Source of the DNA: a virus
Reading direction: 5' to 3' (one strand)
DNA length: 44,466 bases
IMG/VR virus record: IMGVR_UViG_3300045988_053012
Coordinates: 1 to 44,466 of that record
In this document: one piece after another, positions 1-44,466 of the stretch
How the letters are laid out: every line of letters starts with the position of its first letter
Numbering within the stretch: position 1 is the stretch's first letter
The notes under the pieces: generated by a model
Told to the model about the DNA's origin: nothing
The model's database searches: none
The model's input: the letters and a program-made list of their open reading frames with translations, nothing else
Program-made: the position numbers and the translations under genes

Positions 1-119
1 ATTGATGGCCAAGATTGTACCGACATTGGGGACGATGCGTTGGCCGCCATTACGGAAAAGTTGAATGACGTTCCCGAAAGCGAATTGACCGCCCAATTGG
101 AAGCGGTCAAAAAAAAAAT
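1..119. repeat. Terminal direct repeat (left copy), identical to 44348..44466; circular-assembly overlap
   Basis: Base-by-base identity of 1-119 with 44348-44466, ending in the same A10 run. Confidence 0.95.
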
Positions 120-501
120 TGACGGGGAATTAACATTGTATTTCCCGGCCCTTTTCAACGATTCGGACGTGAAAGAATATTACGACATTTTACGCAAGCG
201 AACGTTGGAAATCTTGAACGGGATTGTGGCGGGGGTTGACGACCCGGCGGGTGCGGAAATCGTTGACAAATTGACGACGGCGTTAATTACCTATTCCAAC
301 CCGAAAATGTTTACCGGTTCCGATGGCGTGGAAATACAGTTTGACCGACAATTTGAAAACCTTTGTTTGGTATTGTCGGAACAATTGCACGTCGAACCCA
401 AGAAATATTCCGTTTTGGAATTTTACAACGCGTTCGATTTTGTCAAGGAAAGGGCGAAACAGGCGGAAAAGGCACAGAAACGGGCCAAATTTAAGCGATA
501 A
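1..501 (+). CDS. C-terminal part of a junction-spanning gene (continues from 44063..44466); tail assembly chaperone candidate by position
   Basis: Frame is open from base 1 (IDGQDCTD...) and matches the frame of the ORF opening at ATG 44063. Ends TAA 499-501, 75 nt before the tape-measure gene. Combined product is about 261 aa. Confidence 0.5.
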   Translation: MDGQDCTDIGDDALAAITEKLNDVPESELTAQLEAVKKKIDGELTLYFPALFNDSDVKEYYDILRKRTLEILNGIVAGVDDPAGAEIVDKLTTALITYSNPKMFTGSDGVEIQFDRQFENLCLVLSEQLHVEPKKYSVLEFYNAFDFVKERAKQAEKAQKRAKFKR

Positions 502-575
502 CAACCCGGGATGTGTAATTTATCATTTGAGAAACAAAATGCCGTTAAAACGGATTTTTAACGAAAATAAATATT

Positions 576-3500
576 ATGGACAATCCGAACCCAATTTATT
601 ACCGCGATTTGATTACGCCAGACGATTCGATAACCAATTTGATGGACCAATTGGACGAATTGATTACCAAGTACGACGGGGCAAAACAAAAAATACAGGG
701 AGCGGCCGCTGAAATTGCCAAGGGTATGCAAAACGTGTCCGGCGCAAGCGAAGAACAACGCAAAAACATTCAATTAGCAACCGAACAATCCGAAAAGTTG
801 GTTGCCGAATATCGTGACGTTACGACCGCCCAATGGAAAGTGACCCAAGCGTTTGCGGAAGCCGCCGCCGCCAAAAAGGAATCGGCCCAAATTGACAAAC
901 TGATTACCCAAATAAATACGTCGGTTGAGGGGTCATATAACAGGTTATCGGCCCAATACCGATTGAACAAAATACGTCTTAACGAGATGTCAACCGCCGA
1001 GCGTCAAGGTACAGAATCGGGCCGGGCGTTGGAAGCGGAAACCGCCGCCATTTATGAGGAAATGAAGCGGTTGCAAGAAGCGACCGGCAAACACCAATTG
1101 AACGTCGGCAATTATGGCGATGCGGCAAAAGGTCTGAAGATGGAATTAACGTCGTTGATTCAACAAATGGTGTTGTTGAAAACCAACGGGGAACAAAATT
1201 CGGAAGAATACCAAAAGATGGCCCAACGGGCGGGCGAATTGAAAGACGCGATGATGGGTGCGCAAAAAGAGGTTGTGGCGATGTCATCCGGTACCAAAAC
1301 GATGGACGCGACAATGGGCGCGGCATCCGCCGCGTCCGGCGGTATGGCGGCCGTTACGGGTACAATGGCGTTGATGGGTACAACATCCGAAACGGCAACT
1401 GAAGCGCAAAAGGATTTGGGCGGCGCAATCGGCATCGTTTCCGGATTGGCGGCTGTACAAAACGCGTTGCAAAGGGAATCCAACTTAATGACCGGTATTC
1501 GTACATTGCAAACAAAGGCGGCAACCAAAGCCGAACAGTTGGACGCGGCCGCCAAGAAAAAGAACATTGTCGCCACGACCGGCGCGACCATCGCGCAACG
1601 CTTATTCAATGCCGTTGCCGCCGCCAATCCTTATGTTCTTTTGGCAATCGCGTTGGTTACTGTTGTGGGCGCACTGGTAGCGTTTGCCGCCGGGGCCAAC
1701 AGGGCCGCAAAGGAACAAACCAAATTGAACAAAGCGACGGCCGCCCAATTGGACTATATGGAAGAATACGCCAAATCGGCAAGCCGGGTCAATAACGAAC
1801 GAATCCAAGCGTTGCAAAACGAATTGGATGTGGCCAAGGCCCGTAACGCGTCAATATCAGAAACCTGGGCGTTGGAAGATGAAATTTACAACGAACGCGT
1901 CAAGGCCCACGACAAACAAATGAAAATATATGGCGAACAGGTTGCCGGATTGGAAGCGAACCGCGCCAAGGTTGAGCAATTGCGAAAAACGCTTTTGGAA
2001 TTGCAACAGGCCCAAGCCGCCGGAAAGAATCGTTTGCGCGTGGATGTTGATTTGGACGGAAAGGTTGAGAACACAAAGATTGAAAAAGCAATTGAAGCTG
2101 TACAAGGCCAAATTGACAATTACGGCCGTTCCGTTCAAATTGCCGTTGACTTGCAAACAGAGGGTGCGCAAATTTCCACGGACCGCGCCGCACAATTGGC
2201 CCAACGCCGCAAGGAATCACAAGATATTGCCAAGACTGAATTGGACGTGTTGCGTTCGTCGCAAGACGCCCGCATTGCGATAATAACCGATTCTTACAAG
2301 CGTGAATCCGTCCAATTGAAAGCAAACGCCCAACGCCAAATCCAAGACGTTCAAACACGGTTAAAGACCGAAACCAATTTGACCGTAAAGGCCCGCCGGG
2401 CTTTGAATGACCAAATAAAAGCCATTCAAGTAAAGTACAACCAAGATTTGCAAGATTTGCAAAACAAATATATGGCGTTGAACGTGGCCGCCATTCGGGA
2501 AACCGAGGACATCCAAATTGCGTTGATGGCGGACGGCGCGGAAAAGCAACGCCGCGAACTTGAAACGCAATATAAACGTCGTATCAACGATTTACAAACG
2601 GCCCTTGCGAACGAACGGGATTTGACCGCGACCCAACGGGACGAAATGATAAAGCAATTGGAACTGTATGGCAAACAATACCGTCAAGAACTTTCGAAAT
2701 TAAACGAACAAATTTCCGTTGACCAATTAAATGCCGATGCTGCCCGGATTCAATTGCAATTGGACGCTACACGTGAGGGGTCCCAAGAACAGGTTGATTT
2801 GTCGATTGAGTTGTTAAAAAAACAACGCGACATTGAATTGGCGCAAAACGCCCAATTGAACGCCGATGTACGACAAAATGAAGCGGATATTAACAAGAAA
2901 TGGGACGCCATCATATTGAAGCAAACAACCGAATTAACGTCCAAGCGGGCGTTGGCGTTGTTGGATGCGCAACAGAAATTGGGCGCGTCGGAATTTGCTT
3001 TGTTAGATACCAACGAACGCCAAAAAACCCAATTCCAATTGCAACAGGAAAAGGAACGGTTGCAAAAGATATTAGAATTGGACGACGCCGCCGGATTGAA
3101 AATGACCGAACAGGAACGAAAGGCGATTGAAAACACGATTGCGGCCATTGAAAAAGAATCCAAGAAATTGCCATACAACAATATGTATGAATTGTTGGGT
3201 ATTGGTTTGGATTCGGAACAACAGGACGCATTGAATACGGCCATTGATTCTGTAAAAGAATCCATCGGGTCGTTGGTTGATTCTTGGAACGCGGCGGCGG
3301 AAGCGGCCGTTAATGCGGCGAACGCCCAAGTTGATGCCGCGCAACGCACGTTGGACGCCGAAATTGAAGCCCGGAACGCCGGGTATGCCAATGAGGTAAC
3401 GACCGCGCAAAAGGAATTGGACTTGGCAAAGAAAAACCAAGATATGGCAATTAAGGAAAAGCAAAAGGCGCAAAAGGCCCAATTGGCTATTGATACAATA

Positions 3501-4070
3501 ACACAAACGTCGTCGTTGATTACGGCAAGCGCAAATATTTGGTCAGGATTTACGGCAATACAACCCGCGCCTTTGGGCTTGGCTTTAGCAATTGCGGCAT
3601 TGGCAACATTGTGGGGGTCTTTTGCTGTTTCAAAAGTAAAGGCCGCACAAGTTGCGGGCGTATCGGAAGCGTATGGCGACGGTACGGTTGAACTGTTGCA
3701 AGGCGGTTCCCACGCAAGCGGCCACGACATTGACTTGGGGACAAAGCCGGACGGAACCCGACGCCGGGCAGAGGGCGGCGAATACTTTGCCGTCATTAAC
3801 AAGCGAAATTCCCGCCGTTATGGCCATTTGATTCCGGACGTAATCAATGCTTTTAACAATGGCACGTTTGCGGACAAATACCAACGCGCAAATGCCGCAA
3901 TGGGCGGTTATGCCGTTGGTTTGGTTGGCGGCGGAAATACGGATGTTTCCGGGCTTGAAAAGGACGTTGCCGCAATCCGCCAACAGGGCGACCGCACCCA
4001 ATACGTGGACGGCCAAGGAAACACCGTTATTCGGTACAAGAATTTGACCCGCAAGATTTATAAAAACTAA
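576..4070 (+). CDS. Tail length tape measure protein
   Basis: 1164 aa and the largest ORF. Long Q/A/E/K-rich coiled coil. Gly/Ala-rich hydrophobic segments (PYVLLAIALVTVVGALVAFAAGA, PAPLGLALAIAALATLWGSFAV). Lies between the chaperone-position gene and the tail-tip genes. Confidence 0.9.
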   Translation: MDNPNPIYYRDLITPDDSITNLMDQLDELITKYDGAKQKIQGAAAEIAKGMQNVSGASEEQRKNIQLATEQSEKLVAEYRDVTTAQWKVTQAFAEAAAAKKESAQIDKLITQINTSVEGSYNRLSAQYRLNKIRLNEMSTAERQGTESGRALEAETAAIYEEMKRLQEATGKHQLNVGNYGDAAKGLKMELTSLIQQMVLLKTNGEQNSEEYQKMAQRAGELKDAMMGAQKEVVAMSSGTKTMDATMGAASAASGGMAAVTGTMALMGTTSETATEAQKDLGGAIGIVSGLAAVQNALQRESNLMTGIRTLQTKAATKAEQLDAAAKKKNIVATTGATIAQRLFNAVAAANPYVLLAIALVTVVGALVAFAAGANRAAKEQTKLNKATAAQLDYMEEYAKSASRVNNERIQALQNELDVAKARNASISETWALEDEIYNERVKAHDKQMKIYGEQVAGLEANRAKVEQLRKTLLELQQAQAAGKNRLRVDVDLDGKVENTKIEKAIEAVQGQIDNYGRSVQIAVDLQTEGAQISTDRAAQLAQRRKESQDIAKTELDVLRSSQDARIAIITDSYKRESVQLKANAQRQIQDVQTRLKTETNLTVKARRALNDQIKAIQVKYNQDLQDLQNKYMALNVAAIRETEDIQIALMADGAEKQRRELETQYKRRINDLQTALANERDLTATQRDEMIKQLELYGKQYRQELSKLNEQISVDQLNADAARIQLQLDATREGSQEQVDLSIELLKKQRDIELAQNAQLNADVRQNEADINKKWDAIILKQTTELTSKRALALLDAQQKLGASEFALLDTNERQKTQFQLQQEKERLQKILELDDAAGLKMTEQERKAIENTIAAIEKESKKLPYNNMYELLGIGLDSEQQDALNTAIDSVKESIGSLVDSWNAAAEAAVNAANAQVDAAQRTLDAEIEARNAGYANEVTTAQKELDLAKKNQDMAIKEKQKAQKAQLAIDTITQTSSLITASANIWSGFTAIQPAPLGLALAIAALATLWGSFAVSKVKAAQVAGVSEAYGDGTVELLQGGSHASGHDIDLGTKPDGTRRRAEGGEYFAVINKRNSRRYGHLIPDVINAFNNGTFADKYQRANAAMGGYAVGLVGGGNTDVSGLEKDVAAIRQQGDRTQYVDGQGNTVIRYKNLTRKIYKN

Positions 4071-4077
4071 ATAAAAA

Positions 4078-6528
4078 ATGAACCCGATTTATAGGTTTCA
4101 ACTTTCCGCCGGAAATGATACCCGCCAAGCGTTCCCCGTGTATAAGGACGATTTGGCAATTGATTACGCGTTGGAACAGAACCAAGAATTTTACCGGGGC
4201 AAACTGTCCGGCAAATTGACGTTCCAAAAAGACGATTACTTGTTTATTCGGTCAAAGGCGTTCGACACGCAATTTGACATTGTAATATCTATTTCATACG
4301 ATGGCGGCCAAACGTGGGCCGTCTATTGGTCCGGGCAATTTTGGAAAACCGATTGCGCATTTAATGAGGACGACCAAACCGCGATTGTGACGCCGAACGT
4401 AAACGACCGTTACAACGTGATTTTGGCTGGTATGGATAAGGAATACAATTTGATTGATTTGGCCCCGGTAATTCAACCCGTCAAGTTGGATAAACGGCCA
4501 ATGATTCAAGTTTACGTCCCGGGCCAAACGGTTATCGGTTGTTTCCTTTCTGGTATGTGGTGGGAACAAGAATGTGACGCCGTGACAAGTGAAAGCGCAT
4601 TGAAAGACACATACCATTTTTCCAAGAACAAAACGGCCCGAATTGTAGAGGTAACACAACAGGGAACCCCAACTATCCCGGAAATATACTTTGGCGAACC
4701 GTATTCCGGAACCGGCACAACGGAATACACAAAAGACGGATACAAGTTTTTACATAGTTACTATCGTGCAACTAGTGCTACGTTCGAAAAGTTCCAAATC
4801 GTTCGTATTTCAGACGGTATGGTAATGTGGCAAGCAATTTTCGGCAATCAAAAACCACAGACATACCCGATTGAAATTGAATTGGCCCCAAATTCGGACG
4901 CGGGCGCGTCGGGAACTGTTAAATTATACATTCACGACACGTCGGTATTTGCGCGATATGTAACAGACGTTGAACGGGCATTGGAATTGGATACATATCC
5001 CATTCCGAATGACGATATTGTCGAAAACAACCGTAATTATTCCCGTGTAATTGGTTATTATTTCCCGAATACGATTTGGATTTCGGATTACCTTACAACG
5101 ACACCAACAAAATGGGGCATATATCAACCCGGATTGTATTATGACCCCGGAATACCCGCAACCGCTGGTTTTGGCGACGCGTACCCAATTGCCCGGACGG
5201 CGTGGTCCCGCATATCGTTTTGGTTCGTCTTTGACGTATTCGATTGGATAACGGAACAACATTGGCGCAAGGAATACACGTTAAAAGATGCGTTCCCGAT
5301 TTGGTCTGTTATATCGGTTTTGTTGGCAAAGATTGCGCCCGGAATTACACACGACGAAACAACGGATTATTCCCAATTCCTGTATGATGATACCAACCCA
5401 ATTACAGGTATTAAACAACGGTTGTTCATTACGCCAAAATCAAATGTCATTTCGTCCGGTTATGACCAACCGGCACAAAAGGCCCCGATAACATTAAAAC
5501 GCATTACGGATATGTTGCGCGATTGTTTCCGTTGTTATTGGTTCGTTGATAAACAAAACCGGTTCTGTATCGAGCATATATCGTATTTTATGCGCGGCGG
5601 TACATATATGGGAGAACCTCTTGTTGGAATAAATTTGACGAAACAGATTGTGACCCGGAACGGAAAACCGTGGGCGTATGCCCGCAACCAATACGAATTT
5701 GACAAACCGGAAATGGCGGCCCGTTATCAATTCGGATGGATGGACGATGTTACGGAACTTTTCGACGGATACCCGATAGATATTATTTCCAAGTACGTTA
5801 CCCCGGACAACATCGAACAAATTGATGTGTCGCAATTTACGTCCGACGTGGATTATATCTTGTTGAATCCCGGCGAAATATCCAAAGATGGCTTCGTATT
5901 GCTTGCCGGAAAGAATGAAAATTATTTGGAAGAACCAATTACGAAAAGCGGTACGCCAACGTCTGGAATTATATTTAATGAAATTGACTTGCGTCAATTC
6001 CTTGGGCAAACGATAACGATAAATATTCAGAGCTCGTCAGGAAATACAAAAATTGCGCAATCGGATGCGATTGCAGAACTTGAAGAAATCGGTACGATTG
6101 AACAGGCAAACACGATATATTCATTTACGTTCAAGGTTACGCAAATGTTTATTATAATGTATAATTCTGTAACGAATTTCACCGGAACGTTGAATGCAAT
6201 ATATGGCATTACGTACAAATTGCCGTATGTTAATTTTGACTTGGATGGAACGGACCATATTTTGCAAAATGCGTGGGTTTCATTTATGTTCTTGCAACGG
6301 TATTATATGTTCGATATGCCAGCGAGGAATGTGGAAATAAATGGCGTTGAACAAGTGGTGCAAGGCATTAAAAAGTTGAAAACACAAACCATCAAATTCC
6401 CGGTCTTAAAGGAACCGGATATGTTCAATTTAATTAAAACGGGACTTGGCAACGGGACAATTCAGAAAATGTCCGTAAATTTGTCGTCAAGGAACGCAAA
6501 CACGACGTTAAAGTATGATACCGAATAA
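4078..6528 (+). CDS. Tail structural protein (distal-tail / tail-tip position)
   Basis: 816-aa ORF starting 8 nt after the tape-measure stop. Assignment by synteny only; I recognise no named motif. Confidence 0.45.
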   Translation: MNPIYRFQLSAGNDTRQAFPVYKDDLAIDYALEQNQEFYRGKLSGKLTFQKDDYLFIRSKAFDTQFDIVISISYDGGQTWAVYWSGQFWKTDCAFNEDDQTAIVTPNVNDRYNVILAGMDKEYNLIDLAPVIQPVKLDKRPMIQVYVPGQTVIGCFLSGMWWEQECDAVTSESALKDTYHFSKNKTARIVEVTQQGTPTIPEIYFGEPYSGTGTTEYTKDGYKFLHSYYRATSATFEKFQIVRISDGMVMWQAIFGNQKPQTYPIEIELAPNSDAGASGTVKLYIHDTSVFARYVTDVERALELDTYPIPNDDIVENNRNYSRVIGYYFPNTIWISDYLTTTPTKWGIYQPGLYYDPGIPATAGFGDAYPIARTAWSRISFWFVFDVFDWITEQHWRKEYTLKDAFPIWSVISVLLAKIAPGITHDETTDYSQFLYDDTNPITGIKQRLFITPKSNVISSGYDQPAQKAPITLKRITDMLRDCFRCYWFVDKQNRFCIEHISYFMRGGTYMGEPLVGINLTKQIVTRNGKPWAYARNQYEFDKPEMAARYQFGWMDDVTELFDGYPIDIISKYVTPDNIEQIDVSQFTSDVDYILLNPGEISKDGFVLLAGKNENYLEEPITKSGTPTSGIIFNEIDLRQFLGQTITINIQSSSGNTKIAQSDAIAELEEIGTIEQANTIYSFTFKVTQMFIIMYNSVTNFTGTLNAIYGITYKLPYVNFDLDGTDHILQNAWVSFMFLQRYYMFDMPARNVEINGVEQVVQGIKKLKTQTIKFPVLKEPDMFNLIKTGLGNGTIQKMSVNLSSRNANTTLKYDTE

Positions 6529-7732
6529 CAATTTATCCGTATTGCCGTGGTACACATCCATTGAGCAACAGAATGCCCGGAAATGGTGGATATACAACAG
6601 GATTTACCCGTTATTTACCCCGGCGGGGTTCCTGTTGCCATTTCAGTTGATACGCGACCACCGTACATCGGAAATTCAAACCCGTTTGTATTCCGACGAT
6701 GGGGACGTAGGATATTTGACCGCGCAAGGGGATTGGAAACAGGACGTGACAACCGGATTATGGGTTGACCAATTCGACAACATAACCGGCAACAAAGTTT
6801 ATTTGTCCGAGGTTCCCGCGCCATATACAGGCGGTGTAATGGCCGTTGCGTATGATTCAGGCGAAACGCAAGTATTGGGAACATTCAACCCGTCCATTGG
6901 GCAAAACGAATCATATACCGGTATATGGAATTTGCCGGCCGGAACACGGTCGATTTGTGTACAGGTAAGGAACGCAAATGCCAGCAAATATTCGGGCGAA
7001 ATATATTCTTTTACGGAAATCGTGCGCCCCGTTGAAATGCTCAAAATATACACAAAAACCGGCGAATTAGTGGGCGATTATAGCGTTCGAATTGACGAAT
7101 TTGGATTTGCCGTTAAACCATTTGTTGCCGAGGGTTACGACGTAATCGTTTATGGCGGGCAATTGCCGAGGTTTCCTCAAATGGAAAATGGACAATATTA
7201 CATTGAATTGGGCGATGGCGTGCAAACGTGGTATTCCGAGGTGTTCACGGTTGTAAATGACATTTCCGGTTATCTTAAATTGGAATGGTGGGATGTTGAG
7301 GATTTCCGAATGGATGCCGGTACAATTGTTTACAAATATACGAATGGTACGCAATTTCGGAATGTCTTGTATTTACAAGCGGATATTGCCAAGCCGGAAT
7401 ATCCGTTTGAAGAAGAGGGCGAAACCCGGGATGGTTACTTTTTCCCGATAAAACAGATTTCCGAAAAACATTACCGGTTTTCATTCCTTGCGTCCGAATA
7501 CCTGTTGGATGTAATGCGGTTTATTAGGATGGCCGATTACGCGCACATTGAAAAGAACGGCCAAATTTACAATCTTGACACGTTCTTAATTACGCCCGAT
7601 TGGGAAGATAATGGCGACGTGGCCGCCGTGGAAGCCGAATTTGATACGGCAACCGTTGCAAAGAAAATCGGCCGTGGTTATGTTCAACCAACAGGCGATT
7701 TTAACAAAGATTTCAACAACGATTATAGTTAA
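6515..7732 (+). CDS. Tail/baseplate structural protein (hypothetical)
   Basis: 405 aa; overlaps the upstream gene by 14 nt; sits in the tail module. C-terminal DFNKDFNNDY motif is shared with 40718..42076. Confidence 0.4.
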   Translation: MIPNNNLSVLPWYTSIEQQNARKWWIYNRIYPLFTPAGFLLPFQLIRDHRTSEIQTRLYSDDGDVGYLTAQGDWKQDVTTGLWVDQFDNITGNKVYLSEVPAPYTGGVMAVAYDSGETQVLGTFNPSIGQNESYTGIWNLPAGTRSICVQVRNANASKYSGEIYSFTEIVRPVEMLKIYTKTGELVGDYSVRIDEFGFAVKPFVAEGYDVIVYGGQLPRFPQMENGQYYIELGDGVQTWYSEVFTVVNDISGYLKLEWWDVEDFRMDAGTIVYKYTNGTQFRNVLYLQADIAKPEYPFEEEGETRDGYFFPIKQISEKHYRFSFLASEYLLDVMRFIRMADYAHIEKNGQIYNLDTFLITPDWEDNGDVAAVEAEFDTATVAKKIGRGYVQPTGDFNKDFNNDYS

Positions 7733-7752
7733 GTATTTAATGTGTTTTAATT

Positions 7753-9045
7753 ATGGCTAATAACGAATTGTTAAAGGCTTCGATTCGTAGTGCAATCAAA
7801 GCAAATGGCAATGAAGAAATTACGGGTGATATATTGCAACAAACATTGGTGGCGATTGTGGATGCGTTGGGAAAGGGCTATCAATTCATGGGTGCCGCGA
7901 TACCCGGTACAGTTCCGGGTATACCAGACCAAAAAGTCTGTTATTTGGCGATGGAAAAAGGAGTATATCCTAATTTCAATGCTTTAGAAGTTGGGGAACA
8001 CGAAATTGCAATTATGATGTATGATAGCCGATGGTGGGGCATTACTATCCCGTCCAATGTTCCGGATGTAAATGCCGTAAGCTATCTTAAACAGTGGCAT
8101 TCCAATGATGAAAAAGCGCAAGCACGTAATAATATAGGTATTCCAGATTATGCTACGTTTGATATTGTAGGGCAATTAGCGGTCAATCTCGGAGATGTCG
8201 TAAAATATGTTGACGCATTTGGTACCATATATAACGATGAACCTGGTGCTATAATAGTCAATTCAAATATTCTTGAAATTGATTTTTGCGGTGCGACGTT
8301 GGAAACTAGATATGGCATTAAAGGTCACGCAAGATGCAAGATTAAGAATTTAACTATTAAGATGACGGCTAACAATACCGCCATTGAGGGATTCGGCTAT
8401 GTGGAAAATGTATATGTGACAGCGGTTAGCACCCCGCATGTTGTAATTCCTTATGGCTTTAGGAATTGCGACCATTTGTATAATTGTAAGTGTGATGGAA
8501 ATGACCGCAGCAATGATAAAAGCGGTGCCGATACGGGATTTAGCTATTGTAATTATTTATTCCAATGCAGATATAGCGGTTGGCCAACTGAAGTTCATTG
8601 CATCGGATTCGAACATTGCAATTTTATTTCACAATGCTATATGAAGTATGGCTATTCAAATCTGACATTCAAGTATAGCCTTGGTACGAATCGACATGTT
8701 GAAAGTCTTATAGGTATTTCTTATAGCGGTGAAACACCGGTTTTCGAAACATTTGCAGATACTAGCCATATACGTATCGGCGATTACAATTTGGACAATT
8801 TCATTAAGCTAATATCGTCAAGTGGTGGAACGGGAAAAACGAAACTTTATGCGAAGCCGGATGATAAACCGGGTATGGCTACCGTTTTGATGGACACAAG
8901 CGTTGTAAATTTGGCAGTTGCGCGAAGAACGGCAACGGGAACGTTGAAAGCAAGAGACGCGAGCGATGAAGATGATGTGGTGACCTTGAAGCAGCTAAAC
9001 GCGGCCGTAAATGAGTTAAAGGCATTGATTGCGCAAATGGGTTAA
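7753..9045 (+). CDS. Tail fibre / receptor-binding protein candidate
   Basis: 430 aa; last large ORF of the tail module before the lysis genes. N-terminal LQQTLVAIVDALGKGYQFMGAAIPGT segment resembles fibre N-termini of Bacteroidota phages (from memory). Cys/His-rich centre; helical C-terminus. Confidence 0.5.
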   Translation: MANNELLKASIRSAIKANGNEEITGDILQQTLVAIVDALGKGYQFMGAAIPGTVPGIPDQKVCYLAMEKGVYPNFNALEVGEHEIAIMMYDSRWWGITIPSNVPDVNAVSYLKQWHSNDEKAQARNNIGIPDYATFDIVGQLAVNLGDVVKYVDAFGTIYNDEPGAIIVNSNILEIDFCGATLETRYGIKGHARCKIKNLTIKMTANNTAIEGFGYVENVYVTAVSTPHVVIPYGFRNCDHLYNCKCDGNDRSNDKSGADTGFSYCNYLFQCRYSGWPTEVHCIGFEHCNFISQCYMKYGYSNLTFKYSLGTNRHVESLIGISYSGETPVFETFADTSHIRIGDYNLDNFIKLISSSGGTGKTKLYAKPDDKPGMATVLMDTSVVNLAVARRTATGTLKARDASDEDDVVTLKQLNAAVNELKALIAQMG

Positions 9046-9058
9046 AGGCATTGATTGC
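9015..9058 (+). repeat. 18-bp perfect direct repeat (gttaaaggcattgattgc) x2, period 26, straddling the fibre-gene stop
   Basis: Copies at 9015-9032 and 9041-9058. The stop codon TAA 9043-9045 lies inside copy 2. Confidence 0.9.
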
Positions 9059-9072
9059 AAAATAGTATCGGT

Positions 9073-9555
9073 ATGTATAATATATATCAAGAAAAGATTG
9101 TTTCCGGCTTAATTGCTGGTGCAATGGGTGTCTTATGCGAATCATTATTCCCGTTATTCGTTTGTGTCGTAATTTTTGAAATTGTGGATTTTACGACCGG
9201 AGTATGGAAATCGGCAGTCGTATCTCGCAGGAACGGCGAACATTTTGCCTTTGAATCAATAAAGGCGTGGCGCACGATATATAAGGTTGTGTTCATCATG
9301 GTAGGAATAATCCTTGCGGAAATGCTAGATGCGGCGTTGTGTAAAGAACGATTGCGATTGGCGAATTTCTTTGCCGCTTTTGCGTGCGGTGTGGAGTTTT
9401 GGTCGTTTTTGGAAAATGCCGCCGTAATATCGAATCATCCAATATTCCGCTGGCTTCGTAAGTTCATGCGGCATAAAGTGGAGGACACAATAGGCGAAAA
9501 ATTCGAGCAGACGTTTGTTCAAGGTTCCGGAAAAGAATCAATTGAAAAAGAATGA
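9073..9555 (+). CDS. Holin (phage_holin_4-like, three TM segments)
   Basis: Hydrophobic helices LIAGAMGVLCESLFPLFVCVVIF, IYKVVFIMVGIILAEML and LANFFAAFACGVEFWSFL. Directly upstream of the amidase. ATG 9073 preferred over the in-frame TTG 9055 used by the track. Confidence 0.65.
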   Translation: MYNIYQEKIVSGLIAGAMGVLCESLFPLFVCVVIFEIVDFTTGVWKSAVVSRRNGEHFAFESIKAWRTIYKVVFIMVGIILAEMLDAALCKERLRLANFFAAFACGVEFWSFLENAAVISNHPIFRWLRKFMRHKVEDTIGEKFEQTFVQGSGKESIEKE

Positions 9556-9565
9556 GTAATTAACC

Positions 9566-9587
9566 GGGGGCGGTTTCGGCCGCCCCT
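9566..9587 (+). other. GC-rich stem-loop between holin and endolysin (weak terminator or attenuator)
   Basis: GGGGGCGG / tttcgg / CCGCCCCC, followed by only TTT. Confidence 0.4.
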
Positions 9588-9604
9588 TTAACCCTTTACG
9601 AAAA

Positions 9605-10180
9605 ATGGATAATATCATATTATTAGATAATGGTCACGGCCAAGAAACGCCCGGCAAACGTTCGCCGGTGTGGAAAGACGGCCGGCAACTATTCGAATGG
9701 GAATTTAACCGCGATATGGTACGCCGTATCATATTGAAATGTTCCCACGCCGGAATACGTGCGGTCAAGTTGGTGCCGGAAACGTTCGACGTATCGTTGG
9801 AAGAACGTTGCAAGCGTGCCAACCTGTGGTTTGACCGATGCGGTGGCAATTGCGTTGTTGTGAGCATCCACGCCAACGCCGGCGGCGGAACCGGCTTTGA
9901 GGTGTACACGTCGCCCGGACAAACACAGGCCGACCCGATTGCAACAAAGTTGATTGAGCGATTGCAACAGGATTTCCCCGAAATCAAAATGCGTAAGGAT
10001 ATGGCCGACGGCGACCCCGATAAGGAATCCGGGTTTTATATCCTCAAACACACGAAAGCCCCGGCAATATTGGTTGAAAACCTGTTTATGGATACTGAAA
10101 GCGATTGCCGGTTGTTGATGGCCGAGGATTTCCGCGACAAATTGGCGGATTCGTATGTTGAATTTATTAAAAAACTGTAA
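9605..10180 (+). CDS. Endolysin, N-acetylmuramoyl-L-alanine amidase (Amidase_3)
   Basis: 191 aa with LDNGHG, SIHANAGGG, GFEVYTS and APAILVENLFMD motifs. Follows the holin. Confidence 0.9.
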   Translation: MDNIILLDNGHGQETPGKRSPVWKDGRQLFEWEFNRDMVRRIILKCSHAGIRAVKLVPETFDVSLEERCKRANLWFDRCGGNCVVVSIHANAGGGTGFEVYTSPGQTQADPIATKLIERLQQDFPEIKMRKDMADGDPDKESGFYILKHTKAPAILVENLFMDTESDCRLLMAEDFRDKLADSYVEFIKKL

Positions 10181-10230
10181 TTATATGCCCTATTGGGGCG
10201 AAAACAAATTATTTATAACTATTAAAAATT

Positions 10231-10617
10231 ATGACCAAGTATGAAAAATTAGACTACCTCACAAGGTGGGTGGAAAGTCAAGGAACACAATCCGGATTAT
10301 CTATTGTTCCGTTGCTTCGTAATATGATTGAAGAAAATGAGGACATTTTCGATGTCGAGGTTGAAGATACCGAGGAAAACGGGCGTTTGGTAGTAAACGA
10401 ACAAGTTGCGATTGATGAGTTTATCGACGCGGTTAATGCAGACCCGATTCACAACGTTGCGCGAGTGCATATAAAAGGCGTTGTACTACACTTTGTACAA
10501 ATCGAGTACACCGAAAGTGAGGTACATTCGTTTGTGGAGATTATGGGCGGCAAATATACGCTTAAGTTGAGCCGCGAGGTGGGGCAATCTGAACTAACAT
10601 ACACGCCAAATGCGTAG
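10231..10617 (+). CDS. Hypothetical acidic protein in the lysis cassette
   Basis: 128 aa, D/E-rich (EENEDIFDVEVEDTEENG). Operon position only. Confidence 0.5.
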   Translation: MTKYEKLDYLTRWVESQGTQSGLSIVPLLRNMIEENEDIFDVEVEDTEENGRLVVNEQVAIDEFIDAVNADPIHNVARVHIKGVVLHFVQIEYTESEVHSFVEIMGGKYTLKLSREVGQSELTYTPNA

Positions 10618-11215
10618 GCGTTTGATTGTGGCGGCCGTTATGGCCGCCGTACTCGTTGTAATAGCATTGCAAGGTGTGTCAGTCAGTCGAATTAAGAGCG
10701 AGCGCAACAGGTATGAACGCAATACGGAATCCCTGTTGTTGAACGTCGAGCAATACAAAATCCGTGATTCCTTGAACGCCGCCCGGGTGCAATCGCTTGA
10801 ATTGACCGTAAAGGAATTTGAACGGTTCCGGGCCGACGATGCGGCATTGATTAAAGAGTTGAAACAACGCAACCGGGACTTGGCCGCCGTGAACAAAACG
10901 CAATCCCAAACCATCATTGATTTGCGGGCCATTCCACGCGATACCGTGGTTGTCCGGGATTCTGTACAGATTCCAGCCGTGGCGGTTCATTGCGGGGATG
11001 CGTGGTTTGATTTCGACGGCCTGTTGACCGAAAAGGAATTTACCGGAACATTGGCAAACCGGGATTCGTTGGTTATTGCCGAATCGGTCCAATACAAACG
11101 GTTTCTTGGTTTTTTGTGGCGGACCAACAAAGTAAAGAACCGGCAATTGGATGTTGTAAGCAAAAACCCGCATACGAAAATAATGGGAATTGAACACGTC
11201 ATAATCGAAAAATAA
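10610..11215 (+). CDS. Membrane-anchored coiled-coil protein (spanin-like / lysis accessory candidate)
   Basis: 201 aa. N-terminal signal-anchor RRRLIVAAVMAAVLVVIALQG followed by a heptad-rich region. Last gene before terminator 11274-11297. Role is positional inference. Confidence 0.35.
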   Translation: MRRRLIVAAVMAAVLVVIALQGVSVSRIKSERNRYERNTESLLLNVEQYKIRDSLNAARVQSLELTVKEFERFRADDAALIKELKQRNRDLAAVNKTQSQTIIDLRAIPRDTVVVRDSVQIPAVAVHCGDAWFDFDGLLTEKEFTGTLANRDSLVIAESVQYKRFLGFLWRTNKVKNRQLDVVSKNPHTKIMGIEHVIIEK

Positions 11216-11273
11216 CGATATTTGCACAAACCGACAGATTCTTATACGCAACAATAGGTTTTCGGCCTGTTAA

Positions 11274-11297
11274 CCGTCCCGATAGGGGCGGTTTTTT
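11274..11297 (+). terminator. Intrinsic terminator after the tail/lysis operon
   Basis: CCGTCCC / gata / GGGGCGG (one G-U pair), followed by T6. Confidence 0.75.
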
Positions 11298-11454
11298 CGT
11301 TTCATTCCGGATTTGGCCGTTTTTAGGCGATTTCCCGGGCTTGTGCGGAACGGGTGGCACAACTTATCATCCGCGCCGTAAAAGTGTCTTAAATCGAAGA
11401 AATGCAAAAAAATAACTTATTTTGGCTTAAACCTAAAAAAATATAAAAAAAACT

Positions 11455-11530
11455 TTTGGAAATTAAAAATAAATAACTACCTTTGTGCCGTGGTTGATAT
11501 GACAACCCGACGGACGCGGCCGGTTCCGCG
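11455..11530 (+). promoter_or_regulatory. Early promoter A plus structured leader
   Basis: TTTG 11455-11458, then 19 nt, then TAccTTTG 11478-11485. Leader hairpin 1 is GGTTG 11492-96 / CAACC 11503-07. Leader hairpin 2 is CGCGG-CCGGTT-CCGCG 11515-11530. ATG at 11549. Confidence 0.65.
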
Positions 11531-11548
11531 ATTGAAACAACAACAGTT

Positions 11549-11782
11549 ATGGCAATGTTGAAATACACAACCCGTCAAATCAACGGCAATTACAAAATCA
11601 AGGTTTCCGGCCTGTACGATGGCAAGAAAATAAACACGTTGGTTGGAGTTTCGGGTCTTATTAAAATAGTTGACGACATCGAATTAACCAACCGTCTTTT
11701 GGACCGGGCCTTTGCCTGTATGGATGGCAAATGCGTTTGCAAATTGCGCCGTGGAATACGTGTCAGTTTTTACGTTCATTGA
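11549..11782 (+). CDS. Hypothetical protein
   Basis: 77 aa; first cistron after promoter A. Confidence 0.55.
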   Translation: MAMLKYTTRQINGNYKIKVSGLYDGKKINTLVGVSGLIKIVDDIELTNRLLDRAFACMDGKCVCKLRRGIRVSFYVH

Positions 11783-11900
11783 AAAATTACTATCGTTTGC
11801 AACGAACGGTTGTTTGCCCCAACCGATACGAAATTTAATACCCTGTAAAGTAAATCCACGGGGGCAAAACGTGGGTTGAAATACGGGGCGTTTTTGTATT

Positions 11901-12158
11901 ATGAAAATATGCGTTATGAATAAGGCACGATTTCAATTATTGGCGGACGCAACAATGATGATGGCCGCCGCGATGGACAACCAGTTGTTCGACACGGGGC
12001 CGTCCAAAGTTTACGTCAAGCCCATATCCAAAACGGATTTGCCAAGTTGGGACATAAACGGGGCGGTCATTTACGCAAAGGATGAAAAGACGGCCACGAA
12101 ATACGCCAAGAAACGCGGTTTGTGGCGTCCGGGAACGATTGTTAAACCCATCAAATAA
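11901..12158 (+). CDS. Hypothetical protein
   Basis: 85 aa; + strand operon position. Confidence 0.5.
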   Translation: MKICVMNKARFQLLADATMMMAAAMDNQLFDTGPSKVYVKPISKTDLPSWDINGAVIYAKDEKTATKYAKKRGLWRPGTIVKPIK

Positions 12159-12270
12159 ACTGATATGCAAAAATTCAAATTCGGGAATCCCTTAACGTTT
12201 GTTGATGTTTCCAAAAACCCGTTGGACCGTCCGGAACCGGGCAACCGGTACACAAAAAAAAGAAAGCAAG

Positions 12271-12543
12271 ATGGCAAAGATTATTGAAAATGAAAAAGGA
12301 TTTAAGGTTATCGAAATTGATTCCCTTGAAATGCAGAAAATAGGTTGCGGCAATATATGCGACCATTGCGGCAAACCACATTGGGGAAAAGGTTATTATG
12401 TTGCCGTTCTCAACCGTTGGTTTTGCCCGCCCTGTTACGAAGATTGGTACAAATTTGCCACCAATTACGCAAACAAACACAACGCCGACGGGCGGGTTGA
12501 AACAAAGAATTTCGAATTTTATAAAAAATTGTTGGGGCTATGA
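12271..12543 (+). CDS. Hypothetical zinc-ribbon protein
   Basis: CGNICDHCG ... FCPPCYEDW motifs. ATG 12271, preceded by an A-rich leader, preferred over the TTG 12199 used by the track. Confidence 0.55.
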   Translation: MAKIIENEKGFKVIEIDSLEMQKIGCGNICDHCGKPHWGKGYYVAVLNRWFCPPCYEDWYKFATNYANKHNADGRVETKNFEFYKKLLGL

Positions 12544-12782
12544 TGGCGCAAATTGAGAACATCCCGGATGGGTACATTGTCGGGGTGTTTTTAAGGGATG
12601 GTAACGGATATGGACAATGGCACAGGTTGCGCAATTTCGGCGACCGCCAAGGCGACGCAATCGAATTTCGGGAATGGGATTTACCCACGTTCACGGATGA
12701 GCAAATACGATTGTTCATTAAGACATTCAAGATTGAAAATAAGTATAAACGTTTAGGCAAAAACAAGTATGCAAAAGTATAG
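12540..12782 (+). CDS. Hypothetical protein
   Basis: 80 aa; ATGA start/stop overlap with the upstream gene. Confidence 0.55.
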   Translation: MMAQIENIPDGYIVGVFLRDGNGYGQWHRLRNFGDRQGDAIEFREWDLPTFTDEQIRLFIKTFKIENKYKRLGKNKYAKV

Positions 12783-12838
12783 ATTTTCCAACCCGGCGGC
12801 GGCCGCCCGGATGGCGATTGAAAATTACCGAAAGGATT

Positions 12839-13135
12839 ATGGCCAAGAAATCAAGTAAAGCGACCCGGAAACAAATGTACCGGGAAATCATCAAAAAAGA
12901 GGGCCGGAAATGGGACGATTGCAAGGTATTGGCGTTCGCGTTCAAACAAGAACGGCGGCCCGAACTATTCCATTTCGGGTTGATGTTGCACGAACCGCGC
13001 CCGGTTTATTACCTATTCGATTGCTGGGACAAATACGCCAACGTCATTGTACCGAAAGATGAAAAGAACGCGGCTATTATCGTTGCCATTGCGGAAAAGG
13101 ACGGCGGCGAAAAGACAATCCCGAATTTGCGATAA
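12839..13135 (+). CDS. Hypothetical protein
   Basis: 98 aa from ATG 12839 (the track opens at TTG 12818). Basic N-terminus. Confidence 0.5.
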   Translation: MAKKSSKATRKQMYREIIKKEGRKWDDCKVLAFAFKQERRPELFHFGLMLHEPRPVYYLFDCWDKYANVIVPKDEKNAAIIVAIAEKDGGEKTIPNLR

Positions 13136-13136
13136 G

Positions 13137-13307
13137 ATGGAAAAAATTGAACCATATACGGATGTTGAACGCAAATGTATTGCGCATAAATGTAAACATT
13201 TTATTTGTTGGCAATATTGGGGTCGGGAATTGCATTCGTGCGAACTTGCGGGCGAAAGCAATACAATTGAAGAACCGGCGAAAAATCCCAATTGTTATAT
13301 AAAATAA
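13137..13307 (+). CDS. Hypothetical Cys-rich small protein
   Basis: 56 aa from ATG 13137 (MEKIEPYTDVERKCIAHKCKHFICW...). The upstream part of track ORF 13047.. overlaps the previous gene. Confidence 0.45.
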   Translation: MEKIEPYTDVERKCIAHKCKHFICWQYWGRELHSCELAGESNTIEEPAKNPNCYIK

Positions 13308-13432
13308 ACTTTATGGAAACAAATATAATCATCCAAGAGTTACGCGCCCGGGCTTCACTGGGTTGGAACCCGGAATAACAAGCGTGGTTCGACCAACAGG
13401 CCAACGACGCGCGGCCGGTCCAATGTGTCCGG

Positions 13433-13855
13433 ATGCGGGATGCGTTTACGCCGGAACAATTGCAATTCCTGTTCAAAAAACTTGGTTACAAGACACAACA
13501 AAAACAGTGTTACAGGAACGCGGCCGAATTGGTGCGATTGATTGGTGCGTTTACTTTGACGACGGCCCCAGTTCGATATGTTGAGGGTTTCGCGTATTGT
13601 GATGGCCTGTTATCTATCGAACACGCCTTTGTTAAGGTTGGCGACCTGTACATTGACCCAACATTTGAACGGGCCTTGCATTTGGACGTCCGTAAAGAAA
13701 TTTACGCATCTTGCATCGAATTGAACCCGGAAACGATGGACCGTTACCAATTGGAAACCGGCTTTTACGGGGAATTGTACCAATACGATTATTTATGCAA
13801 GAATCGGCCGGAATTGGCGGCCAAGATGCGGGTGCGGAATCCGCACAACCGTTGA
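13433..13855 (+). CDS. Transglutaminase-like / papain-like cysteine peptidase fold protein (putative)
   Basis: Cys-His-Asp layout: QCYRNAAELVRL ... VRYVEGFAY ... IEHAFVKVGDLYIDPT. The frame stays open upstream to an in-frame TAA at 13376 (see findings). Confidence 0.45.
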   Translation: MRDAFTPEQLQFLFKKLGYKTQQKQCYRNAAELVRLIGAFTLTTAPVRYVEGFAYCDGLLSIEHAFVKVGDLYIDPTFERALHLDVRKEIYASCIELNPETMDRYQLETGFYGELYQYDYLCKNRPELAAKMRVRNPHNR

Positions 13856-14085
13856 TGGATGCAAAAACCCCGCCCGGACGAATCCCGGCGGGGCGGTCAA
13901 AATACCGATGTGGGCGATACGATGAGGTAAAAAGACGCAACAAAGATAGGGAAAATTCGGCGATTGGCGAAATTCCCTATTTCTTTTTGTTTTGCGTTGG
14001 CTTTTCACGATACCCGGTTTGGGCCGAAATCTTGCACTCGGATTCAAGAAAAATGCACTTTTTTTCGTAAAAATTAAAAAAATTT

Positions 14086-14160
14086 TTTGGTTTTAAGAGG
14101 AAAGCACTATATTTGTACCCGGGTTCGATAATGAAACCCACGGCCCGGGCCGGTTCCCGG
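14086..14160 (+). promoter_or_regulatory. Early promoter B plus structured leader
   Basis: TTTG 14086-89 and TAtaTTTG 14108-15. Hairpin 1 is GGGTT 14121-25 / AACCC 14135-39. Hairpin 2 is CCGGG-CCGGTT-CCCGG 14145-14160. ATG at 14176. Confidence 0.65.
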
Positions 14161-14175
14161 TAAAGAACAAAAGTT

Positions 14176-14442
14176 ATGGAATACACAACGAATTTGGTTT
14201 ATTCAGTTAAGAAAACAAACGGTACAAACCGTTACGCCCTTTCCATCAGTCACACAATTTACGACAACCCGGTTAATTTCGGAACATTGGGTTTGGTTAG
14301 TGAAATCTTTACGGTCCACTATACTTGGAAAAACGCCAAGCGTTCAATGAATAATTTAACGTTATATCCAACCAAAACGCTTGCCGAATCAATGAAATTG
14401 GCCGAAAAGAAAATTAAACAAATGGAAGAAAAAATAAAGTAA
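14176..14442 (+). CDS. Hypothetical protein
   Basis: 88 aa; first cistron after promoter B. Confidence 0.55.
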   Translation: MEYTTNLVYSVKKTNGTNRYALSISHTIYDNPVNFGTLGLVSEIFTVHYTWKNAKRSMNNLTLYPTKTLAESMKLAEKKIKQMEEKIK

Positions 14443-14450
14443 GTAACCCC

Positions 14451-14470
14451 GGCCCGGGGAAACCCGGGCC
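14451..14470 (+). promoter_or_regulatory. Intercistronic GNRA-tetraloop hairpin (family copy 1)
   Basis: GGCCCGGG / GAAA / CCCGGGCC, followed by ACAAA. No U tract. 18 nt to ATG 14489. Confidence 0.6.
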
Positions 14471-14488
14471 ACAAATTCCAAATACGAA

Positions 14489-14728
14489 ATGAAAGCAAAG
14501 GTACAAACCATTATCGGGGGAAAGGTTCGCAACCATCGCGGATTCGTGGACGCGGCAAAATGGATTGACGAACGCATTAACTTTTTGTTAAACATCTATA
14601 AATTCGATGATTACAAAGTAACCTTAACCGGCAACGTATATCGCTTGGTTGCTTGGCGCAAGGCCGGAAAGCCCGGAACAAACGGAAAGGCGATGGACGT
14701 AACCCACGTTGTTACCGTTGTTGAATAG
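14489..14728 (+). CDS. Hypothetical protein
   Basis: 79 aa; operon position. Confidence 0.55.
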   Translation: MKAKVQTIIGGKVRNHRGFVDAAKWIDERINFLLNIYKFDDYKVTLTGNVYRLVAWRKAGKPGTNGKAMDVTHVVTVVE

Positions 14729-14736
14729 TTGAACCC

Positions 14737-14756
14737 GGGGCCGGGCAACCGGCCCC
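14737..14756 (+). promoter_or_regulatory. Intercistronic GNRA-tetraloop hairpin (family copy 2)
   Basis: GGGGCCGG / GCAA / CCGGCCCC, followed by ACAA. 16 nt to ATG 14773. Confidence 0.6.
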
Positions 14757-14772
14757 ACAATCCCAATCGAAT

Positions 14773-15141
14773 ATGTCCATAAATTATTACAACGAACAGA
14801 CGCGCCGCAATGGTCGCATAAATGAAATTAGGTTGAACGGCCGCACGGCATACATTGCTAATTACCAAGATGAACACGGCGTATGTTGTTCCAAAATTCG
14901 GGAAACGATGGAAGCAGCCAACCGGGATATGGAAGAACACGGATACCACAAAAAAGGAATCATTGATGAATCCGGTTGCGCACGATACACAATGACCGGA
15001 CAACAGTTGCAAAACCTGTATAAGACGTTCGAAAACTTTGTGGCAGATTGCACCCAACAGGAATACAACGAAAACAAACAGGCTATAACGGCGGTTAACA
15101 CCCTAATTCATAAACATATCAACGCCGAAATATACAAGTAA
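14773..15141 (+). CDS. Hypothetical protein
   Basis: 122 aa; last gene before terminator 15149-15171. Confidence 0.55.
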   Translation: MSINYYNEQTRRNGRINEIRLNGRTAYIANYQDEHGVCCSKIRETMEAANRDMEEHGYHKKGIIDESGCARYTMTGQQLQNLYKTFENFVADCTQQEYNENKQAITAVNTLIHKHINAEIYK

Positions 15142-15148
15142 CGATTGG

Positions 15149-15171
15149 CCCGGGAATTATCCCGGGTTTTT
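15149..15171 (+). terminator. Intrinsic terminator
   Basis: CCCGGG / aattat / CCCGGG, followed by T5. Confidence 0.7.
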
Positions 15172-15466
15172 CGTATCTTTGTCACGTTTAGTTTTTCAGT
15201 TTAACATGGTAACAGGAACGGCCAACGTTGCGAAACGTCGGCCGTTTGTGCTTTCGGCCCGTATAGGCCAATATCGGGCGATTTGGCGGCCTTTCTCGTG
15301 AAATTGGACCAACGCACCATCTTTGCGCAAAACGTGCCTTAAATCGAAAATTCGGAAAAATTAAGGTTTTGTCGGTGGCGCCTGTTTTCTTTGGTAGCCC
15401 GATTCGGACTTTTGGTTTTCGTTTTTCGGGTTCCTGGTCAAAAACTTAAAAAATTATGAAAATATT

Positions 15467-15542
15467 TTTGGTAATTAGAAAATAATACTTATCTTTGTAT
15501 CCGGGTTAAGGAAATAACCCAACGGATGAGGCCGGTTCCTCA
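15467..15542 (+). promoter_or_regulatory. Early promoter C plus structured leader
   Basis: TTTG 15467-70, then 19 nt, then TAtcTTTG 15490-97. Hairpin 1 is GGGTT 15503-07 / AACCC 15516-20. Hairpin 2 is TGAGG-CCGGTT-CCTCA 15527-15542. ATG at 15564. Confidence 0.65.
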
Positions 15543-15563
15543 AACAAAATAAACGCAATAGAA

Positions 15564-15743
15564 ATGAAAATTAACATTGTTAAAAAAGGCTTGGATTCTA
15601 ATCTTAATGAAATAAAAGTTGTCGTAAAATATGATTCTATGGGTATCAATCGGGGAACATTTTATGTTGATGCAGACGGGGAGTTTGAAATGTCCGAATA
15701 TCTGGCAAATACCCTTTTCGAAGAAAATGTATGTATTTGCTAA
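15564..15743 (+). CDS. Hypothetical small protein (59 aa, below the track cutoff)
   Basis: MKINIVKKGLDSNLNEIKVVVKYDSMGINRGTFYVDADGEFEMSEYLANTLFEENVCIC. First ATG after the promoter C leader. The minus ORF 15540..15776 is its antisense shadow. Confidence 0.55.
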   Translation: MKINIVKKGLDSNLNEIKVVVKYDSMGINRGTFYVDADGEFEMSEYLANTLFEENVCIC

Positions 15744-15753
15744 AAAATAAACC

Positions 15754-15771
15754 GGGGCGGGCAACCGCCCC
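15754..15771 (+). promoter_or_regulatory. Intercistronic GNRA-tetraloop hairpin (family copy 3)
   Basis: GGGGCGG / GCAA / CCGCCCC, followed by ACCAAA. 17 nt to ATG 15789. Confidence 0.6.
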
Positions 15772-15788
15772 ACCAAACCGAAAGCGAT

Positions 15789-15983
15789 ATGAAAACAAAA
15801 TTGAATAAGAAAGAATTGGCAACCCTTATTTCGTTATCCGAAAAGTTATGGGCGATGCGTAAGAAATTCGACCAAGAAAACGGAACCGACATTGAATTAC
15901 AGGTTAAGGAAAATGGCACCGTTGGTTCAAATTTGGATTGCGCCGTTGCCGCAATAGATACAATTTTACAGGAATATATTTAA
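15789..15983 (+). CDS. Hypothetical protein
   Basis: 64 aa; operon position. Confidence 0.5.
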   Translation: MKTKLNKKELATLISLSEKLWAMRKKFDQENGTDIELQVKENGTVGSNLDCAVAAIDTILQEYI

Positions 15984-15991
15984 GACCCCGA

Positions 15992-16007
15992 CCGGGCGGA
16001 TTCCCGG
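15992..16007 (+). promoter_or_regulatory. Leader-type hairpin (CCGGTT-loop family, internal copy)
   Basis: CCGGG / CGGATT / CCCGG. 7 nt before ATG 16015. Confidence 0.5.
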
Positions 16008-16014
16008 AACTGTT

Positions 16015-16458
16015 ATGCGATTCAAGATTGACAAAAATTTGAATGTGGTTGCGGCCGGAATGGCCGCACCCGTTGAACCCGAAACCGTGGCGGTAGAACT
16101 TTGCGCCCGTTTCGTTGATGCCGGAATGATTGACGACACGCCCGACAATTGGGGCGAATCAGTATTGGCGGCAACCGGCCCGCAATACGTTTCCAATGTG
16201 TGCGCCGTCTTGGCTGAATACCTGTATGGCGACGAATCCCATTCCATCCCGTCGGACGTGTTCGATGCTTTTTGCGCCCTTACTATTATGGGCGACGGGG
16301 ATTGCCCGCATTGTGGCGGCGAATTAAAGTTTATCGAAACAGAGGGCCACGAACTGAAAGATGGCGATTATTACACGCCCAATTCTTACGTCATTGATAA
16401 TTACGTTTATCGTTGCGTTGAATGTGGCGAAACAATTAAAACACCAAATGAATTATGA
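16015..16458 (+). CDS. Hypothetical protein with C-terminal zinc ribbon
   Basis: 147 aa; CPHCGG ... YRCVECGE. Confidence 0.55.
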   Translation: MRFKIDKNLNVVAAGMAAPVEPETVAVELCARFVDAGMIDDTPDNWGESVLAATGPQYVSNVCAVLAEYLYGDESHSIPSDVFDAFCALTIMGDGDCPHCGGELKFIETEGHELKDGDYYTPNSYVIDNYVYRCVECGETIKTPNEL

Positions 16459-16685
16459 TGCGAATTGAAGAAGCGATTGCCCGCGCAAAGCAACAGGGCA
16501 ACAAAGTATTGAAAAAGAACATTGCCGCGCGTTTGTGGCCCGATTCCACGCCGGTTGCGCAACAAGTAAACATTACGCGTTTATGCGCCGGGAAAACCCA
16601 GCGAATCAACGTTGAATGGGTTAACGTCATTTGCGAAATGACCGGATGCACGGCGGATTTCCTTTTTGGACTTTCAAACGAATAA
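16455..16685 (+). CDS. XRE-type helix-turn-helix DNA-binding protein
   Basis: 76 aa; HTH segment NIAARLWPDSTPVAQQVNITRLCAGKTQRINVEWVNVICEMTGCTADFLFG. ATGA overlap with the upstream gene. Confidence 0.6.
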   Translation: MMRIEEAIARAKQQGNKVLKKNIAARLWPDSTPVAQQVNITRLCAGKTQRINVEWVNVICEMTGCTADFLFGLSNE

Positions 16686-16689
16686 CGAT

Positions 16690-16851
16690 ATGAAAAAGGT
16701 AAATTTGTTTTGGGCCGTAATTTGGTCCGTTATGGCGGTTTTATCCGTCTTTGCAATCTTTTGGAAGCCGGCGCATTTCTTTGCGCTTGCCATTTCCGTT
16801 GTCTTTGCGGCGATGTTTTGGCACGATTACAAGAAAATGAAAGGTATGTAA
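16690..16851 (+). CDS. Small membrane protein (two TM helices)
   Basis: MKKVNLFWAVIWSVMAVLSVFAIFWKPAHFFALAISVVFAAMFW. ATG 16690 is in the frame of track ORF 16666. Confidence 0.5.
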   Translation: MKKVNLFWAVIWSVMAVLSVFAIFWKPAHFFALAISVVFAAMFWHDYKKMKGM

Positions 16852-16869
16852 TATTTAACAGGCGATACA

Positions 16870-18159
16870 ATGAAAGAAGAAAAGACAATTGACCCGGCGT
16901 TGGCCGCATTGGCTGAACCGGAACAGGAACAGGCAAAGGAAATCGCGCCCGGAATGACTGTTGAAGAAATCCGCGCCGTTTATTTCAATGCTGATGCGTT
17001 GAAAGAACCCGCGTACCGGTTGTTCCAACTCAATTCCGACGGACACCGGTATTATTACCGCTTCAACGATGCCGGGGAACCGGAATTTTACCCGTCCGTC
17101 ACGACGTTGTTAAAACAGGTTATGCCGACCGCGCCCGCCCTGTTGGATTGGATGATTGCCAACGGCAAGGATGGTTCCACGGAAAAGCGGGATTTGGCCG
17201 CCGCGTATGGAACGTTTATGCACGGCGAATTTGAAAAACTGATTATCAACCGCCGTTACGACTTTGATTCCGTCCCGGCCGCCCTGTTGGCGTATATGGA
17301 ACGGGAAAACTTGCCCGAGAAGATGTTTGCCGAATGGTTGCCGAAAGTACGAAAGGACGTGTTAGCGTTCGCCCAATTCCTCAAGGATTGGAACGTAAAG
17401 CCGTTGGCCGTGGAAATCGGTTTGTATCATCCGAAATTCCATTATGCCGGTTGCCTTGACTTGCCGTGCATTATGACCGACCCGAAAACCGGAAAATCGT
17501 TCGTGGCAATCGTGGATTTCAAAAGCGGCCGGAAAGGGTTTTACGAAGAACACGAATTGCAATTGCATTTGTACCGTGAAATGTGGAATGTCCATTATCC
17601 GGAAATGCCGGTTGCTCGTGTGTTTAACTTTTCGCCGAAAGATTGGCGCAAGGCCCCGACATACAATTTGAAAGACCAAACGGATTCCGTGAATGCCAAG
17701 AAATTGCCGTACCTGTTGGCGTTGGCAACGATTGAGGATGAAAAGCGGGATAACACGTTGACGATTGTACGCGGCGTTTTGGACCTTGACAACGGCAAGA
17801 TTGCCGACAACATCTTGACGTTATCGTTGGCCGACCTTATCAAGACGAAAGCGGCCGAAAAGGACGCACCCGAACAGGCGGCGAAAGCCCCGGAAAAGAC
17901 GGATTCGCCGGAACCCGCCCAAAAAGGCCGTAAACGAGCCGTAAAAGCAACGAAAGAACCCGAACCGGTAAATACCCCGTCCGAACCGGAAAAACCCGTT
18001 AAAACGAAGATTCCGAAAAAATTACCGGATGATGGCGCAACGGACAAATTGCCGTGGGAAAACGAACCGGAACCGGCCAAGTCCACCGGACCCACGCCGG
18101 AACAGATAACGGAACAGGCGGCAAAGGATAATTTGTTAAACGATGAAATCGAATTGTAA
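16870..18159 (+). CDS. PD-(D/E)XK family nuclease (RecB/Cas4/lambda-Exo-like) with a disordered C-terminal tail
   Basis: 429 aa. Core motifs GCLDLPC ... AIVDFKSGRKG ... ELQLHLY. The last ~100 aa are P/E/K-rich. Confidence 0.65.
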   Translation: MKEEKTIDPALAALAEPEQEQAKEIAPGMTVEEIRAVYFNADALKEPAYRLFQLNSDGHRYYYRFNDAGEPEFYPSVTTLLKQVMPTAPALLDWMIANGKDGSTEKRDLAAAYGTFMHGEFEKLIINRRYDFDSVPAALLAYMERENLPEKMFAEWLPKVRKDVLAFAQFLKDWNVKPLAVEIGLYHPKFHYAGCLDLPCIMTDPKTGKSFVAIVDFKSGRKGFYEEHELQLHLYREMWNVHYPEMPVARVFNFSPKDWRKAPTYNLKDQTDSVNAKKLPYLLALATIEDEKRDNTLTIVRGVLDLDNGKIADNILTLSLADLIKTKAAEKDAPEQAAKAPEKTDSPEPAQKGRKRAVKATKEPEPVNTPSEPEKPVKTKIPKKLPDDGATDKLPWENEPEPAKSTGPTPEQITEQAAKDNLLNDEIEL

Positions 18160-18161
18160 CT

Positions 18162-18518
18162 ATGACGGTCAAGGATTTACAAATTGGGTCGCCGGTTTAT
18201 CGTATGCGACTGGATTCAATAGACATTTACCGTGTTCGTCTTATTGAGCAATTACCAGATAATACGCGTTTGGTTGAATTGAACACAACGTGGAAAGTGC
18301 GTTGCAAGGCCAAGGAAGATGCAACCGAAATGCGTAATATCAATTCATCGGAATCGGTTTGGTATGTCAACATTGAGGATGCCGAATTGGCCCAACTTAT
18401 GCGCCGTTCCGAACACGTCGAAGAATTGAAAAAGGCGATGGAAAATGCACAAAGCGCGTTTGCGGAAGCAATACAGAAATACGCGTTTTCCGAACCATCA
18501 ACACCAAAAGAATTGTAA
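18162..18518 (+). CDS. Hypothetical protein
   Basis: 118 aa; operon position. Confidence 0.55.
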   Translation: MTVKDLQIGSPVYRMRLDSIDIYRVRLIEQLPDNTRLVELNTTWKVRCKAKEDATEMRNINSSESVWYVNIEDAELAQLMRRSEHVEELKKAMENAQSAFAEAIQKYAFSEPSTPKEL

Positions 18519-18520
18519 CA

Positions 18521-18778
18521 ATGTACACAATTGAGAAAAAACGCAAAGAGGGTTACTATTATGTTACCCGTCAATATTTCATTCTTACCGCGCACCCGTT
18601 TATGAATTTCAAAACATTTGTTGATGCGCGAAAAGGTATGCGAAACACGCCCAAAACCTGTTTTGTTTGCAATCATAAATTTGCGGATGATGAAACAATA
18701 TATTTGGCCCCGGTTGTGCGGGACAAAAACCGTATTGTGTGCGAACATTGTGCAACGATAATCAACAAACATCAATAA
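18521..18778 (+). CDS. Hypothetical zinc-ribbon protein
   Basis: 85 aa; CFVCNH ... CEHCA. Confidence 0.55.
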   Translation: MYTIEKKRKEGYYYVTRQYFILTAHPFMNFKTFVDARKGMRNTPKTCFVCNHKFADDETIYLAPVVRDKNRIVCEHCATIINKHQ

Positions 18779-18779
18779 T

Positions 18780-19505
18780 ATGGGCGGACGTATTTACAGG
18801 CCCGAACAGGGCGTGGCAATCCTTGAATTGCCCGAAATCGGCCGGTTGCACATCGGCAAAAAACAGATGGGTCAAAACGGCAAGGAATACCCGGTTTCCG
18901 TGGATTATTTCATACCGGCTGGAAAGTATGCCGGGATGTTCACGCAAGCGTTGGGCGAAAAGCCACAAACAATCCAAATCATTTTCCCGGATGATTCCCC
19001 GGAAAAGGTATGCAACGAACGTTATGAATACCGCGACAATGCGGGCGCATTGGTTGCCAAGGGTGACGGCCGGACGTTCGAAATATGGGACGGAAAAAAA
19101 TACGTTCCATATTCGACTGATGCGTACCCGGATATTATGGAACAAATCGCAAAGAACAACCCGACCAAACGCGGGACCGAAAATTGGGATATTGTCTTAA
19201 CGTTGCGATTCATTGTTCCGGCCGTCCGTGGAATTGTTGGCGTATGGCAATTTTCCACAAAGGGCAAGGCGTCAAGCGTCCGGAATATCCGGGAATCGTT
19301 CGACGGTGTGCAAATGATGCGCGGAACGGTTACGCAAACCGTGTTCGATTTGTCGGTACAGTTTGCCAAAAGCAACAAACCCGGCGTGTCGTCCCGTTAT
19401 CCTGTTGTTTCGTTGGTTGCCAATGATACGCGGATTGAGGAAATACGCCAAGCAATTGCACCGACGCAAAATTTATCGTTACTATTGCCGGATAAAGAAA
19501 AATAA
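18780..19505 (+). CDS. Hypothetical protein (recombination/replication-associated by context only)
   Basis: 241 aa; downstream of the PD-(D/E)XK nuclease; I recognise no named motif. Confidence 0.5.
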   Translation: MGGRIYRPEQGVAILELPEIGRLHIGKKQMGQNGKEYPVSVDYFIPAGKYAGMFTQALGEKPQTIQIIFPDDSPEKVCNERYEYRDNAGALVAKGDGRTFEIWDGKKYVPYSTDAYPDIMEQIAKNNPTKRGTENWDIVLTLRFIVPAVRGIVGVWQFSTKGKASSVRNIRESFDGVQMMRGTVTQTVFDLSVQFAKSNKPGVSSRYPVVSLVANDTRIEEIRQAIAPTQNLSLLLPDKEK

Positions 19506-19506
19506 C

Positions 19507-19544
19507 TATCTTTGTGGCAGATAATTGACAATGGCGGTTGTCAA
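19507..19544 (+). promoter_or_regulatory. Promoter-like -7 box plus operator-like palindrome
   Basis: aaaaataacTAtcTTTG with the box at 19507-19514; the -33 is only ATTG. A perfect inverted repeat TTGACAA-n6-TTGTCAA (19525-19544) follows. Confidence 0.4.
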
Positions 19545-19558
19545 GATGGGAAATTAAA

Positions 19559-19616
19559 GCCCGGCAAAGTAGATGACGCGCCGCCACGCGTCGTTGAAAT
19601 GTCGGGCATTTTTTTT
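19559..19616 (+). terminator. Strong intrinsic terminator abutting the replication-module start codon
   Basis: Outer stem GCCCGGCA 19559-66 / TGTCGGGC 19600-07. Inner stem GACGCG 19575-80 / CGCGTC 19587-92. T8 at 19609-16; ATG at 19622. Confidence 0.75.
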
Positions 19617-19621
19617 GGAAA

Positions 19622-20416
19622 ATGACGTACAATTTGAATATAGACCAAGAATTTGCGATTGTCAACGACCTTTCGTTGGTACATGTTTCCACGCTGGCCG
19701 CGTTTATGACGTTGCCGATATGGACCAAGACAATTGCAATTGACGGGTTCGTGTGGTATCAGTATTCCGACGAAAAGATGGCCGACGATTTCCCGTTATT
19801 GTTTGGCGTGGCGAAAAGGTGTTACAAGAACATTGCCGAATTGGCCGCGTTGGGATTCGTTGAATTAACCAAGTTGGGACGCACGAAATATGTTAGGTTC
19901 ACGAAACGTTGTGCCGATTGGGGAAAGCAAAAAGAACAAATCCGGTCCAACGGTCCGAAAACGGACCGAGAACAGACCGAAAACGGACCGGCAATTAGTC
20001 CGAAAACGGACCCGGTAAATAATAACTATAACATTACCAATCCGAGCATTGAAGATAAAGCCGCCGACGGCGGTTTGTTCCCGACCGAACCTGCGTTTGA
20101 AACGGTTACAGTTACCCGGCCGCGCCGGACCGCCGAACCGGCCGTGTGTCTGTTCGAAAATTCCCGTTTCGCCGAATACAATGCGTTTGCCGCCGAATTT
20201 ACAGCCCCGGAATTTGCCGACGTGGATATTGTCTATTATTACCACGCCGTTGCGGATTGGTCCGCACAAAAGGGCAAGAAAATGAAAGATTGGATTGCAA
20301 CCGCGCGGAATTTCATTCGTGGCGATAAGGAAAAGAACAAGTTGCACCGGAAAAGCGGAACCGGACCGGGATTGTCACCGGATGCAATTAAATATTTGCA
20401 AGATATGGCAGATTAA
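19622..20416 (+). CDS. Replication initiator / replisome-organizer candidate
   Basis: 264 aa. Carries dyad iterons plus an AT-rich tract mid-gene (lambda O-like layout). The C-terminal YYYHAVADWSAQKGKKMKDWIATARNFIRGDKEK resembles DnaD/phage organizer tails (from memory). Confidence 0.45.
   Translation: MTYNLNIDQEFAIVNDLSLVHVSTLAAFMTLPIWTKTIAIDGFVWYQYSDEKMADDFPLLFGVAKRCYKNIAELAALGFVELTKLGRTKYVRFTKRCADWGKQKEQIRSNGPKTDREQTENGPAISPKTDPVNNNYNITNPSIEDKAADGGLFPTEPAFETVTVTRPRRTAEPAVCLFENSRFAEYNAFAAEFTAPEFADVDIVYYYHAVADWSAQKGKKMKDWIATARNFIRGDKEKNKLHRKSGTGPGLSPDAIKYLQDMAD
19953..20040. repeat. Putative origin of replication: three 14-bp dyad iterons plus an AT-rich tract
   Basis: G(T/A)CCGAAAACGGAC at 19953-66, 19975-88 and 19998-20011, spaced 22-23 bp. 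Followed by about 25 nt of ~84% A+T (20016-20040). Confidence 0.55.
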
Positions 20417-20419
20417 GCG

Positions 20420-21316
20420 ATGGAACAGAATAACCAAATTGACGTTCGGCCGGTACAGAAAACGGCCGTTATGATACGCCGGGAAATGGTCAAGATTCCC
20501 GCCGTTATGGGTGCATTGGGACCTGTTGAAAAGGCCGTATTTCTTGCGTCCACGGCGAAAACCATTGCCGAATACGACGCCGCCGAACTTGCGGCCGAAC
20601 TTGCAACGGCCTTGAAATGGATTTGCAAAGATGTTGGGTACAGGTCACAGGATGAAAGCGACCGCCAATATTTGGTGATTCGGACGGCGGAAATACTAAA
20701 ACGGTATTATTCCGGTTTGACGTTAAAGGATTTCCGGATGGCGTTTGAAATGAGCATTACCGGCGAATTGGATGATTTCATTCCGCGTGGGCGCGATGGC
20801 CAACCCGACCGAAACCATTACCAGCAATTCAACGCCGAATATGTATGCAAAATTTTGAACGCGTACAAAGGCCGCCGGGCGTTGGTATTGAGGAAAGCAA
20901 ACGAAGCGGTCCCGAAAGAGGAACCAAAACGCGACCCGGCAAAAGATAGGTATTACAGGAACGAAACCCGCCGTAATTGCATCAATGCGTTCGAATCGTT
21001 AAAAGCAACCGGCCGGTTGCCCGAAATGTCGCTAATTGCTGAAAGGTTATGTTACAACGAATTGGCCGATGCCGGACTTGCCGATAAAATCGAAATTACG
21101 TTGGAAGAACAAAAGGTTATATTGCAACGCACAATCAACGATTACGCCCGGCGCGGATATGTCGGCGACGTTCGCCGGTTAAAGGAATCCGGGACATCCG
21201 ACCCGGAATTGGAACACGGTTCGTTCGTATTGGCCCGGCGCAAGGCGTTGTCCGCAACATTCCGCCGAATTGTTGAACAGGGAATAAACATTACCGATTA
21301 CATCAAATTAGAATAA
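20420..21316 (+). CDS. Hypothetical protein (replication module)
   Basis: 298 aa; no Walker motif seen. Confidence 0.55.
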   Translation: MEQNNQIDVRPVQKTAVMIRREMVKIPAVMGALGPVEKAVFLASTAKTIAEYDAAELAAELATALKWICKDVGYRSQDESDRQYLVIRTAEILKRYYSGLTLKDFRMAFEMSITGELDDFIPRGRDGQPDRNHYQQFNAEYVCKILNAYKGRRALVLRKANEAVPKEEPKRDPAKDRYYRNETRRNCINAFESLKATGRLPEMSLIAERLCYNELADAGLADKIEITLEEQKVILQRTINDYARRGYVGDVRRLKESGTSDPELEHGSFVLARRKALSATFRRIVEQGINITDYIKLE

Positions 21317-21525
21317 TGGAAAAACCGTGTACAACGTGCAAATATGGGGAAAAACAATATCGTCGTATTCCACGACCCGATAAATACTTATACACTTTAC
21401 ACGACGTTTACGCCGGAATCATTTGTAAAAAATACAATGGACCGTTTGGCCGGGATTGTCTGTTATATCAAAATTGGCGTATCATTCAAAAGGCCCAACG
21501 ATTACAAAATAGAGCAAAAAAGTAA
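21316..21525 (+). CDS. Hypothetical Cys-rich protein
   Basis: 69 aa; TAATG overlap with the upstream stop. Preferred over the alternative frame 21344..21553. Confidence 0.45.
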   Translation: MEKPCTTCKYGEKQYRRIPRPDKYLYTLHDVYAGIICKKYNGPFGRDCLLYQNWRIIQKAQRLQNRAKK

Positions 21526-21536
21526 CATATTTTTCG

Positions 21537-22097
21537 ATGGAACAGAAAATTAAAATCAATTGCGTTATTGGCATTGACCCGGGCGCGGGCGGCGGAATTG
21601 CCGTGTTTGTTCCCGGCCACAATACAAAGGTGTTGAAGATGCCGAAAGACATTACCGAATTGCGGGATTTCATCACGTATTACAAAGACAATTTCAAACC
21701 GATTGTCTTTTTGGAAAAATTGTCGGTCCGTCCGGACGACGTAGTTGTACAGGGCGACCGGGCCGCGATGGGAAAGTTGTACCGGGTGCAAAAGATGATG
21801 GCGAATTTCGAACATCTTAAAGCCCTAATCGAAATGTCCGGGATTCCGTATGTATTGGTTCATCCGCTTTCGTGGCAAACCAAATTGAAATTGCGCGTTC
21901 GTGGCGTTCACGAAGAAAAGGCCGACCGGAAACGCCGGTATAAGGATGCGGCCGCGCAATTGTACCCGGGCGTTAATGCGACATTATGGAACGCCGACGC
22001 CCTGTTGTTAATGCACTTTGGCCGGTGGGCGTTAGTTAATGAACCGAAATGGGTAAAGGCTAATTTGCCGGAACGGGAATATCAAAAATTGTTTTGA
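21537..22097 (+). CDS. RuvC-like Holliday junction resolvase
   Basis: 186 aa; VIGIDPGAGGGIAV, FLEKL and NADALLLMHFG acidic catalytic positions. Confidence 0.7.
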   Translation: MEQKIKINCVIGIDPGAGGGIAVFVPGHNTKVLKMPKDITELRDFITYYKDNFKPIVFLEKLSVRPDDVVVQGDRAAMGKLYRVQKMMANFEHLKALIEMSGIPYVLVHPLSWQTKLKLRVRGVHEEKADRKRRYKDAAAQLYPGVNATLWNADALLLMHFGRWALVNEPKWVKANLPEREYQKLF

Positions 22098-22117
22098 TAC
22101 GAATACTTGATGATTAA

Positions 22118-22390
22118 ATGGACCGAATCTTTGTTATCGTAACGCCTGTTTGCCCGCATTACCCCGGGCGTAAGGTTGGTTCGAAAGAGTGTACGCAATG
22201 CGACCATTTCCGGGGCGGAATCGTACAAAATTTCGTGGATTGCGCACACAATCGCCCGGAAATAGAACAGAAAACCCCGAAATCGGCACGGAAAGCCGCC
22301 GAAATAGCACAACCGGCCAAGAAAAGAGGACGGCCCGCGAAAAAGGCCATTTCCAAGCCTATAAAGACACGCAAAAAGAAAAATGGATAA
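22118..22390 (+). CDS. Small Cys-cluster protein with a basic AT-hook tail
   Basis: 90 aa; CPHY...CTQCDH...CAH cluster, then AKKRGRPAKKA and a K-rich end. Confidence 0.5.
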   Translation: MDRIFVIVTPVCPHYPGRKVGSKECTQCDHFRGGIVQNFVDCAHNRPEIEQKTPKSARKAAEIAQPAKKRGRPAKKAISKPIKTRKKKNG

Positions 22391-22613
22391 GTTGTACCAA
22401 GACGGGACGAAATGCCCGCAAATCGAAAATTTGGAAAAAATAACGCCCGAACAGGCGGCGGAATACGTGCGATTCGTCGCACACGTCCGACACACGCAAC
22501 GCCGGTATTTCGCTTTTCGCAAATCGGAAATTTTGAATGAATCCCGGCGGTTGGAAAAAGAGTTGGACGCGTTGAACGCGCATTTGTTGGACCCAACACC
22601 AAAGTTGTTTTGA
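22383..22613 (+). CDS. Hypothetical protein
   Basis: 76 aa; overlaps the upstream stop. Confidence 0.5.
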   Translation: MDKLYQDGTKCPQIENLEKITPEQAAEYVRFVAHVRHTQRRYFAFRKSEILNESRRLEKELDALNAHLLDPTPKLF

Positions 22614-22614
22614 T

Positions 22615-22857
22615 ATGAACGTGGACCCCAAAACCAACAAAGGCGATATTATTGCGTCGGTTTATGCAAAACCCGGAACGTTTGCGGAAATTGTCCAGCG
22701 ATTCGGCAATGTTTCACAATATGCGGTTTTTTCTTATATCGTGCCACTTATTGAAAAATTGGCGGATGATGGGTATTTACGCAAGTGTAAAAACGGGATG
22801 GTATATGCCCGCAAAAAGGGAATCGAATACATAAAAGAACACGGATATTTTGATTGA
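22615..22857 (+). CDS. Hypothetical protein (possible winged-helix)
   Basis: 80 aa; operon position. Confidence 0.5.
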   Translation: MNVDPKTNKGDIIASVYAKPGTFAEIVQRFGNVSQYAVFSYIVPLIEKLADDGYLRKCKNGMVYARKKGIEYIKEHGYFD

Positions 22858-23182
22858 AGAAATGGAAAAATTAAAACCGTTGACGGTTCCGTTGTTGGCC
22901 GTCCATCATTACGGCCCGGAACATCAAAAGCGAAAGGCCATTGAAGAAATGGGCGAATTGATAACCGAATTGGAACGTGAACAGGACGGCCTGACAACCC
23001 CGGAAAAGGTTATTACCGAAATCGCCGACGTACTTTTGACGATTCGCCAATTGATGGTCATATACGGGTTGGATGCCTGTTTGAAAGAATACGACCGGAA
23101 ACAACGTCGGTTGTTGCGCCGGATGGATAAGGAAACCGGCGGCGATTACCGAAAGACAAACGAAGATGAAAACAAAAGTTGA
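22850..23182 (+). CDS. MazG-like nucleotide pyrophosphohydrolase
   Basis: 110 aa; AIEEMGELITELERE ... ITEIADVLLTIRQL. Confidence 0.65.
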   Translation: MIEEMEKLKPLTVPLLAVHHYGPEHQKRKAIEEMGELITELEREQDGLTTPEKVITEIADVLLTIRQLMVIYGLDACLKEYDRKQRRLLRRMDKETGGDYRKTNEDENKS

Positions 23183-23369
23183 TGCGTATATTGCCCGGGA
23201 CCCGAACGGGATTTGCCGGGTTATTGTCAAGCGGGCCAAATTCAAACATTGGTTCGAATTAGGCCAACACGGGCCGACCGACGCCGCGTTTGAACAGGCA
23301 TTGGCGGCCGGAACGGTACGATGGAATCCGGCGATTGAGGACAAAACACGACTTTTTCGTAAAATTTAA
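23166..23369 (+). CDS. Hypothetical protein
   Basis: 67 aa; operon position. Confidence 0.5.
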   Translation: MKTKVDAYIARDPNGICRVIVKRAKFKHWFELGQHGPTDAAFEQALAAGTVRWNPAIEDKTRLFRKI

Positions 23370-23378
23370 CTGAAAATG

Positions 23379-23454
23379 TTTGGAAATATAAAAATTATCC
23401 TTATCTTTGTACCCGGGTTGAGGAAACAACACCACCGCCCCGGCGGGTTCCGGG
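23379..23454 (+). promoter_or_regulatory. Early promoter D plus structured leader
   Basis: TTTG 23379-82, then 19 nt, then TAtcTTTG 23402-09. Hairpin 1 is GGGTTG 23415-20 / CAAC(A)CC 23427-33. Hairpin 2 is CCCGG-CGGGTT-CCGGG 23439-23454. ATG at 23475. Confidence 0.65.
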
Positions 23455-23522
23455 ATACAAAACGACAAAGAATTATGGAACAGGTAACGAAATTCGGAAT
23501 GATTTATTGGTAAAACGTTGCA

Positions 23523-23774
23523 TTGCGTGAAACTTTACGCGCCGCGAACGCAAAAGATTACATCTTGCGTCGCAAAGTTGACCGCCGTTTTAAGGAAATA
23601 GCCAATGAACTTGTAATGGGTCGCGGATATGTTATTGCAACGGCGTTCGAGTTGGAACAGAAATACCCGGATTTGTTCAATGCTGGTGGCGTTGATTCAA
23701 AAAAAATGATTTGGGCTATTTCGTTTTCAAAATTTCGCGCGGGAAACAAAATGTGCTTTGTACCGGTTCGTTAA
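23523..23774 (+). CDS. Hypothetical HTH-like protein; ORF lacks its own ATG and is in frame with a 12-codon ORF (23475..23513) across a TAA
   Basis: The track start is TTG 23523. Sequence includes DYILRRKVDRRFKEIANELVMGRGYV (HTH-like). See the finding on 23475..23774. Confidence 0.4.
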   Translation: MRETLRAANAKDYILRRKVDRRFKEIANELVMGRGYVIATAFELEQKYPDLFNAGGVDSKKMIWAISFSKFRAGNKMCFVPVR

Positions 23775-23782
23775 ATAGACTT

Positions 23783-23853
23783 TGCTTCGTGGTGTAACGG
23801 TAACACCCCGGATTTTGGTTCCGGTAATCCACGTTCGAATCGTGGCGGGGCAA
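23783..23853 (+). tRNA. tRNA-Gln (anticodon UUG)
   Basis: 71-nt cloverleaf. Acceptor TGCTTCG/CGGGGCA (two G-U pairs). D arm GTGT-AACGGTA-ACAC. Anticodon arm CCGGA-TTTTGGT-TCCGG. T arm CCACG-TTCGAAT-CGTGG. CCA is not encoded. Confidence 0.8.
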
Positions 23854-23857
23854 CAAA

Positions 23858-23953
23858 GGAAATAAGGCGGAAGCGGCGAGGGTAAAATAAGTCCGCGACG
23901 GCGGCATAATATACGCACATTGTGCGGGTTCCGGCTTAGCCAACCTTATTTCC
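23858..23953 (+). ncRNA. Structured RNA candidate filling the inter-tRNA spacer
   Basis: Perfect 10-bp closing stem GGAAATAAGG / CCTTATTTCC. Internal hairpins CGCAC-att-GTGCG and CCGC-gacg-GCGG. Starts 4 nt after tRNA-Gln and ends 6 nt before tRNA-Leu. Not a cloverleaf. Confidence 0.45.
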
Positions 23954-23959
23954 CCACAT

Positions 23960-24040
23960 ACCCACGTGGCGTAATGGTAGCCGCGATTGATTCAAAACCA
24001 ATTGCCGTATGGCGTGCCGGTTCGATTCCGGCCGTGGGTA
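23960..24040 (+). tRNA. tRNA-Leu (anticodon CAA), class II
   Basis: 81 nt. Acceptor ACCCACG/CGTGGGT. D arm GCG-(taatggtagc)-CGC. Anticodon arm ATTGA-TTCAAAA-CCAAT (A-C at 31:39). 13-nt variable arm GCC-gtat-GGC. T arm GCCGG-TTCGATT-CCGGC. Confidence 0.7.
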
Positions 24041-24249
24041 CAAAGTTCTTTGAAATGCAATCTTTGATGTTTTTAGGCGTAAGACCGTCAACGCCCCGTG
24101 AAAAAATATGTGAATGTCACAGGCGTTTAAGTTGGCATTTTGCCGTAATACAAAATCACACTTTCCGGTAAAGTTCGTGCGAAGAATGGCCACAATAATC
24201 CAATTGCAAACCGAAAACCATAGATTGCATTTCTTTTGAAAAATACGGA

Positions 24250-24265
24250 CCGGGCCGATTCCTGG
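24250..24265 (+). promoter_or_regulatory. Leader-type hairpin (CCGGTT-loop family copy)
   Basis: ACGGA-CCGGG / CCGATT / CCTGG (one G-U pair), followed by GAACAAAACC. 19 nt to ATG 24285. Confidence 0.5.
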
Positions 24266-24284
24266 GAACAAAACCAAATGTCTT

Positions 24285-24740
24285 ATGATGGACACGAAAA
24301 GATTTCAAAAGTATTACCAATCCGGGCCGCATTTCCGGATTGAGAACCCGAACCCGTGTTGGGCTGAAAAACGCGGGTTAAAATGGGACCGTGGCGATTG
24401 CGCCATACGTGCGTTGGCCAACGCCATTTCCTGTTCGTGGGTCGAATCGTTCGATTACTTGACCGCCAAGGCTCGCCGGGATTTCAACGTACCGAATGAC
24501 GGCCCCGGATTCCGCCGTTGGTTGATTGAGGGCGGCGCGGTATGGACCCATTGCCCGGCCGTTACAGGCAAAAAGAGAATGACCGCCAAACAGTTTGCAG
24601 AAACGCATCCGTCCGGCCGTTATGTCATTACGGTTGCATCCCACGAAACCGCGTGTGTTGATGGCGTTATTTTGGACGCTTGGAATTGTGGCGAAAAATG
24701 CGTGGTTGGTTATTTCGATATGTCGAATTTTAAGTTATAA
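24285..24740 (+). CDS. Hypothetical protein with a papain-like Cys/His arrangement (putative cysteine peptidase fold)
   Basis: 151 aa; WDRGDCAIRALANAI ... VITVASHETACVDGVILDAWN. Motif-level guess only. Confidence 0.35.
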   Translation: MMDTKRFQKYYQSGPHFRIENPNPCWAEKRGLKWDRGDCAIRALANAISCSWVESFDYLTAKARRDFNVPNDGPGFRRWLIEGGAVWTHCPAVTGKKRMTAKQFAETHPSGRYVITVASHETACVDGVILDAWNCGEKCVVGYFDMSNFKL

Positions 24741-24751
24741 TCCATTAACCC

Positions 24752-24771
24752 GGGGCCGGGCAACTGGCCCC
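24752..24771 (+). promoter_or_regulatory. Intercistronic GNRA-tetraloop hairpin (family copy 4)
   Basis: GGGGCCGG / GCAA / CTGGCCCC (one G-U pair), followed by ACAAAAAA. 16 nt to ATG 24788. Confidence 0.6.
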
Positions 24772-24787
24772 ACAAAAAAGCGATACG

Positions 24788-26197
24788 ATGTACATTAAAA
24801 GATTGGAACTTTTGAATTTCCAAGTTATCGAACAGTTTTCCGCCGACTTTGACGGAACGGTTTATTTCGTGACCGGCGACAACGAATTAGGTAAATCCAC
24901 GTTGTTAAAAGCAATCGGCGCATTGTTGACCGGCCAACGCGACGACGTGTTGCGCAACGGCGCATCCAAGGGATTTGCCAAAATGGTTGTGGGCGACGAT
25001 GGCGAAGAATACGACGTACAATTGTCGTTCACAGAAGCGAACCCACGCGGAACGCTTACCATCAAGCAAAAGACAACCGGAATGGCGACCAACAATATTT
25101 CGATGTTGCAACGCATTTTCGGGTATCAAGATTTCGACGCGGTGGAATTTTCCCGTTGGTCCGAAACGGCGGATGGCCGCCGCAAACAAATTGCCGTGGT
25201 TAAGGCCCTGTTGCCCGAAAAGGTCCGGAACAGGATTGCGGAAATTGACGAAACCGTTACCACGATGAAAGCGGAACGCACCGGCGTAAACCGTGATGTC
25301 AAGACGTTTGCCGCCCTGTATGAATCCATCGAAAAACAGTTGGCCCCGGGCGACGTTGAGAAATACGCCGCACCCGTGGACGTTACCGCATTGATGGAAC
25401 GCCAAAAGACCAATGCGCAATTGATTGAAAAGGCCAAGACGGTACGCGCCACCGTTGCGCAACGCACACAACAGTTGGCCGAAATCCCCGACCGGATAAA
25501 AGTGGTTGACGAAACGTTGACCGGAGCGAAACGGCTCATTGACGAAACCGTTGCCGCCGCGAAAGCCGCATACGAAAAGGCCGTTGCCGACGCAAAGATT
25601 GCCCGCGAAAAGGTCGATGCCGCCCACGCGGAAGCAATCGCCGCAATCGAAGCGGAACGCAAGGCGTTTGCGGAACGCAAGGAAAATGGCGAAAATTGGT
25701 TGGCAAAGTATGAAGCCAACAACCCCGAAAAAACCGACGTTCCGGCCCTGTTGGCCAATGCTGAAGCCCACAACAAACGATTCAATCTTGTTTGCCAATT
25801 CAAGGAAAAGAAACAACAGTACGAAGCCGTCAAGGCCAAGGCCGAACAGATGGATTCTGACATTGACAAATTGGCAAGCGAACGCGCCGGGTTGATTGCA
25901 TCCGCCGAATTGCCGATTGCCGGATTGTCATTTACTGATGATGGGTTGACGTTGAACGGCATTCCGTTCGTCCCCGGCAAGGTGTCGGATTCGCAAACGA
26001 TGGAAATTGCGGCCAAATTGGTTATCGCATCAAATCCGAAAGTAAAGGTTTTCCGAATCGCCCGTGGCGAATCGTTGGGCCAAAAGCGGCTTGAAACAAT
26101 TATTGACATTGCCCGCCGTAACGGATTCCAAGGATTTATCGAACAGGTCCAGCGCGGACAAACCGAAATGATGGTTGAAGAATACACCGAACGTTAA
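24788..26197 (+). CDS. SMC/Rad50/RecF-like ATPase with a central coiled coil
   Basis: 469 aa. MYIKRLELLNFQ start; Walker A VTGDNELGKSTLLKAI; about 250 aa of coiled coil; C-terminal FRIARGESLGQKRLETIIDIAR. Confidence 0.6.
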   Translation: MYIKRLELLNFQVIEQFSADFDGTVYFVTGDNELGKSTLLKAIGALLTGQRDDVLRNGASKGFAKMVVGDDGEEYDVQLSFTEANPRGTLTIKQKTTGMATNNISMLQRIFGYQDFDAVEFSRWSETADGRRKQIAVVKALLPEKVRNRIAEIDETVTTMKAERTGVNRDVKTFAALYESIEKQLAPGDVEKYAAPVDVTALMERQKTNAQLIEKAKTVRATVAQRTQQLAEIPDRIKVVDETLTGAKRLIDETVAAAKAAYEKAVADAKIAREKVDAAHAEAIAAIEAERKAFAERKENGENWLAKYEANNPEKTDVPALLANAEAHNKRFNLVCQFKEKKQQYEAVKAKAEQMDSDIDKLASERAGLIASAELPIAGLSFTDDGLTLNGIPFVPGKVSDSQTMEIAAKLVIASNPKVKVFRIARGESLGQKRLETIIDIARRNGFQGFIEQVQRGQTEMMVEEYTER

Positions 26198-26242
26198 ACC
26201 AAATCGCCGGGGCGGTCCCGATGCCGTCCCGGATATACTGAT

Positions 26243-26659
26243 ATGTACGACAAAGAAACACAACAAAAGATTGCATCTTGCAAGGCATTGCAGGGAATGA
26301 CGGTCGAAGATTTCATTAAAAACGACCGGTTCCGCGAAAACTTGGCCGGTTACTTGACCGAACAACGGGAAACCCGCAAGACGGCCCGCGCGTCATACGC
26401 GGCGATGCGAAAGGTTGGCGGCGCAAAGGGTTTCAAATTGCCCGCCCACGTATGCGACAAATTCATTGGCGTTACCGTTGACCAATTCGCCGAACTGTTT
26501 ATGGCCGTAATTGCCAAGCGATACAACGGACCGTTGGCCGAACGCGAATACATCCGACAGTTAGGGATGCAAGCGTACAATTTGACCGTCGCCCAATATG
26601 TCGTTGAGGAATACCCGGAATTGGAACCCGTATTGATTCCGAAAGCAAAAGCGGATTGA
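26243..26659 (+). CDS. Hypothetical protein
   Basis: 138 aa; operon position. Confidence 0.55.
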   Translation: MYDKETQQKIASCKALQGMTVEDFIKNDRFRENLAGYLTEQRETRKTARASYAAMRKVGGAKGFKLPAHVCDKFIGVTVDQFAELFMAVIAKRYNGPLAEREYIRQLGMQAYNLTVAQYVVEEYPELEPVLIPKAKAD

Positions 26660-27111
26660 CTATGAAAGCGCAAAAAATAAGCGAATCCGGGTTGATTGGG
26701 ATAGATGGCCGCTTACGTATTCCGATGGAACGCGTAAACGCTTGGTGCGCGGAACATAAAGGCGAACGCGTGGTTATCCGTTTTGATGCGGCCACGCCCG
26801 GTTCAAGTGAATTGCAATTGGCGTATTATTACAATTACATTGTTCCGACCATTCAAACGGCCCTTTATGAATTAGGGGAACGAATGAATGAAAAAAAGGT
26901 TGATGAATGGTTGCGGCAACAATGCCCGTCAATTTTTGAAACATTTATACCGCCAACGAAAGAACAGGCGGAACAGGGTTATTTTGGATGTACAGAAATC
27001 AAGGGAATACGGGATTTGTCCGTTTCGGAAATGTCGGATTACTTGGATTGGCTGAAACAGTTTGCCGCCGAAAACCTGTACGTTTACATTGAGGACCCGC
27101 GAACACTTTAA
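26656..27111 (+). CDS. Hypothetical protein
   Basis: 151 aa; ATGA-type overlap with the upstream gene. Confidence 0.55.
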   Translation: MTMKAQKISESGLIGIDGRLRIPMERVNAWCAEHKGERVVIRFDAATPGSSELQLAYYYNYIVPTIQTALYELGERMNEKKVDEWLRQQCPSIFETFIPPTKEQAEQGYFGCTEIKGIRDLSVSEMSDYLDWLKQFAAENLYVYIEDPRTL

Positions 27112-27323
27112 CACAAAAACAATATGCGAAAGATTAACGAAAACGATTATGTGGATTTTACCATTTGAGGGCCGGGTTGGTCTTTGACTGTTGCCACGTT
27201 CAAAAATGCGGTTGGCGAATGGAAAGATATAACCCGCGCCGGATGCACGTTGTACGGCAACAAGCCCGATGGAACCCGGGCAATCATTGATTCCAAGTAA
27301 CACACAAAAAAAGGCTCTACGAA

Positions 27324-28190
27324 ATGACAATTAACGACGTTTTGTTTTTTGATACCGAAACGACCGGGATTCCGGACCGTTCGGCCAAATGGGACACGGA
27401 CTTTGCAGATTACCCGCACGTTGTGCAAATGGCGTGGATTCACGGTTGCAAGGTTGAAAACCACATTATCCGCCCGGATGGGTGGGAAATCCCGGATGAT
27501 ACCGTGGCGGTCCACGGCATAACCACGGAATACGCGTTGGAACACGGGGAACCGTTCGCCGCCGTCGTGGATATGTTCATACAGGATTGCCACGATGCCG
27601 GTTTGATATGCGGCCATAACATCCATTTCGATACTGGCATTGTCAAAGCCAACATCTTGCGCGAACTTGGCCGGGAATATTACGACGCAAACGACGTGGA
27701 CGCCGCGTTGTATAAGGGCAAGCGAATTGACACGATGCGCCCGACGATGAAATGGGTTGATGCCCGAATGGCGAACGGCCGGTTGAAATTCCAGAATCTT
27801 TCTGAACTGTATTCCCGTTGTTTCCCGGGCGAAACGTTCCCGGCGCATAATGCGATTGAGGATGTAAAGGCGGTTGCCCGTTGTTTGCCTGTTATCCTTG
27901 AATTGGGGTTGGTGGAACTGAAAGTAAAGGAATACCCAGAAGAACAAGCGAACCACCCGGTTTCCACCTTTACCAAAATCGTCGATGCGGCAAGCGACGC
28001 CGCCAAGATTGCGGCGGATGCGGTAAAGAAATTCGGCGTGGCCCCGGAAATGGCCGGAAATGGCCCTATTTTGAACGCAAACGAAAAAGATGATAAATTA
28101 CCCGTCCGACCGAAGAAAGCCCCGGAAATCGAAAATTTCACAAAAATAAGCGATGCGGCGGCCGAACTGTTGGACCAAAACGATTTTTAA
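27324..28190 (+). CDS. DnaQ-like 3'-5' exonuclease (DEDDh)
   Basis: 288 aa; FFDTETTG (ExoI), GHNIHFDTGI (ExoII), HNAIEDV (ExoIII). The last ~90 aa are a low-complexity extension. Confidence 0.85.
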   Translation: MTINDVLFFDTETTGIPDRSAKWDTDFADYPHVVQMAWIHGCKVENHIIRPDGWEIPDDTVAVHGITTEYALEHGEPFAAVVDMFIQDCHDAGLICGHNIHFDTGIVKANILRELGREYYDANDVDAALYKGKRIDTMRPTMKWVDARMANGRLKFQNLSELYSRCFPGETFPAHNAIEDVKAVARCLPVILELGLVELKVKEYPEEQANHPVSTFTKIVDAASDAAKIAADAVKKFGVAPEMAGNGPILNANEKDDKLPVRPKKAPEIENFTKISDAAAELLDQNDF

Positions 28191-28209
28191 CAATTAAATA
28201 CCCAACATT

Positions 28210-28407
28210 ATGCCAAAGACAATTGAATTTCACAATACGCCCGGATTAGTCCGGGAATACGTCAACAATTGGTTGATTCACGCCCGCAAGGATAAGGCGG
28301 CCCCGGCGCAAATCGCCGTATTGGAAGATATTTCTAAATTGATTGATGTTGCGTTAACTGTGTTGCAACCCGGACCGGCGGCACCGGAAGATAAGAAACA
28401 ATCCTAA
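28210..28407 (+). CDS. Hypothetical protein
   Basis: 65 aa. Confidence 0.5.
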   Translation: MPKTIEFHNTPGLVREYVNNWLIHARKDKAAPAQIAVLEDISKLIDVALTVLQPGPAAPEDKKQS

Positions 28408-28420
28408 TACCAAAAGCAAT

Positions 28421-29041
28421 ATGGAAAAAGAATTACAGACCATCCCGACCGAAAAGGACTTTAATTTGTCCAAGGTCAAATTGTTGCCGAAAGGCGGAAT
28501 CCAAGCGGAATACCAAGTAACGCAAATTGTTGACGGCGAAACGTCATTGATTGACCGGAACGAAACGTGTTCCCGCGACGTACACCCGGATTTGTTTGCA
28601 ATGTTCACTGACTTGCGTACAATTGTGGCTCGCGTGTTCAACATTACGTCATTTCTTACATTGTTGGAATCCGACGAAATGAGATTGCCCGAATCCAAAA
28701 AGATGTTGGCGCGTAATTTTGCCGACGAACTGTTGGCAAAAATTGAGGTTCGCGGCGTCGCTTGGTCCGGGACCGGCGACAATACCGGCGTTGTCATTAC
28801 GTCTGTGTTTGAAACGCCCAACGGCCTAAAAACGTGCATCAATACCCCGCGTATTAAGATGTCCACAATTTCGTTCGGGTTCGAAGAAGAATTGGAAACC
28901 ATTGTGGAATCCATCAAAAAAGAGGTTTACGCGTATTTGTTCAAGGGCAAACAGGCGCAAATGTCTTTGTTCGGCGACAACGGCGCGGCCGATGATGAAC
29001 CGGACCCGTTGGACGGGCCGGATGATATGCCCGGCGAATAA
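28421..29041 (+). CDS. Hypothetical protein with an acidic C-terminus
   Basis: 206 aa; ends DDEPDPLDGPDDMPGE. Confidence 0.55.
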   Translation: MEKELQTIPTEKDFNLSKVKLLPKGGIQAEYQVTQIVDGETSLIDRNETCSRDVHPDLFAMFTDLRTIVARVFNITSFLTLLESDEMRLPESKKMLARNFADELLAKIEVRGVAWSGTGDNTGVVITSVFETPNGLKTCINTPRIKMSTISFGFEEELETIVESIKKEVYAYLFKGKQAQMSLFGDNGAADDEPDPLDGPDDMPGE

Positions 29042-29469
29042 TGGAACCATTCTTGATTGATACCCGCGAACAATATGACCTTTGCAAAGCGCACGGAATC
29101 GAACCGTTGATTGACCGGCGCTTTACAATGGAAATCCGTTTACGGGTTTCAGTCCAACGGGAATTGTTCGGGACCGGCCACACCCCGGCGGAAAACGAAA
29201 GGTTTTATCGTTGGTGTTGGAACCATTACCCGCATATTTGTTCGGAAACGATGCGCCCTTTGCGTCAATATTCGGCAACGTATATTTCCCACATCTTGAC
29301 GCGTGGCGCACACCCGGAAATGGCCCACGACCCGCGAAACGTCAATATCCTTTCGTTTGAACAACACAACCGTTGGGAGAATGGCGACCGGCGCAATATG
29401 CGGATATATCCGGCAAACCTGTTGATTGTTGAACAATTGAAAAAGGAATATGAAACCATTAAATTTTGA
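29041..29469 (+). CDS. Hypothetical protein, possible His-Me finger (HNH-like) nuclease
   Basis: 142 aa; CWNHYPHIC ... SHILTRGAHPEMAHDPRNVNILSFEQHNRWENG. Weak motif match. Confidence 0.35.
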   Translation: MEPFLIDTREQYDLCKAHGIEPLIDRRFTMEIRLRVSVQRELFGTGHTPAENERFYRWCWNHYPHICSETMRPLRQYSATYISHILTRGAHPEMAHDPRNVNILSFEQHNRWENGDRRNMRIYPANLLIVEQLKKEYETIKF

Positions 29470-29713
29470 TGGCGCAAACGTCGTATATGGCGCGAACCAA
29501 CCCGAATACCAACCATTACCGGCCGAACGCGTCGGAAAGCCCGAAACGGGCCAAATCAACACGTGTTGGGAATTTTCCCCGGATGAACTGAAACGCGTAC
29601 AGGAAACCGGCGTTATTTTCGTATCTTTGTTGACGTTTGGACAACCATTGCAACCCGTGTTGGTTTCCGTGGATAAACCGGACGTTTGCGACCCTAACGA
29701 ACCGCAAGGATGA
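29450..29713 (+). CDS. Hypothetical protein
   Basis: 87 aa. Confidence 0.5.
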   Translation: MKPLNFDGANVVYGANQPEYQPLPAERVGKPETGQINTCWEFSPDELKRVQETGVIFVSLLTFGQPLQPVLVSVDKPDVCDPNEPQG

Positions 29714-30030
29714 AAGATTACAACGAATTAGTGCGCTGGTCAATCCGAAAGGATTTTGCCAAAGCAAATTTCAAGCGGAACGGCCGCGCACCGAAAACGC
29801 CGCATCCCAAGAACACTAAACGGGTTTTGGCAATAAATGAACAATGCGATTATTACCGGTTCCGGAAATACTTTGTTGGCCGGTTGGTTCGGATTGTTGA
29901 GAATGCCGCCATTTCGGGCGTGTGGGTTGAATTTGTCCGGGACGCTGACCGGGAATGTTTGAACGCCGCCGCCGGATGGTCCGGGAATAAACGGATGTAC
30001 TTGTTATATGGTGCGAAATTTGACGATTGA
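29710..30030 (+). CDS. Hypothetical protein
   Basis: 106 aa; ATGA overlap. Confidence 0.5.
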   Translation: MKDYNELVRWSIRKDFAKANFKRNGRAPKTPHPKNTKRVLAINEQCDYYRFRKYFVGRLVRIVENAAISGVWVEFVRDADRECLNAAAGWSGNKRMYLLYGAKFDD

Positions 30031-30218
30031 AAATGATTGAATTTGTTATAGATAGGACCGTAACAAAACGTCCTTGCGTATATAAAAAAGTTGGGAACAC
30101 ATTATACCCGATTATGTATTTCCACAAAGCCAAAAACGCATCAAATGAGGATTTTGAAGCGTTGTACAACTACATTATCGGGAAAAAAGTTAAATTTAAC
30201 AAACAGTTGACAAAATGA
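30027..30218 (+). CDS. Hypothetical protein
   Basis: 63 aa; ATGA overlaps on both sides. Confidence 0.5.
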   Translation: MKMIEFVIDRTVTKRPCVYKKVGNTLYPIMYFHKAKNASNEDFEALYNYIIGKKVKFNKQLTK

Positions 30219-30640
30219 ATAAGGTATTTTTGAAAGGAAACGTTGGCCAAGACCCGAAAATTACCACATTCCAAGACGGCGGAAAGGTCGCACAATTCAC
30301 GTTGGCCACGACCGAACGCGGATTTACTACCCGGGACGGCAAACAGATTCCCGACGTAACAGATTGGCACAATATCGTTGTCAAGCGCACTGGCCTTGCG
30401 GGCGTGTGCGAACAATTCGTGAAAAAGGGAACCCCGCTTTTGGTTGTCGGCAAGATTCAATCGCGGTCGTATGTGGATAACGCCGGACAAACCCGGTACG
30501 TTACCGAAATCATCGTGGATGAAATGGAATTGTTGGGCGGCAAGAAACCCGAACAGGCCCCAGCCCCAGCCCCGGAATACACGCCCGGCGGCAGTTATCA
30601 ACCAATGGGCGCGGATGATGATTTGCCCGCCGGCTTCTAA
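30215..30640 (+). CDS. ssb: Single-stranded DNA-binding protein
   Basis: 141 aa. OB-fold SSB pattern MNKVFLKGNVGQDP ... WHNIVV ... YVTEIIVDEMELLG. P/G-rich linker; acidic tip DDDLPAGF. Confidence 0.9.
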   Translation: MNKVFLKGNVGQDPKITTFQDGGKVAQFTLATTERGFTTRDGKQIPDVTDWHNIVVKRTGLAGVCEQFVKKGTPLLVVGKIQSRSYVDNAGQTRYVTEIIVDEMELLGGKKPEQAPAPAPEYTPGGSYQPMGADDDLPAGF

Positions 30641-30651
30641 AACGAACAATT

Positions 30652-31164
30652 ATGCAAATTGACCGTAAAGATTACAACCCGGACCAACACGACGTTTTCA
30701 AGGCCCTTTCGGTAAAACAACCGTGGGCGGACCTGTTAACGCGTGTTGCGTTCCGGAATGAATCCGGGGAATATCACGCCGAAAAAACAATTGAGGTGCG
30801 CACCCGGAACACCAATTATCGCGGCGACTTGTTGGTTTGCGCGTCGGCAAAACCCGAAATTCCCGGCCGGATGTCCGGCGTTACTTGTGGATTCGTGGAA
30901 TTGTACGACGTTAAACCAATCGAACAGTTCACGCCGGAAGATTGGGCCGCAACTTGCATCCCGGAACAGGACCGACCGCGCAAGGGTTACGGATGGATGA
31001 TGCGCAACCCGCGCCGCGTCGTGGAAATGCCTGTTAAGGTCCAATTGGGCGTTTACAACCTTATCGTGCCGAAAGGCGACATTACAGAATATCCCCGGGC
31101 AATGGCATTGGATTCCGACGGATGGGATATTTTGCAACAACGTATTAAACCGAAAAGAAAATGA
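30652..31164 (+). CDS. ASCH (PUA-like) domain protein
   Basis: 170 aa; LSVKQPWADLL ... KTIEVRTRNTNYRGDLLVCAS. Confidence 0.7.
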   Translation: MQIDRKDYNPDQHDVFKALSVKQPWADLLTRVAFRNESGEYHAEKTIEVRTRNTNYRGDLLVCASAKPEIPGRMSGVTCGFVELYDVKPIEQFTPEDWAATCIPEQDRPRKGYGWMMRNPRRVVEMPVKVQLGVYNLIVPKGDITEYPRAMALDSDGWDILQQRIKPKRK

Positions 31165-31337
31165 CAATAAAAACTATTTTATTGCCTGTTGAAAAGGCGG
31201 GATTTATCCAAAAGAACGCGGCCGAATATGGTTGCAATCTGGTTGAACTTGCCGTTGCCGGTAACAATTCGGCCAAAGTGACCGTTACCGGTGAAGATGA
31301 TAACGTAAAAAAATTGTTTGACGAAATCGGCGAATGA
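31161..31337 (+). CDS. Hypothetical small protein (58 aa, below the track cutoff)
   Basis: MTIKTILLPVEKAGFIQKNAAEYGCNLVELAVAGNNSAKVTVTGEDDNVKKLFDEIGE. ATGA overlaps with both neighbours. Confidence 0.5.
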   Translation: MTIKTILLPVEKAGFIQKNAAEYGCNLVELAVAGNNSAKVTVTGEDDNVKKLFDEIGE

Positions 31338-31645
31338 TGAAAAATTATTGGCAATCCCAATTAACGGCCTTTGATGCCGAATTGGTTAAAATGGTCGAAT
31401 CGTTGACCGGTAAACCGTGCGAACCAAAGAATGGCGGAAACCATTTCTTTTTCGAAGCGGATTACGAAAAGCACAACGACCCGCAATATATTTTGGCCAT
31501 TTGGGACGCAATAGAGGGCCGGACGGGAAAACGTCTTATTTCCATTAAGGACGACGCCGACCGACACGCCCTTTTGGTATGTGTCAAGTTTTACAACGAC
31601 GGTTGCCCGGATGCGGCATTTATCCCTAAAATCGAACAGAAATGA
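31334..31645 (+). CDS. Hypothetical protein
   Basis: 103 aa. Confidence 0.5.
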   Translation: MMKNYWQSQLTAFDAELVKMVESLTGKPCEPKNGGNHFFFEADYEKHNDPQYILAIWDAIEGRTGKRLISIKDDADRHALLVCVKFYNDGCPDAAFIPKIEQK

Positions 31646-31968
31646 ACGCAATTGTAATGACGGAACAATATTGGGCTAATTCGATGTTTTCGATTGCCCG
31701 ACATTTTGGCAAAATTTCGGTTGATGGATTCGATTATGTCATTGTTGACAAACGCGGCCACGACATTTTCGAATGTTCCATTGAAGCGGAAAAGGCTGGC
31801 CGGGAAAAAGCAATTGAACCCGGGGAACCGTGCGATTTGTGCCGGGTTGATTTCGTGCCTATTTACCGGAAATTGGGCCGGGAACAATTCTTGAAATTCA
31901 TACGGGAAAACCCGGATTTGAAAACGCCAAAACAGGCCAAAGAACGTTTGAAGCAATGGCCGGGATAA
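31642..31968 (+). CDS. Hypothetical protein
   Basis: 108 aa. Confidence 0.5.
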   Translation: MNAIVMTEQYWANSMFSIARHFGKISVDGFDYVIVDKRGHDIFECSIEAEKAGREKAIEPGEPCDLCRVDFVPIYRKLGREQFLKFIRENPDLKTPKQAKERLKQWPG

Positions 31969-32120
31969 AAAAGATTTGTGAAACGTGCGCCAATTGGGAC
32001 CGTGAACACCAACACCGAACGATTGATGGGGTAAAGGTATATGCCAATTGTCTTGCAATGATATATTCACGATGGGCGACCGATAAATGTTCATTATGGA
32101 AAAAGAACGAAAAGAAATAA
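31956..32120 (+). CDS. Hypothetical Cys-rich small protein (54 aa, below the track cutoff)
   Basis: MAGIKKICETCANWDREHQH...NCLAMIYSRWATDKCSLWKK. Overlaps neighbours at both ends. Confidence 0.35.
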   Translation: MAGIKKICETCANWDREHQHRTIDGVKVYANCLAMIYSRWATDKCSLWKKNEKK

Positions 32121-32281
32121 CCGATTTGAAATGCCGCGATTGTTTGCATTACGTGTTATCGGGTTGGTGGGACCCGCAACGCGTGTGCGAAATAGTCGGA
32201 TTCCCCGTTGACAAAGACGGCCCCGCGTGTATTTCAGTATTACCCAAAAACACAAAACACAATGGCAAGACTAGCGATTGA
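32087..32281 (+). CDS. Hypothetical Cys-rich small protein
   Basis: 64 aa; LKCRDCLHY ... VCEI ... GPACI. Confidence 0.45.
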   Translation: MFIMEKERKEITDLKCRDCLHYVLSGWWDPQRVCEIVGFPVDKDGPACISVLPKNTKHNGKTSD

Positions 32282-32510
32282 AATTGTTTCCGATGCGAAA
32301 CGAAAGATTGACAAAGAACGACAACGTGGCGATTTTCAACCCGCGCCGTATTTCGATGCGCAAGTGGCCGCCGGGATGTGCGACCCGACGAATTACGGCG
32401 GTAACAACAAATCCGAATGGATAAAGAAATTGGCAACCGCCGCCGCGCACATCCTTTGCGAAATCGAAACAATACAAGCCATTAAAGGCGATGGCATTTA
32501 CCAACGTTGA
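32262..32510 (+). CDS. Hypothetical protein
   Basis: 82 aa from ATG 32262 (MARLAIEIV...). The track opens the same frame at 32208. Confidence 0.45.
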   Translation: MARLAIEIVSDAKRKIDKERQRGDFQPAPYFDAQVAAGMCDPTNYGGNNKSEWIKKLATAAAHILCEIETIQAIKGDGIYQR

Positions 32511-32552
32511 CAAATTCCCGGACGAAACACAAACTGCCCGGGGTTCGTCGTA

Positions 32553-32574
32553 TTTTGAAAATTCACTAACTTTG
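32553..32574 (+). promoter_or_regulatory. Late-type promoter candidate (packaging operon)
   Basis: TTTTGAAAAttcacTAacTTTGCAAA. Same architecture as 35285-35307; the TTTG lies only 9 nt upstream of the -7 box. Confidence 0.45.
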
Positions 32575-32590
32575 CAAAAACAATTGAGTT

Positions 32591-33151
32591 ATGGCAAATG
32601 ATAATGGGAAAATCGAACAGGCCGAACCCAAGAAAAAAGGCCGGAAACCACAATGGACCGATACCAAAGTGGAAATTATGTGCAAGGCCATTGCCGCCGG
32701 GAAATCGTATAAAGATGCGTTTACGGCCGCCCGTGTGTCAAAGGCGACGTTTTACGCCCATTTGGCAAACGATTCGGACTTTTCAGACCGGGTAAAAAAG
32801 GCCGAACAGGAATACCAAGATTGGTACGATTCCCAATTGGTCGTTGACTGTAAACGTTCGTTGTTGGAACTGATACGCGGTTACGAATGGGATGAAACCA
32901 CAACGGAAACGGCACCGGGGAAAGATGGCAAAGGAACAGTCACGAAAACAAAGGTTGTACACAAAAAGGCCGCGCCGAATCCAACGGCGATTATCTTTGC
33001 GTTGTGCAATCGTGCGCCGGGCGAATGGTCCAATAAGCACATCCAAGAATTAACCGGCAAGATTGAAACGGAATCGAAGCCGGGTATTACATTGGCCAAC
33101 GTTCCGGATAACCTATTGGCGCAAGTTATTGATGCAATAAACGGGAAATGA
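32591..33151 (+). CDS. terS: Terminase small subunit candidate
   Basis: 186 aa. Basic N-terminus and HTH-like WTDTKVEIMCKAIAAGKSYKDAFTAARVSKATFYAHL. First gene after the late-type promoter and two genes upstream of TerL. Confidence 0.5.
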   Translation: MANDNGKIEQAEPKKKGRKPQWTDTKVEIMCKAIAAGKSYKDAFTAARVSKATFYAHLANDSDFSDRVKKAEQEYQDWYDSQLVVDCKRSLLELIRGYEWDETTTETAPGKDGKGTVTKTKVVHKKAAPNPTAIIFALCNRAPGEWSNKHIQELTGKIETESKPGITLANVPDNLLAQVIDAINGK

Positions 33152-33474
33152 TAATACACGAATCAGATATTGAAACCGATTTTGTCACAATCGTATTGGC
33201 GAATGGTTATGCCATTTGTTCCGTGTACGGGGATGGCGACAAAGATAGTGGCATTGCGTGGTTGGCCAATGTAAAAGTCCATCCAATATTTCGCGGTCAA
33301 GGATATGGAAACCAACTTATCAAACAGGCGTTGAAATTGGCCCGCGAACGTGGGTATGAGAAGATGCAATTGGCGGCCGCGCCCGGATGGCGTGTTGATT
33401 GGTACAAACGGCGCGGTTTCGTTGTCATAAACGAAAATTATTGCGGTCGTGTAATAATGGAACAAGCATTATAA
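33148..33474 (+). CDS. GNAT family N-acetyltransferase
   Basis: 108 aa; acetyl-CoA motif A VHPIFRGQGYGNQLIKQALKLARERGY; C-terminal YKRRGF. Confidence 0.75.
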   Translation: MIIHESDIETDFVTIVLANGYAICSVYGDGDKDSGIAWLANVKVHPIFRGQGYGNQLIKQALKLARERGYEKMQLAAAPGWRVDWYKRRGFVVINENYCGRVIMEQAL

Positions 33475-33475
33475 T

Positions 33476-33643
33476 ATGGCGGGGTTTGGAAAAACGGATG
33501 GTCCGCAAGACCCGGACGAAGATGTTATTATTATTCATTTGGGCCATTTGTCCGATGAACGATACAACCGCGTCGTGAAATCCATTACGGCGTTTATGAA
33601 TGCAAGGTGGCCGAATTTTGAAAATATTGGGATTGATAGTTGA
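33476..33643 (+). CDS. Hypothetical small protein (55 aa, below the track cutoff)
   Basis: MAGFGKTDGPQDPDEDVIIIHLGHLSDERYNRVVKSITAFMNARWPNFENIGIDS. Fills the gap between the GNAT gene and TerL. Confidence 0.45.
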   Translation: MAGFGKTDGPQDPDEDVIIIHLGHLSDERYNRVVKSITAFMNARWPNFENIGIDS

Positions 33644-33653
33644 TTATGTGATT

Positions 33654-35198
33654 ATGGACGTTGATACAATGCAAATAACCCGGGTGTTGTCGGAACACCA
33701 GGAATTGTTTTTACAAGAGGGCGCACGGCGTAACCTGTTGTGGTTTGCTGAATATATGGACCCGAACTTTGACCCAACGCCATTTCACGTTGCATATTAC
33801 CGGGTATTGGATATGTTCGTGAAACGCAAGATTCGCAAACTAATCATACAGGCCCCGCCGCAACACGGCAAATCCCAAGGTTCAAGCCGGTTTTTACCGG
33901 CCGATATGTTGGGCCATTTTCCGGACTTGAAATTTTGCATTTGTTCGTATGCCGCAACCATTGCCAAGGATTTCAACCGCGATGTTCAACGTTTGATTGA
34001 TTCGGATAAATACCGGGCATTATTCCCGGATACGCAATTGAATGGGTCCAACGTGGTAACGGTTGCCAACAATTACTTGCGCAATTCGGATGTGTTCGAA
34101 ATTGTCGGGCATACCGGTTCGTTGCGCGTCGTGGGCCGTGGCGGTTCGTTGACGTCCAAGACCGTGGACGTAATGATTTACGATGATTTGTACAAAGATT
34201 CCACCGAAGCCAATTCCCCGATAATCCGGACGGCCGCGTGGGACTGGTTCACGAAAGTTGCACAAACCCGTTTGCACAATGATTCCCAACAATTGGTCGT
34301 CTTTACCCGGTGGAATCCGGATGATATTATTGGCAAAATCATTGATTCGGAAAAGGTCGTGTTTGCTGAACGATGGTCCGATTTTGACAACATCCCGTCG
34401 GGCGCGTGGGTATTGGTCAACTTTGAAGCAATCAAGACCGGCGAATCGACGGAAATTGACAACAGGGAACCCGGGCAACCGTTGTGGCCGCAACGCCATT
34501 CGTTGGAACGCCTGTTGCAACAAAAACAATTGGACCCGTTGGGTTTCCAATGCCTGTACCAAGGCAACCCGGGCGACGCAACCGCGTATCTTTACCAACC
34601 GTTCAAAACGTGGGTTGAAAAATCGGATTGGGGCCAATATGTCCGTTCGGGTTGTTACGTTGATGTGGCAGACTCTGGTGACGATTTCTTGTTTGCCGCG
34701 TCTTATGACATATACCGGTCCGAAAACCAAATATGGAACGAAGCCAAACACCGAATGGAACCGTTGTTGTTCGCATTGATAACGGACATTGAATTTACCG
34801 ACGAATCAACAGAGGTTACGACCGTGACCGTTCCCCGGATGATTAACAACAATGGCGTACAAAAAGCGTGGATTGAATCGAACAACGGCGGGTCCCAATA
34901 CGAACGGGTTGTGAAAAAAAAGGTTCGGGCGTTGACGGTCCCGTTTTACCAAAGCGACAACAAGGAATCCCGAATTGTCACGAATGCGCCGTTTGTCAAT
35001 CAACATATCGTTATGCCATTCGGCTGGGAAACGCGGTACAAGAAATTCCACGACCATATTGTGGGATTCTTGCGCAAGTTTGATGCGAATACCCACGACG
35101 ACGACGCGGATGGATTAACCGGGATTTATGAAAAGGAAATTGCCGACGGAAACACGAAACCATATAATGCCGCATCCCGTGGCGTTCGTGTTCATTAA
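33654..35198 (+). CDS. terL: Terminase large subunit
   Basis: Walker A-like QAPPQHGKSQ, Walker B VMIYDDLYKD, and nuclease acidic clusters YVDVADSGDDF and THDDDADGL. ATG 33654 chosen because it follows the upstream stop; the track opens the same frame at 33600. Confidence 0.9.
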   Translation: MDVDTMQITRVLSEHQELFLQEGARRNLLWFAEYMDPNFDPTPFHVAYYRVLDMFVKRKIRKLIIQAPPQHGKSQGSSRFLPADMLGHFPDLKFCICSYAATIAKDFNRDVQRLIDSDKYRALFPDTQLNGSNVVTVANNYLRNSDVFEIVGHTGSLRVVGRGGSLTSKTVDVMIYDDLYKDSTEANSPIIRTAAWDWFTKVAQTRLHNDSQQLVVFTRWNPDDIIGKIIDSEKVVFAERWSDFDNIPSGAWVLVNFEAIKTGESTEIDNREPGQPLWPQRHSLERLLQQKQLDPLGFQCLYQGNPGDATAYLYQPFKTWVEKSDWGQYVRSGCYVDVADSGDDFLFAASYDIYRSENQIWNEAKHRMEPLLFALITDIEFTDESTEVTTVTVPRMINNNGVQKAWIESNNGGSQYERVVKKKVRALTVPFYQSDNKESRIVTNAPFVNQHIVMPFGWETRYKKFHDHIVGFLRKFDANTHDDDADGLTGIYEKEIADGNTKPYNAASRGVRVH

Positions 35199-35284
35199 GG
35201 CCATTTTTCGGGTGCTTTTAGCCGCGTTTGGTGAAAAGTTAAGGAATTACCCATTTCACAAAAGAAAATTGATTTGGTGCGGTT

Positions 35285-35307
35285 TTTTGAAAAAATAACT
35301 ACATTTG
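35285..35307 (+). promoter_or_regulatory. Late-type promoter candidate (structural operon)
   Basis: TTTTGAAAAaataacTAcaTTTGCAAA; -7 box at 35300-35307. Confidence 0.5.
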
Positions 35308-35367
35308 CAAACGAAAGCGGCCAAGGGTAAGCCGTAAAACCATAAACAATTAAAACATTTCTGCATT

Positions 35368-36015
35368 ATGCCACTTATCTGTCAATGCCCGGCCGCCGCC
35401 GCAATTACGACCATCCCGAGCGTCACTTGCCCGGAAAATTTCGGCCAAATTCAAAAAGTTGCATTCCAACGCTTGCGTAAAGCCGATGGAACCGCAAACA
35501 AGTTTACCTCAGAAGCGTCCATCCTGTTGAAAGCATCTTGGACTGCATTGATGGCCGCCCAAGACGGTTCTAAAATCGTAATATCCCCGTACATCAACGC
35601 ACCCGCTGATTCCGGCGGCGACGCCCGTTTGACGTCCGGCGGTAACGACGATTTGGGCGGTATTCCTACCGTGTTGGGCGGCAACCCTGTTCAATTTGCC
35701 GGTTCGTTGCGTTCCATTCCTCAATCCGTCATTAAGATGATGAAAGAATTGGGATGTGAAGCCGCCGTCAATAATCTTGGCGTTTTCCTGTTTGACGAAA
35801 ACGGAAAGATTGAAGCCATAAAGGGCGCAACCGATGGTGATTATTCGCCAATTCCAATTTGTGCATTGTTTGTCGGTTCCAAGACTCACGGGAATTACGA
35901 CGCCAAGGATTCCAACGCCATTTCTTGGCAATATCCCGACAACTATTCCGACGACTTGGTGATTGTGTCGCCAACCGACTTTAACCCGTTGACCGATTTG
36001 GTTGTTGCTGGATAG
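35368..36015 (+). CDS. Hypothetical virion protein (possible major tail or other abundant structural protein)
   Basis: 215 aa. Has its own late-type promoter and a 5' leader homologous to that of the major capsid gene. Function not recognised. Confidence 0.35.
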   Translation: MPLICQCPAAAAITTIPSVTCPENFGQIQKVAFQRLRKADGTANKFTSEASILLKASWTALMAAQDGSKIVISPYINAPADSGGDARLTSGGNDDLGGIPTVLGGNPVQFAGSLRSIPQSVIKMMKELGCEAAVNNLGVFLFDENGKIEAIKGATDGDYSPIPICALFVGSKTHGNYDAKDSNAISWQYPDNYSDDLVIVSPTDFNPLTDLVVAG

Positions 36016-36017
36016 TT

Positions 36018-36209
36018 ATGAATGCCAAGACAACCACGGTAACGTTAATGGCAAATGATGTTACCCGGGAATTTGAAATATCCCACGCCGAACGGTTGTT
36101 GAGGATGCCGAACAATGGCGGATGGTATTTGCCGGAAAATTCAAAATTCGAATTTGTGAACAATGGGTTACGACGTCGCCAAGATAAGAAAAAAGATTGC
36201 GGAAAATAA
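36018..36209 (+). CDS. Hypothetical protein
   Basis: 63 aa; overlaps the next gene by 47 nt. Confidence 0.4.
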   Translation: MNAKTTTVTLMANDVTREFEISHAERLLRMPNNGGWYLPENSKFEFVNNGLRRRQDKKKDCGK

Positions 36210-37905
36210 GAGTTCCGCGACATTGAGCCGTGCGAAATTGCATCAAATGCGCATCAAATTTCACACGGTCAAACGTGTTACATCTTTCAATGCACCGTAT
36301 ATTTCTTTGCCATTGACCCAATTTTTGGCAATGGTTGAAAATATCTTGCCGCACGACAAATTTGTTTTGTTCAAAGCATTGTTCCGTTATCCCATAAAAA
36401 CCAATGAGATAACGGACGTATGCTTTAACAAACTTTCCCGTATATTCGACGGGCGTAACCCCGCGTTCAATTACCAATTCGTCAACACGGCCCAACGGGA
36501 CGATTGGGAACAATACAGATTAACCAAGTTGAACGAACCCGATGTATGGGCGACGAAAGGTTGGGAATTTTTCAAATCCGAAATCAATTCCGTTCTAATC
36601 GTTGACGTACCACGGGAACAGAATACCGAATTGCCGGAACCGTATTTTTATTGGTTGCCGATTGACGACGTGATTACGTACAAAGCGGACCCGACCACGG
36701 GACAAATGGATTATATCGTTTTCCGCCGTCGTGACGAAATCGTTGTGTTGGATGATGAAACATACCGTGTTTGGGACGACAAAAAGCACACCGGAACAAT
36801 TGATGGTATGCCAAAGATTGAAGCCCCGCACGATTTGGGTTATTGCCCGGCGCGGTTTTTTTGGAATGAACCTATTTCGTTGGACGACCCGGACGTAAAG
36901 GCATCCCCGTTGTCCGCCGAATTGGAAAGTTTGGATTGGTTCGAATTTTTCCACATTTCCAAACGCCAATTGGACCTTATGGGCGCATATCCCATTTTGT
37001 CCGGGTACGAACAAAGTTGCGATTTCACGAACGCGGAAAACGGGGATTATTGCGACGGCGGGTTTTTGCGCGACAAACAAGGCCGTTACCGGTTGGATAT
37101 GTCCGGATTACTGATGCGTTGCCCGAAATGCGGAAACAAACGTATAATCGGGGCCGGTTCGTTCGTGGAAATCCCCGTACCGAACACGGACGAAAACCAG
37201 CCAGATTTGCGAAACCCTGTACAGATGTTGACCGTTGACCGAAACGCCCTTGATTACAACGTTGGGGAACAAAAACGGTTGCGTGAAGAAATCATTACGG
37301 CCGTTGTCGGACAAGATGAAATTGTAACGAACCGTGATGCGTTCAACGAACAACAGGTACAAGCGAATTTTGAAAGCGTTACAACTGTATTGAACCGGGT
37401 TAAAAAAGGTTTCGAAGCCGCCCAACAATGGGTTGATGAAACCATTTGCCGGTTGCGTTATGGACGGTATTTCATTTCGGCGAAAATCAATTACGGAACG
37501 GAATTTTACTTGTATTCCCCGGATGAATTGCGTAAACGGTATAAGGCCGCCAAGGATGCGGGCGCGTCGGAATCCGAATTGGATATGATGCAAAAACAAA
37601 TCTTGGAAACCGAATACCGTAACGACCCAACGCAATTACGCCGTATGTTGATATTGGCCGAACTTGAACCGTTCCGCCATTTGTCACGCATTGAGGTTTC
37701 CGAACTGTTTGACAAAAAGTTGGTTTCCGAAACGGATTTGCGTATTAAATTGAACTTTCCTAATTTTGTACGCCGGTTCGAACGTGAAAACACCAACATT
37801 TTGGATTTCGGCGAAGCGATACCGTACAAACGAAAGATTGAAATTATTATGGCCGAATTTCGGAAATATGCCGATGAACAGAAACCCGAACCGGCCAATG
37901 TTTAA
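36163..37905 (+). CDS. Portal protein candidate
   Basis: 580 aa; a large ORF between TerL and the scaffold/capsid genes. Assignment by size and synteny only. Confidence 0.5.
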   Translation: MGYDVAKIRKKIAENKSSATLSRAKLHQMRIKFHTVKRVTSFNAPYISLPLTQFLAMVENILPHDKFVLFKALFRYPIKTNEITDVCFNKLSRIFDGRNPAFNYQFVNTAQRDDWEQYRLTKLNEPDVWATKGWEFFKSEINSVLIVDVPREQNTELPEPYFYWLPIDDVITYKADPTTGQMDYIVFRRRDEIVVLDDETYRVWDDKKHTGTIDGMPKIEAPHDLGYCPARFFWNEPISLDDPDVKASPLSAELESLDWFEFFHISKRQLDLMGAYPILSGYEQSCDFTNAENGDYCDGGFLRDKQGRYRLDMSGLLMRCPKCGNKRIIGAGSFVEIPVPNTDENQPDLRNPVQMLTVDRNALDYNVGEQKRLREEIITAVVGQDEIVTNRDAFNEQQVQANFESVTTVLNRVKKGFEAAQQWVDETICRLRYGRYFISAKINYGTEFYLYSPDELRKRYKAAKDAGASESELDMMQKQILETEYRNDPTQLRRMLILAELEPFRHLSRIEVSELFDKKLVSETDLRIKLNFPNFVRRFERENTNILDFGEAIPYKRKIEIIMAEFRKYADEQKPEPANV

Positions 37906-37924
37906 CCAAATACCGTAAAGACGT

Positions 37925-38434
37925 ATGATTACAAAAGACGGGCGCGATACCCCGATTGAAAAGTTGACCGCCGACAATTACATTGTCCCCAAGGGAGAAG
38001 AAAAGGATTATCACGCCGTTATTGAGGTCGTACAATTCGACCAAAAGACCGGCAAACGTATTTCCAGACCCCGGGTACAAAAGTTCGGCAAAAAGATTTT
38101 CGAAGCCCACGTTATGAACAGTTTGCGCAAACAGGGTTACACCGTTACAATTTTGCACGACCCGAACGTGTGGTTAAAGGAACAGGCCGCCAAGGCCGAA
38201 CAGGCGAAAGCCGAAGCCGAACAGGCAAAGGCGCAAGCCGAGCAAGAAAAATTCGATGCGGCCGTTGATAAGGCCGTTTCCGAAAGGGTTGACGCCGCCG
38301 TTGCCAAGGCACTTGCCGAACAGGCCGCCAAGGCCGAACAGGCGAAAGCCGAACAGAGCGACAAAAAGCCCGGACCGGGACGCCCGCCCAAGGACCAAAA
38401 AGAAGCCCCCGAACAGGGTTCCCAATCAAAGTAA
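37925..38434 (+). CDS. Hypothetical A/E/Q/K-repeat protein with an AT-hook-like tail
   Basis: 169 aa. Contains a 36-bp perfect in-frame direct repeat (38180-38215 and 38318-38353). Has KKPGPGRPPK. Confidence 0.5.
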   Translation: MITKDGRDTPIEKLTADNYIVPKGEEKDYHAVIEVVQFDQKTGKRISRPRVQKFGKKIFEAHVMNSLRKQGYTVTILHDPNVWLKEQAAKAEQAKAEAEQAKAQAEQEKFDAAVDKAVSERVDAAVAKALAEQAAKAEQAKAEQSDKKPGPGRPPKDQKEAPEQGSQSK

Positions 38435-38495
38435 CCATCCCGGGCGAAACGAAAAAGTAAAATGACATTAACCAAAAATTCAAAGAGAAAGAATT

Positions 38496-39449
38496 ATGGC
38501 ACTTACAACCGAATTATTGAACGCCAACGCCGCGTTGTCCGGCTTGACGGATGACCAGAAAACCGCGATTGTCGAAATGTCCAAGAACGACGAAACCGCC
38601 GTTATTGGTCAAAAGACCGGCGAAATTTATGGCGGATTGGATGCGGACATTTTGGCCGCGTCCGGTATCGCAAAGAGTGGAACCGAAAAAACGTATGATT
38701 ATGCCAAACGTGTTATTGGCGAAATCAAAACCCAAGCGGGTAACGCCGCCGAATTGCAAACCAAGGTTTCCGAATTGGAAAAAGAGAAAATCCGTTTGGA
38801 ATCGGTTATTGCCAAGGGCGGCGCGGATGCGGAAACCAAACGTGCATTGGAACAGGCCAAGGCCGATTTGGCAAACGTAACCAAGCAATATGGCGATTTG
38901 AAAACCGAATATGACAATGCCAAGGCCGAACACGCCAAAGCAATGTTTAGAACAAAGATTGACGGCGAATTTGCCAAGGCAACCGCCGGAATTAAATTCA
39001 AGGCCGATTTGCCCGCATCTGTTACGTCCGTTCTGTTACAACAGGCCGTCGAAAAGGTAAAGGGAATGAACCCAGAATACATTGATGACGGAAACGGTGG
39101 CAAAGTATTGGCGTTTATGGAAAACGGTACGCCGAAACGAAACCCGGAAAACAACTTGCGTCCGTTCACGGCTGCCGAACTTGTTTCCGCTGAACTCAAA
39201 ACGATGGGTGTTATTGAGGATGGCCGCAAACAAGCCGGGGCCGGTTCCCAAGGCGGCCAAGGTGGAAGCGGCGGCGGTTCCAAGACCGTGGATATTTCCG
39301 GGGCAACATCCCAAAACCAAGCCCACGAAATCATTGCAAAACAACTGATGGAACGCGGATTGGTCAACGGGTCAAAGGAATTTAACGACGCAATGACGGC
39401 CGCGTGGAAAGAAAACCGCGATGTGTTAAAGGCGTTGCCGATTCGTTAA
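38496..39449 (+). CDS. Head scaffolding protein candidate
   Basis: 317 aa; strongly helical/coiled coil with a G/S-rich stretch. Immediately upstream of the major capsid gene. Confidence 0.55.
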   Translation: MALTTELLNANAALSGLTDDQKTAIVEMSKNDETAVIGQKTGEIYGGLDADILAASGIAKSGTEKTYDYAKRVIGEIKTQAGNAAELQTKVSELEKEKIRLESVIAKGGADAETKRALEQAKADLANVTKQYGDLKTEYDNAKAEHAKAMFRTKIDGEFAKATAGIKFKADLPASVTSVLLQQAVEKVKGMNPEYIDDGNGGKVLAFMENGTPKRNPENNLRPFTAAELVSAELKTMGVIEDGRKQAGAGSQGGQGGSGGGSKTVDISGATSQNQAHEIIAKQLMERGLVNGSKEFNDAMTAAWKENRDVLKALPIR

Positions 39450-39520
39450 ACTAACAGAAACAACAACACCGGGTAAAGGGTCAATCCGGCAAAAACATTA
39501 ACAATTAAAACTTTTGCATT

Positions 39521-40636
39521 ATGTCACTTATCGCAACCCGTTTGCAAAATTGGCGCGTCGAAAATCCGGAATTTGACCGTAATATGGCCCGCCCGTTGGA
39601 ATACGGCGCATTGGATTTCTTCATTGAGCAAACCAACGCCGCCAATTCCATTATCAACCCCAACTTGCGCGACCGTGCCTTTGAATCCATTGGCAACACC
39701 GTGCAAATCCCCGTTATCAATTACGATGGCGACGTGACCGTTTCCAACGTCCGTTCGTGCGTCATCGCTGACTACGAAAACACGTCCGCGTTGTACACCG
39801 TCAATTGGGTAACGCTGGCCGTTGGTTTCACGATGGTTCCACAATTGTACAGGAACAACGAAATTTCCTATGAACACGATTTTGCCCGCAAGATGGAAAA
39901 GGTTTGCCGCGCACTTGCGAACGCAATGGATGTACAGGCAATCGCCGCATTGGAAGCGAACAAAACCCAAGTGTTCAAGGATAAATTGTATTACACCGTC
40001 ACGTCCAATTCCGTGCAAATTCCTTGGAACGCCCGTATGGAATTTTTGGCGGATATGAACGCGATTATGAGGGCAAACGCTTATCCGGAAATGTTGCACG
40101 TTATCGGCGGGGCCGGGTTCGATTCCTTGGTACGCAAGATGGCCGAACACGACATTTACAACGACGTTAACAAGCGTTTGGAATACGACAATAAAGTGTT
40201 CCACTATACCAACAACATCGTGAACGGTGCCGGCATCTTTGCAACCGGTTACATTGTGGCCGATGGGAACGTTGGCGTGTTGACCCGTGTTGACCGCGAA
40301 GCGTTGAGCCGCACAGTAGCAAATTTCCACGAATGGGACGTTGTGCGTTTGCCGTACATTGATTTGCCGGTTGGCTCCCATTATTACACCGACGTCGGCG
40401 ACCAATCCGCAATTGCGGGCGAAGCGTCCGCCGATATGGTTTGCAACGTTAAGGAGTATTTCGGATTTTCCGTTGACGTGGCCTTTTTGGTAGCGTACAA
40501 TTCCGACCCGACGACCGTTGCCAACCCGATTATCAAGGTTGAGTTGGCCGCCCCTGGTGCCGCTAATCCGTTTGCAACGCCTGTTGAGGTCGTGAACGGA
40601 GCAACCAACCCGGTTAACACCAAAGCGGTAGAATAA
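39521..40636 (+). CDS. Major capsid protein candidate
   Basis: 371 aa. Follows the scaffold gene, carries the conserved late leader and is followed by a strong terminator. No motif-level proof. Confidence 0.6.
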   Translation: MSLIATRLQNWRVENPEFDRNMARPLEYGALDFFIEQTNAANSIINPNLRDRAFESIGNTVQIPVINYDGDVTVSNVRSCVIADYENTSALYTVNWVTLAVGFTMVPQLYRNNEISYEHDFARKMEKVCRALANAMDVQAIAALEANKTQVFKDKLYYTVTSNSVQIPWNARMEFLADMNAIMRANAYPEMLHVIGGAGFDSLVRKMAEHDIYNDVNKRLEYDNKVFHYTNNIVNGAGIFATGYIVADGNVGVLTRVDREALSRTVANFHEWDVVRLPYIDLPVGSHYYTDVGDQSAIAGEASADMVCNVKEYFGFSVDVAFLVAYNSDPTTVANPIIKVELAAPGAANPFATPVEVVNGATNPVNTKAVE

Positions 40637-40666
40637 ACATCGTTGAATCGTTGTTGAAATCGTTAT

Positions 40667-40695
40667 GGGGTGGGGTATTGCCCCGCCCCTTTTTT
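40667..40695 (+). terminator. Intrinsic terminator after the capsid gene
   Basis: GGGGTGGGG / tattg / CCCCGCCCC (one G-U pair), followed by T6. Confidence 0.8.
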
Positions 40696-40717
40696 CATTT
40701 ACAAACATTCATTGCAA

Positions 40718-42076
40718 ATGTACAGGTTACAAGACATTCAAAAGGCATTGTTGCCGGTTGTTGGATGGCAACAGGATTACAACCCGGAAAAGCAAATTGA
40801 CAACGAATTGTGCCAATCTGAAAGCGGCTTGACATTCCAAGGTGCGCACCCGCTTTGCACGTTGGCGAACGTCCGGGCTATTATGCCGGACGATTATTTG
40901 TACAGTTATCCGGCGTGGAATCAAATAATGACGTATAAACGCGGGGCCAAGGTGCGCCACGACGGGATTGTTTGGATTGCCAATTATGACAATACCGGAA
41001 TCGTCCCGGCCGCAACCGATTTCAACCAAGATTTTAATAATGACTTTGGTTCGGAATTGGCGGGCGCGTGGGTAAAATATGATATGGTTTCGGACTTTGT
41101 ACGAAACTTGACCATTAACGGAATCAATACGGCCGTCCAAAATTTCATTCAAGAAAAGCAATTGCAACAGGAAACCCGCAATCTTTTGGAACGTCGCACG
41201 TTCTTTGACGGGGCCGCCCGATTGGCCGCCACAATAGACCCGACCGGAAAGATTGTCGGTTTCGAAATCGTGCCGGTCCGTGCGATGGGCGTAACAACCA
41301 AAATCGAACGAATCGGGTTGCAAATGGTTGGCGGAACGGGAACGGTTCGTTTGTACCTGTTCCATTCGTCGCAAGTTGCACCAATGCGCGTAATTGATTT
41401 GGCGTTTACCAACACCAATGGCGGGTTTCAATGGTTTACACCGGCCGAACCAATTTATTTGCCTTACATCCCCGGAACAGATGGAAACGGCAACGATTCC
41501 GGCGGCGCGTGGTTCCTCTGTTACAATCAAAACGAATTGCCAGCCGGTATGCGGGCGTTGAACGTATCAAAGGATTGGTCGGTTGAGCCGTGCCAAACGT
41601 GCCTTGGCGGTTCGATTGAATCTTGGCGGCAAATGACCAAGTATTTACAGGTTTCCCCGTTCGGGATTCACGCCCCGTTGGATTTCGCCGAATACCCGGA
41701 AATGTTCGATATTGGCCAAATCGGTTACACGAACACGATGAATTACGGAATGAACGTCGAAATATCCGTTGGTTGCGATTTAACCGATTTTATCATTTCC
41801 CAACGCGGGATTTTCGCAACGGTCATTCAACGCCAAGTTGCGGCCAATGTGTTACGGACAATCGCAATGAATCCGGATGTTCGGGTAAACCGCAATCAAG
41901 TGAACGTCACGCGTGACGAATTGTTGTATGAACTTGACGGCGCACCGACCGGCCGTGCATCCGGATTGGGGTATGAACTGAAACAGGCGTACCGGGCGTT
42001 GTCGCTTGACACGCGGGGATTGGACCGCGTATGTTTGCAATGCAACAACCACGGCGTGAAATATCGCACGGTATAA
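40718..42076 (+). CDS. Hypothetical structural protein
   Basis: 452 aa from ATG 40718; the track start GTG 40670 lies inside the terminator. Has the DFNQDFNNDF motif shared with 6515..7732. Confidence 0.5.
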   Translation: MYRLQDIQKALLPVVGWQQDYNPEKQIDNELCQSESGLTFQGAHPLCTLANVRAIMPDDYLYSYPAWNQIMTYKRGAKVRHDGIVWIANYDNTGIVPAATDFNQDFNNDFGSELAGAWVKYDMVSDFVRNLTINGINTAVQNFIQEKQLQQETRNLLERRTFFDGAARLAATIDPTGKIVGFEIVPVRAMGVTTKIERIGLQMVGGTGTVRLYLFHSSQVAPMRVIDLAFTNTNGGFQWFTPAEPIYLPYIPGTDGNGNDSGGAWFLCYNQNELPAGMRALNVSKDWSVEPCQTCLGGSIESWRQMTKYLQVSPFGIHAPLDFAEYPEMFDIGQIGYTNTMNYGMNVEISVGCDLTDFIISQRGIFATVIQRQVAANVLRTIAMNPDVRVNRNQVNVTRDELLYELDGAPTGRASGLGYELKQAYRALSLDTRGLDRVCLQCNNHGVKYRTV

Positions 42077-42187
42077 GTTAATTTTGAAAGAAATGGCGTA
42101 TAACGGGCGTTTGGCCGAAAGATGATAAATTACCCGTCTTTTTGACGAAACGCCCGGAAATCGCCCGAAAATGACCGAAAATGGGTT

Positions 42188-42700
42188 ATGGGAATATTGA
42201 ACAACTTGCGGAAACGTGTTGCGGACGTGAACGACGGTTTGCAGACCGGCGAATTGGTCCGCAATGTCGTTGTTAAACATCCCGACGACATCTTGGAATT
42301 GCAAAAACAACAATTGTTCGCCGGTTTAGCGTCCAACGGTCAAGACATCCACCCGTATTATTCGGAAGATTTGAAACCGTCCGGATATTTTTACACCGTC
42401 GAATCGGCCGGGCGTTATGCCGCGTGGAAAAAAGACCGAATCAATTACCCGTACACGGCCAACAGGAACCCGGATGCGCCAAACCTGTATATCAATGGCC
42501 GGTTTCACGATGAATTGGGCGTACAGTTTGCCGGGGATTCCGTGGAAATCGTCGGAACAACCGGATATTCAAAAGGAATTATTGCCAAATATGGCATTTC
42601 CACGTTCGGTTTGATGATGGCAAATTGGATGGTTATATTTGTCGAACGCGGCGCATACGATGAATTGATGAACGAATTAAAAACACGTCTTTATGTCTAA
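42188..42700 (+). CDS. Hypothetical head-tail joining region protein
   Basis: 170 aa; assigned by synteny only. Confidence 0.4.
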   Translation: MGILNNLRKRVADVNDGLQTGELVRNVVVKHPDDILELQKQQLFAGLASNGQDIHPYYSEDLKPSGYFYTVESAGRYAAWKKDRINYPYTANRNPDAPNLYINGRFHDELGVQFAGDSVEIVGTTGYSKGIIAKYGISTFGLMMANWMVIFVERGAYDELMNELKTRLYV

Positions 42701-43286
42701 CACAAACGCACCCATCATTAAAAACCCGGTTATGTTGGACCGGGTAATTGGGGAAATACAAACCGGATTGGTTGAAAATTTGCCGTGGTTGGACGCGGCC
42801 TTTGGCCGTTCGCAACGCCTTACAAAGATGAGGAACGGCAAAAAGATAATTACGCCGAATGTCTATTGCGGCGGATGGAACGGCCACGGCGAAAACGATT
42901 ACATCGAAACGTCCCCGGATGCCAAGATTGGCAACTTTTCGTTTTTTGAAATTGAGGACCCGCAAACCATTGACGCGGGGCCGTGGGCGCGTGAAATCAA
43001 AGCCCCGTTCGGCCTTATCGTCTGGTTCGATTTAACCCGGGTGTATGATGAACCGGACAACAGGAATACCGAATACATCAAAGCCCAAATTTTGCGCGTG
43101 TTGAACGGCCGGGCCGGTTGGCATTTAAGCGGCGGTCGTATTGTCTTGAATAAGATTTACGAACGCGCCGAAAACATTTACCGTGGTTATACACTTTCGG
43201 AAATTGACAATCAATTTTTGATGCACCCGTATTATGGTATTCGATTTGATGGGATATTGGAATTTGATGAACTTTGTTTTGAATGA
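42693..43286 (+). CDS. Hypothetical head-tail joining region protein
   Basis: 197 aa; assigned by synteny only. Confidence 0.4.
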   Translation: MSNTNAPIIKNPVMLDRVIGEIQTGLVENLPWLDAAFGRSQRLTKMRNGKKIITPNVYCGGWNGHGENDYIETSPDAKIGNFSFFEIEDPQTIDAGPWAREIKAPFGLIVWFDLTRVYDEPDNRNTEYIKAQILRVLNGRAGWHLSGGRIVLNKIYERAENIYRGYTLSEIDNQFLMHPYYGIRFDGILEFDELCFE

Positions 43287-43816
43287 TTATGGAAAAAGTT
43301 TTGGCAATCAATCCCAATTACACCGTATTTTCGGACGGTCGCATTTTTAGTAAGATTTCCGGTAAATTCTTGAAACCGTGGAAAAGCAACAAAGGTTATC
43401 CAATTGTTTCTTTATGCGATGGAAAAGGCGGACACAAATTTTATTTGTTGCATCGTCTAATTGCAACCGCATTTATTCCGAATCCGGAAAACAAACCGTG
43501 CGTGGACCATTTGGATTGTAACCGTGAAAATTGCGCCGTTGAAAACTTGCGTTGGGTAACGTATTCTGAAAACAACAGAAATCCAATAACGGTAAAAGGT
43601 TTGGCACACGGAAATTCGATGCGCGGACGTTTCGGGCAAAACAATCCGTTATCGAAACGTGTTTTGTGTTATACGCGAAATGGCGATTTGGTTAAATGTT
43701 ATGGCGGCGTACACGAAGCAAGCAGGGAAACAGGAATAAACAAAGGCGATATTGGCGCGTGTTGCCGTGGCAAGAGAAAAACCGCCGGAAATTATATTTG
43801 GAAATATGATAATTGA
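43283..43816 (+). CDS. Free-standing HNH homing endonuclease (NUMOD4 / HNH_3 / NUMOD1-like HTH)
   Basis: 177 aa; YTVFSDGRIFS, VDHLDCNRENCAVENLRWVTYSENNRN and GVHEASRETGINKGDIGACCRGKRKTAGNYIW. Confidence 0.85.
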   Translation: MIMEKVLAINPNYTVFSDGRIFSKISGKFLKPWKSNKGYPIVSLCDGKGGHKFYLLHRLIATAFIPNPENKPCVDHLDCNRENCAVENLRWVTYSENNRNPITVKGLAHGNSMRGRFGQNNPLSKRVLCYTRNGDLVKCYGGVHEASRETGINKGDIGACCRGKRKTAGNYIWKYDN

Positions 43817-44069
43817 ATTTGTATGTTGGGTTGCGGTCGTCGCATTGGCGGCCGCATTCCTGTTGGCGTTGGCGGCAAAATGGAAATGGTTGGAATGGTT
43901 GCAAGTCCACGCGCCAAATGACTTTTTCGAACAACTGTTTAATTGCAAATTCTGTTGTTCGTGGTGGGTTTGCGTCATTATTTCGCTAACTTTATGCGTG
44001 GCAACCGGCCATTGGATATTGTTGGCCGCGCCGATTTGTTCAACGTTGATAACCCGGGAATTATGGTAA
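43806..44069 (+). CDS. Small membrane protein (three TM segments, FNCKFCCSWW motif)
   Basis: 87 aa from ATG 43806 (the track opens the same frame at 43752, inside the HNH gene). Hydrophobic segments VCWVAVVALAAAFLLALAA and WWVCVIISLTLCVATGHWILLAAPI. Confidence 0.5.
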   Translation: MIIEFVCWVAVVALAAAFLLALAAKWKWLEWLQVHAPNDFFEQLFNCKFCCSWWVCVIISLTLCVATGHWILLAAPICSTLITRELW

Positions 44070-44466
44070 CGGCAAAGATTGGAAAACACACCGTGGAATT
44101 TTACGACACAATCGAAGAATTGCCGATTGTGCGTTTCCATAAATATCAAAAGTTGTTGTTGGTTGATGCGGGCATTGGTTCCGACATTGCCGCGTTTGAC
44201 CAGCGCATTGAAAAAACGCGCCGGTTCCTTATGGCCGGTAAACCCGAACAGGCACAACAGGAATTGGAAAATATGCGCCAATGCGTGTTTTTGCTTCAAT
44301 CGGGCGTCAATCCTAAACACCGGGCATTTGCCGCGTTGATAACAAAGATTGATGGCCAAGATTGTACCGACATTGGGGACGATGCGTTGGCCGCCATTAC
44401 GGAAAAGTTGAATGACGTTCCCGAAAGCGAATTGACCGCCCAATTGGAAGCGGTCAAAAAAAAAAT
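44063..44466 (+). CDS. N-terminal part of the junction-spanning gene (continues at 1..501); tail assembly chaperone candidate
   Basis: ATG 44063 overlaps the upstream stop (ATGGTAA). The frame is open to the window end and is in phase with 1..501 through the 119-bp overlap. Confidence 0.5.
   Translation, partial: MVTAKIGKHTVEFYDTIEELPIVRFHKYQKLLLVDAGIGSDIAAFDQRIEKTRRFLMAGKPEQAQQELENMRQCVFLLQSGVNPKHRAFAALITKIDGQDCTDIGDDALAAITEKLNDVPESELTAQLEAVKKK
44348..44466. repeat. Terminal direct repeat (right copy), identical to 1..119
   Basis: Exact 119-bp identity with the window start. Confidence 0.95.

Follow-up and report, generated by a model that had tools for sequence, protein, structure and literature searches.

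Organization of the genome

The window, which is the whole stretch of 44,466 bp that was analysed, starts and ends with the same 119 bp (positions 1–119 and 44348–44466, identical copies). This terminal direct repeat comes from the overlap of the assembly ends in a circular or circularly permuted genome, so that the window closes into a complete circle with 44,347 unique bp. This whole genome is that of a human-gut siphovirus of the virulent type, which belongs to the PDS1/BKO1-3/AS73P1 group (candidate family "Paboviridae"). Its large terminase subunit (TerL, 33600–35198, + strand) is 64–67% identical in amino acids to those of BKO1-3, PDS1, PD491P1, AS73P1 and C1_85S2P, and the terminases concerned are from phages of Bacteroides, Parabacteroides, Alistipes and Elizabethkingia. 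The core genes and synteny are common with the PDS1-type siphoviruses of about 44–46 kb: exonuclease, RDF-like protein, replication, RuvC, SMC-like ATPase, NinB, exonuclease, SSB, TerS/TerL, portal, capsid, tape measure and lysis genes follow each other in the same order. The family placement is based on TerL identity and gene order. TerL was also the marker with which the relatives were found.

GATC and other missing words

An exact count over the 44,466 bp gives no GATC on either strand (the site is palindromic), as the earlier note had claimed from a manual reading, and none is formed at the junction of the 44,347-bp circle. Of the 256 tetramers, all but GATC occur in the circle, which contains 880 GAT, 460 ATC and 2,225 tetramers that are one substitution away from GATC. 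Base composition predicts 169 sites and the maximal-order Markov model, a check proposed in the earlier note, predicts 117. When the sequence was shuffled 200 times with all proteins and the exact dinucleotide counts preserved, GATC occurred 87.1 ± 7.4 times (range 71–105), and the probability of finding none is about 1e-38.

The other palindromic tetramers that the earlier note described as plentiful are indeed so (CCGG 472, GGCC 303, TCGA 129, ACGT 233, GCGC 175, AATT 541), but its picture of the tetramers overlooked the near-loss of CATG (7 sites, compared to 102 ± 8 in the same shuffles) and the rarity of AGCT (6) and CTAG (5), the latter two being fully accounted for by the skewed composition. 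Five of the seven remaining CATG (at 7887, 8437, 8695, 9297 and 9465) lie in the tail-fibre, holin and endolysin module (7725–10199, + strand), which is swapped with respect to the nearest relative and contains no GATC. The sixth (15205–15208) is intergenic, within an early region (11556–15981) that is missing in the nearest relative, and the seventh (19682–19685) is within the ORF at 19622–20416.

The statement that palindromes are not lost in general holds insofar as the loss depends on the motif: GATC, CATG, CCGCGG, TTTAAA, GAATTC and others are at or near zero, whereas GGCC, CCGG, ACGT, TGCA, GTAC, CGGCCG, TCCGGA and CAATTG occur at least as often as expected. It does not convey that 32 of the 64 six-bp palindromes are missing, compared to 8.7 ± 1.8 in the shuffles. 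At least 14 of the missing six-bp palindromes would be expected in sizeable numbers, and several asymmetric pentamers are missing as well. Across the whole genome (1–44466), the depleted words include CCTTC/GAAGG, GAGGC/GCCTC, GTCTC/GAGAC, CCWGG and GGTGA/TCACC, and more than 15 typical restriction sites are avoided besides GATC and CATG.

The dinucleotide AG/CT is itself depleted 3–4-fold at the DNA level (ratios of 0.27 for CT and 0.39 for AG, compared to 1.59 for CG and 1.4–1.6 for AA/TT). Two tRNAs of the window fit the codon usage that this depletion leaves. tRNA-Gln (anticodon UUG, 23783–23854, + strand) decodes CAA, which accounts for 79% of the Gln codons and avoids the AG of its synonym CAG. 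tRNA-Leu (anticodon CAA, 23960–24041, + strand) decodes TTG, which accounts for 66% of the Leu codons and avoids the CT of its synonyms CTN.

Synonymous removal

The removal of GATC is synonymous in all three reading frames. Ahead of a C, aspartate is encoded 102 times by GAC and never by GAT; following a G, isoleucine is encoded 177 times by ATT or ATA and never by ATC; and none of the 305 candidate positions ahead of TC carries an NGA codon. The codon choice changes solely in the context that would form GATC. Similarly, CAT|G occurs 3 times compared to 68 for CAC|G, and only 3 of the 337 Met codons are preceded by C. The loss of GATC is thus synonymous and context-dependent.

Selection among related phages

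The nearest relative is 97–98% identical to the window. None of the synonymous differences between the two creates a GATC, where 14.8 are expected (P = 4e-7). The same result is obtained with four more diverged GATC-free relatives, for which 49.6, 52.2, 56.6 and 56.7 such differences are expected and none is seen. Purifying selection against new GATC sites therefore continues in these five genome pairs. The repetition on related phages, which the earlier note had called for, extends the observation to most of the family: the ratio of observed to expected GATC is below 0.1 in 105 of the 138 loci, which contain 38 sites compared to 3,977 expected in 1.77 Mb.

Could the absence of GATC simply result from mutation bias or from extreme codon or dinucleotide usage, or be an artefact of sequencing or assembly? 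The composition of the window is very skewed, and it does explain the rarity of AGCT and CTAG. But GATC contains neither AG nor CT, GAT and ATC are both frequent, shuffles with the same proteins and dinucleotides still yield 71–105 sites, and the codon choice flips in the GATC-forming context alone. Moreover, two close relatives (L035 and L039) have a composition like that of the window and a GATC content near expectation. GATC is likewise missing from cultured isolates that were sequenced independently, which argues against an artefact. Together with the absence of new sites among the relatives, these observations led us to reject this explanation, whose probability is close to nil.

The avoidance of GATC and that of CATG occur in all four combinations in the 138 loci, and these states are scattered across the TerL tree: the two are switched on and off independently. 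In the lineages in which avoidance is off, sites build up about as fast as under neutrality: they contain 22, 56 and 73 GATC compared to 20.5, 52 and 67 expected, and 55 CATG compared to 57 expected.

This switching bears on another explanation, according to which GATC is avoided for reasons other than defence: Dam-directed mismatch repair (with nicking by MutH), sequestration of the SeqA type, or Dam-dependent regulation. The counter-selection of GATC in enterobacteriophages has reportedly been attributed to methyl-directed mismatch repair, and GATC is said to be strongly under-represented in such phages, for example T7, as it is here. To our knowledge, MutH and SeqA, and the Dam and MutHLS to which the loss is attributed in enterobacteriophages, are found in Gammaproteobacteria and not in Bacteroidota, whereas the host lineage here is Bacteroidales. 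Such a model expects an avoidance that is specific to GATC, whereas here the purge also covers CATG and more than 15 further sites of the restriction type, independently of GATC. Toggling between close relatives is also unlike what is expected of a conserved housekeeping pathway. An origin of this kind is very improbable.

Modification and nuclease genes

Searches against Pfam and PHROGs, covering all ORFs of at least 100 amino acids and most of the small early ORFs, found no methyltransferase or base-modification gene in the window. The evasion of restriction by DNA modification, as judged from genes for methyltransferases, Mom, TET/glycosyltransferases, deazaguanine or similar functions, thus does not describe this phage. 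No function could be assigned to about half of its small ORFs, and an anti-restriction protein that escaped recognition may be among them.

At two places where the window lacks a methyltransferase gene, the nearest relative carries one. A 214-bp stretch of the window (21323–21536, + strand) faces a 1.1-kb insert of the relative (L063, 15285–16430), which carries a DNA-methyltransferase-like gene of the phrog_757 kind (an assignment based on tblastn homology to L084:14525–15253, Pfam giving no match). The stretch at 32576–32974 (+ strand), which includes the 5′ part of the small-terminase ORF, stands in place of the relative's gene for a ParB-N6/N4 DNA methyltransferase (L001, 7810–9332).

Among the relatives that retain GATC, Mom is found in L077 and the radical-SAM protein phrog_9298 in L017/L079, L088 and L090; glucosyltransferase/TAGT, C5 methylase, phrog_757 methylase and ArdC genes are also present. 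At the level of loci, GATC retention is no more than moderately associated with modification genes (Fisher p = 0.04, for half-genome loci and uncorrected for phylogeny). No modification gene was recognised in the examined sequence of several GATC-containing relatives, and methyltransferases are also present in some GATC-free relatives. Active evasion (Mom, hypermodification by TET/glucosyltransferases, phage methyltransferases, ArdC) serves the same end, escape from restriction, and occurs in sister lineages; the window is devoid of such genes and shows sequence avoidance alone.

A phage that attacked host DNA, for example, with a GATC-specific nuclease of its own would be spared by lacking the site. 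The window does encode a PD-(D/E)XK protein (16870–18159), an RNase T-like exonuclease (27324–28190), an HNH-like ORF (29041–29469) and an HNH/NUMOD4 homing-type endonuclease (43283–43816, + strand), and the unassigned small ORFs leave some room for others. However, no ORF of the window matches the DpnII, MboI or Sau3AI/MutH-type families. The PD-(D/E)XK and exonuclease genes are kept in relatives that contain GATC, and the HNH gene, which has no part in the avoidance mechanism, is missing in the nearest relative, which is equally GATC-free. A phage nuclease would also leave the parallel loss of many other sites unexplained, and it is hard to credit as the cause.

Host and host GATC systems

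The phage probably infects a member of the Bacteroidales. The hosts of the relatives are Bacteroidales or Flavobacteriales, and the matches in metagenome-assembled genomes are phage-sized contigs binned in mutually inconsistent taxa. The absence of GATC, in which the earlier note saw a clue to the host, turns out to be a weak one because it is common to phages of Bacteroides, Parabacteroides and Alistipes, and to the unrelated crAss001. Nor is it host mimicry: the genome of B. dorei contains 3.59 GATC per kb (PMC4101878), and the B. thetaiotaomicron plasmid p5482 contains 236 compared to 171 expected.

GATC systems are unevenly spread in Bacteroides and Prevotella. GATC methylation is patchy across all five BFG species (PMC10333322). 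Dam methylation varies between B. dorei strains (PMC4101878), and the strain-variable GATC methylation of Bacteroides is often due to an orphan, prophage-borne Dam (PMC4101878, PMC10333322). Prevotella intermedia has an active MboI-like GATC restriction–modification (R-M) system (PMC5608340). The words depleted in the window are enriched in methylation motifs of the Bacteroides fragilis group (16% vs 7.6% at a ratio below 0.2, p = 0.006), these motifs being those of Bacteroides and Parabacteroides rather than of the phage's own host, and not all linked to a nuclease.

Probable passive escape from restriction

Selection by site-specific restriction, as proposed in the earlier note, is supported by the synonymous removal, the ongoing selection, the on/off switching, the lack of a methyltransferase in the window, the modification or anti-restriction genes of several GATC-retaining relatives, the motif match and the uneven spread of GATC systems in Bacteroides and Prevotella. 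That reading was incomplete, since the purge extends far beyond GATC. The most probable explanation, which we hold with good confidence, is that the absence of GATC is a passive form of anti-restriction by site loss, directed at candidate GATC nucleases of the hosts. We infer that restriction is the selective agent, and the enzyme class likewise. The host populations would carry GATC-specific nucleases, most likely Type II R-M systems of the MboI/DpnII type, which would be patchy among strains; the phage could therefore not count on inherited protective methylation. A genome copy bearing GATC would be cut upon entry into a strain that carries the nuclease, so that each mutation creating a site would be eliminated. 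Zero sites could be reached with unchanged proteins because a synonymous escape is always open: GAT|C may become GAC|C, NNG|ATC may become NNG|ATT or NNG|ATA, and NGA|TCN may change to another Arg or Gly codon. The same process would have cleared CATG, CCTTC, GAATTC, CCGCGG, TTTAAA, ATCGAT, CCWGG and other sites.

A variant of this explanation is that the main pressure comes from methyl-directed restriction (DpnI-like Type IIM or Type IV enzymes). DNA marked with G6mATC in a Dam-like strain would be cut elsewhere, and site loss would avoid the marking. The strain-variable, often orphan methylation of Bacteroides is in favor of this proposal. So is the DpnI/DpnII/DpnIII polymorphism of Streptococcus pneumoniae (PMC12707154), where both pressures exist within one population: strains cut either unmethylated or methylated GATC, neither state is safe, and total GATC loss is therefore the sole universal escape. 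Under both pressures, site loss alone would protect in all strains, which fits the total elimination and the lack of a phage Dam. The comparison is with a host-side system of Firmicutes. What is documented within the order is an MboI-like R-M system of the classical kind, and methyl-directed restriction predicts the same sequence pattern as unmethylated-site cleavage, so that it is a variant rather than an alternative. As the main pressure it is rather unlikely, less so than the explanations unrelated to host restriction.

Comparison with known phages

Passive escape by site loss has counterparts in other phages. Staphylococcus phage K and its relatives are reportedly wholly free of GATC (the Sau3AI site), which is said to be due to a GATC-cutting host enzyme; the window belongs to another phage family and its host to another phylum. 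We know of no report of a genome-wide dinucleotide purge or of matching tRNAs in phage K.

In virulent dsDNA phages, as described by Rusinov et al., short Type II sites are far below expectation in phages without a protective methyltransferase, which is read as passive R-M escape. Compared to what is described there, the purge in the window is unusually complete and broad, with one tetramer at zero and another at 7% of expectation, and the 138-locus clade shows selection switched on and off lineage by lineage.

The Bacteroides phage crAss001 (Crassvirales), from the same host order, is nearly GATC-free (1 site compared to 218 expected in 80 kb) and also shows a purge at the dinucleotide level. 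It belongs to an unrelated family, has a large tRNA set, and the purged dinucleotide is CG (59 compared to 2,274 expected) instead of AG/CT. Its loss of GATC is a convergence with the group of the window. No discussion of these GATC and CG properties was found in the literature, in searches that were noisy.

The loss of GATC is thus a known kind of restriction escape by deletion of target sites, to which the window adds a new case. The purge of AG/CT is a more novel lead than the loss of GATC.

Absence of GATC and its synonymous avoidance

The tetranucleotide GATC does not occur once in the 44,466 bases of the window. Bases 1-119 are identical to 44348-44466, so the window is a complete assembly that closes into a circle of 44,347 unique bases, with no GATC across the junction. 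On this circle GATC is the only absent tetramer among the 256, and it is absent in the presence of 880 GAT, 460 ATC and 2,225 tetramers that are one substitution away from it. The expected number of sites is 169 from base composition, 117 from a maximal-order Markov model and 87.1 ± 7.4 (minimum 71) from 200 shuffles which preserve both the proteins and the exact dinucleotide counts; the probability of finding none is about 1e-38. The total absence of GATC that an earlier note had claimed is thus borne out by the exact k-mer count and by its Markov expectation.

Every gene (called as simple ATG-first ORFs) lies on the + strand, which makes it possible to examine codon choice in its context. 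Aspartate is encoded 102 times by GAC and never by GAT before C, while GAT is at least as frequent as GAC before A, G or T. Similarly, isoleucine after G is encoded 177 times by ATT or ATA and never by ATC, while 203 ATC codons follow A, C or T; NGA before TC is found in 0 of 305 cases. Codon choice flips only in the context that forms GATC: every potential GATC, in each of the three frames, has therefore been eliminated by synonymous codon choice. Such a pattern is expected from selection on the DNA word and not from composition.

The phage and its relatives

The window is the genome of a tailed phage. It encodes a large (33600-35198) and a small terminase (32591-33151), a holin (9073-9555), an endolysin (9605-10180), an SSB (30215-30640), a RuvC-like resolvase (21537-22097), a NinB-like protein (26662-27111), a PD-(D/E)XK nuclease (16870-18159), an RNase T-like exonuclease (27324-28190) and an SMC-like ATPase (24788-26197). 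An ORF of 1,164 amino acids (576-4070) occupies the position of the tape-measure gene in annotated relatives, which have the same gene order. Just upstream of it, a run of ten A (108-118, also 44455-44465) lies inside an ORF that spans the junction (43994 through 501), and an overlapping ORF in another frame (323-712) suggests the usual frameshift arrangement of tail chaperones. A gene for an HNH/NUMOD4 homing-type endonuclease (43283-43816) stands among the tail genes. It is missing from the nearest relative, the IMG/VR contig 3300045988_045198 (represented here by loci L001 and L063), although the two phages are 97-98% identical: L001 joins window position 43287 to 43790. The gene has thus probably been inserted recently, as a mobile element.

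The terminase shares 64-67% identity with those of Bacteroides phage BKO1-3, B. uniformis phage C1_85S2P, Parabacteroides phages PDS1 and PD491P1, Alistipes phage AS73P1 and Elizabethkingia phage TCUEAP2. A megablast of deposited phages with 25 kb of the window gave no match, and these relatives were reached via proteins. The PDS1 group forms the candidate family Paboviridae, whose CRISPR-inferred hosts are Bacteroides and Parabacteroides (PMC10773633), and cultured members of the family are present in 18-44% of 930 viromes (PMC12694917). An identical terminase protein is present in human gut metagenomes of the Fiji Community Microbiome Project, and the record names of several relatives (e.g., 'Sheep_Rectum') indicate the ruminant gut.

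All 19 matches in species-representative genomes (L044-L062) are phage-sized contigs of about 40-48 kb, from bins of mutually inconsistent taxonomy (Acutalibacteraceae, Candidatus Enterousia, Alphaproteobacteria, Elusimicrobiaceae, Clostridiaceae, Eubacteriales, Dysgonomonas). They most likely reflect mis-binning and were rejected as evidence of the host; the aberrant k-mer composition of the clade may be what places its contigs in unrelated bins. The host is probably a member of the Bacteroidales and, given the habitats, Prevotella/Segatella is plausible.

Avoidance is maintained by selection and is lost when selection is lifted

The window and its nearest relative differ at 383 synonymous third positions. 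Synonymous changes that create GATC number 0, compared to 14.8 expected if they were neutral (P = 4e-7), and the same comparison with four more distant GATC-free relatives gives 0 against 50-57 expected.

The examination of related phages extended to 138 loci, each 5 kb or longer and anchored by its terminase or exonuclease gene; these are half-genomes of at most 21.5 kb, and some pairs are the two halves of one contig. GATC is avoided (observed/expected, O/E, below 0.1) in 105 of them, which hold 38 sites over 1.77 Mb where 3,977 are expected. CATG is avoided in 43: together with GATC in 31 loci and alone in 12, while 74 loci avoid GATC alone and 21 avoid neither word. The cultured phages BKO1-3, PDS1 and AS73P1 have no GATC and a normal number of CATG. 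On the contrary, Elizabethkingia phage TCUEAP2 (L042) has an excess of GATC (139 vs 73 expected). An excess is also seen in L077 (59 vs 39), which carries a Mom-family gene, and in L090 (106 vs 75), which carries the radical-SAM gene phrog_9298; GATC might be put to positive use in these three lineages.

In the terminase tree, which may differ from the genome tree, lineages with GATC appear as tips or small groups, at least nine in all, scattered within a GATC-free background. Most loci show their GATC status genome-wide, but a few (e.g., L047 and L057) show it only in segments that differ in composition, which indicates recombination.

The sites that are present in a site-containing lineage and missing from its nearest site-free relative were counted and compared with a neutral expectation, which is rough because it uses all aligned sites and the total pairwise divergence. 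For GATC, 22 sites were observed and 20.5 expected in L009 vs L046, 56 and 52 in L035 vs L012, 30 and 28 in L039 vs L012, 32 and 30 in L023 vs L022, and 73 and 67 in L017 vs L051. For CATG, the values are 55 and 57 in L011 vs L003, and 42 and 41 in L016 vs L015. The site-free state thus needs continuous selection, and once this selection is lifted the sites return.

Other depleted words and the restriction repertoire of related hosts

Judged against the same shuffles, which preserve the proteins and the exact dinucleotide counts, many other words are depleted in the window. CATG occurs 7 times (101.6 ± 8.3 expected), CCTTC/GAAGG 0 times (43), GAGGC/GCCTC once (26), CCTCC/GGAGG once (19), GTCTC/GAGAC once (17), GGTGA/TCACC 12 times (59), CCWGG 6 times (33) and CCCCC/GGGGG 6 times (69). 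Of the 64 six-base palindromes, 32 are missing, compared to 8.7 ± 1.8 (maximum 15) in the shuffles. Those not found at all include CCGCGG (29.5 expected), TTTAAA (20), ATTAAT (15.2), GCGCGC (14.4), GAATTC (14.2), ATCGAT (12.8), TCGCGA (11.6), CGTACG (11.5), GTCGAC (8.2), GATATC (7.5) and ATGCAT (6.2), and GGCGCC is found once (18.4). CGGCCG (59 vs 39 expected), TCCGGA (29 vs 15) and CAATTG (67 vs 64) are not depleted, and GGCC, CCGG, ACGT and TGCA are likewise at or above expectation. Since some palindromes are kept while others are gone, the loss is motif-specific. The earlier view that palindromes are not lost in general therefore holds, but far more motifs are affected than had been noticed.

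Five of the seven residual CATG (7887, 8437, 8695, 9297 and 9465) lie in a module of tail-fibre, holin and endolysin genes (7725-10199) that is swapped with respect to the nearest relative, the holins being only 69% identical. The sixth (15205) lies in an early region (11556-15981) that is missing from this relative. We infer that these six sites are recent imports from CATG-tolerant lineages which have yet to be purged.

Two related words show the opposite deviation, a roughly two-fold excess throughout the window: CCTGT/ACAGG (135 vs 63 expected) and CCWGTW (134 vs 67). The surviving CTG are mostly CTGT. Both words are also methylation motifs in isolates of P. distasonis, B. ovatus and B. 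fragilis.

Several depleted words correspond to known specificities. Methylation of GATC and CTGCAG is found in some isolates of all five species of the Bacteroides fragilis group, and that of CCWGG and CGCG is fixed or common in some of these species (PMC10333322). Prevotella intermedia carries, besides an EcoRI-like system for GAATTC, an active MboI-like restriction-modification system that targets GATC (PMC5608340), and GATC is the most frequent 6mA motif of gut phages (PMC10711547). The depletion was compared with a catalogue of methylation motifs in four species (Supplementary Data 11 of PMC10333322), one of them B. fragilis with part of its motifs. In this four-species catalogue, which records methylation rather than restriction, and in related host genera rather than in the window's own host, 16% of the motifs of up to 6 nt have an O/E below 0.2, compared to 7.6% of all k-mers, after control for proteins and dinucleotides (Mann-Whitney p = 0.006). 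The catalogued motifs at or near zero in the window include GATC, RGATCY, GGATCC, GAATTC, CGAAGG, CATGAB, GGAGG, MTCGAK and CCWGG.

It could be imagined that the phage simply mimics the composition of its host, but DNA of the host type is not poor in GATC, which excludes this explanation. Indeed, the genome of B. dorei, a species whose strains vary in Dam methylation, has 3.59 GATC per kb (PMC4101878). The B. thetaiotaomicron plasmid p5482 has 236 sites (171 expected) with CT/AG at about 0.8 of expectation, and B. fragilis phage Barc2635 has 123 (153 expected) with normal CT/AG.

Depletion of AG/CT and the phage tRNAs

At the level of dinucleotides, CT and AG are reduced to 0.27 and 0.39 of expectation in the window, and CTC is found 27 times instead of 492. 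The depleted unit consists of CTA, CTC and CTG with TAG, GAG and CAG (about 0.1-0.3 of expectation, with extremes of 0.08 and 0.49 set by the flanking base), while CTT/AAG is largely spared. The depletion is common to the whole family and absent from Barc2635, the B. thetaiotaomicron plasmid and crAss001, an unrelated phage of the Crassvirales.

A translational codon preference was rejected as the origin, since the depletion affects all three codon phases, and both codon boundaries (C|T 0.21, A|G 0.41) and intergenic DNA (0.39 and 0.32) show it no less strongly. A strand-specific effect, acting on the RNA, was rejected for the window as well, since CTV (0.17) and BAG (0.20) are equally reduced on the + strand.

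Codon usage is strongly skewed: TTG accounts for 66% of leucine codons, CAA for 79% of glutamine codons and GAA for 91% of glutamate codons, while NCT codons are at 4-8%. The phage encodes tRNA-Gln-UUG (23783-23854) and tRNA-Leu-CAA (23960-24041), which decode exactly the favoured AG/CT-free codons and presumably pay the translational cost of the recoding. The pair is kept throughout the strongly depleted clade, and extra tRNAs are found in some relatives (Lys-UUU in L003, Arg-ACG in L011, Glu-UUC in L082). Lineages in which the depletion is relaxed (observed/expected dinucleotide ratio of 0.7-0.9) mostly lack the pair, and they include carriers of glucosyltransferase, ArdC, C5 methylase and PAPS-reductase genes.

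According to dynamic programming, synonymous changes can bring AG/CT down to 13% of random, CG to 0% and the other dinucleotide classes to 24-50%; the window genome has already lost 72% of its avoidable AG/CT. Of the 161 contiguous motifs in the four-species catalogue of Bacteroides-group methylation, 78 (48%) necessarily contain AG/CT. It ranks second only to CC/GG, which is not removable synonymously, and the commonest trinucleotide is CAG/CTG. It is possible, if on balance doubtful, that the clade has undergone a generic anti-restriction recoding at the dinucleotide level besides the deletion of single sites. The cost-benefit argument for AG/CT is post hoc. A general rule by which trinucleotide depletion tracks the use of a word in host motifs is unsupported by this catalogue (Spearman rho of -0.06 over 311 motifs and +0.01 over the 161 contiguous ones), rho is about 0 across all its di- and trinucleotides, and CCA/TGG, GAA/TTC and CC/GG are common in its motifs and undepleted in the window.

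A purge of another dinucleotide is seen in crAss001 (MH675552; positions 1-50000, L147, and 53200-83200, L148), which has 59 CG instead of 2,274 (ratio 0.02-0.03), many of the residual ones inside its tRNA cluster; no dinucleotide other than CG can be fully removed by synonymous recoding. The 80 kb examined also hold 1 GATC (218 expected), 2 CTAG (262) and no GGCC (39). Both crAss001 and the window purge GATC, but the former purges CG and the latter AG/CT. A literature search, noisy with matches to Crassostrea, identified no prior report of CpG loss in crAss-like phages.

Modification and counter-defence genes

The window ORFs of at least 100 amino acids, and most of the small early ones, gave no match to a methyltransferase, a base-modification enzyme, a nuclease of the GATC type or a known anti-restriction protein; an unrecognised inhibitor is possible among the many small ORFs to which no function is assigned. 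The early region 11556-15981 consists of 4.4 kb of small ORFs, none of which matches a family of known function in PHROGs or Pfam, so that anti-defence genes as yet unrecognised may be located there. Two methyltransferase genes of the nearest relative are missing from the window: one for a ParB-N6/N4 methyltransferase (L001 7810-9332), replaced by window 32576-32974, and, by tblastn homology, one for a methyltransferase of the phrog_757 kind (L063 15285-16430), replaced by 21323-21536.

Several relatives that retain GATC carry genes of this type. L077 (O/E 1.5) encodes a Mom-family protein (E = 5e-40), and L017/L079, L088 and L090 (O/E of at least 0.83) encode phrog_9298, which is so far confined to GATC-containing genomes. 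A TET-associated glucosyltransferase and a ParB-like protein are found in L019 and L020 (0.66-0.71) and in L050 (0.54), where the glucosyltransferase gene clusters by BLAST with that of L019. A C5 methylase is present in L020 and a phrog_757 methylase in L084 (0.66-0.76), an ArdC-like protein in L084 and L086 (about 0.75), and a PAPS-reductase-like protein in L088 (0.99) and others. The association between GATC retention and modification genes at the level of loci is moderate (Fisher p = 0.04, uncorrected for phylogeny). The simple rule that a relative which keeps GATC carries a methyltransferase finds little support (Fisher p = 0.04-0.07, uncorrected), and ParB and phrog_757-type methyltransferases also occur in GATC-free genomes. 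The modification genes are consistent with, and do not prove, a reading in which restriction is evaded passively by site loss or actively by modification.

Next to the ParB-like and glucosyltransferase genes of L019 and L020, a lineage with relaxed AG/CT depletion, ARAGORN detects long tRNA-like genes (98 nt at L019 6842-6939, 'anticodon cggt', and 91 nt at L020 7548-7638, Thr-GGT), which may be intron-containing or aberrant tRNAs.

Significance

Staphylococcal phage K has reportedly lost GATC completely, and T7-like enterophages are said to be strongly depleted in it. It is well established that virulent phages purge restriction sites (Rusinov et al. 2018, PMC6286503; review PMC12707154). Site purging is thus a known phenomenon, to which the window adds a case in a prevalent family of gut phages; the papers on PDS1 and BKO1-3 mention neither restriction nor methylation. 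What stands out here is the completeness of the loss, the number of motifs, the on/off contrasts among relatives, and the dinucleotide purge with its matching tRNAs.

GATC-free phages cannot be linked to their hosts via Hi-C/3C libraries made with Sau3AI, DpnII or MboI; a rumen Hi-C study that used Sau3AI and MluCI noted the dependence on site density (PMC6676630). The window contains the MluCI site, AATT, 541 times. When these phages are engineered, or used in Bacteroidales or Prevotella, the purged sites should be kept out of inserts. The list of purged motifs is itself a readout of the restriction repertoire met in nature.

If the purges of AG/CT in this clade and of CG in crAss001 are an anti-restriction recoding paid for by tRNAs, they would be the bacterial-virus counterpart of CpG avoidance by vertebrate viruses, and a generic recoding of this kind would give phage-encoded tRNAs a further role. 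Nearly every synonymous position in the genomes of the family is shaped by a selection that we attribute to restriction, and the family offers natural on/off contrasts with which the selection exerted by restriction can be measured.

Follow-up and report, generated by a model that had tools for sequence, protein, structure and literature searches.

Each of six short elements lying ahead of open reading frames in a Bacteroidota phage genome is, as judged from covariation and steric plausibility, a 20-nt H-type RNA pseudoknot formed on the mRNA strand. It appears to be a conserved control element that has not previously been described and is shared with hundreds of relatives; a putative role is proposed below. 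The DNA analysed (IMG/VR record IMGVR_UViG_3300045988_053012, positions 1 to 44,466) is referred to in its entire 44,466-nt length as the window. The predicted order of parts is a 3-bp helix (S1), a 1-nt linker that is usually A (L1), a 5-bp G+C-rich helix (S2) and a 3-nt loop (L3). A sequence-only reading of the window had reported six 16-nt hairpins; their sequences and coordinates were confirmed, all six residing on the + (coding) strand. The 5-bp stem of that hairpin is S2, while S1 is formed by the first three bases of the supposed loop pairing with three bases of the 5′ flank, one base before the S2 stem. Both helices are 100% paired in all six copies.

Copy 1 (11511–11530, +) comprises S1 11511–11513 (CGG) with 11520–11522 (CCG), L1 11514 (A), S2 11515–11519 with 11526–11530 and L3 11523–11525 (GTT), and is followed by an 18-nt A-rich spacer to the ATG at 11549 of a 77-aa early gene. 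Copy 2 (14141–14160, +) consists of S1 14141–14143 (CGG) with 14150–14152 (CCG), L1 14144 (C), S2 14145–14149 with 14156–14160 and L3 GTT, with a 15-nt spacer to the ATG at 14176. In copy 3 (15523–15542, +), S1 pairs 15523–15525 (CGG) with 15532–15534 (CCG), L1 is 15526 (A), S2 pairs 15527–15531 (TGAGG) with 15538–15542 (CCTCA) and L3 is GTT; the spacer to the ATG at 15564 is 21 nt. Copy 4 (15988–16007, +) belongs to the same operon and is intercistronic, beginning 5 nt past the stop codon at 15981–15983. Its S1 is 15988–15990 (CCG) with 15997–15999 (CGG), L1 15991 (A), S2 15992–15996 with 16003–16007 and L3 ATT, and its spacer to the ATG at 16015 is just 7 nt. In a relative (L026/L087), the gene downstream of copy 4 is preceded by a promoter, a 5′ hairpin and a pseudoknot of its own. 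Copy 5 (23435–23454, +) has S1 23435–23437 (CCG) with 23444–23446 (CGG), L1 23438 (C), S2 23439–23443 with 23450–23454 and L3 GTT; 20 nt separate it from the ATG at 23475, the start of an ORF of just 12 codons, with two tRNA genes next. Copy 6 (24246–24265, +) lies 3′ of these tRNA genes without a promoter of its own, and has S1 24246–24248 (CGG) with 24255–24257 (CCG), L1 24249 (A), S2 24250–24254 with 24261–24265 (including one G-U pair), L3 ATT and a 19-nt spacer to the ATG at 24285.

Four copies had been placed downstream of a −33/−7 promoter, and matches to the Bacteroidota-type sequence TTTG-N-TAnnTTTG were indeed found on the + strand at 11455–11485 (leader of copy 1), 14086–14115 (copy 2), 15467–15497 (copy 3, with copy 4 in the same operon) and 23379–23409 (copy 5 and the tRNA genes, with copy 6 probably included). 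The second covarying hairpin described between the −7 box and the element is likewise real: across 21 relatives it is 87% paired, with double-sided changes at 3 of its 5 pairs. On the + strand of the window it occupies 11492–11507 in leader 1 (GGTTG/CAACC, at or near the predicted transcript 5′ end), 14121–14139 in leader 2 (GGGTT/AACCC), 15503–15520 in leader 3 (GGGTTA/TAACCC) and, imperfectly, 23416–23432 in leader 5 (GGTTG/CAAC-C). Leaders 1 and 3 offer the flank another possible partner, namely the 5′ CCG in the base of this first hairpin.

A scan of the whole window for a 5-bp stem closing the loop C[CG]G[AG]TT returned exactly these six copies on the + strand and one weak A/U-G/U match on the − strand; first-order Markov simulations produced a mean of 1.09 matches (maximum 4, n=100). 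With flank-loop pairing added to the pattern, 6 matches were found on the + strand and 0 on the −, against a simulated mean of 0.14 (maximum 2, n=300). Furthermore, a covariance model built from the six copies alone recovered approximately 176 copies on the + strand in relatives, with 12 weak matches on the −, bearing out conservation in homologous phages.

The covariation was assessed in 95 distinct copies from 85 related sources. Double-sided, compensatory changes occur at all 8 pairs (3 in S1 and 5 in S2), and 97.2% of the cells are paired. S1 takes six forms (CGG:CCG and CCG:CGG in this genome; ACG:CGU, CUG:CAG, CAG:CUG and CGC:GCG in relatives) and S2 at least 15 across relatives, several S1/S2 types being found at the orthologous leader of the 77-aa gene. 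L3 is GUU, AUU, UUU or AUA, its middle U never varying, and 73 of the 95 copies have A at L1. The dimensions hold despite the large sequence divergence: 3 bp for S1, 5 bp for S2 and 3 nt for L3 in all cases. An L1 of 1 nt spanning 5 bp and an L3 of 3 nt spanning 3 bp fall within the ranges of solved pseudoknots (Pleij's rules and the T2 gene 32 structure). No conserved column was found outside the pseudoknot in the 95-sequence alignment.

A set of 79 distinct copies was selected without use of the flank. The flank:loop helix was paired at 92% in this set, compared with 66% in shuffles and 22–52% in slid controls, and its covariation score of 0.52 (0.12 when shuffled) was reached in 0 of 500 shuffles. 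The core was fully paired in 68% on the + strand and in 7% on the −. The loop that had been called nearly invariant is so only within this genome; across relatives its bases 1–3 vary and covary with the 5′ flank. The earlier anatomy needs revision: the flank, which had been noted as usually ACGG, provides the S1 strand that pairs with the loop.

This pattern bears directly on the possibility that the element acts as DNA. It might be a palindrome bound as an operator by a dimeric regulator, or a hairpin in single-stranded DNA with a part in replication or packaging. The 5-bp arms do form an inverted repeat some 20–35 bp past the predicted transcription start sites, a position at which repressors could block elongation. 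However, only the complementarity of the half-sites is conserved and not their sequences (CCGGG, CGCGG, TGAGG, CCAGA, CGTGC and others), flank:loop complementarity is meaningless in duplex DNA, the orientation is strictly that of the coding strand, and 60 of 155 copies are far from promoters. A DNA-level role is therefore largely refuted by the covariation pattern and would seem highly improbable.

A promoter precedes 89 of those 155 copies and is not found near 60 of them, some of which are kilobases away from any. The distance to the first ATG has a mode of 19 nt and is mostly 14–22 nt, and each copy leads into an A-rich tract that is predicted to remain single-stranded. Intercistronic copies begin 3–5 nt past the upstream stop codon. 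Two copies may also share an operon, at a separation of 465 nt here (15527 and 15992) and 295 nt in AS73P1, with no terminator between them. In this clade the extra 5′-terminal hairpin precedes the promoter-proximal element, and in another clade approximately 10 unpaired nucleotides precede the pseudoknot. The element is a cassette of individual early and middle cistrons: after every early promoter, between some cistrons and after tRNA genes. An identical type of promoter-leader cassette precedes unrelated ORFs in different relatives.

The pseudoknot was not found in late genes, being absent from the late promoter leader at 35273 and from all structural genes. It is also absent from two sister phages, PD691P4 (whose host species is also that of PDS1) and Croceibacter P2559S; the element is lineage-specific, phages with and without it infecting the same host species. 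Leaders in the element-free relatives are only about 25–30 nt and unstructured, which places the pseudoknot roughly at the position of the otherwise-expected mRNA 5′ end. Its commonest sequence version was not found in Bacteroidota chromosomes. The earlier remark that no equivalent had been described agrees with our searches of Rfam and the literature: with Rfam 15 only two tRNAs in the window reach the gathering score, and 11400–16100 gave no relevant match to E = 10.

The element had been likened to the boxB/nut sites of lambdoid phages, an analogy that the loop does not support, since it is not fixed. Positions 1–3 vary freely while remaining complementary to the 5′ flank; the loop contributes half of a second helix rather than being left open for recognition. 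Processive antitermination, brought about by an N-like protein or by direct action on RNA polymerase as in HK022 put, is a proposal to which we give little credence. Under such a scheme, transcription from the early promoters would read through the terminators at 15147–15168 and 19559–19616. In its favour, the element comes directly after every early promoter and is one of two structures in succession, an arrangement reminiscent of put, and both of these downstream + strand terminators are strong. Moreover, the block at 19622–23369 that follows the second terminator has no consensus promoter, so some read-through is needed; in PDS1, AS73P1 and TCUEAP2 the equivalent replication genes are nevertheless contiguous, with no annotated gap at that junction. 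Against antitermination, the 6-nt loop is base-paired and variable (CCG, CGG, CGU, CAG, CUG, GCG) and is not of the free GNRA-like kind. No boxA-like linear motif is conserved adjacent to it in the 95-sequence alignment, where only the loop-pairing flank bases are conserved. A scan of approximately 45 window proteins against Pfam and PHROG linked none of them to N, Q or any other antiterminator, which is weak evidence given that N proteins are small and fast-diverging. Furthermore, one loading site per promoter would suffice, yet many copies are intercistronic, kilobases from promoters or doubled within a few hundred nucleotides with no terminator between, and antitermination does not require the 14–22 nt ATG spacing of most copies. 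The copies are themselves not terminators, as had been stated: all six run into A-rich sequence with no U tract, and a terminator scan lists none of them on the + strand.

Placement per cistron, beside an unstructured A-rich start region, points instead to a post-transcriptional role. Of the functions suggested for a protein-binding signal in the sequence-only reading, translational control or processing of early mRNAs thus fits better, and antitermination is not supported. Our leading proposal, which we advance with reserve, is that of a cis-acting post-transcriptional element that docks S1 and the 30S subunit and may also serve as a roadblock. Its site of action would be the 5′ margin of the region where ribosomes land, on mRNAs predicted to have no Shine-Dalgarno (SD) sequence. 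Most likely it would provide the 30S subunit, via S1, with a structure for docking or standby; possibly it would at once form a roadblock shielding the A-rich zone from 5′-end-dependent RNase scanning or from upstream interference. Either way, it would constitute an autonomous, portable expression signal for each early gene. There are precedents for such docking: tisB mRNA depends on a 5′ pseudoknot adjoining a single-stranded tract both for its translation and for binding of the 30S subunit and S1, and the affinity of S1 for H-type pseudoknots is nanomolar (PMC7708055). A further study describes Bacteroidota mRNAs as having no SD sequences, initiation being tuned by structure and upstream bases (PMC6847099).

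Docking has to be weighed against several observations. The constant ATG spacing may reflect only genome compaction and a minimum ribosome clearance, in which case it would not discriminate between functions. The 7-nt spacer of copy 4 would place the structure inside the normal 30S footprint. Translation in these hosts can proceed without the element, given that the sister phages and all late genes here do not have it. A dedicated trans-acting partner would account just as well for the rigid geometry and for the confinement to early and middle genes.

Such a partner is the basis of a further explanation, whereby the pseudoknot is an operator recognised by shape by a phage protein or nuclease that schedules early-gene translation or mRNA stability. 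Such control would resemble that exerted through the T4 gene 32 operator and by RegA/RegB. It is consistent with the confinement of the element to early and middle leaders, with its lineage-specific occurrence and with the absence of the commonest version from Bacteroidota chromosomes. In T4, too, the gene 32 operator is a compact pseudoknot from which an unstructured A/U-rich tract extends to the start site, and it has been linked to translational control and unusual mRNA stability (PMC3014915). In addition, an ORF at 22383–22613 (76 aa, an Arg-rich helical hairpin) is present only in pseudoknot-bearing isolates; these amount to five genomes, however, BLAST sensitivity is limited at such a length and the fold is uninformative. 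No RNA-binding or nuclease domain was detected in the early proteins, and the rigid geometry may be a mere folding requirement of so small a pseudoknot. Autoregulation in the manner of gp32 is not indicated, since the SSB gene (30215–30640; Pfam SSB) has no upstream pseudoknot. We regard a trans-acting operator as rather unlikely.

A stronger version of the docking proposal, which we consider doubtful, is that the pseudoknot is a phage-borne substitute for the SD sequence, a 20-nt bacterial "mini-IRES" capturing the Bacteroidota 30S subunit via S1 or the platform. Were this the case, early phage mRNAs would be prioritised over host mRNAs in a phylum whose ribosomes ignore the SD sequence, and the docking site would be portable as a promoter-leader cassette.

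In the preQ1-I riboswitch the loop pairs with the 3′ tail, whereas here it pairs with the 5′ flank. As in lambdoid nut sites, a short structure with a variable 5-bp stem occupies early leaders 3′ of early promoters; lambda boxB, however, presents a free GNRA-like pentaloop that is read by an arginine-rich peptide, whereas here the loop is a covarying helix strand, no boxA or N homologue was found, and the element occurs per cistron at a fixed start-codon spacing. The put RNAs of HK022 and other cis-acting processive antitermination RNAs place two successive structures after early promoters and need no recognisable phage protein. Two successive structures directly after early promoters are also seen here, but put elements are two-hairpin RNAs of about 65–70 nt found once per early promoter, whilst the conserved unit here is 20 nt, can also occur by itself in intercistronic positions and keeps a link to start codons. 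The 5′ stabilisers and obstacles to RNase E scanning in the ompA, ermC and aprE leaders extend mRNA lifetime from a position 5′ of an A/U-rich ribosome binding region, and the stable structure upstream of the A-rich start region is similar, with the extra 5′-terminal hairpin resembling a classic stabiliser. Stabilisers are, however, simple hairpins without strict geometry that occupy the extreme 5′ end, unlike this rigid pseudoknot with approximately 10 unpaired nucleotides 5′ of it in one clade.

The T4/T2 gene 32 operator resembles the present element in that the leader of a phage mRNA carries an H-type pseudoknot of compact form, with coaxial stems and a one-nucleotide loop 1. Its loop sizes were reported by Du, Giedroc and Hoffman in 1996, loop 1 reportedly being a single nucleotide (A). 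It differs in measuring about 28 nt, compared with 20 nt (3 + 5 bp) here, and in lying about 40–67 nt from the ATG rather than ~19 nt; the present element serves many early genes and not the SSB gene, and there is no sequence homology. The tisB (+42) standby site and the S1-binding pseudoknots obtained by SELEX share with the present element a 5′-proximal H-type pseudoknot adjoining a single-stranded tract. The tisB standby site lies approximately 100 nt from a sequestered ribosome binding site, whereas the start region here is open and adjacent, and the two have no sequence similarity; a standby arrangement of this kind would nonetheless suit hosts whose initiation avoids SD pairing.

Both the coordinates and the sequences of the six short hairpins that the sequence-only reading had described ahead of early genes were reproduced exactly; with their 5' flanks they occupy 11511-11530, 14141-14160, 15523-15542, 15988-16007, 23435-23454 and 24246-24265 on the + strand (copies 1 to 6). 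Scanning both strands for a 5-bp stem enclosing the loop C[CG]G[AG]TT returned the same six, all on the + strand, plus a single weak, A/U-rich match on the - strand. By chance this definition is satisfied 1.09 times per strand, with a maximum of 4, in 100 first-order Markov simulations. The four copies said to follow promoters indeed lie behind matches to the Bacteroidota pattern TTTG-N17-23-TAnnTTTG, whose -33/-7 naming reportedly goes back to Bayley and colleagues in 2000. The remaining two are intercistronic (15992) or stand behind two tRNA genes (24250). From stem end to ORF start, copies 1 to 6 leave 18, 15, 21, 7, 20 and 19 nt, respectively. No U tract follows any copy and the real + strand terminators (11272-11293, 15147-15168 and 19559-19616) look quite different, in keeping with the earlier view that the hairpins are not terminators. 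The tRNA-Gln(UUG) and tRNA-Leu(CAA) genes (23783-23854 and 23960-24041) lie between copies 5 and 6. Since copy 5 precedes only a 12-codon ORF (23475-23513), the promoter at 23379 may mainly drive these two tRNA genes.

Bases 1-119 of the window recur unchanged at its other end (44348-44466), and the window is therefore a complete circular or terminally redundant (circularly permuted) phage assembly of about 44,347 bp. All genes are carried on the + strand, with structural and lysis genes running from about 35.3 kb, via the origin, to 11.2 kb, and small early genes followed by recombination and replication genes between 11.5 and 35.2 kb. Megablast of the element region against isolated phages gave no match. 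A tblastn query with the 77-aa product of the first early gene (11549-11782), however, connected the window with cultured siphoviruses of Bacteroidota. These are AS73P1 (Alistipes), PDS1 and PD491P1 (Parabacteroides), C1_85S2P and BKO1-3 (Bacteroides), TCUEAP2 (Elizabethkingia) and, as more remote relatives, PD691P4 and P2559S (Croceibacter). Relatives of this protein are encoded on at least 370 IMG/VR contig stretches. Some annotations deposited for PDS1 (MN929097) and BKO1-3 (PQ571267) seem untrustworthy. In these records, a DUF6549 protein and the 77-aa early protein are both labelled 'Ribosomal large subunit pseudouridine synthase B', and PDS1 has an 'RNA polymerase sigma factor' directly upstream of its gene for the large terminase; the putatively equivalent protein at this place in the window is terminase small subunit-like. 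RNA-seq reads mapped to MN929097 are available in PMC12118408.

The hairpins had been read as a variable stem around a fixed loop. The stem does vary with pairing kept, but the loop changes among relatives, in which CCGGTT, CGGGTT, CGTTTT, CCGATT, CGGATT, CAGATT, CTGATT and GCGGTT occur. Loop bases 1-3 always complement three flank bases that end one base 5' of the stem, the combinations of flank, linker (in brackets) and loop being CGG(a)...CCG, CCG(a)...CGG, ACG(a)...CGU, CUG(a)...CAG, CAG(a)...CUG and CGC(a)...GCG. This rule holds in all six window copies (CGG:CCG in four, CCG:CGG in two), and the strands are ordered flank, 5' arm, loop, 3' arm. Covariation thus indicates that the element is an H-type pseudoknot of 20 nt, comprising a 3-bp flank:loop stem S1, a 1-nt linker L1, no L2, the 5-bp hairpin stem S2 and a 3-nt closing loop L3. 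Under a strict pseudoknot definition the window contains six copies on the + strand and none on the - strand, with 0.14 expected.

The flank:loop helix was assessed independently by selecting + strand sites with the core GGCNNNTTCC and three paired outer stem positions, the flank being left out of the selection. The window, four isolates and 80 IMG/VR loci (1.46 Mb) yielded 155 sites representing 79 distinct 32-mers. The helix was 92% paired, compared with 66% in shuffles and 22-52% when the partner was slid, and its covariation score (0.52 versus 0.12) was reached by none of 500 shuffles. All outer pairs were formed at 155 of 228 core sites on the + strand and at 17 of 251 on the - strand; the core is structure-linked on the coding strand only.

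A covariance model whose only input was the six window copies, and whose sole structure was S2, was run on 85 sources and gave 188 matches at E <= 1. About 176 of these are on the + strand; the 12 on the - strand are weak, all but one of them overlapping + strand copies. Related phages had been proposed as the place to look for the element in this way, and the outcome was positive, both element and covariation being kept in homologous phages. The two closing pairs that had seemed invariant also vary among the additional matches (CCGAA/TTCGG, CCGGA/TCCGG, CCAGA/TCTGG and CGTGC/GCACG), which add the S1 type CGC:GCG. Merging gave 95 distinct sequences with double-sided changes at all eight pairs and 97.2% of cells paired; here L3 is GUU in 48, UUU in 25, AUU in 16, AUA in five and GUC in one, and L1 is A in 73, C in 16 and G in six. 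The stem changes are real evolutionary substitutions, because the leader of the 77-aa gene has several S1 and S2 types among its orthologues. Single-sequence MFE folds (ViennaRNA) were not significantly more stable than shuffles; the structural evidence is comparative, not thermodynamic. Together, covariation, strand specificity and position in predicted transcripts establish that the element acts at the RNA level. A DNA operator is all but excluded, since the half-sites covary and flank:loop complementarity exists.

Mimicry of the tRNA T-arm and T-loop, prompted by the GG-loop-CC arrangement and by a seed scan that picked up true tRNA 3' ends, was ruled out: the loop has 6 nt rather than 7, is without positions T54-A58 and pairs with the flank. 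AS73P1 carries a variant element at 14004-14024, behind another early promoter and 7 nt from the ATG, in which a CCC flank and an A linker precede the stem CCGGG/CCCGG with its 7-nt loop, GGGAATA; this would give S1 CCC:GGG and a 4-nt L3. Its counterpart in PDS1 (about 4590) keeps two of the three S1 pairs.

A second covarying hairpin, reported earlier between the -7 box and the element, was confirmed as 87% paired in 21 relatives, with double-sided changes at three of its five pairs and stems GGGTT/AACCC, GGAAG/CTTCC, GGATT/AATCC, GGGTC/GGCCC and GGGG/CCCC. It lies practically at the predicted transcript 5' end in the window's clade. The clade of AS73P1, PDS1 and TCUEAP2 is without it, and the -7 box there is 19 nt from the stem start, as against 28-29 nt in the window. 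Owing to alignment register, RNAalifold run on whole leaders missed this 5'-proximal hairpin, which emerged when pairs were counted explicitly. The pseudoknot flank of leaders 1 and 3 has an alternative partner in the 5' CCG at this hairpin's base.

A full promoter match precedes 89 of 155 pseudoknot copies, a -7 box only precedes 6, and 60 have no promoter within 110 nt. In most, 14-22 nt separate the pseudoknot 3' end from the first ATG (mode 19, 69 copies). Intercistronic copies start 3-5 nt 3' of the preceding stop codon, and one operon can hold two copies a few hundred nt apart (15527 and 15992 in the window, 11056 and 11351 in AS73P1). Others stand directly behind tRNA genes, as does copy 6 and as in two MAG-binned relatives (L178 and L200), where the pseudoknot begins about 7 nt after the tRNA 3' end. 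Unrelated ORFs in different relatives stand behind the same promoter-leader cassette. The constant ATG spacing is weaker evidence than its appearance suggests, and may reflect only minimum ribosome clearance in a compact genome, because unrelated GNRA-tetraloop hairpins keep the same start-codon distance. The latter constitute a second intercistronic family (14451-14470, 14737-14756, 15754-15771 and 24752-24771; also 26207-26232 and 9566-9587) with G+C-rich stems of 7-10 bp, mostly GNRA tetraloops (GAAA, GCAA) and no U tract, located about 10 nt 3' of a stop codon and 17-20 nt 5' of the following ATG; the gaps that contain them measure 44-47 nt with little variation. A role in mRNA stability or processing is possible for this family.

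As one option, the sequence-only reading had proposed antitermination of the boxB/nut type. The boxB/N model finds no support here: the loop is not free for recognition, no boxA-like motif is present, Pfam and PHROGs detect no N- or Q-like protein among the window ORFs, and each copy belongs to a cistron and its start codon instead of there being one copy for each promoter. We nevertheless retain antitermination as an improbable explanation, mainly because the block 19622-23369 lies beyond a strong terminator and no consensus promoter stands between the two. At 19507-19621, a -7-like box (TATCTTTG at 19507) that lacks a good -33 precedes a small hairpin (TTGACAA/TTGTCAA) and the terminator at 19559-19616, which is long and strong, has a run of 8 T and ends 5 nt 5' of the replication-initiator-like gene at 19622. 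In its arrangement this stretch is reminiscent of an attenuator, or of a point at which read-through into the replication block is controlled.

No pseudoknot copy was found in late or structural regions. The gene at 35368 stands behind a late promoter match (35273-35367) whose leader carries another kind of hairpin, GCGGC-caagggtaa-GCCGT, in place of a pseudoknot. The small terminase gene may likewise be preceded by a promoter, its leader being very short (TAACTTTG at 32567, ATG at 32591). Both the early-only distribution and the rigid geometry favour the main rival, in which the pseudoknot is a shape-specific operator through which a putative trans factor times early expression; we regard this as possible but doubtful. 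Pfam and PHROGs searches of the window ORFs found no antiterminator or RNA-binding protein. When phyletic patterns were compared across three pseudoknot-bearing and two pseudoknot-free isolates, a 76-aa ORF (22383-22613) was the only window ORF present in all of the former and neither of the latter. Unannotated homologues number 246, many being on phage-sized (about 40-47 kb) contigs, and the protein has a conserved Arg-rich helix (…VRHTQRRYFAFRK…). An AlphaFold model predicts a helical hairpin (pLDDT 78), for which Foldseek returned generic helical bundles only and no informative structural neighbour. We treat this ORF as a weak lead to a pseudoknot partner, not as evidence for one.

PD691P4 (OP172817) and P2559S possess the 77-aa gene and lack the pseudoknot, and would serve as natural controls; early promoters of PD691P4 lead to start codons via unstructured, A-rich leaders of about 25-30 nt. 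As PD691P4 infects the same host species as the pseudoknot-bearing PDS1, the pseudoknot characterises a lineage and is not something the host requires. Its commonest 20-mer version occurs on more than 120 viral contig stretches, at the least, among the matches listed and, among isolated phages, only in the window's phage group. Use of this version of the element by hosts was rejected after a scan for the 20-mer in one collection of 185,579 species genomes, where it lay only on phage-like 40-46 kb MAG-binned contigs, apart from chance matches in high-GC genomes.

Rfam searches, at gathering score in the window and at E <= 10 in 11400-16100, returned tRNAs and noise only, and full-text literature searches gave no mention of the element, so the earlier remark that no described equivalent was known in Bacteroidota phages still stands. 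To our knowledge, the signals that govern gene expression in these phages have hardly been studied, and the paper describing PDS1 does not discuss phage promoters, terminators or hairpins. As a structured RNA motif the element is new, while its general kind, the cis-acting leader pseudoknot, is known; it is unusually small, has unusually strong covariation support and is widespread in gut viromes, a sharply defined structure marking the early genes of an abundant phage lineage. Cultured phage-host pairs carry it (PDS1/Parabacteroides distasonis, AS73P1/Alistipes and TCUEAP2/Elizabethkingia), making its function directly testable. A translation enhancer or mRNA stabiliser would provide a compact, portable expression part for Bacteroides engineering, while an operator would point to a yet-unfound regulator of the early-to-late switch.

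The pseudoknot abuts an A-rich unstructured tract that leads into the start codon, and the element bears on how mRNAs of SD-less Bacteroidota recruit ribosomes; initiation in these bacteria is described in PMC6847099 as proceeding without SD pairing. Our tentative preference is for a module that works in cis and post-transcriptionally where the ribosome landing zone has its 5' edge, and which may serve in 30S/S1 docking, decay protection, or both, because its anatomy resembles the tisB standby site and the T4 gene 32 operator. The pseudoknot would dock the 30S subunit at this edge via ribosomal protein S1; alternatively or additionally, it would shield the mRNA from 5'-end-dependent decay. The likeness to tisB lies in a pseudoknot with an adjoining unpaired tract: there, a 5' pseudoknot beside a single-stranded tract is needed for binding of protein S1 and 30S, and the affinity of protein S1 for H-type pseudoknots is nanomolar (PMC7708055). 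The T4 gene 32 operator, which sits on the most stable T4 mRNA (PMC3014915), likewise presents a compact pseudoknot, behind which an A/U-rich tract covers the start site.

What the first reader, a model, noticed from the sequence alone, without database searches (positions are those of the whole stretch)
19507..19621. Replication module can only be reached through a strong terminator: candidate early-to-middle switch
Between the stop of 18780..19505 and ATG 19622 lie three elements.
1. A -7 box identical to early promoters C and D (TAtcTTTG, 19507-14), but with a weak -33 (ATTG).
2. A perfect palindrome TTGACAA-n6-TTGTCAA (19525-44), located where the transcript or an operator would start.
3. 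A long two-tier hairpin (19559-19607) followed by T8 (19609-16), ending 5 nt before the start codon.

There is no room for a promoter downstream of the terminator. The initiator gene and the ~3.7 kb behind it must therefore be expressed by terminator read-through. This is the sort of target that the leader hairpin family (previous finding) would serve if it is an antitermination signal. The palindrome could bind the XRE-type protein 16455..16685 or another regulator.
Basis: partly seen in the sequence, partly recalled or inferred. Interest (0 to 1): 0.65.

Follow-up and report, generated by a model that had tools for sequence, protein, structure and literature searches.

The report
Kissing-loop leader RNA gating replication genes

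Summary
They form one unit, not three.

I found the same layout in 52 distinct type-A copies and about 9 copies of two variant types, all from uncultured gut or rumen Bacteroidales phages. The layout is a Bacteroidetes -7 box, then 7-10 nt, a 5' hairpin, an A-rich linker, a long two-tier hairpin, a U-tract and the ATG of the next gene.

Its 6-nt spacer (UGGCGG) is the exact complement of the apical loop of the terminator hairpin (CCGCCA). This loop-loop complementarity of 6-11 nt holds in 52/52 copies, with 23 different sequences, while the stems covary. Hairpin 2 also carries an invariant AAGUA/GAAA internal loop.

The window holds a second copy at 11803-11898 with non-cross-pairing loops. 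Rfam, the literature searches and the deposited phage genomes gave no match.

My best reading is a promoter-proximal attenuator leader, also released as a short RNA, that gates transcription into the replication module. The role of the kissing pair is unknown. The operator/XRE idea is not supported. Termination, read-through and timing are untested.

The parts
19484..19487 (+). -33-like element ATTG (consensus TTTG), 19 nt upstream of the -7 box, inside the 3' end of the Gp3-like gene
   Evidence: In homologs the same position is TTTG in 31/52 and NTTG in 13/52, with an 18-21 nt spacer. Motif definition from PMC7366714.
19507..19514 (+). -7 box TATCTTTG (Bacteroidetes sigma-ABfr type)
   Evidence: An exact TAnnTTTG lies 7-10 nt before hairpin 1 in 50/52 type-A copies, behind several different upstream genes.
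19519..19523 (+). Inferred transcription start, about 7 nt after the -7 box and 2-6 nt before hairpin 1
   Evidence: Inference from the motif position. Covariance model R1 aligns from 19521. Not mapped experimentally.
19525..19544 (+).
   Evidence: All 4 modelled stem pairs show double changes. L1 is complementary to L2.
19545..19558 (+). A-rich linker GAUGGGAAAUUAAA (A-tract side of the terminator)
   Evidence: consensus GGAAAUUUAAU. Predicted to pair partly with the U-tract.
19559..19607 (+). Hairpin 2: lower stem 19559-66 with 19600-07; invariant internal loop AAGUA (19567-71) opposite GAAA (19596-99); variable upper stem 19572-80 with 19587-95; apical loop L2 CCGCCA at 19581-86
   Evidence: -29.2 kcal/mol, z -4.05. 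Helix 2 is 99.2% paired and helix 3 is 94% paired, with 7/7 pairs covarying. Internal-loop entropy is 0.17-0.21 bits.
19609..19616 (+). U8 tract, 1 nt after the stem
   Evidence: At least 5 T in the 9 nt after the stem in 52/52 copies, and at least 7 T in 42/52.
19622..20416 (+). Replication initiator gene, with its ATG 5 nt after the U-tract
   Evidence: PHROG replication initiation protein (weak). The homologous PDS1 gene is annotated 'replication initiator A family protein'.
11803..11898 (+). Second copy of the same RNA element. Loops are UUUGCCC(C)/(G)GGGCAAA and do not cross-pair with copy 2. It has an imperfect -7 box TATCGTTTG at 11791-99, then T5GTATT, then ATG at 11901
   Evidence: Model R1 scores 77.3 bits, E 2.4e-16. 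Sequence. Loop duplex -12.7 kcal/mol, cross pairs -1 to -2 kcal/mol.

Best explanation
Positions 19484-19621 are one transcription unit: a sigma-ABfr-type promoter followed at once by a structured leader RNA of about 96 nt. The leader begins with a short 5' hairpin and ends in a long A-tract/hairpin/U-tract intrinsic terminator placed 5 nt before the initiator start codon.

Polymerases starting here, and those arriving from the upstream early operon, must pass this terminator to transcribe the initiator gene and the roughly 3.7 kb behind it. The element therefore acts as an attenuator that sets or gates replication-gene expression. Terminated transcripts accumulate as a discrete small RNA.

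The apical loops of the two hairpins pair with each other (6 bp here, 6-11 elsewhere). This pairing is the selected, phage-specific feature of the family. I infer that it controls how the terminator performs: how efficient it is, how stable the RNA is, or whether transcripts recognise each other.

Shown: the sequence anatomy; conservation of the promoter box, U-tract and ATG spacing; covariation of all helices and of the loop-loop pair; folding of the + strand.

Inferred: promoter activity, termination, read-through, and any regulatory role of the kissing pair.
For: - Anatomy and fold.
- Same architecture in 34 elements found by regex and in 69 model hits, 52 of them distinct.
- Nested helices: 92.7% of cells paired against 37-47% for slid controls; covariation score 0.731 against at most 0.125; 16/18 pairs with double changes.
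- Loop-loop pairing: 52/52 copies have 6-11 contiguous Watson-Crick nt at a constant apical position, with 23 distinct sequences. Non-cognate pairings average 4.5 nt.
- Clean compensatory steps between close relatives: TGGCCG/CGGCCA against TGGCAG/CTGCCA, and CCACGAC/GTCGTGG against CCACTAC/GTAGTGG.
- Two variant architectures with unrelated sequences keep the same rule (types B and C).
- Promoter box in 50/52 copies at a fixed distance; the ATG within about 7 nt of the model end in 49/50 copies despite unrelated downstream genes.
- U-tract present in all copies.
- 102 G.U cells against 18 A.C cells, so the + strand is the one that folds.
- No minus-strand -7 box between 14.5 and 24.3 kb, so no antisense partner.
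- No further + strand consensus promoter before 23031.
- A TSS plus an intrinsic terminator is the canonical layout of Bacteroides small RNAs, and TAnnTTTG/TTTG is the promoter motif (PMC7366714).
Against: - There is no transcript data. TSS, 3' ends and termination efficiency are all unmeasured.
- The -33 element here is ATTG, not TTTG.
- The -7 motif on its own is not enriched in the window.
- Cultured relatives do without the element, so it is dispensable for the module.
- The closest relative (L003) carries a G.A mismatch in the lower stem.
- I found no alternative antiterminator pairing, so how termination would be relieved is unknown.
- A U-run directly before an ATG could also serve translation initiation in a phylum without Shine-Dalgarno sequences.
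- About half of the homologous copies precede homing-endonuclease genes rather than replication genes, so the link to replication is not general.
Confidence: 0.6

Rival explanations
1. Self-recognising small RNA. The terminated ~96-nt transcript is itself the product. Its two mutually complementary loops pair between molecules, not within one. The second outcome would be a sense-RNA feedback on replication-gene transcription with phage-specific loops.
For: - The kissing module (hairpin 1, upper stem, loops) is the fastest-evolving part on a conserved scaffold. Of 76 pairs with at least 93% identical scaffold, only 22 share the same loops. That pattern is typical of specificity determinants.
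- Two copies in one genome have loops that do not cross-pair: the window and the contigs behind L076, L069 and L044/L067.
- Complementarity often extends 1-3 nt into the stems, up to 11 nt, as in antisense kissing complexes.
- Geometry (my inference): head-to-head stacking of hairpin 1 on a roughly 22-layer hairpin 2 would need the 11-16 nt linker almost fully stretched (for lengths).
Against: - The ATG of the next gene is tightly fixed after the U-tract, which fits a cis leader better than a free-standing RNA gene.
- Differing loops between two copies would be expected by chance, given about 20 loop classes.
- No structural or biochemical data exist.
- Bends at the kissing junction or the internal loop could allow the cis form.
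Confidence: 0.25
2. One reading: an ordinary terminator, plus a DNA operator (the palindrome) bound by the XRE-type protein 16455..16685 or another regulator.
For: A perfect 7-n6-7 palindrome lies just downstream of a -7 box, and an HTH-like ORF lies nearby (weak Pfam HTH_26 match, E 0.0058, below cutoff).
Against: - The arms change by compensatory substitutions and differ completely between phages with 95-98% identical neighbouring proteins.
- The spacer covaries with a loop 49 nt away.
- G.U pairs occur in the stem.
- The palindrome occurs only once in the window.
Confidence: 0.04
3. A riboswitch-like sensor. The conserved linker and the AAGUA/GAAA internal loop, held together by the kissing loops, bind a small molecule or a conserved protein, and binding tunes the terminator.
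For: About 20 unpaired nucleotides are nearly invariant (entropy 0.17-0.21 bits for the internal loop). Kissing loops organise several known aptamers (my knowledge). A terminator is a common expression platform.
Against: - Types B and C lack the conserved internal loop and linker but keep the kissing pair and the terminator.
- No mutually exclusive antiterminator helix is evident.
- The linker can be explained as the A-tract of the terminator.
- No Rfam match even at E <= 10.
Confidence: 0.08
4. A DNA-level element: a cruciform or single-strand hairpin that is part of the replication origin next to the initiator gene.
For: It lies directly upstream of the initiator gene. Iteron-like 11-nt repeats lie 330 bp downstream, inside that gene.
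Against: - Strand asymmetry: 102 G.U against 18 A.C cells.
- The promoter box and U-tract are conserved in one orientation.
- A second copy lies 7.7 kb away from any initiator.
- Many copies precede homing endonuclease or methylase genes.
- L004 has an 86% identical initiator but a completely different RNA type.
Confidence: 0.03

Closest known systems
Lambdoid PR'-tR' leader (lambda 6S RNA / StxS) and the tR1 terminator before the O-P replication genes
   Same: A promoter followed at once by an intrinsic terminator. The downstream module is reached only by read-through. The short terminated RNA accumulates and can acquire functions of its own (PMC7547250). tR1 likewise sits before the replication genes (my knowledge).
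   Different: No Q/N-type antiterminator or qut/nut site has been identified here. The host is a Bacteroidetes with sigma-ABfr promoters. The lambda leaders have no covarying loop-loop pair.
Antisense-RNA-driven attenuation of rep genes (pT181, pIP501/pAMbeta1) and the IncI-alpha/IncB repZ pseudoknot
   Same: A terminator or long-range loop pairing in the leader just upstream of a replication initiator gene. Kissing loops act as variable specificity (incompatibility) determinants (my knowledge).
   Different: Those systems use a countertranscript from the opposite strand. Here no minus-strand promoter motif exists, and both complementary loops lie in the same sense RNA.
Satellite phage P4 CI RNA immunity (seqA/seqB/seqC)
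   Same: A leader transcript contains segments complementary to each other. A leader-derived small RNA causes premature termination upstream of the replication genes. The complementary segments define immunity specificity (my knowledge).
   Different: P4 is temperate, its CI RNA is made by processing, and termination is not at a canonical hairpin-U terminator. I saw no integrase among the ORFs I scanned in this window, and no processing data exist.
phi29 prohead RNA (pRNA)
   Same: A phage RNA of about 100-170 nt with two loops that are complementary to each other and covary between related phages. In pRNA they pair between molecules, hand in hand (my knowledge).
   Different: pRNA is part of the packaging motor of phi29-like podoviruses. 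It shares no sequence or structure model with this element (no Rfam hit), is not a terminator leader, and is not next to replication genes. This phage has a small-terminase homolog.
HK022 put RNA
   Same: A two-hairpin, promoter-proximal phage RNA that acts on transcription termination without a phage protein (my knowledge).
   Different: put suppresses downstream terminators and does not itself end in one. It has no loop-loop complementarity.

Membership tests
Intrinsic (Rho-independent) terminator | G+C-rich hairpin directly followed by a U-tract | tested here: met
   The 8-bp G+C-rich lower stem ends at 19607 and U8 starts at 19609. Whole hairpin -29.2 kcal/mol. The U-tract is conserved in 52/52 copies.
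Intrinsic (Rho-independent) terminator | RNA 3' ends in the U-tract in vivo or in vitro | not testable with these tools
   Needs Term-seq or in vitro transcription.
Bacteroidetes sigma-ABfr promoter | -7 box TAnnTTTG | tested here: met
   TATCTTTG at 19507-14. Present in 50/52 homologs at a fixed distance from hairpin 1. Motif definition from PMC7366714.
Bacteroidetes sigma-ABfr promoter | -33 TTTG about 19 nt upstream | tested here: inconclusive
   ATTG here (3 of 4 bases, 19-nt spacer). TTTG in 31/52 homologs and NTTG in 13/52.
Bacteroidetes sigma-ABfr promoter | Mapped transcription start | not testable with these tools
   No transcriptome is available, and no cultured phage carries the element.
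Any Rfam 15 family (including pRNA, riboswitches, known Bacteroidales motifs) | Covariance-model match | tested here: not met
   No hit at gathering score. At E <= 10 over 19400-19720 only two chance-level hits, snoR16 and Toga_5_CRE.
Countertranscript (antisense RNA) attenuation system | Promoter on the opposite strand producing an RNA complementary to the leader | tested here: not met
   No minus-strand TAnnTTTG between 14.5 and 24.3 kb. The sigma-70-like match at 19665-19637 on the minus strand uses a consensus not used by this phylum's primary sigma factor.
phi29-type pRNA | Two mutually complementary loops that covary among relatives | tested here: met
phi29-type pRNA | Homology to pRNA, and a role or location with the packaging motor | tested here: not met
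   No Rfam hit. The element lies in the early and replication regions, in two copies.
Riboswitch | Conserved ligand-binding core plus a mutually exclusive expression platform | tested here: inconclusive
   A conserved internal loop and linker exist. No alternative antiterminator helix was found, and variant types lack the conserved core.
DNA operator for a dimeric HTH regulator | Conserved palindromic half-sites | tested here: not met
   The half-sites vary by compensatory change. The spacer, not the arms, is the constrained part.

The most novel reading that the evidence does not exclude
The element is a self-recognising RNA gate. Terminated leader transcripts carry two phage-specific, mutually complementary loops. 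Through these they pair hand in hand with each other, or with the 5' hairpin of nascent leaders. The amount of leader RNA already made would then feed back on termination in front of the replication or homing-endonuclease genes. This would be copy-number or immunity control using a sense RNA, with no antisense gene. Alternatively, the RNA assembles into a defined oligomer.
Probability: 0.25. Interest if true: 0.9.

Novelty: new variant of a known kind. Interest (0 to 1): 0.72.

Why it matters
- It adds a well-supported structured RNA family to a phage group with almost no known regulation. There are more than 60 natural variants and unusually clean covariation, including a tertiary or intermolecular loop-loop pair. 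The phages are gut and rumen Bacteroidales siphoviruses.
- The family sits at the entry to replication genes and in front of many homing-endonuclease genes, so it probably sets how much of these dose-sensitive proteins is made.
- A conserved scaffold carrying a rapidly changing complementary loop pair is the signature of a specificity device. If the pairing acts between molecules, it would be a new way to build copy-number or exclusion control from a sense RNA. It would also supply a natural set of orthogonal kissing pairs and terminators for Bacteroides synthetic biology.
- The hypothesis is directly testable with loop-swap and compensatory mutants.

Tried and rejected
- Rfam at gathering score and at E <= 10: nothing.
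- Literature searches for a kissing-loop, terminator or leader RNA in Bacteroides phages: nothing relevant.
- blastn of the element against 50,697 deposited phage genomes: only chance hits.
- Models R1 and R2 against the six cultured relatives (10-12 kb each): no copy.
- Other palindromes of the same kind in the window: none. TTGTCAA is over-represented as a word (25 found, 11 expected) but is scattered.
- Other sense-strand targets of either loop in the window: only 8-9-mers, none standing out; I ran no chance estimate.
- The first early protein (11549..11782) as a partner specific to the element: rejected, because all element-less cultured relatives also encode it.
- One palindrome hit (L033) and one pattern hit (L071) were chance matches in unrelated sequence.
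- Hits in MAGs labelled Alphaproteobacteria, Eubacteriales and so on lie on contigs of 3-47 kb. Several are about 42-47 kb, the size of a phage genome. I take these as mis-binned phage, not as host evidence.
- The MAFFT and model alignments do not keep the loops in register. I therefore counted the loop-loop pair with my own script rather than with the count of structure pairs.

Full report
**1. Observation**

- The upstream ORF 18780..19505 ends with TAA at 19503-05. It is Pfam Gp3-like/RDF-like, E 8e-32.
- TATCTTTG is at 19507-14.
- ATTG is at 19484-87, 19 nt upstream of the box.
- TTGACAA-TGGCGG-TTGTCAA is at 19525-44.
- A two-tier hairpin spans 19559-19607.
- T8 is at 19609-16, and the ATG of ORF 19622..20416 is 5 nt later.

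The hairpin alone folds at -29.2 kcal/mol (z -4.05; 0/200 shuffles as good). The whole intergenic RNA folds as two separate hairpins.

TAnnTTTG is not enriched in the window as a bare word (46 found, 40.7 expected). The simple terminator scan did not list the + strand hairpin because of its size. So significance has to come from comparison with related sequences.

**2. What phage this is**

The window is a siphovirus-like genome of about 44.5 kb, with essentially all genes on the + strand. It is distantly related (about 69% nt identity) to Parabacteroides phage PDS1, Bacteroides phages C1_85S2P and BKO1-3, Alistipes phage AS73P1 and Elizabethkingia phage TCUEAP2.

Gene order around the finding:
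- PD-(D/E)XK exonuclease, 16870..18159
- two small ORFs
- Gp3-like protein
- the element
- replication initiator
- phrog_34953 protein
- RuvC-like resolvase

In PDS1 and C1_85S2P the Gp3-like gene overlaps or abuts the initiator gene, so the element is absent there.

**3. The element is a conserved unit**

I fetched loci through the initiator protein and the Gp3-like protein. In nearly all uncultured relatives the DNA after the Gp3-like gene has the same order of parts:
- a -7 box;
- 7-10 nt;
- a short hairpin;
- the linker GGAAATTTAAT;
- a long hairpin with a G+C-rich lower stem, an AAGTA/GAAA internal loop and a variable upper stem;
- a T-run;
- an ATG.

A regex over all loci found 34 distinct elements. 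A pattern built from the conserved scaffold found more in IMG/VR, in metagenomes and in MAG contigs. A covariance model (R1) confirmed 69 hits with E < 1e-6, of which 52 are distinct.

On the model alignment the nested helices are strongly supported:
- 92.7% of cells form standard pairs, against 37-47% when partners are slid by 1-3 columns.
- The covariation score is 0.731, against at most 0.125 for the slid controls.
- 16 of 18 pairs have changes on both sides.

G.U cells outnumber A.C cells 102 to 18, so the + strand, the RNA sense, is the strand that folds.

**4. The key new point: the two apical loops are complementary**

In the window, the palindrome spacer UGGCGG (19532-37) is the exact reverse complement of the hairpin-2 loop CCGCCA (19581-86).

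The same holds in every copy, but with different sequences. Examples:
- CGGCCA/TGGCCG
- TGGCCG/CGGCCA
- TGGCAG/CTGCCA
- TTGGCCC/GGGCCAA
- TTTGCCC/GGGCAAA
- CTTGCAC/GTGCAAG
- TTGCCG/CGGCAA
- TGTAGCGG/CCGCTACA
- GTGGCGG/CCGCCAC
- TGTGGCTG/CAGCCACA
- CTCGCAC/GTGCGAG
- ATCGCAC/GTGCGAT
- TTACGGCC/GGCCGTAA

In numbers:
- 52/52 distinct type-A copies have 6-11 contiguous Watson-Crick complementary nt (mean 8.06).
- The complementary stretch sits at a constant apical position in both hairpins.
- There are 23 distinct sequences.
- Non-cognate combinations average 4.54 nt.

Near-identical elements differ by clean double substitutions in the two loops. L039 against L057 shows C to A in loop 1 with G to T in loop 2. 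L042 against L044 shows G to T with C to A.

Two other architectures with unrelated sequence obey the same rule:
- Type B has three hairpins and 7 distinct copies.
- Type C is seen in L030 and L031.

The predicted loop duplex is -9.9 kcal/mol for this copy.

**5. Other conserved features**

- Promoter: 50/52 copies have an exact TAnnTTTG 7-10 nt before hairpin 1, behind several unrelated upstream genes. 31 copies have TTTG and 13 have NTTG at -33, with an 18-21 nt spacer. These are the sigma-ABfr motifs (PMC7366714). A start about 7 nt after the box would put hairpin 1 at the very 5' end of the RNA.
- Terminator: all 52 copies have at least 5 T in the 9 nt after the stem. The A-rich linker can pair with part of the U-tract, as in A-tract/U-tract terminators.
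- Start codon: the next ORF starts within about 7 nt of the model end in 49/50 copies. Those ORFs are unrelated to one another. About 24 are HNH or NUMOD4-type homing endonucleases by their N-terminal sequences (my reading, no family scan), and about 10 are replication initiators of several types. The rest include a PAPS-reductase-like protein, a DNA methylase and others. L036 has the same RNA as the window, but an HNH gene sits between it and the initiator.
- Variability: the internal loop AAAGUA/GAAAU is nearly invariant (0.17-0.21 bits), and the lower stem and U-tract are conserved. Hairpin 1, the upper stem and the loops are the most variable parts. Of 76 pairs with at least 93% identical scaffold, only 22 share the same loops. 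The internal loop has the sequence signature AGUA/GAA of the bulged-G (sarcin-ricin/loop E) module. That assignment rests on my own knowledge and was not tested here.

**6. A second copy in the window**

Model R1 finds a second copy at 11803-11898 (77.3 bits). It lies between the first early gene (11549..11782) and an 85-aa ORF whose ATG is at 11901. Its loops are UUUGCCC(C)/(G)GGGCAAA. They pair at -12.7 kcal/mol with each other and at only -1 to -2 kcal/mol with the loops of the copy under study. Its -7 box carries a 1-nt insertion (TATCGTTTG, 11791-99).

Three other phage contigs also carry two copies with different loops.

**7. Interpretation**

The promoter box, the terminator features and the fixed ATG spacing all fit a promoter-proximal attenuator leader. 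Transcription into the initiator gene and the genes up to about 23.37 kb has to pass the U8 terminator, and no other consensus -7 box lies on the + strand before 23031.

The palindrome is not an operator. It is the 5' hairpin of the RNA, and the selected feature is its loop.

What the loop-loop pair does cannot be settled here. It could:
- lock the 5' hairpin onto the terminator loop in cis, affecting termination efficiency or RNA stability;
- act between molecules, so that terminated RNAs pair with each other or with nascent leaders.

Three observations lean towards a specificity function:
- the kissing module turns over quickly on a conserved scaffold;
- two copies in one genome do not cross-pair;
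- complementarity extends into the stems.

By my own estimate, a cis head-to-head stack would nearly stretch the 11-16 nt linker. Against the trans reading, the fixed ATG spacing argues for a cis leader.

No antisense promoter exists. That sets this element apart from plasmid countertranscript attenuators.

I give the DNA-level origin model, the operator model and the riboswitch model low weight, for the reasons listed under rival explanations.

**8. Known or new**

- No Rfam family matches.
- No paper in the library describes it.
- No deposited phage genome contains it.

In logic it resembles several known systems:
- the lambda PR'-tR' leader and tR1 (PMC7547250);
- rep-leader attenuators and pseudoknots of plasmids;
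- P4 CI RNA;
- phi29 pRNA, for the complementary loops.

It fails the defining tests for membership in each of these. I rate it a new variant of a known kind (a promoter-proximal terminator leader) with a feature not described before. The less conservative self-recognition reading remains open at about 0.25.

**9. Limits**

- Every functional statement is inferred from sequence.
- All homologs come from metagenomes.
- Host assignments of the MAG contigs are unreliable.
- The loop-loop statistics come from my own scripts, because the automatic alignments do not keep the loops in register.

Noticed in passing
window 11803-11898: A second copy of the same kissing-loop/terminator RNA, with loops that do not cross-pair (UUUGCCC/GGGCAAA). 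It lies right after the first early gene and 2 nt before the ATG at 11901. Its -7 box has a 1-nt insertion (TATCGTTTG, 11791-99).
   Followed up: yes
window 19949-20013: Iteron-like tandem repeats AACGGACCGAA (period 11, about 4-6 copies) inside the initiator ORF. This is probably the replication origin, placed as in lambda O.
   Followed up: partly
window 11455-11545, 14084-14175, 15463-15563, 23375-23475: Four strong promoters (TTTG-N19-TAnnTTTG), each followed by a conserved two-hairpin leader: GGGUU..AACCC, then a covarying stem with the loop C(C/G)GGUU. None has a U-tract. Its role is unknown.
   Followed up: partly
window 12228-12256, 14446-14474, 14732-14760, 15748-15776, 24747-24775: A family of intergenic G+C-rich hairpins. 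The 14732 and 24747 copies read GGGGCCGG-GCAA-CCGGCCCC, with a GNRA-type loop. They lie between early genes and have no U-tract. They may be RNA processing or stability signals.
   Followed up: no
window 15142-15563: A stretch of about 420 nt with no good ORF. It starts with a canonical terminator (15147-15168 plus T5), immediately followed by a -7 box (TATCTTTG, 15174). It may encode a non-coding RNA.
   Followed up: no
L036:3222-3595; L039, L045, L049, L059, L060, L061, L067, L076 and many metagenome loci: About half of all copies are followed directly by an HNH or NUMOD4-type homing endonuclease gene. In L036 such a gene sits between the same RNA and the initiator gene. The conserved 3' scaffold may be a homing site, or the element may keep endonuclease expression low.
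   Followed up: partly
window 11549-11782: The first early gene (77 aa, phrog_32997) is followed at once by a terminator-type gate, an arrangement like lambda N-tL1. Its BKO1-3 homolog is annotated as RluB-like. It is also present in relatives that lack the element, and it has no Pfam hit.
   Followed up: partly
L003:2901-2996: The closest relative (initiator 94% identical) has a C-to-A change that puts a G.A mismatch in the lower terminator stem. Predicted energy is -32.7 against -37.8 kcal/mol for the window.
   Followed up: no
window 23783-23853 and 23960-24040: Two tRNA genes downstream of the fourth early promoter.
   Followed up: no
L083, L084, L087, L090, L091, L092, L096, L100, L101: Element-bearing contigs of 3-47 kb, several of about 42-47 kb, are filed in MAGs named Alphaproteobacteria, Eubacteriales, Enterousia, Faecousia and Acutalibacteraceae. 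They are most likely phage contigs binned by mistake.
   Followed up: no
window, whole: The heptamer TTGTCAA/TTGACAA occurs 25 times against 11 expected (0/100 shuffles reach 25). The occurrences are scattered with no obvious pattern.
   Followed up: no

Follow-up and report, generated by a model that had tools for sequence, protein, structure and literature searches.

The first gene of a transcription unit in the phage DNA analysed here (44,466 nt in full, hereafter the window) is split by an in-frame TAA at 23511, and this codon is very probably a recent, unprogrammed nonsense mutation specific to one lineage. Such a mutation had been one of the interpretations put forward from the sequence alone, and it is the one that gained support: the homologues all have a sense codon at this position and the nearest differ by one base, TCA to TAA. 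The comparisons described below establish the mutation, its polarity, its reproducibility and its independence of the neighbouring tRNA genes, and every feature by which a lineage-specific nonsense mutation can be tested appears in these sequence comparisons. The kind of event is ordinary and already known. As in ochre mutants of phages and in strain-specific pseudogenes, a single base change has produced UAA in an otherwise intact ORF, and close relatives keep a sense codon. Unlike ochre mutants, the allele is of natural origin and is carried in a wild population in the gut, and no suppressor host is known, or needed if the gene is dispensable.

We propose that a C-to-A transversion in one clonal strain converted Ser13 (TCA) of the first gene after the promoter at 23379 into an ochre TAA. 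Ribosomes starting at ATG 23475 would terminate after 12 codons, and the full-length 99-aa protein would most likely be lost. At best, some restart at TTG 23523, 9 nt downstream, would produce an 83-aa fragment without half of the first helix. The gene is probably dispensable, which would allow the nonsense allele to persist while the clone spread to many human samples. On this account a small accessory gene has acquired a premature stop in one strain, which matters little. The features discussed are listed in Table 1.

Table 1. Features of the split gene, its surroundings and the second ochre-bearing gene, in window coordinates.
Feature	Position	Strand	Basis
Bacteroidetes-type promoter-like site of the split-gene transcription unit	23379..23409	+	regex; conserved in relatives
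Conserved 5' leader containing a pair of small hairpins, the latter ending at 23454	23410..23474	+	
Codons 1-12 of the 99-aa gene (MEQVTKFGMIYW), authentic start	23475..23510	+	homologues begin at equivalent ATG
Premature ochre TAA, from TCA (Ser13) by C-to-A at 23512	23511..23513	+	comparison with related loci
Codons 14-99 and normal TAA terminator, undecayed	23514..23774	+	protein identical to intact P0139, P0141
TTG (Leu17), only nearby in-frame restart candidate; 83-aa product without residues 1-16	23523..23525	+	
tRNA-Gln, anticodon UUG, reads CAA/CAG	23783..23854	+	ARAGORN, Rfam
Spacer between the tRNAs, 105 nt, strain-private, 10-bp terminal inverted repeat	23855..23959	+	
tRNA-Leu, anticodon CAA, reads UUG	23960..24041	+	ARAGORN, Rfam
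Second ochre-bearing gene of the clone; TAA 13376-78 from CAA (Gln22)	13313..13855	+	

Intact relatives and the origin of the stop

The layout described in the sequence-only reading held up throughout. Translation from ATG 23475-77 gives 12 codons (MEQVTKFGMIYW) before TAA 23511-13, and the frame then stays open to 23774, with 86 sense codons (NVALRETLRAANAKDY...FVPVR) followed by a terminal TAA at 23772-74. There is indeed no ATG close behind the stop, the first in-frame ATG lying 34 codons downstream of it, and TTG 23523 is the first in-frame start-type codon past the stop and the sole one nearby, opening an ORF of 83 aa. A regex scan places the promoter-like site TTTG-N19-TATCTTTG ahead of a 65-nt leader, the second hairpin of which ends 20 nt before ATG 23475, as had been claimed. 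The same promoter and leader unit recurs at 11455, 14086 and 15467, where the genes start at 11549, 14176 and 15564. Because the unit precedes these other genes likewise, ATG 23475 occupies the canonical start position.

Using the read-through translation as a query against 5.8 billion proteins, we recovered 14 homologues. Nine of them are uninterrupted proteins of 96-100 aa whose matches span 93-100% of the query; the remaining five represent mis-called starts, longer or shorter, one with a divergent C-terminus. Both halves of the split ORF align end to end with uninterrupted 99-aa homologues, and the open frame after the stop is therefore not due to chance. Residue 13 in the homologues is Ser or Ala, in the context YWSNVA or YWANVA. 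An 83-aa homologue (P0011) was considered as an independent short form and rejected, its start being mis-called in a locus that has the full ORF with ATG and TCG.

We then compared codon 13 in the DNA of 11 related loci; in the wider sampling of relatives, viral_contigs and metagenome_contigs contributed only one locus each. The alignment with homologues suggested beforehand had looked to CAA in particular as the sense codon; this position is never CAA, and neither CAA nor a stop was found in any of the 11 loci. Instead, it is TCA in five (L001, L002, L004, L005 and L006), TCG in L003, and GCA or GCG in the remaining five (L007-L011, two of which are copies of one sequence). The closest relatives, those with TCA, are one substitution away from the stop. 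Since these closely related intact alleles carry Ser/TCA, the TAA is derived by a single C-to-A transversion at 23512. Over 2.3 kb, the locus L002 and the window share 98.3% identity, and within the first 60 nt of the gene they differ only in TCA versus TAA. At the protein level, the alleles P0139 and P0141, from the 90%-identity cluster, equal the window protein except for Ser at the stop position. The 86 codons downstream of the stop align with all homologues, which is trivially expected for a recent mutation.

The 99-aa protein and a possible restart

A full-library profile search with the 99-aa protein retrieved 123 representative clusters of ~90-110-aa proteins, which puts the family at 123 clusters or more at 50% identity. 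In an alignment of 65 members, A16 (present in at least 90%), T20, G51, Y52 and W80 hardly vary. W12 is shared by all nine full-length homologues (alignment A3) and is found in at least 90% of the sequences in alignment A1; position 13 is variable in the wider family. For structure, we ran AlphaFold2 on P0003, a relative 87% identical to the window protein, with a 9-sequence alignment. The resulting model (mbb66a8f5bcd8; pLDDT 90, pTM 0.80) predicts a confident alpha/beta fold with the elements H9-24, H34-48, E53-55, H57-63, E78-87 and E90-98. The protein has no Pfam or PHROG match; against the PDB, the profile search returned only EcoRV at E = 0.15 and Foldseek returned nothing below E = 1.9. 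The 99-aa protein represents an uncharacterised small phage protein family.

The position of TTG 23523, 9 nt past the stop, raises the question of whether the gene still yields a working product: ribosomes terminating at 23513 may reinitiate at this TTG and make an 83-aa protein that retains function. We regard this as unlikely. The TTG is called as a start by gene callers, the remainder of the ORF is intact, and three remote family members (P0196, P0235 and P0270) match the profile only from position ~18-20, although these short matches may reflect mis-called starts, as in P0011. Against a functional restart, TTG is rare as a start codon in this genome. Furthermore, L001, L004 and L006 carry TTT at codon 17, and TTT does not serve as a start codon; there is therefore no conserved internal start, and TTG 23523 is incidental. 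The 83-aa product would also be missing residues 9-16 of helix 1 (H9-24, pLDDT 90), including W12 and A16, and on this model it is probably impaired. From the truncation of helix 1 together with the loss of the conserved W12 and A16, we infer that the functional product is probably lost.

The second ochre codon, the tRNA genes and the reading of UAA

A second TAA-split ORF had been pointed out in the window, and it is real: ATG 13313 opens 21 codons, followed by TAA 13376-78, 158 further codons and TGA 13853-55. The gene has more than 250 homologues; all 16 that were aligned, and 11 further intact cluster members, are continuous proteins of 180-196 aa with Gln22. A 98% relative (L024) has CAA at the Gln22 codon and one other difference in 161 nt. 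By these comparisons, the clone has independently acquired a further ochre codon, TAA 13376, through a C-to-T change. The 180-aa protein encoded by this gene gave no matches in the function searches. Its invariant Met41 (ATG 13433) is a possible restart. A 165-aa protein call (P0032) that seems to extend the gene was rejected as a real extension, as it is a genetic-code-4 call that reads TGA 13853-55 as Trp in L012-L014 (corresponding to window 13433-13930); it is a gene-call artefact and no evidence of recoding. Other ORF pairs in one frame, at 15741, 16849 and 44067, were considered as additional split genes and rejected, since each seems to be either two separate genes or non-coding.

As described beforehand, a tRNA-Gln gene begins 9 nt past 23774, and ARAGORN and Rfam agree on it. 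Eight of the 11 related loci, all with an intact gene, have a tRNA-Gln(UUG)/tRNA-Leu(CAA) pair behind it, and the window's tRNA-Gln shares an identical anticodon arm with the close relatives L001, L002 and L004-L006. Because the same pair and the same anticodon arm are found in relatives with an intact gene, the tRNA is independent of the stop. The comparison thus identifies the tRNA pair as an older, conserved part of the cassette, and its adjacency to the stop as coincidental. The T-arm and 3' acceptor of the tRNA-Gln are unlike those of the closest relatives and agree with the L008 lineage, whose gene is intact with GCA at codon 13; judged by sequence, the allele looks recombinant. We considered a stop-adapted tRNA-Gln allele and rejected it, given this match to a lineage with an intact gene and the unchanged anticodon arm. 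The acceptor stem is left with two G-U pairs, 4-69 and 5-68.

The spacer between the two tRNAs is 105 nt long in the window, compared with 8 nt in L001, L002, L004, L005 and L006; L008 has 74 nt of unrelated sequence in this place. A 10-bp inverted repeat (GGAAATAAGG...CCTTATTTCC) closes the window's spacer. Within positions 23855-23959 we found no tRNA and no Rfam match, and the fold z-score of -1.4 is not significant. A suppressor tRNA hidden in this spacer was rejected, since running ARAGORN at 70% with introns gave only one spurious, intron-containing call on the opposite strand. More generally, relaxed ARAGORN and the Rfam E-value mode find only Gln(ttg) and Leu(caa) and no suppressor tRNA with a UUA anticodon.

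We counted codon and stop usage on 68 plus-strand genes. TAA terminates 41 of them (60%), TGA 23 and TAG 4. Since TAA ends 41 of the 68 genes, it is not reassigned and its efficient suppression would be costly. Reassignment of TAA would show as many in-frame TAAs and avoidance of TAA as a terminator; in-frame TAAs number two genome-wide, and genome-wide reassignment was rejected on stop-codon usage and on the intact large ORFs. Gut crAss-like and Lak phages reassign TAG to Gln or TGA to Trp with suppressor tRNAs. The window resembles them in coming from a gut Bacteroidales phage with tRNA genes and in-frame stops. It differs in that the anticodons UUG and CAA are not complementary to a stop, in having two in-frame stops in 44 kb, and in the 60% of genes that end in TAA. 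The pair can also be compared with phage tRNAs whose role is codon supply. It is retained throughout the lineage, and of the phage's codons for Gln 79% are CAA (34.2 per 1000), of those for Leu 65% are TTG (47.5 per 1000), so that the cognate codons of both tRNAs are heavily used by the phage. By the codon usage of the phage, both tRNAs would therefore probably supply codons that it uses heavily; what defines such tRNAs is a contrast between phage and host usage.

The sequence-only reading had also raised programmed UAA read-through by the adjacent tRNA-Gln. Known examples of programmed read-through are the Q-beta A1 protein, at UGA, and MuLV gag-pol, at a UAG decoded as Gln. As in these systems, an in-frame stop is followed by an open coding frame, and a Gln tRNA is a plausible near-cognate decoder. 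Unlike in these systems, the stop is unconserved, with Ser or Ala sense codons in the 11 loci and in ~25 protein alleles, and the upstream product is a 12-aa peptide instead of a functional protein. There is also no evolved context: no dedicated 3' stimulatory element has co-evolved with the stop, and the 60 nt around it are identical in the TCA-bearing L002 and L005. With an unconserved stop, an ancestral Ser or Ala codon, the tRNA next to intact genes and TAA as the main terminator, programmed read-through found no support.

A weaker form of the idea is incidental or assisted read-through, in which a presumably abundant tRNA-Gln(UUG) misreads UAA and yields some full-length protein with Q13. 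We consider this distinctly improbable. Spontaneous read-through of UAA in bacteria is normally well below 1%. The stop is conserved in no relative, the tRNA predates it with an unchanged anticodon arm, and the ancestral codon at 23511 encodes Ser, not Gln. Efficient suppression of TAA would extend 41 of the 68 phage proteins. Conversely, the tRNA-Gln(UUG) gene belongs to the transcription unit of the split gene, position 13 varies in the wider family, and the double-ochre clone, which carries what is the best near-cognate tRNA for UAA, occurs widely. At 13376 it is a Gln codon that was lost, so that read-through there would restore the exact wild-type Q22; however, in a genome with 34 CAA per 1000 codons, ochre codons arise most often from CAA. 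Nothing in the sequence points specifically to read-through of this kind. Insertion of Gln at UAA is chemically plausible, and PMC9481147, in the passage that cites Nilsson and Ryden-Aulin 2003 (its reference 58), reports Gln insertion at UAG and UAA in suppressor-free E. coli.

An extension of this idea, which we hold to be highly doubtful, is that the phage tRNA-Gln(UUG) raises near-cognate decoding of UAA and thereby keeps both ochre alleles partly functional, with Q13 in one protein and the wild-type Q22 in the other. If it were true, such buffering would explain the spread of the double-ochre clone among human hosts and would give phage tRNAs a modest new role as buffers of nonsense mutations. 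The peptide spanning the stop would in that case be FGMIYWQNVALR.

One clone, its genome and its leader element

A further suggestion made from the sequence alone was a two-cistron design, in which a 12-codon leader peptide regulates a separate, TTG-initiated gene. The short ORF does sit at the canonical distance from the promoter and leader. The homologues are nevertheless single, continuous 99-aa ORFs that begin at the equivalent ATG, so that the short ORF is not conserved in them as a cistron of its own; three loci have TTT at codon 17, and the split exists in one clone only, one base away from intact alleles. The suggestion is therefore not supported, and we rate it as extremely improbable.

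Returning to the nonsense mutation, the stop is reproduced in independent data. TAA 23511 is present in seven assemblies (L015-L021) from at least six samples, which are 99.98-100% identical to the window over 5.5-18 kb. Their sources are several SRR runs of PRJNA217052, a Fiji community cohort, and two other ENA assemblies, and the assemblers of the TAA-bearing loci differ (MEGAHIT k127, SPAdes NODE and Logan contigs). In addition, the exact 83-aa product is found on 28 contigs and the exact 45-aa product, ending at the TAA, on 25, from JGI, Logan and ENA. TAA 13376 is read in L012-L014 and in L017, the last of which bears both stops. The allele TAA 23511 is thus real and belongs to one clone. 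The only argument for an error of sequencing or assembly in the window is the prior that metagenome assemblies have single-base errors, and such an error has a negligible chance of accounting for the same base in seven assemblies from at least six samples and different assemblers, with products on 25-28 contigs.

The TAA clone shows at most one mismatch in up to 18 kb. Because all carriers belong to one nearly invariant clone, the stop arose once and recently. For the same reason, dN/dS as a measure of continuing selection on the downstream part is uncomputable within the clone. Three observations run counter to the interpretation as a nonsense mutation. First, the clone with ochre codons at both 23511 and 13376 occurs in many samples, and the products could still be made. 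Second, the 86 downstream codons show no further decay, which is uninformative in a clone nearly without internal diversity. Third, W12 and A16 are highly conserved, and selection normally keeps the N-terminus. Losing the 99-aa gene may thus carry some cost.

The genomic context fits a dispensable gene. All long ORFs of the window are on the plus strand. DNA similarity to deposited phages is limited to the SbcC/RecN-like ATPase gene (24788-26197), at ~76% identity, and the matches are phages of 44-45 kb: Alistipes AS73P1, Parabacteroides PDS1 and PD491P1, and Bacteroides BKO1-3 and C1_85S2P. The window is therefore assigned to this group of Bacteroidales siphophages; by these similarities it represents a complete or near-complete genome of ~44.5 kb from an uncultured gut Bacteroidales siphophage, a distant relative of PDS1 and AS73P1. 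A tblastn search of 50,697 deposited phage records with the 99-aa gene found no homologue, and in PDS1 and AS73P1 the annotation of the region ahead of the ATPase gene lists no counterpart of the 99-aa gene and no tRNA. The 99-aa gene is probably accessory and dispensable, and the absence of homologues from these records and annotations fits an accessory, dispensable cassette.

We also compared codon differences around the two stop sites. L002 differs from the window by 17 nonsynonymous and 12 synonymous codon changes and L024 by 11 and 15, respectively, giving 28 nonsynonymous and 27 synonymous changes when pooled. These counts show weak constraint on the small early genes. In this genome, the opportunity for nonsense mutations is 0.065 relative to that for missense mutations, so that ~1.8 nonsense changes would be expected among 28 if they were tolerated like missense changes, and two are observed; this expectation is rough and biased, the compared regions having been picked around the stops. 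Even as a rough comparison, it shows that the pair of ochre codons needs no special mechanism.

The split gene also bears on annotation. Public gene calls of 125-133 aa (P0001, P0139 and P0143) begin at an upstream in-frame ATG, at 23376 in the window. That ATG sits inside the promoter and leader region, and the N-terminal extensions that it produces are annotation artefacts. Recognizing the stop is of value here, as the 45-aa, 83-aa and 132-aa calls in databases are artefacts either of the stop or of the ATG inside the promoter.

In one more distant relative (L003 2880-2953), the 99-aa gene follows an additional small ORF and another leader-like hairpin (CCGGGCGGATTCCCGG). This extra hairpin has no obvious promoter, and the L003 locus is without tRNAs. 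In the window, the leader element occurs in four copies (11455-11548, 14086-14175, 15467-15563 and 23379-23474), each with a promoter-like TTTG-N19-21-TAnnTTTG followed by the conserved leader of ~65 nt. Its hairpins are GGGTT...AACCC and a 5-bp stem around the loop CCGGTT/CGGGTT. Among nine leaders from the window and its relatives, three of the five pairs of the second hairpin are changed on both sides. From its sequence, the four-copy element may be a common regulatory RNA or DNA element of the early operons.
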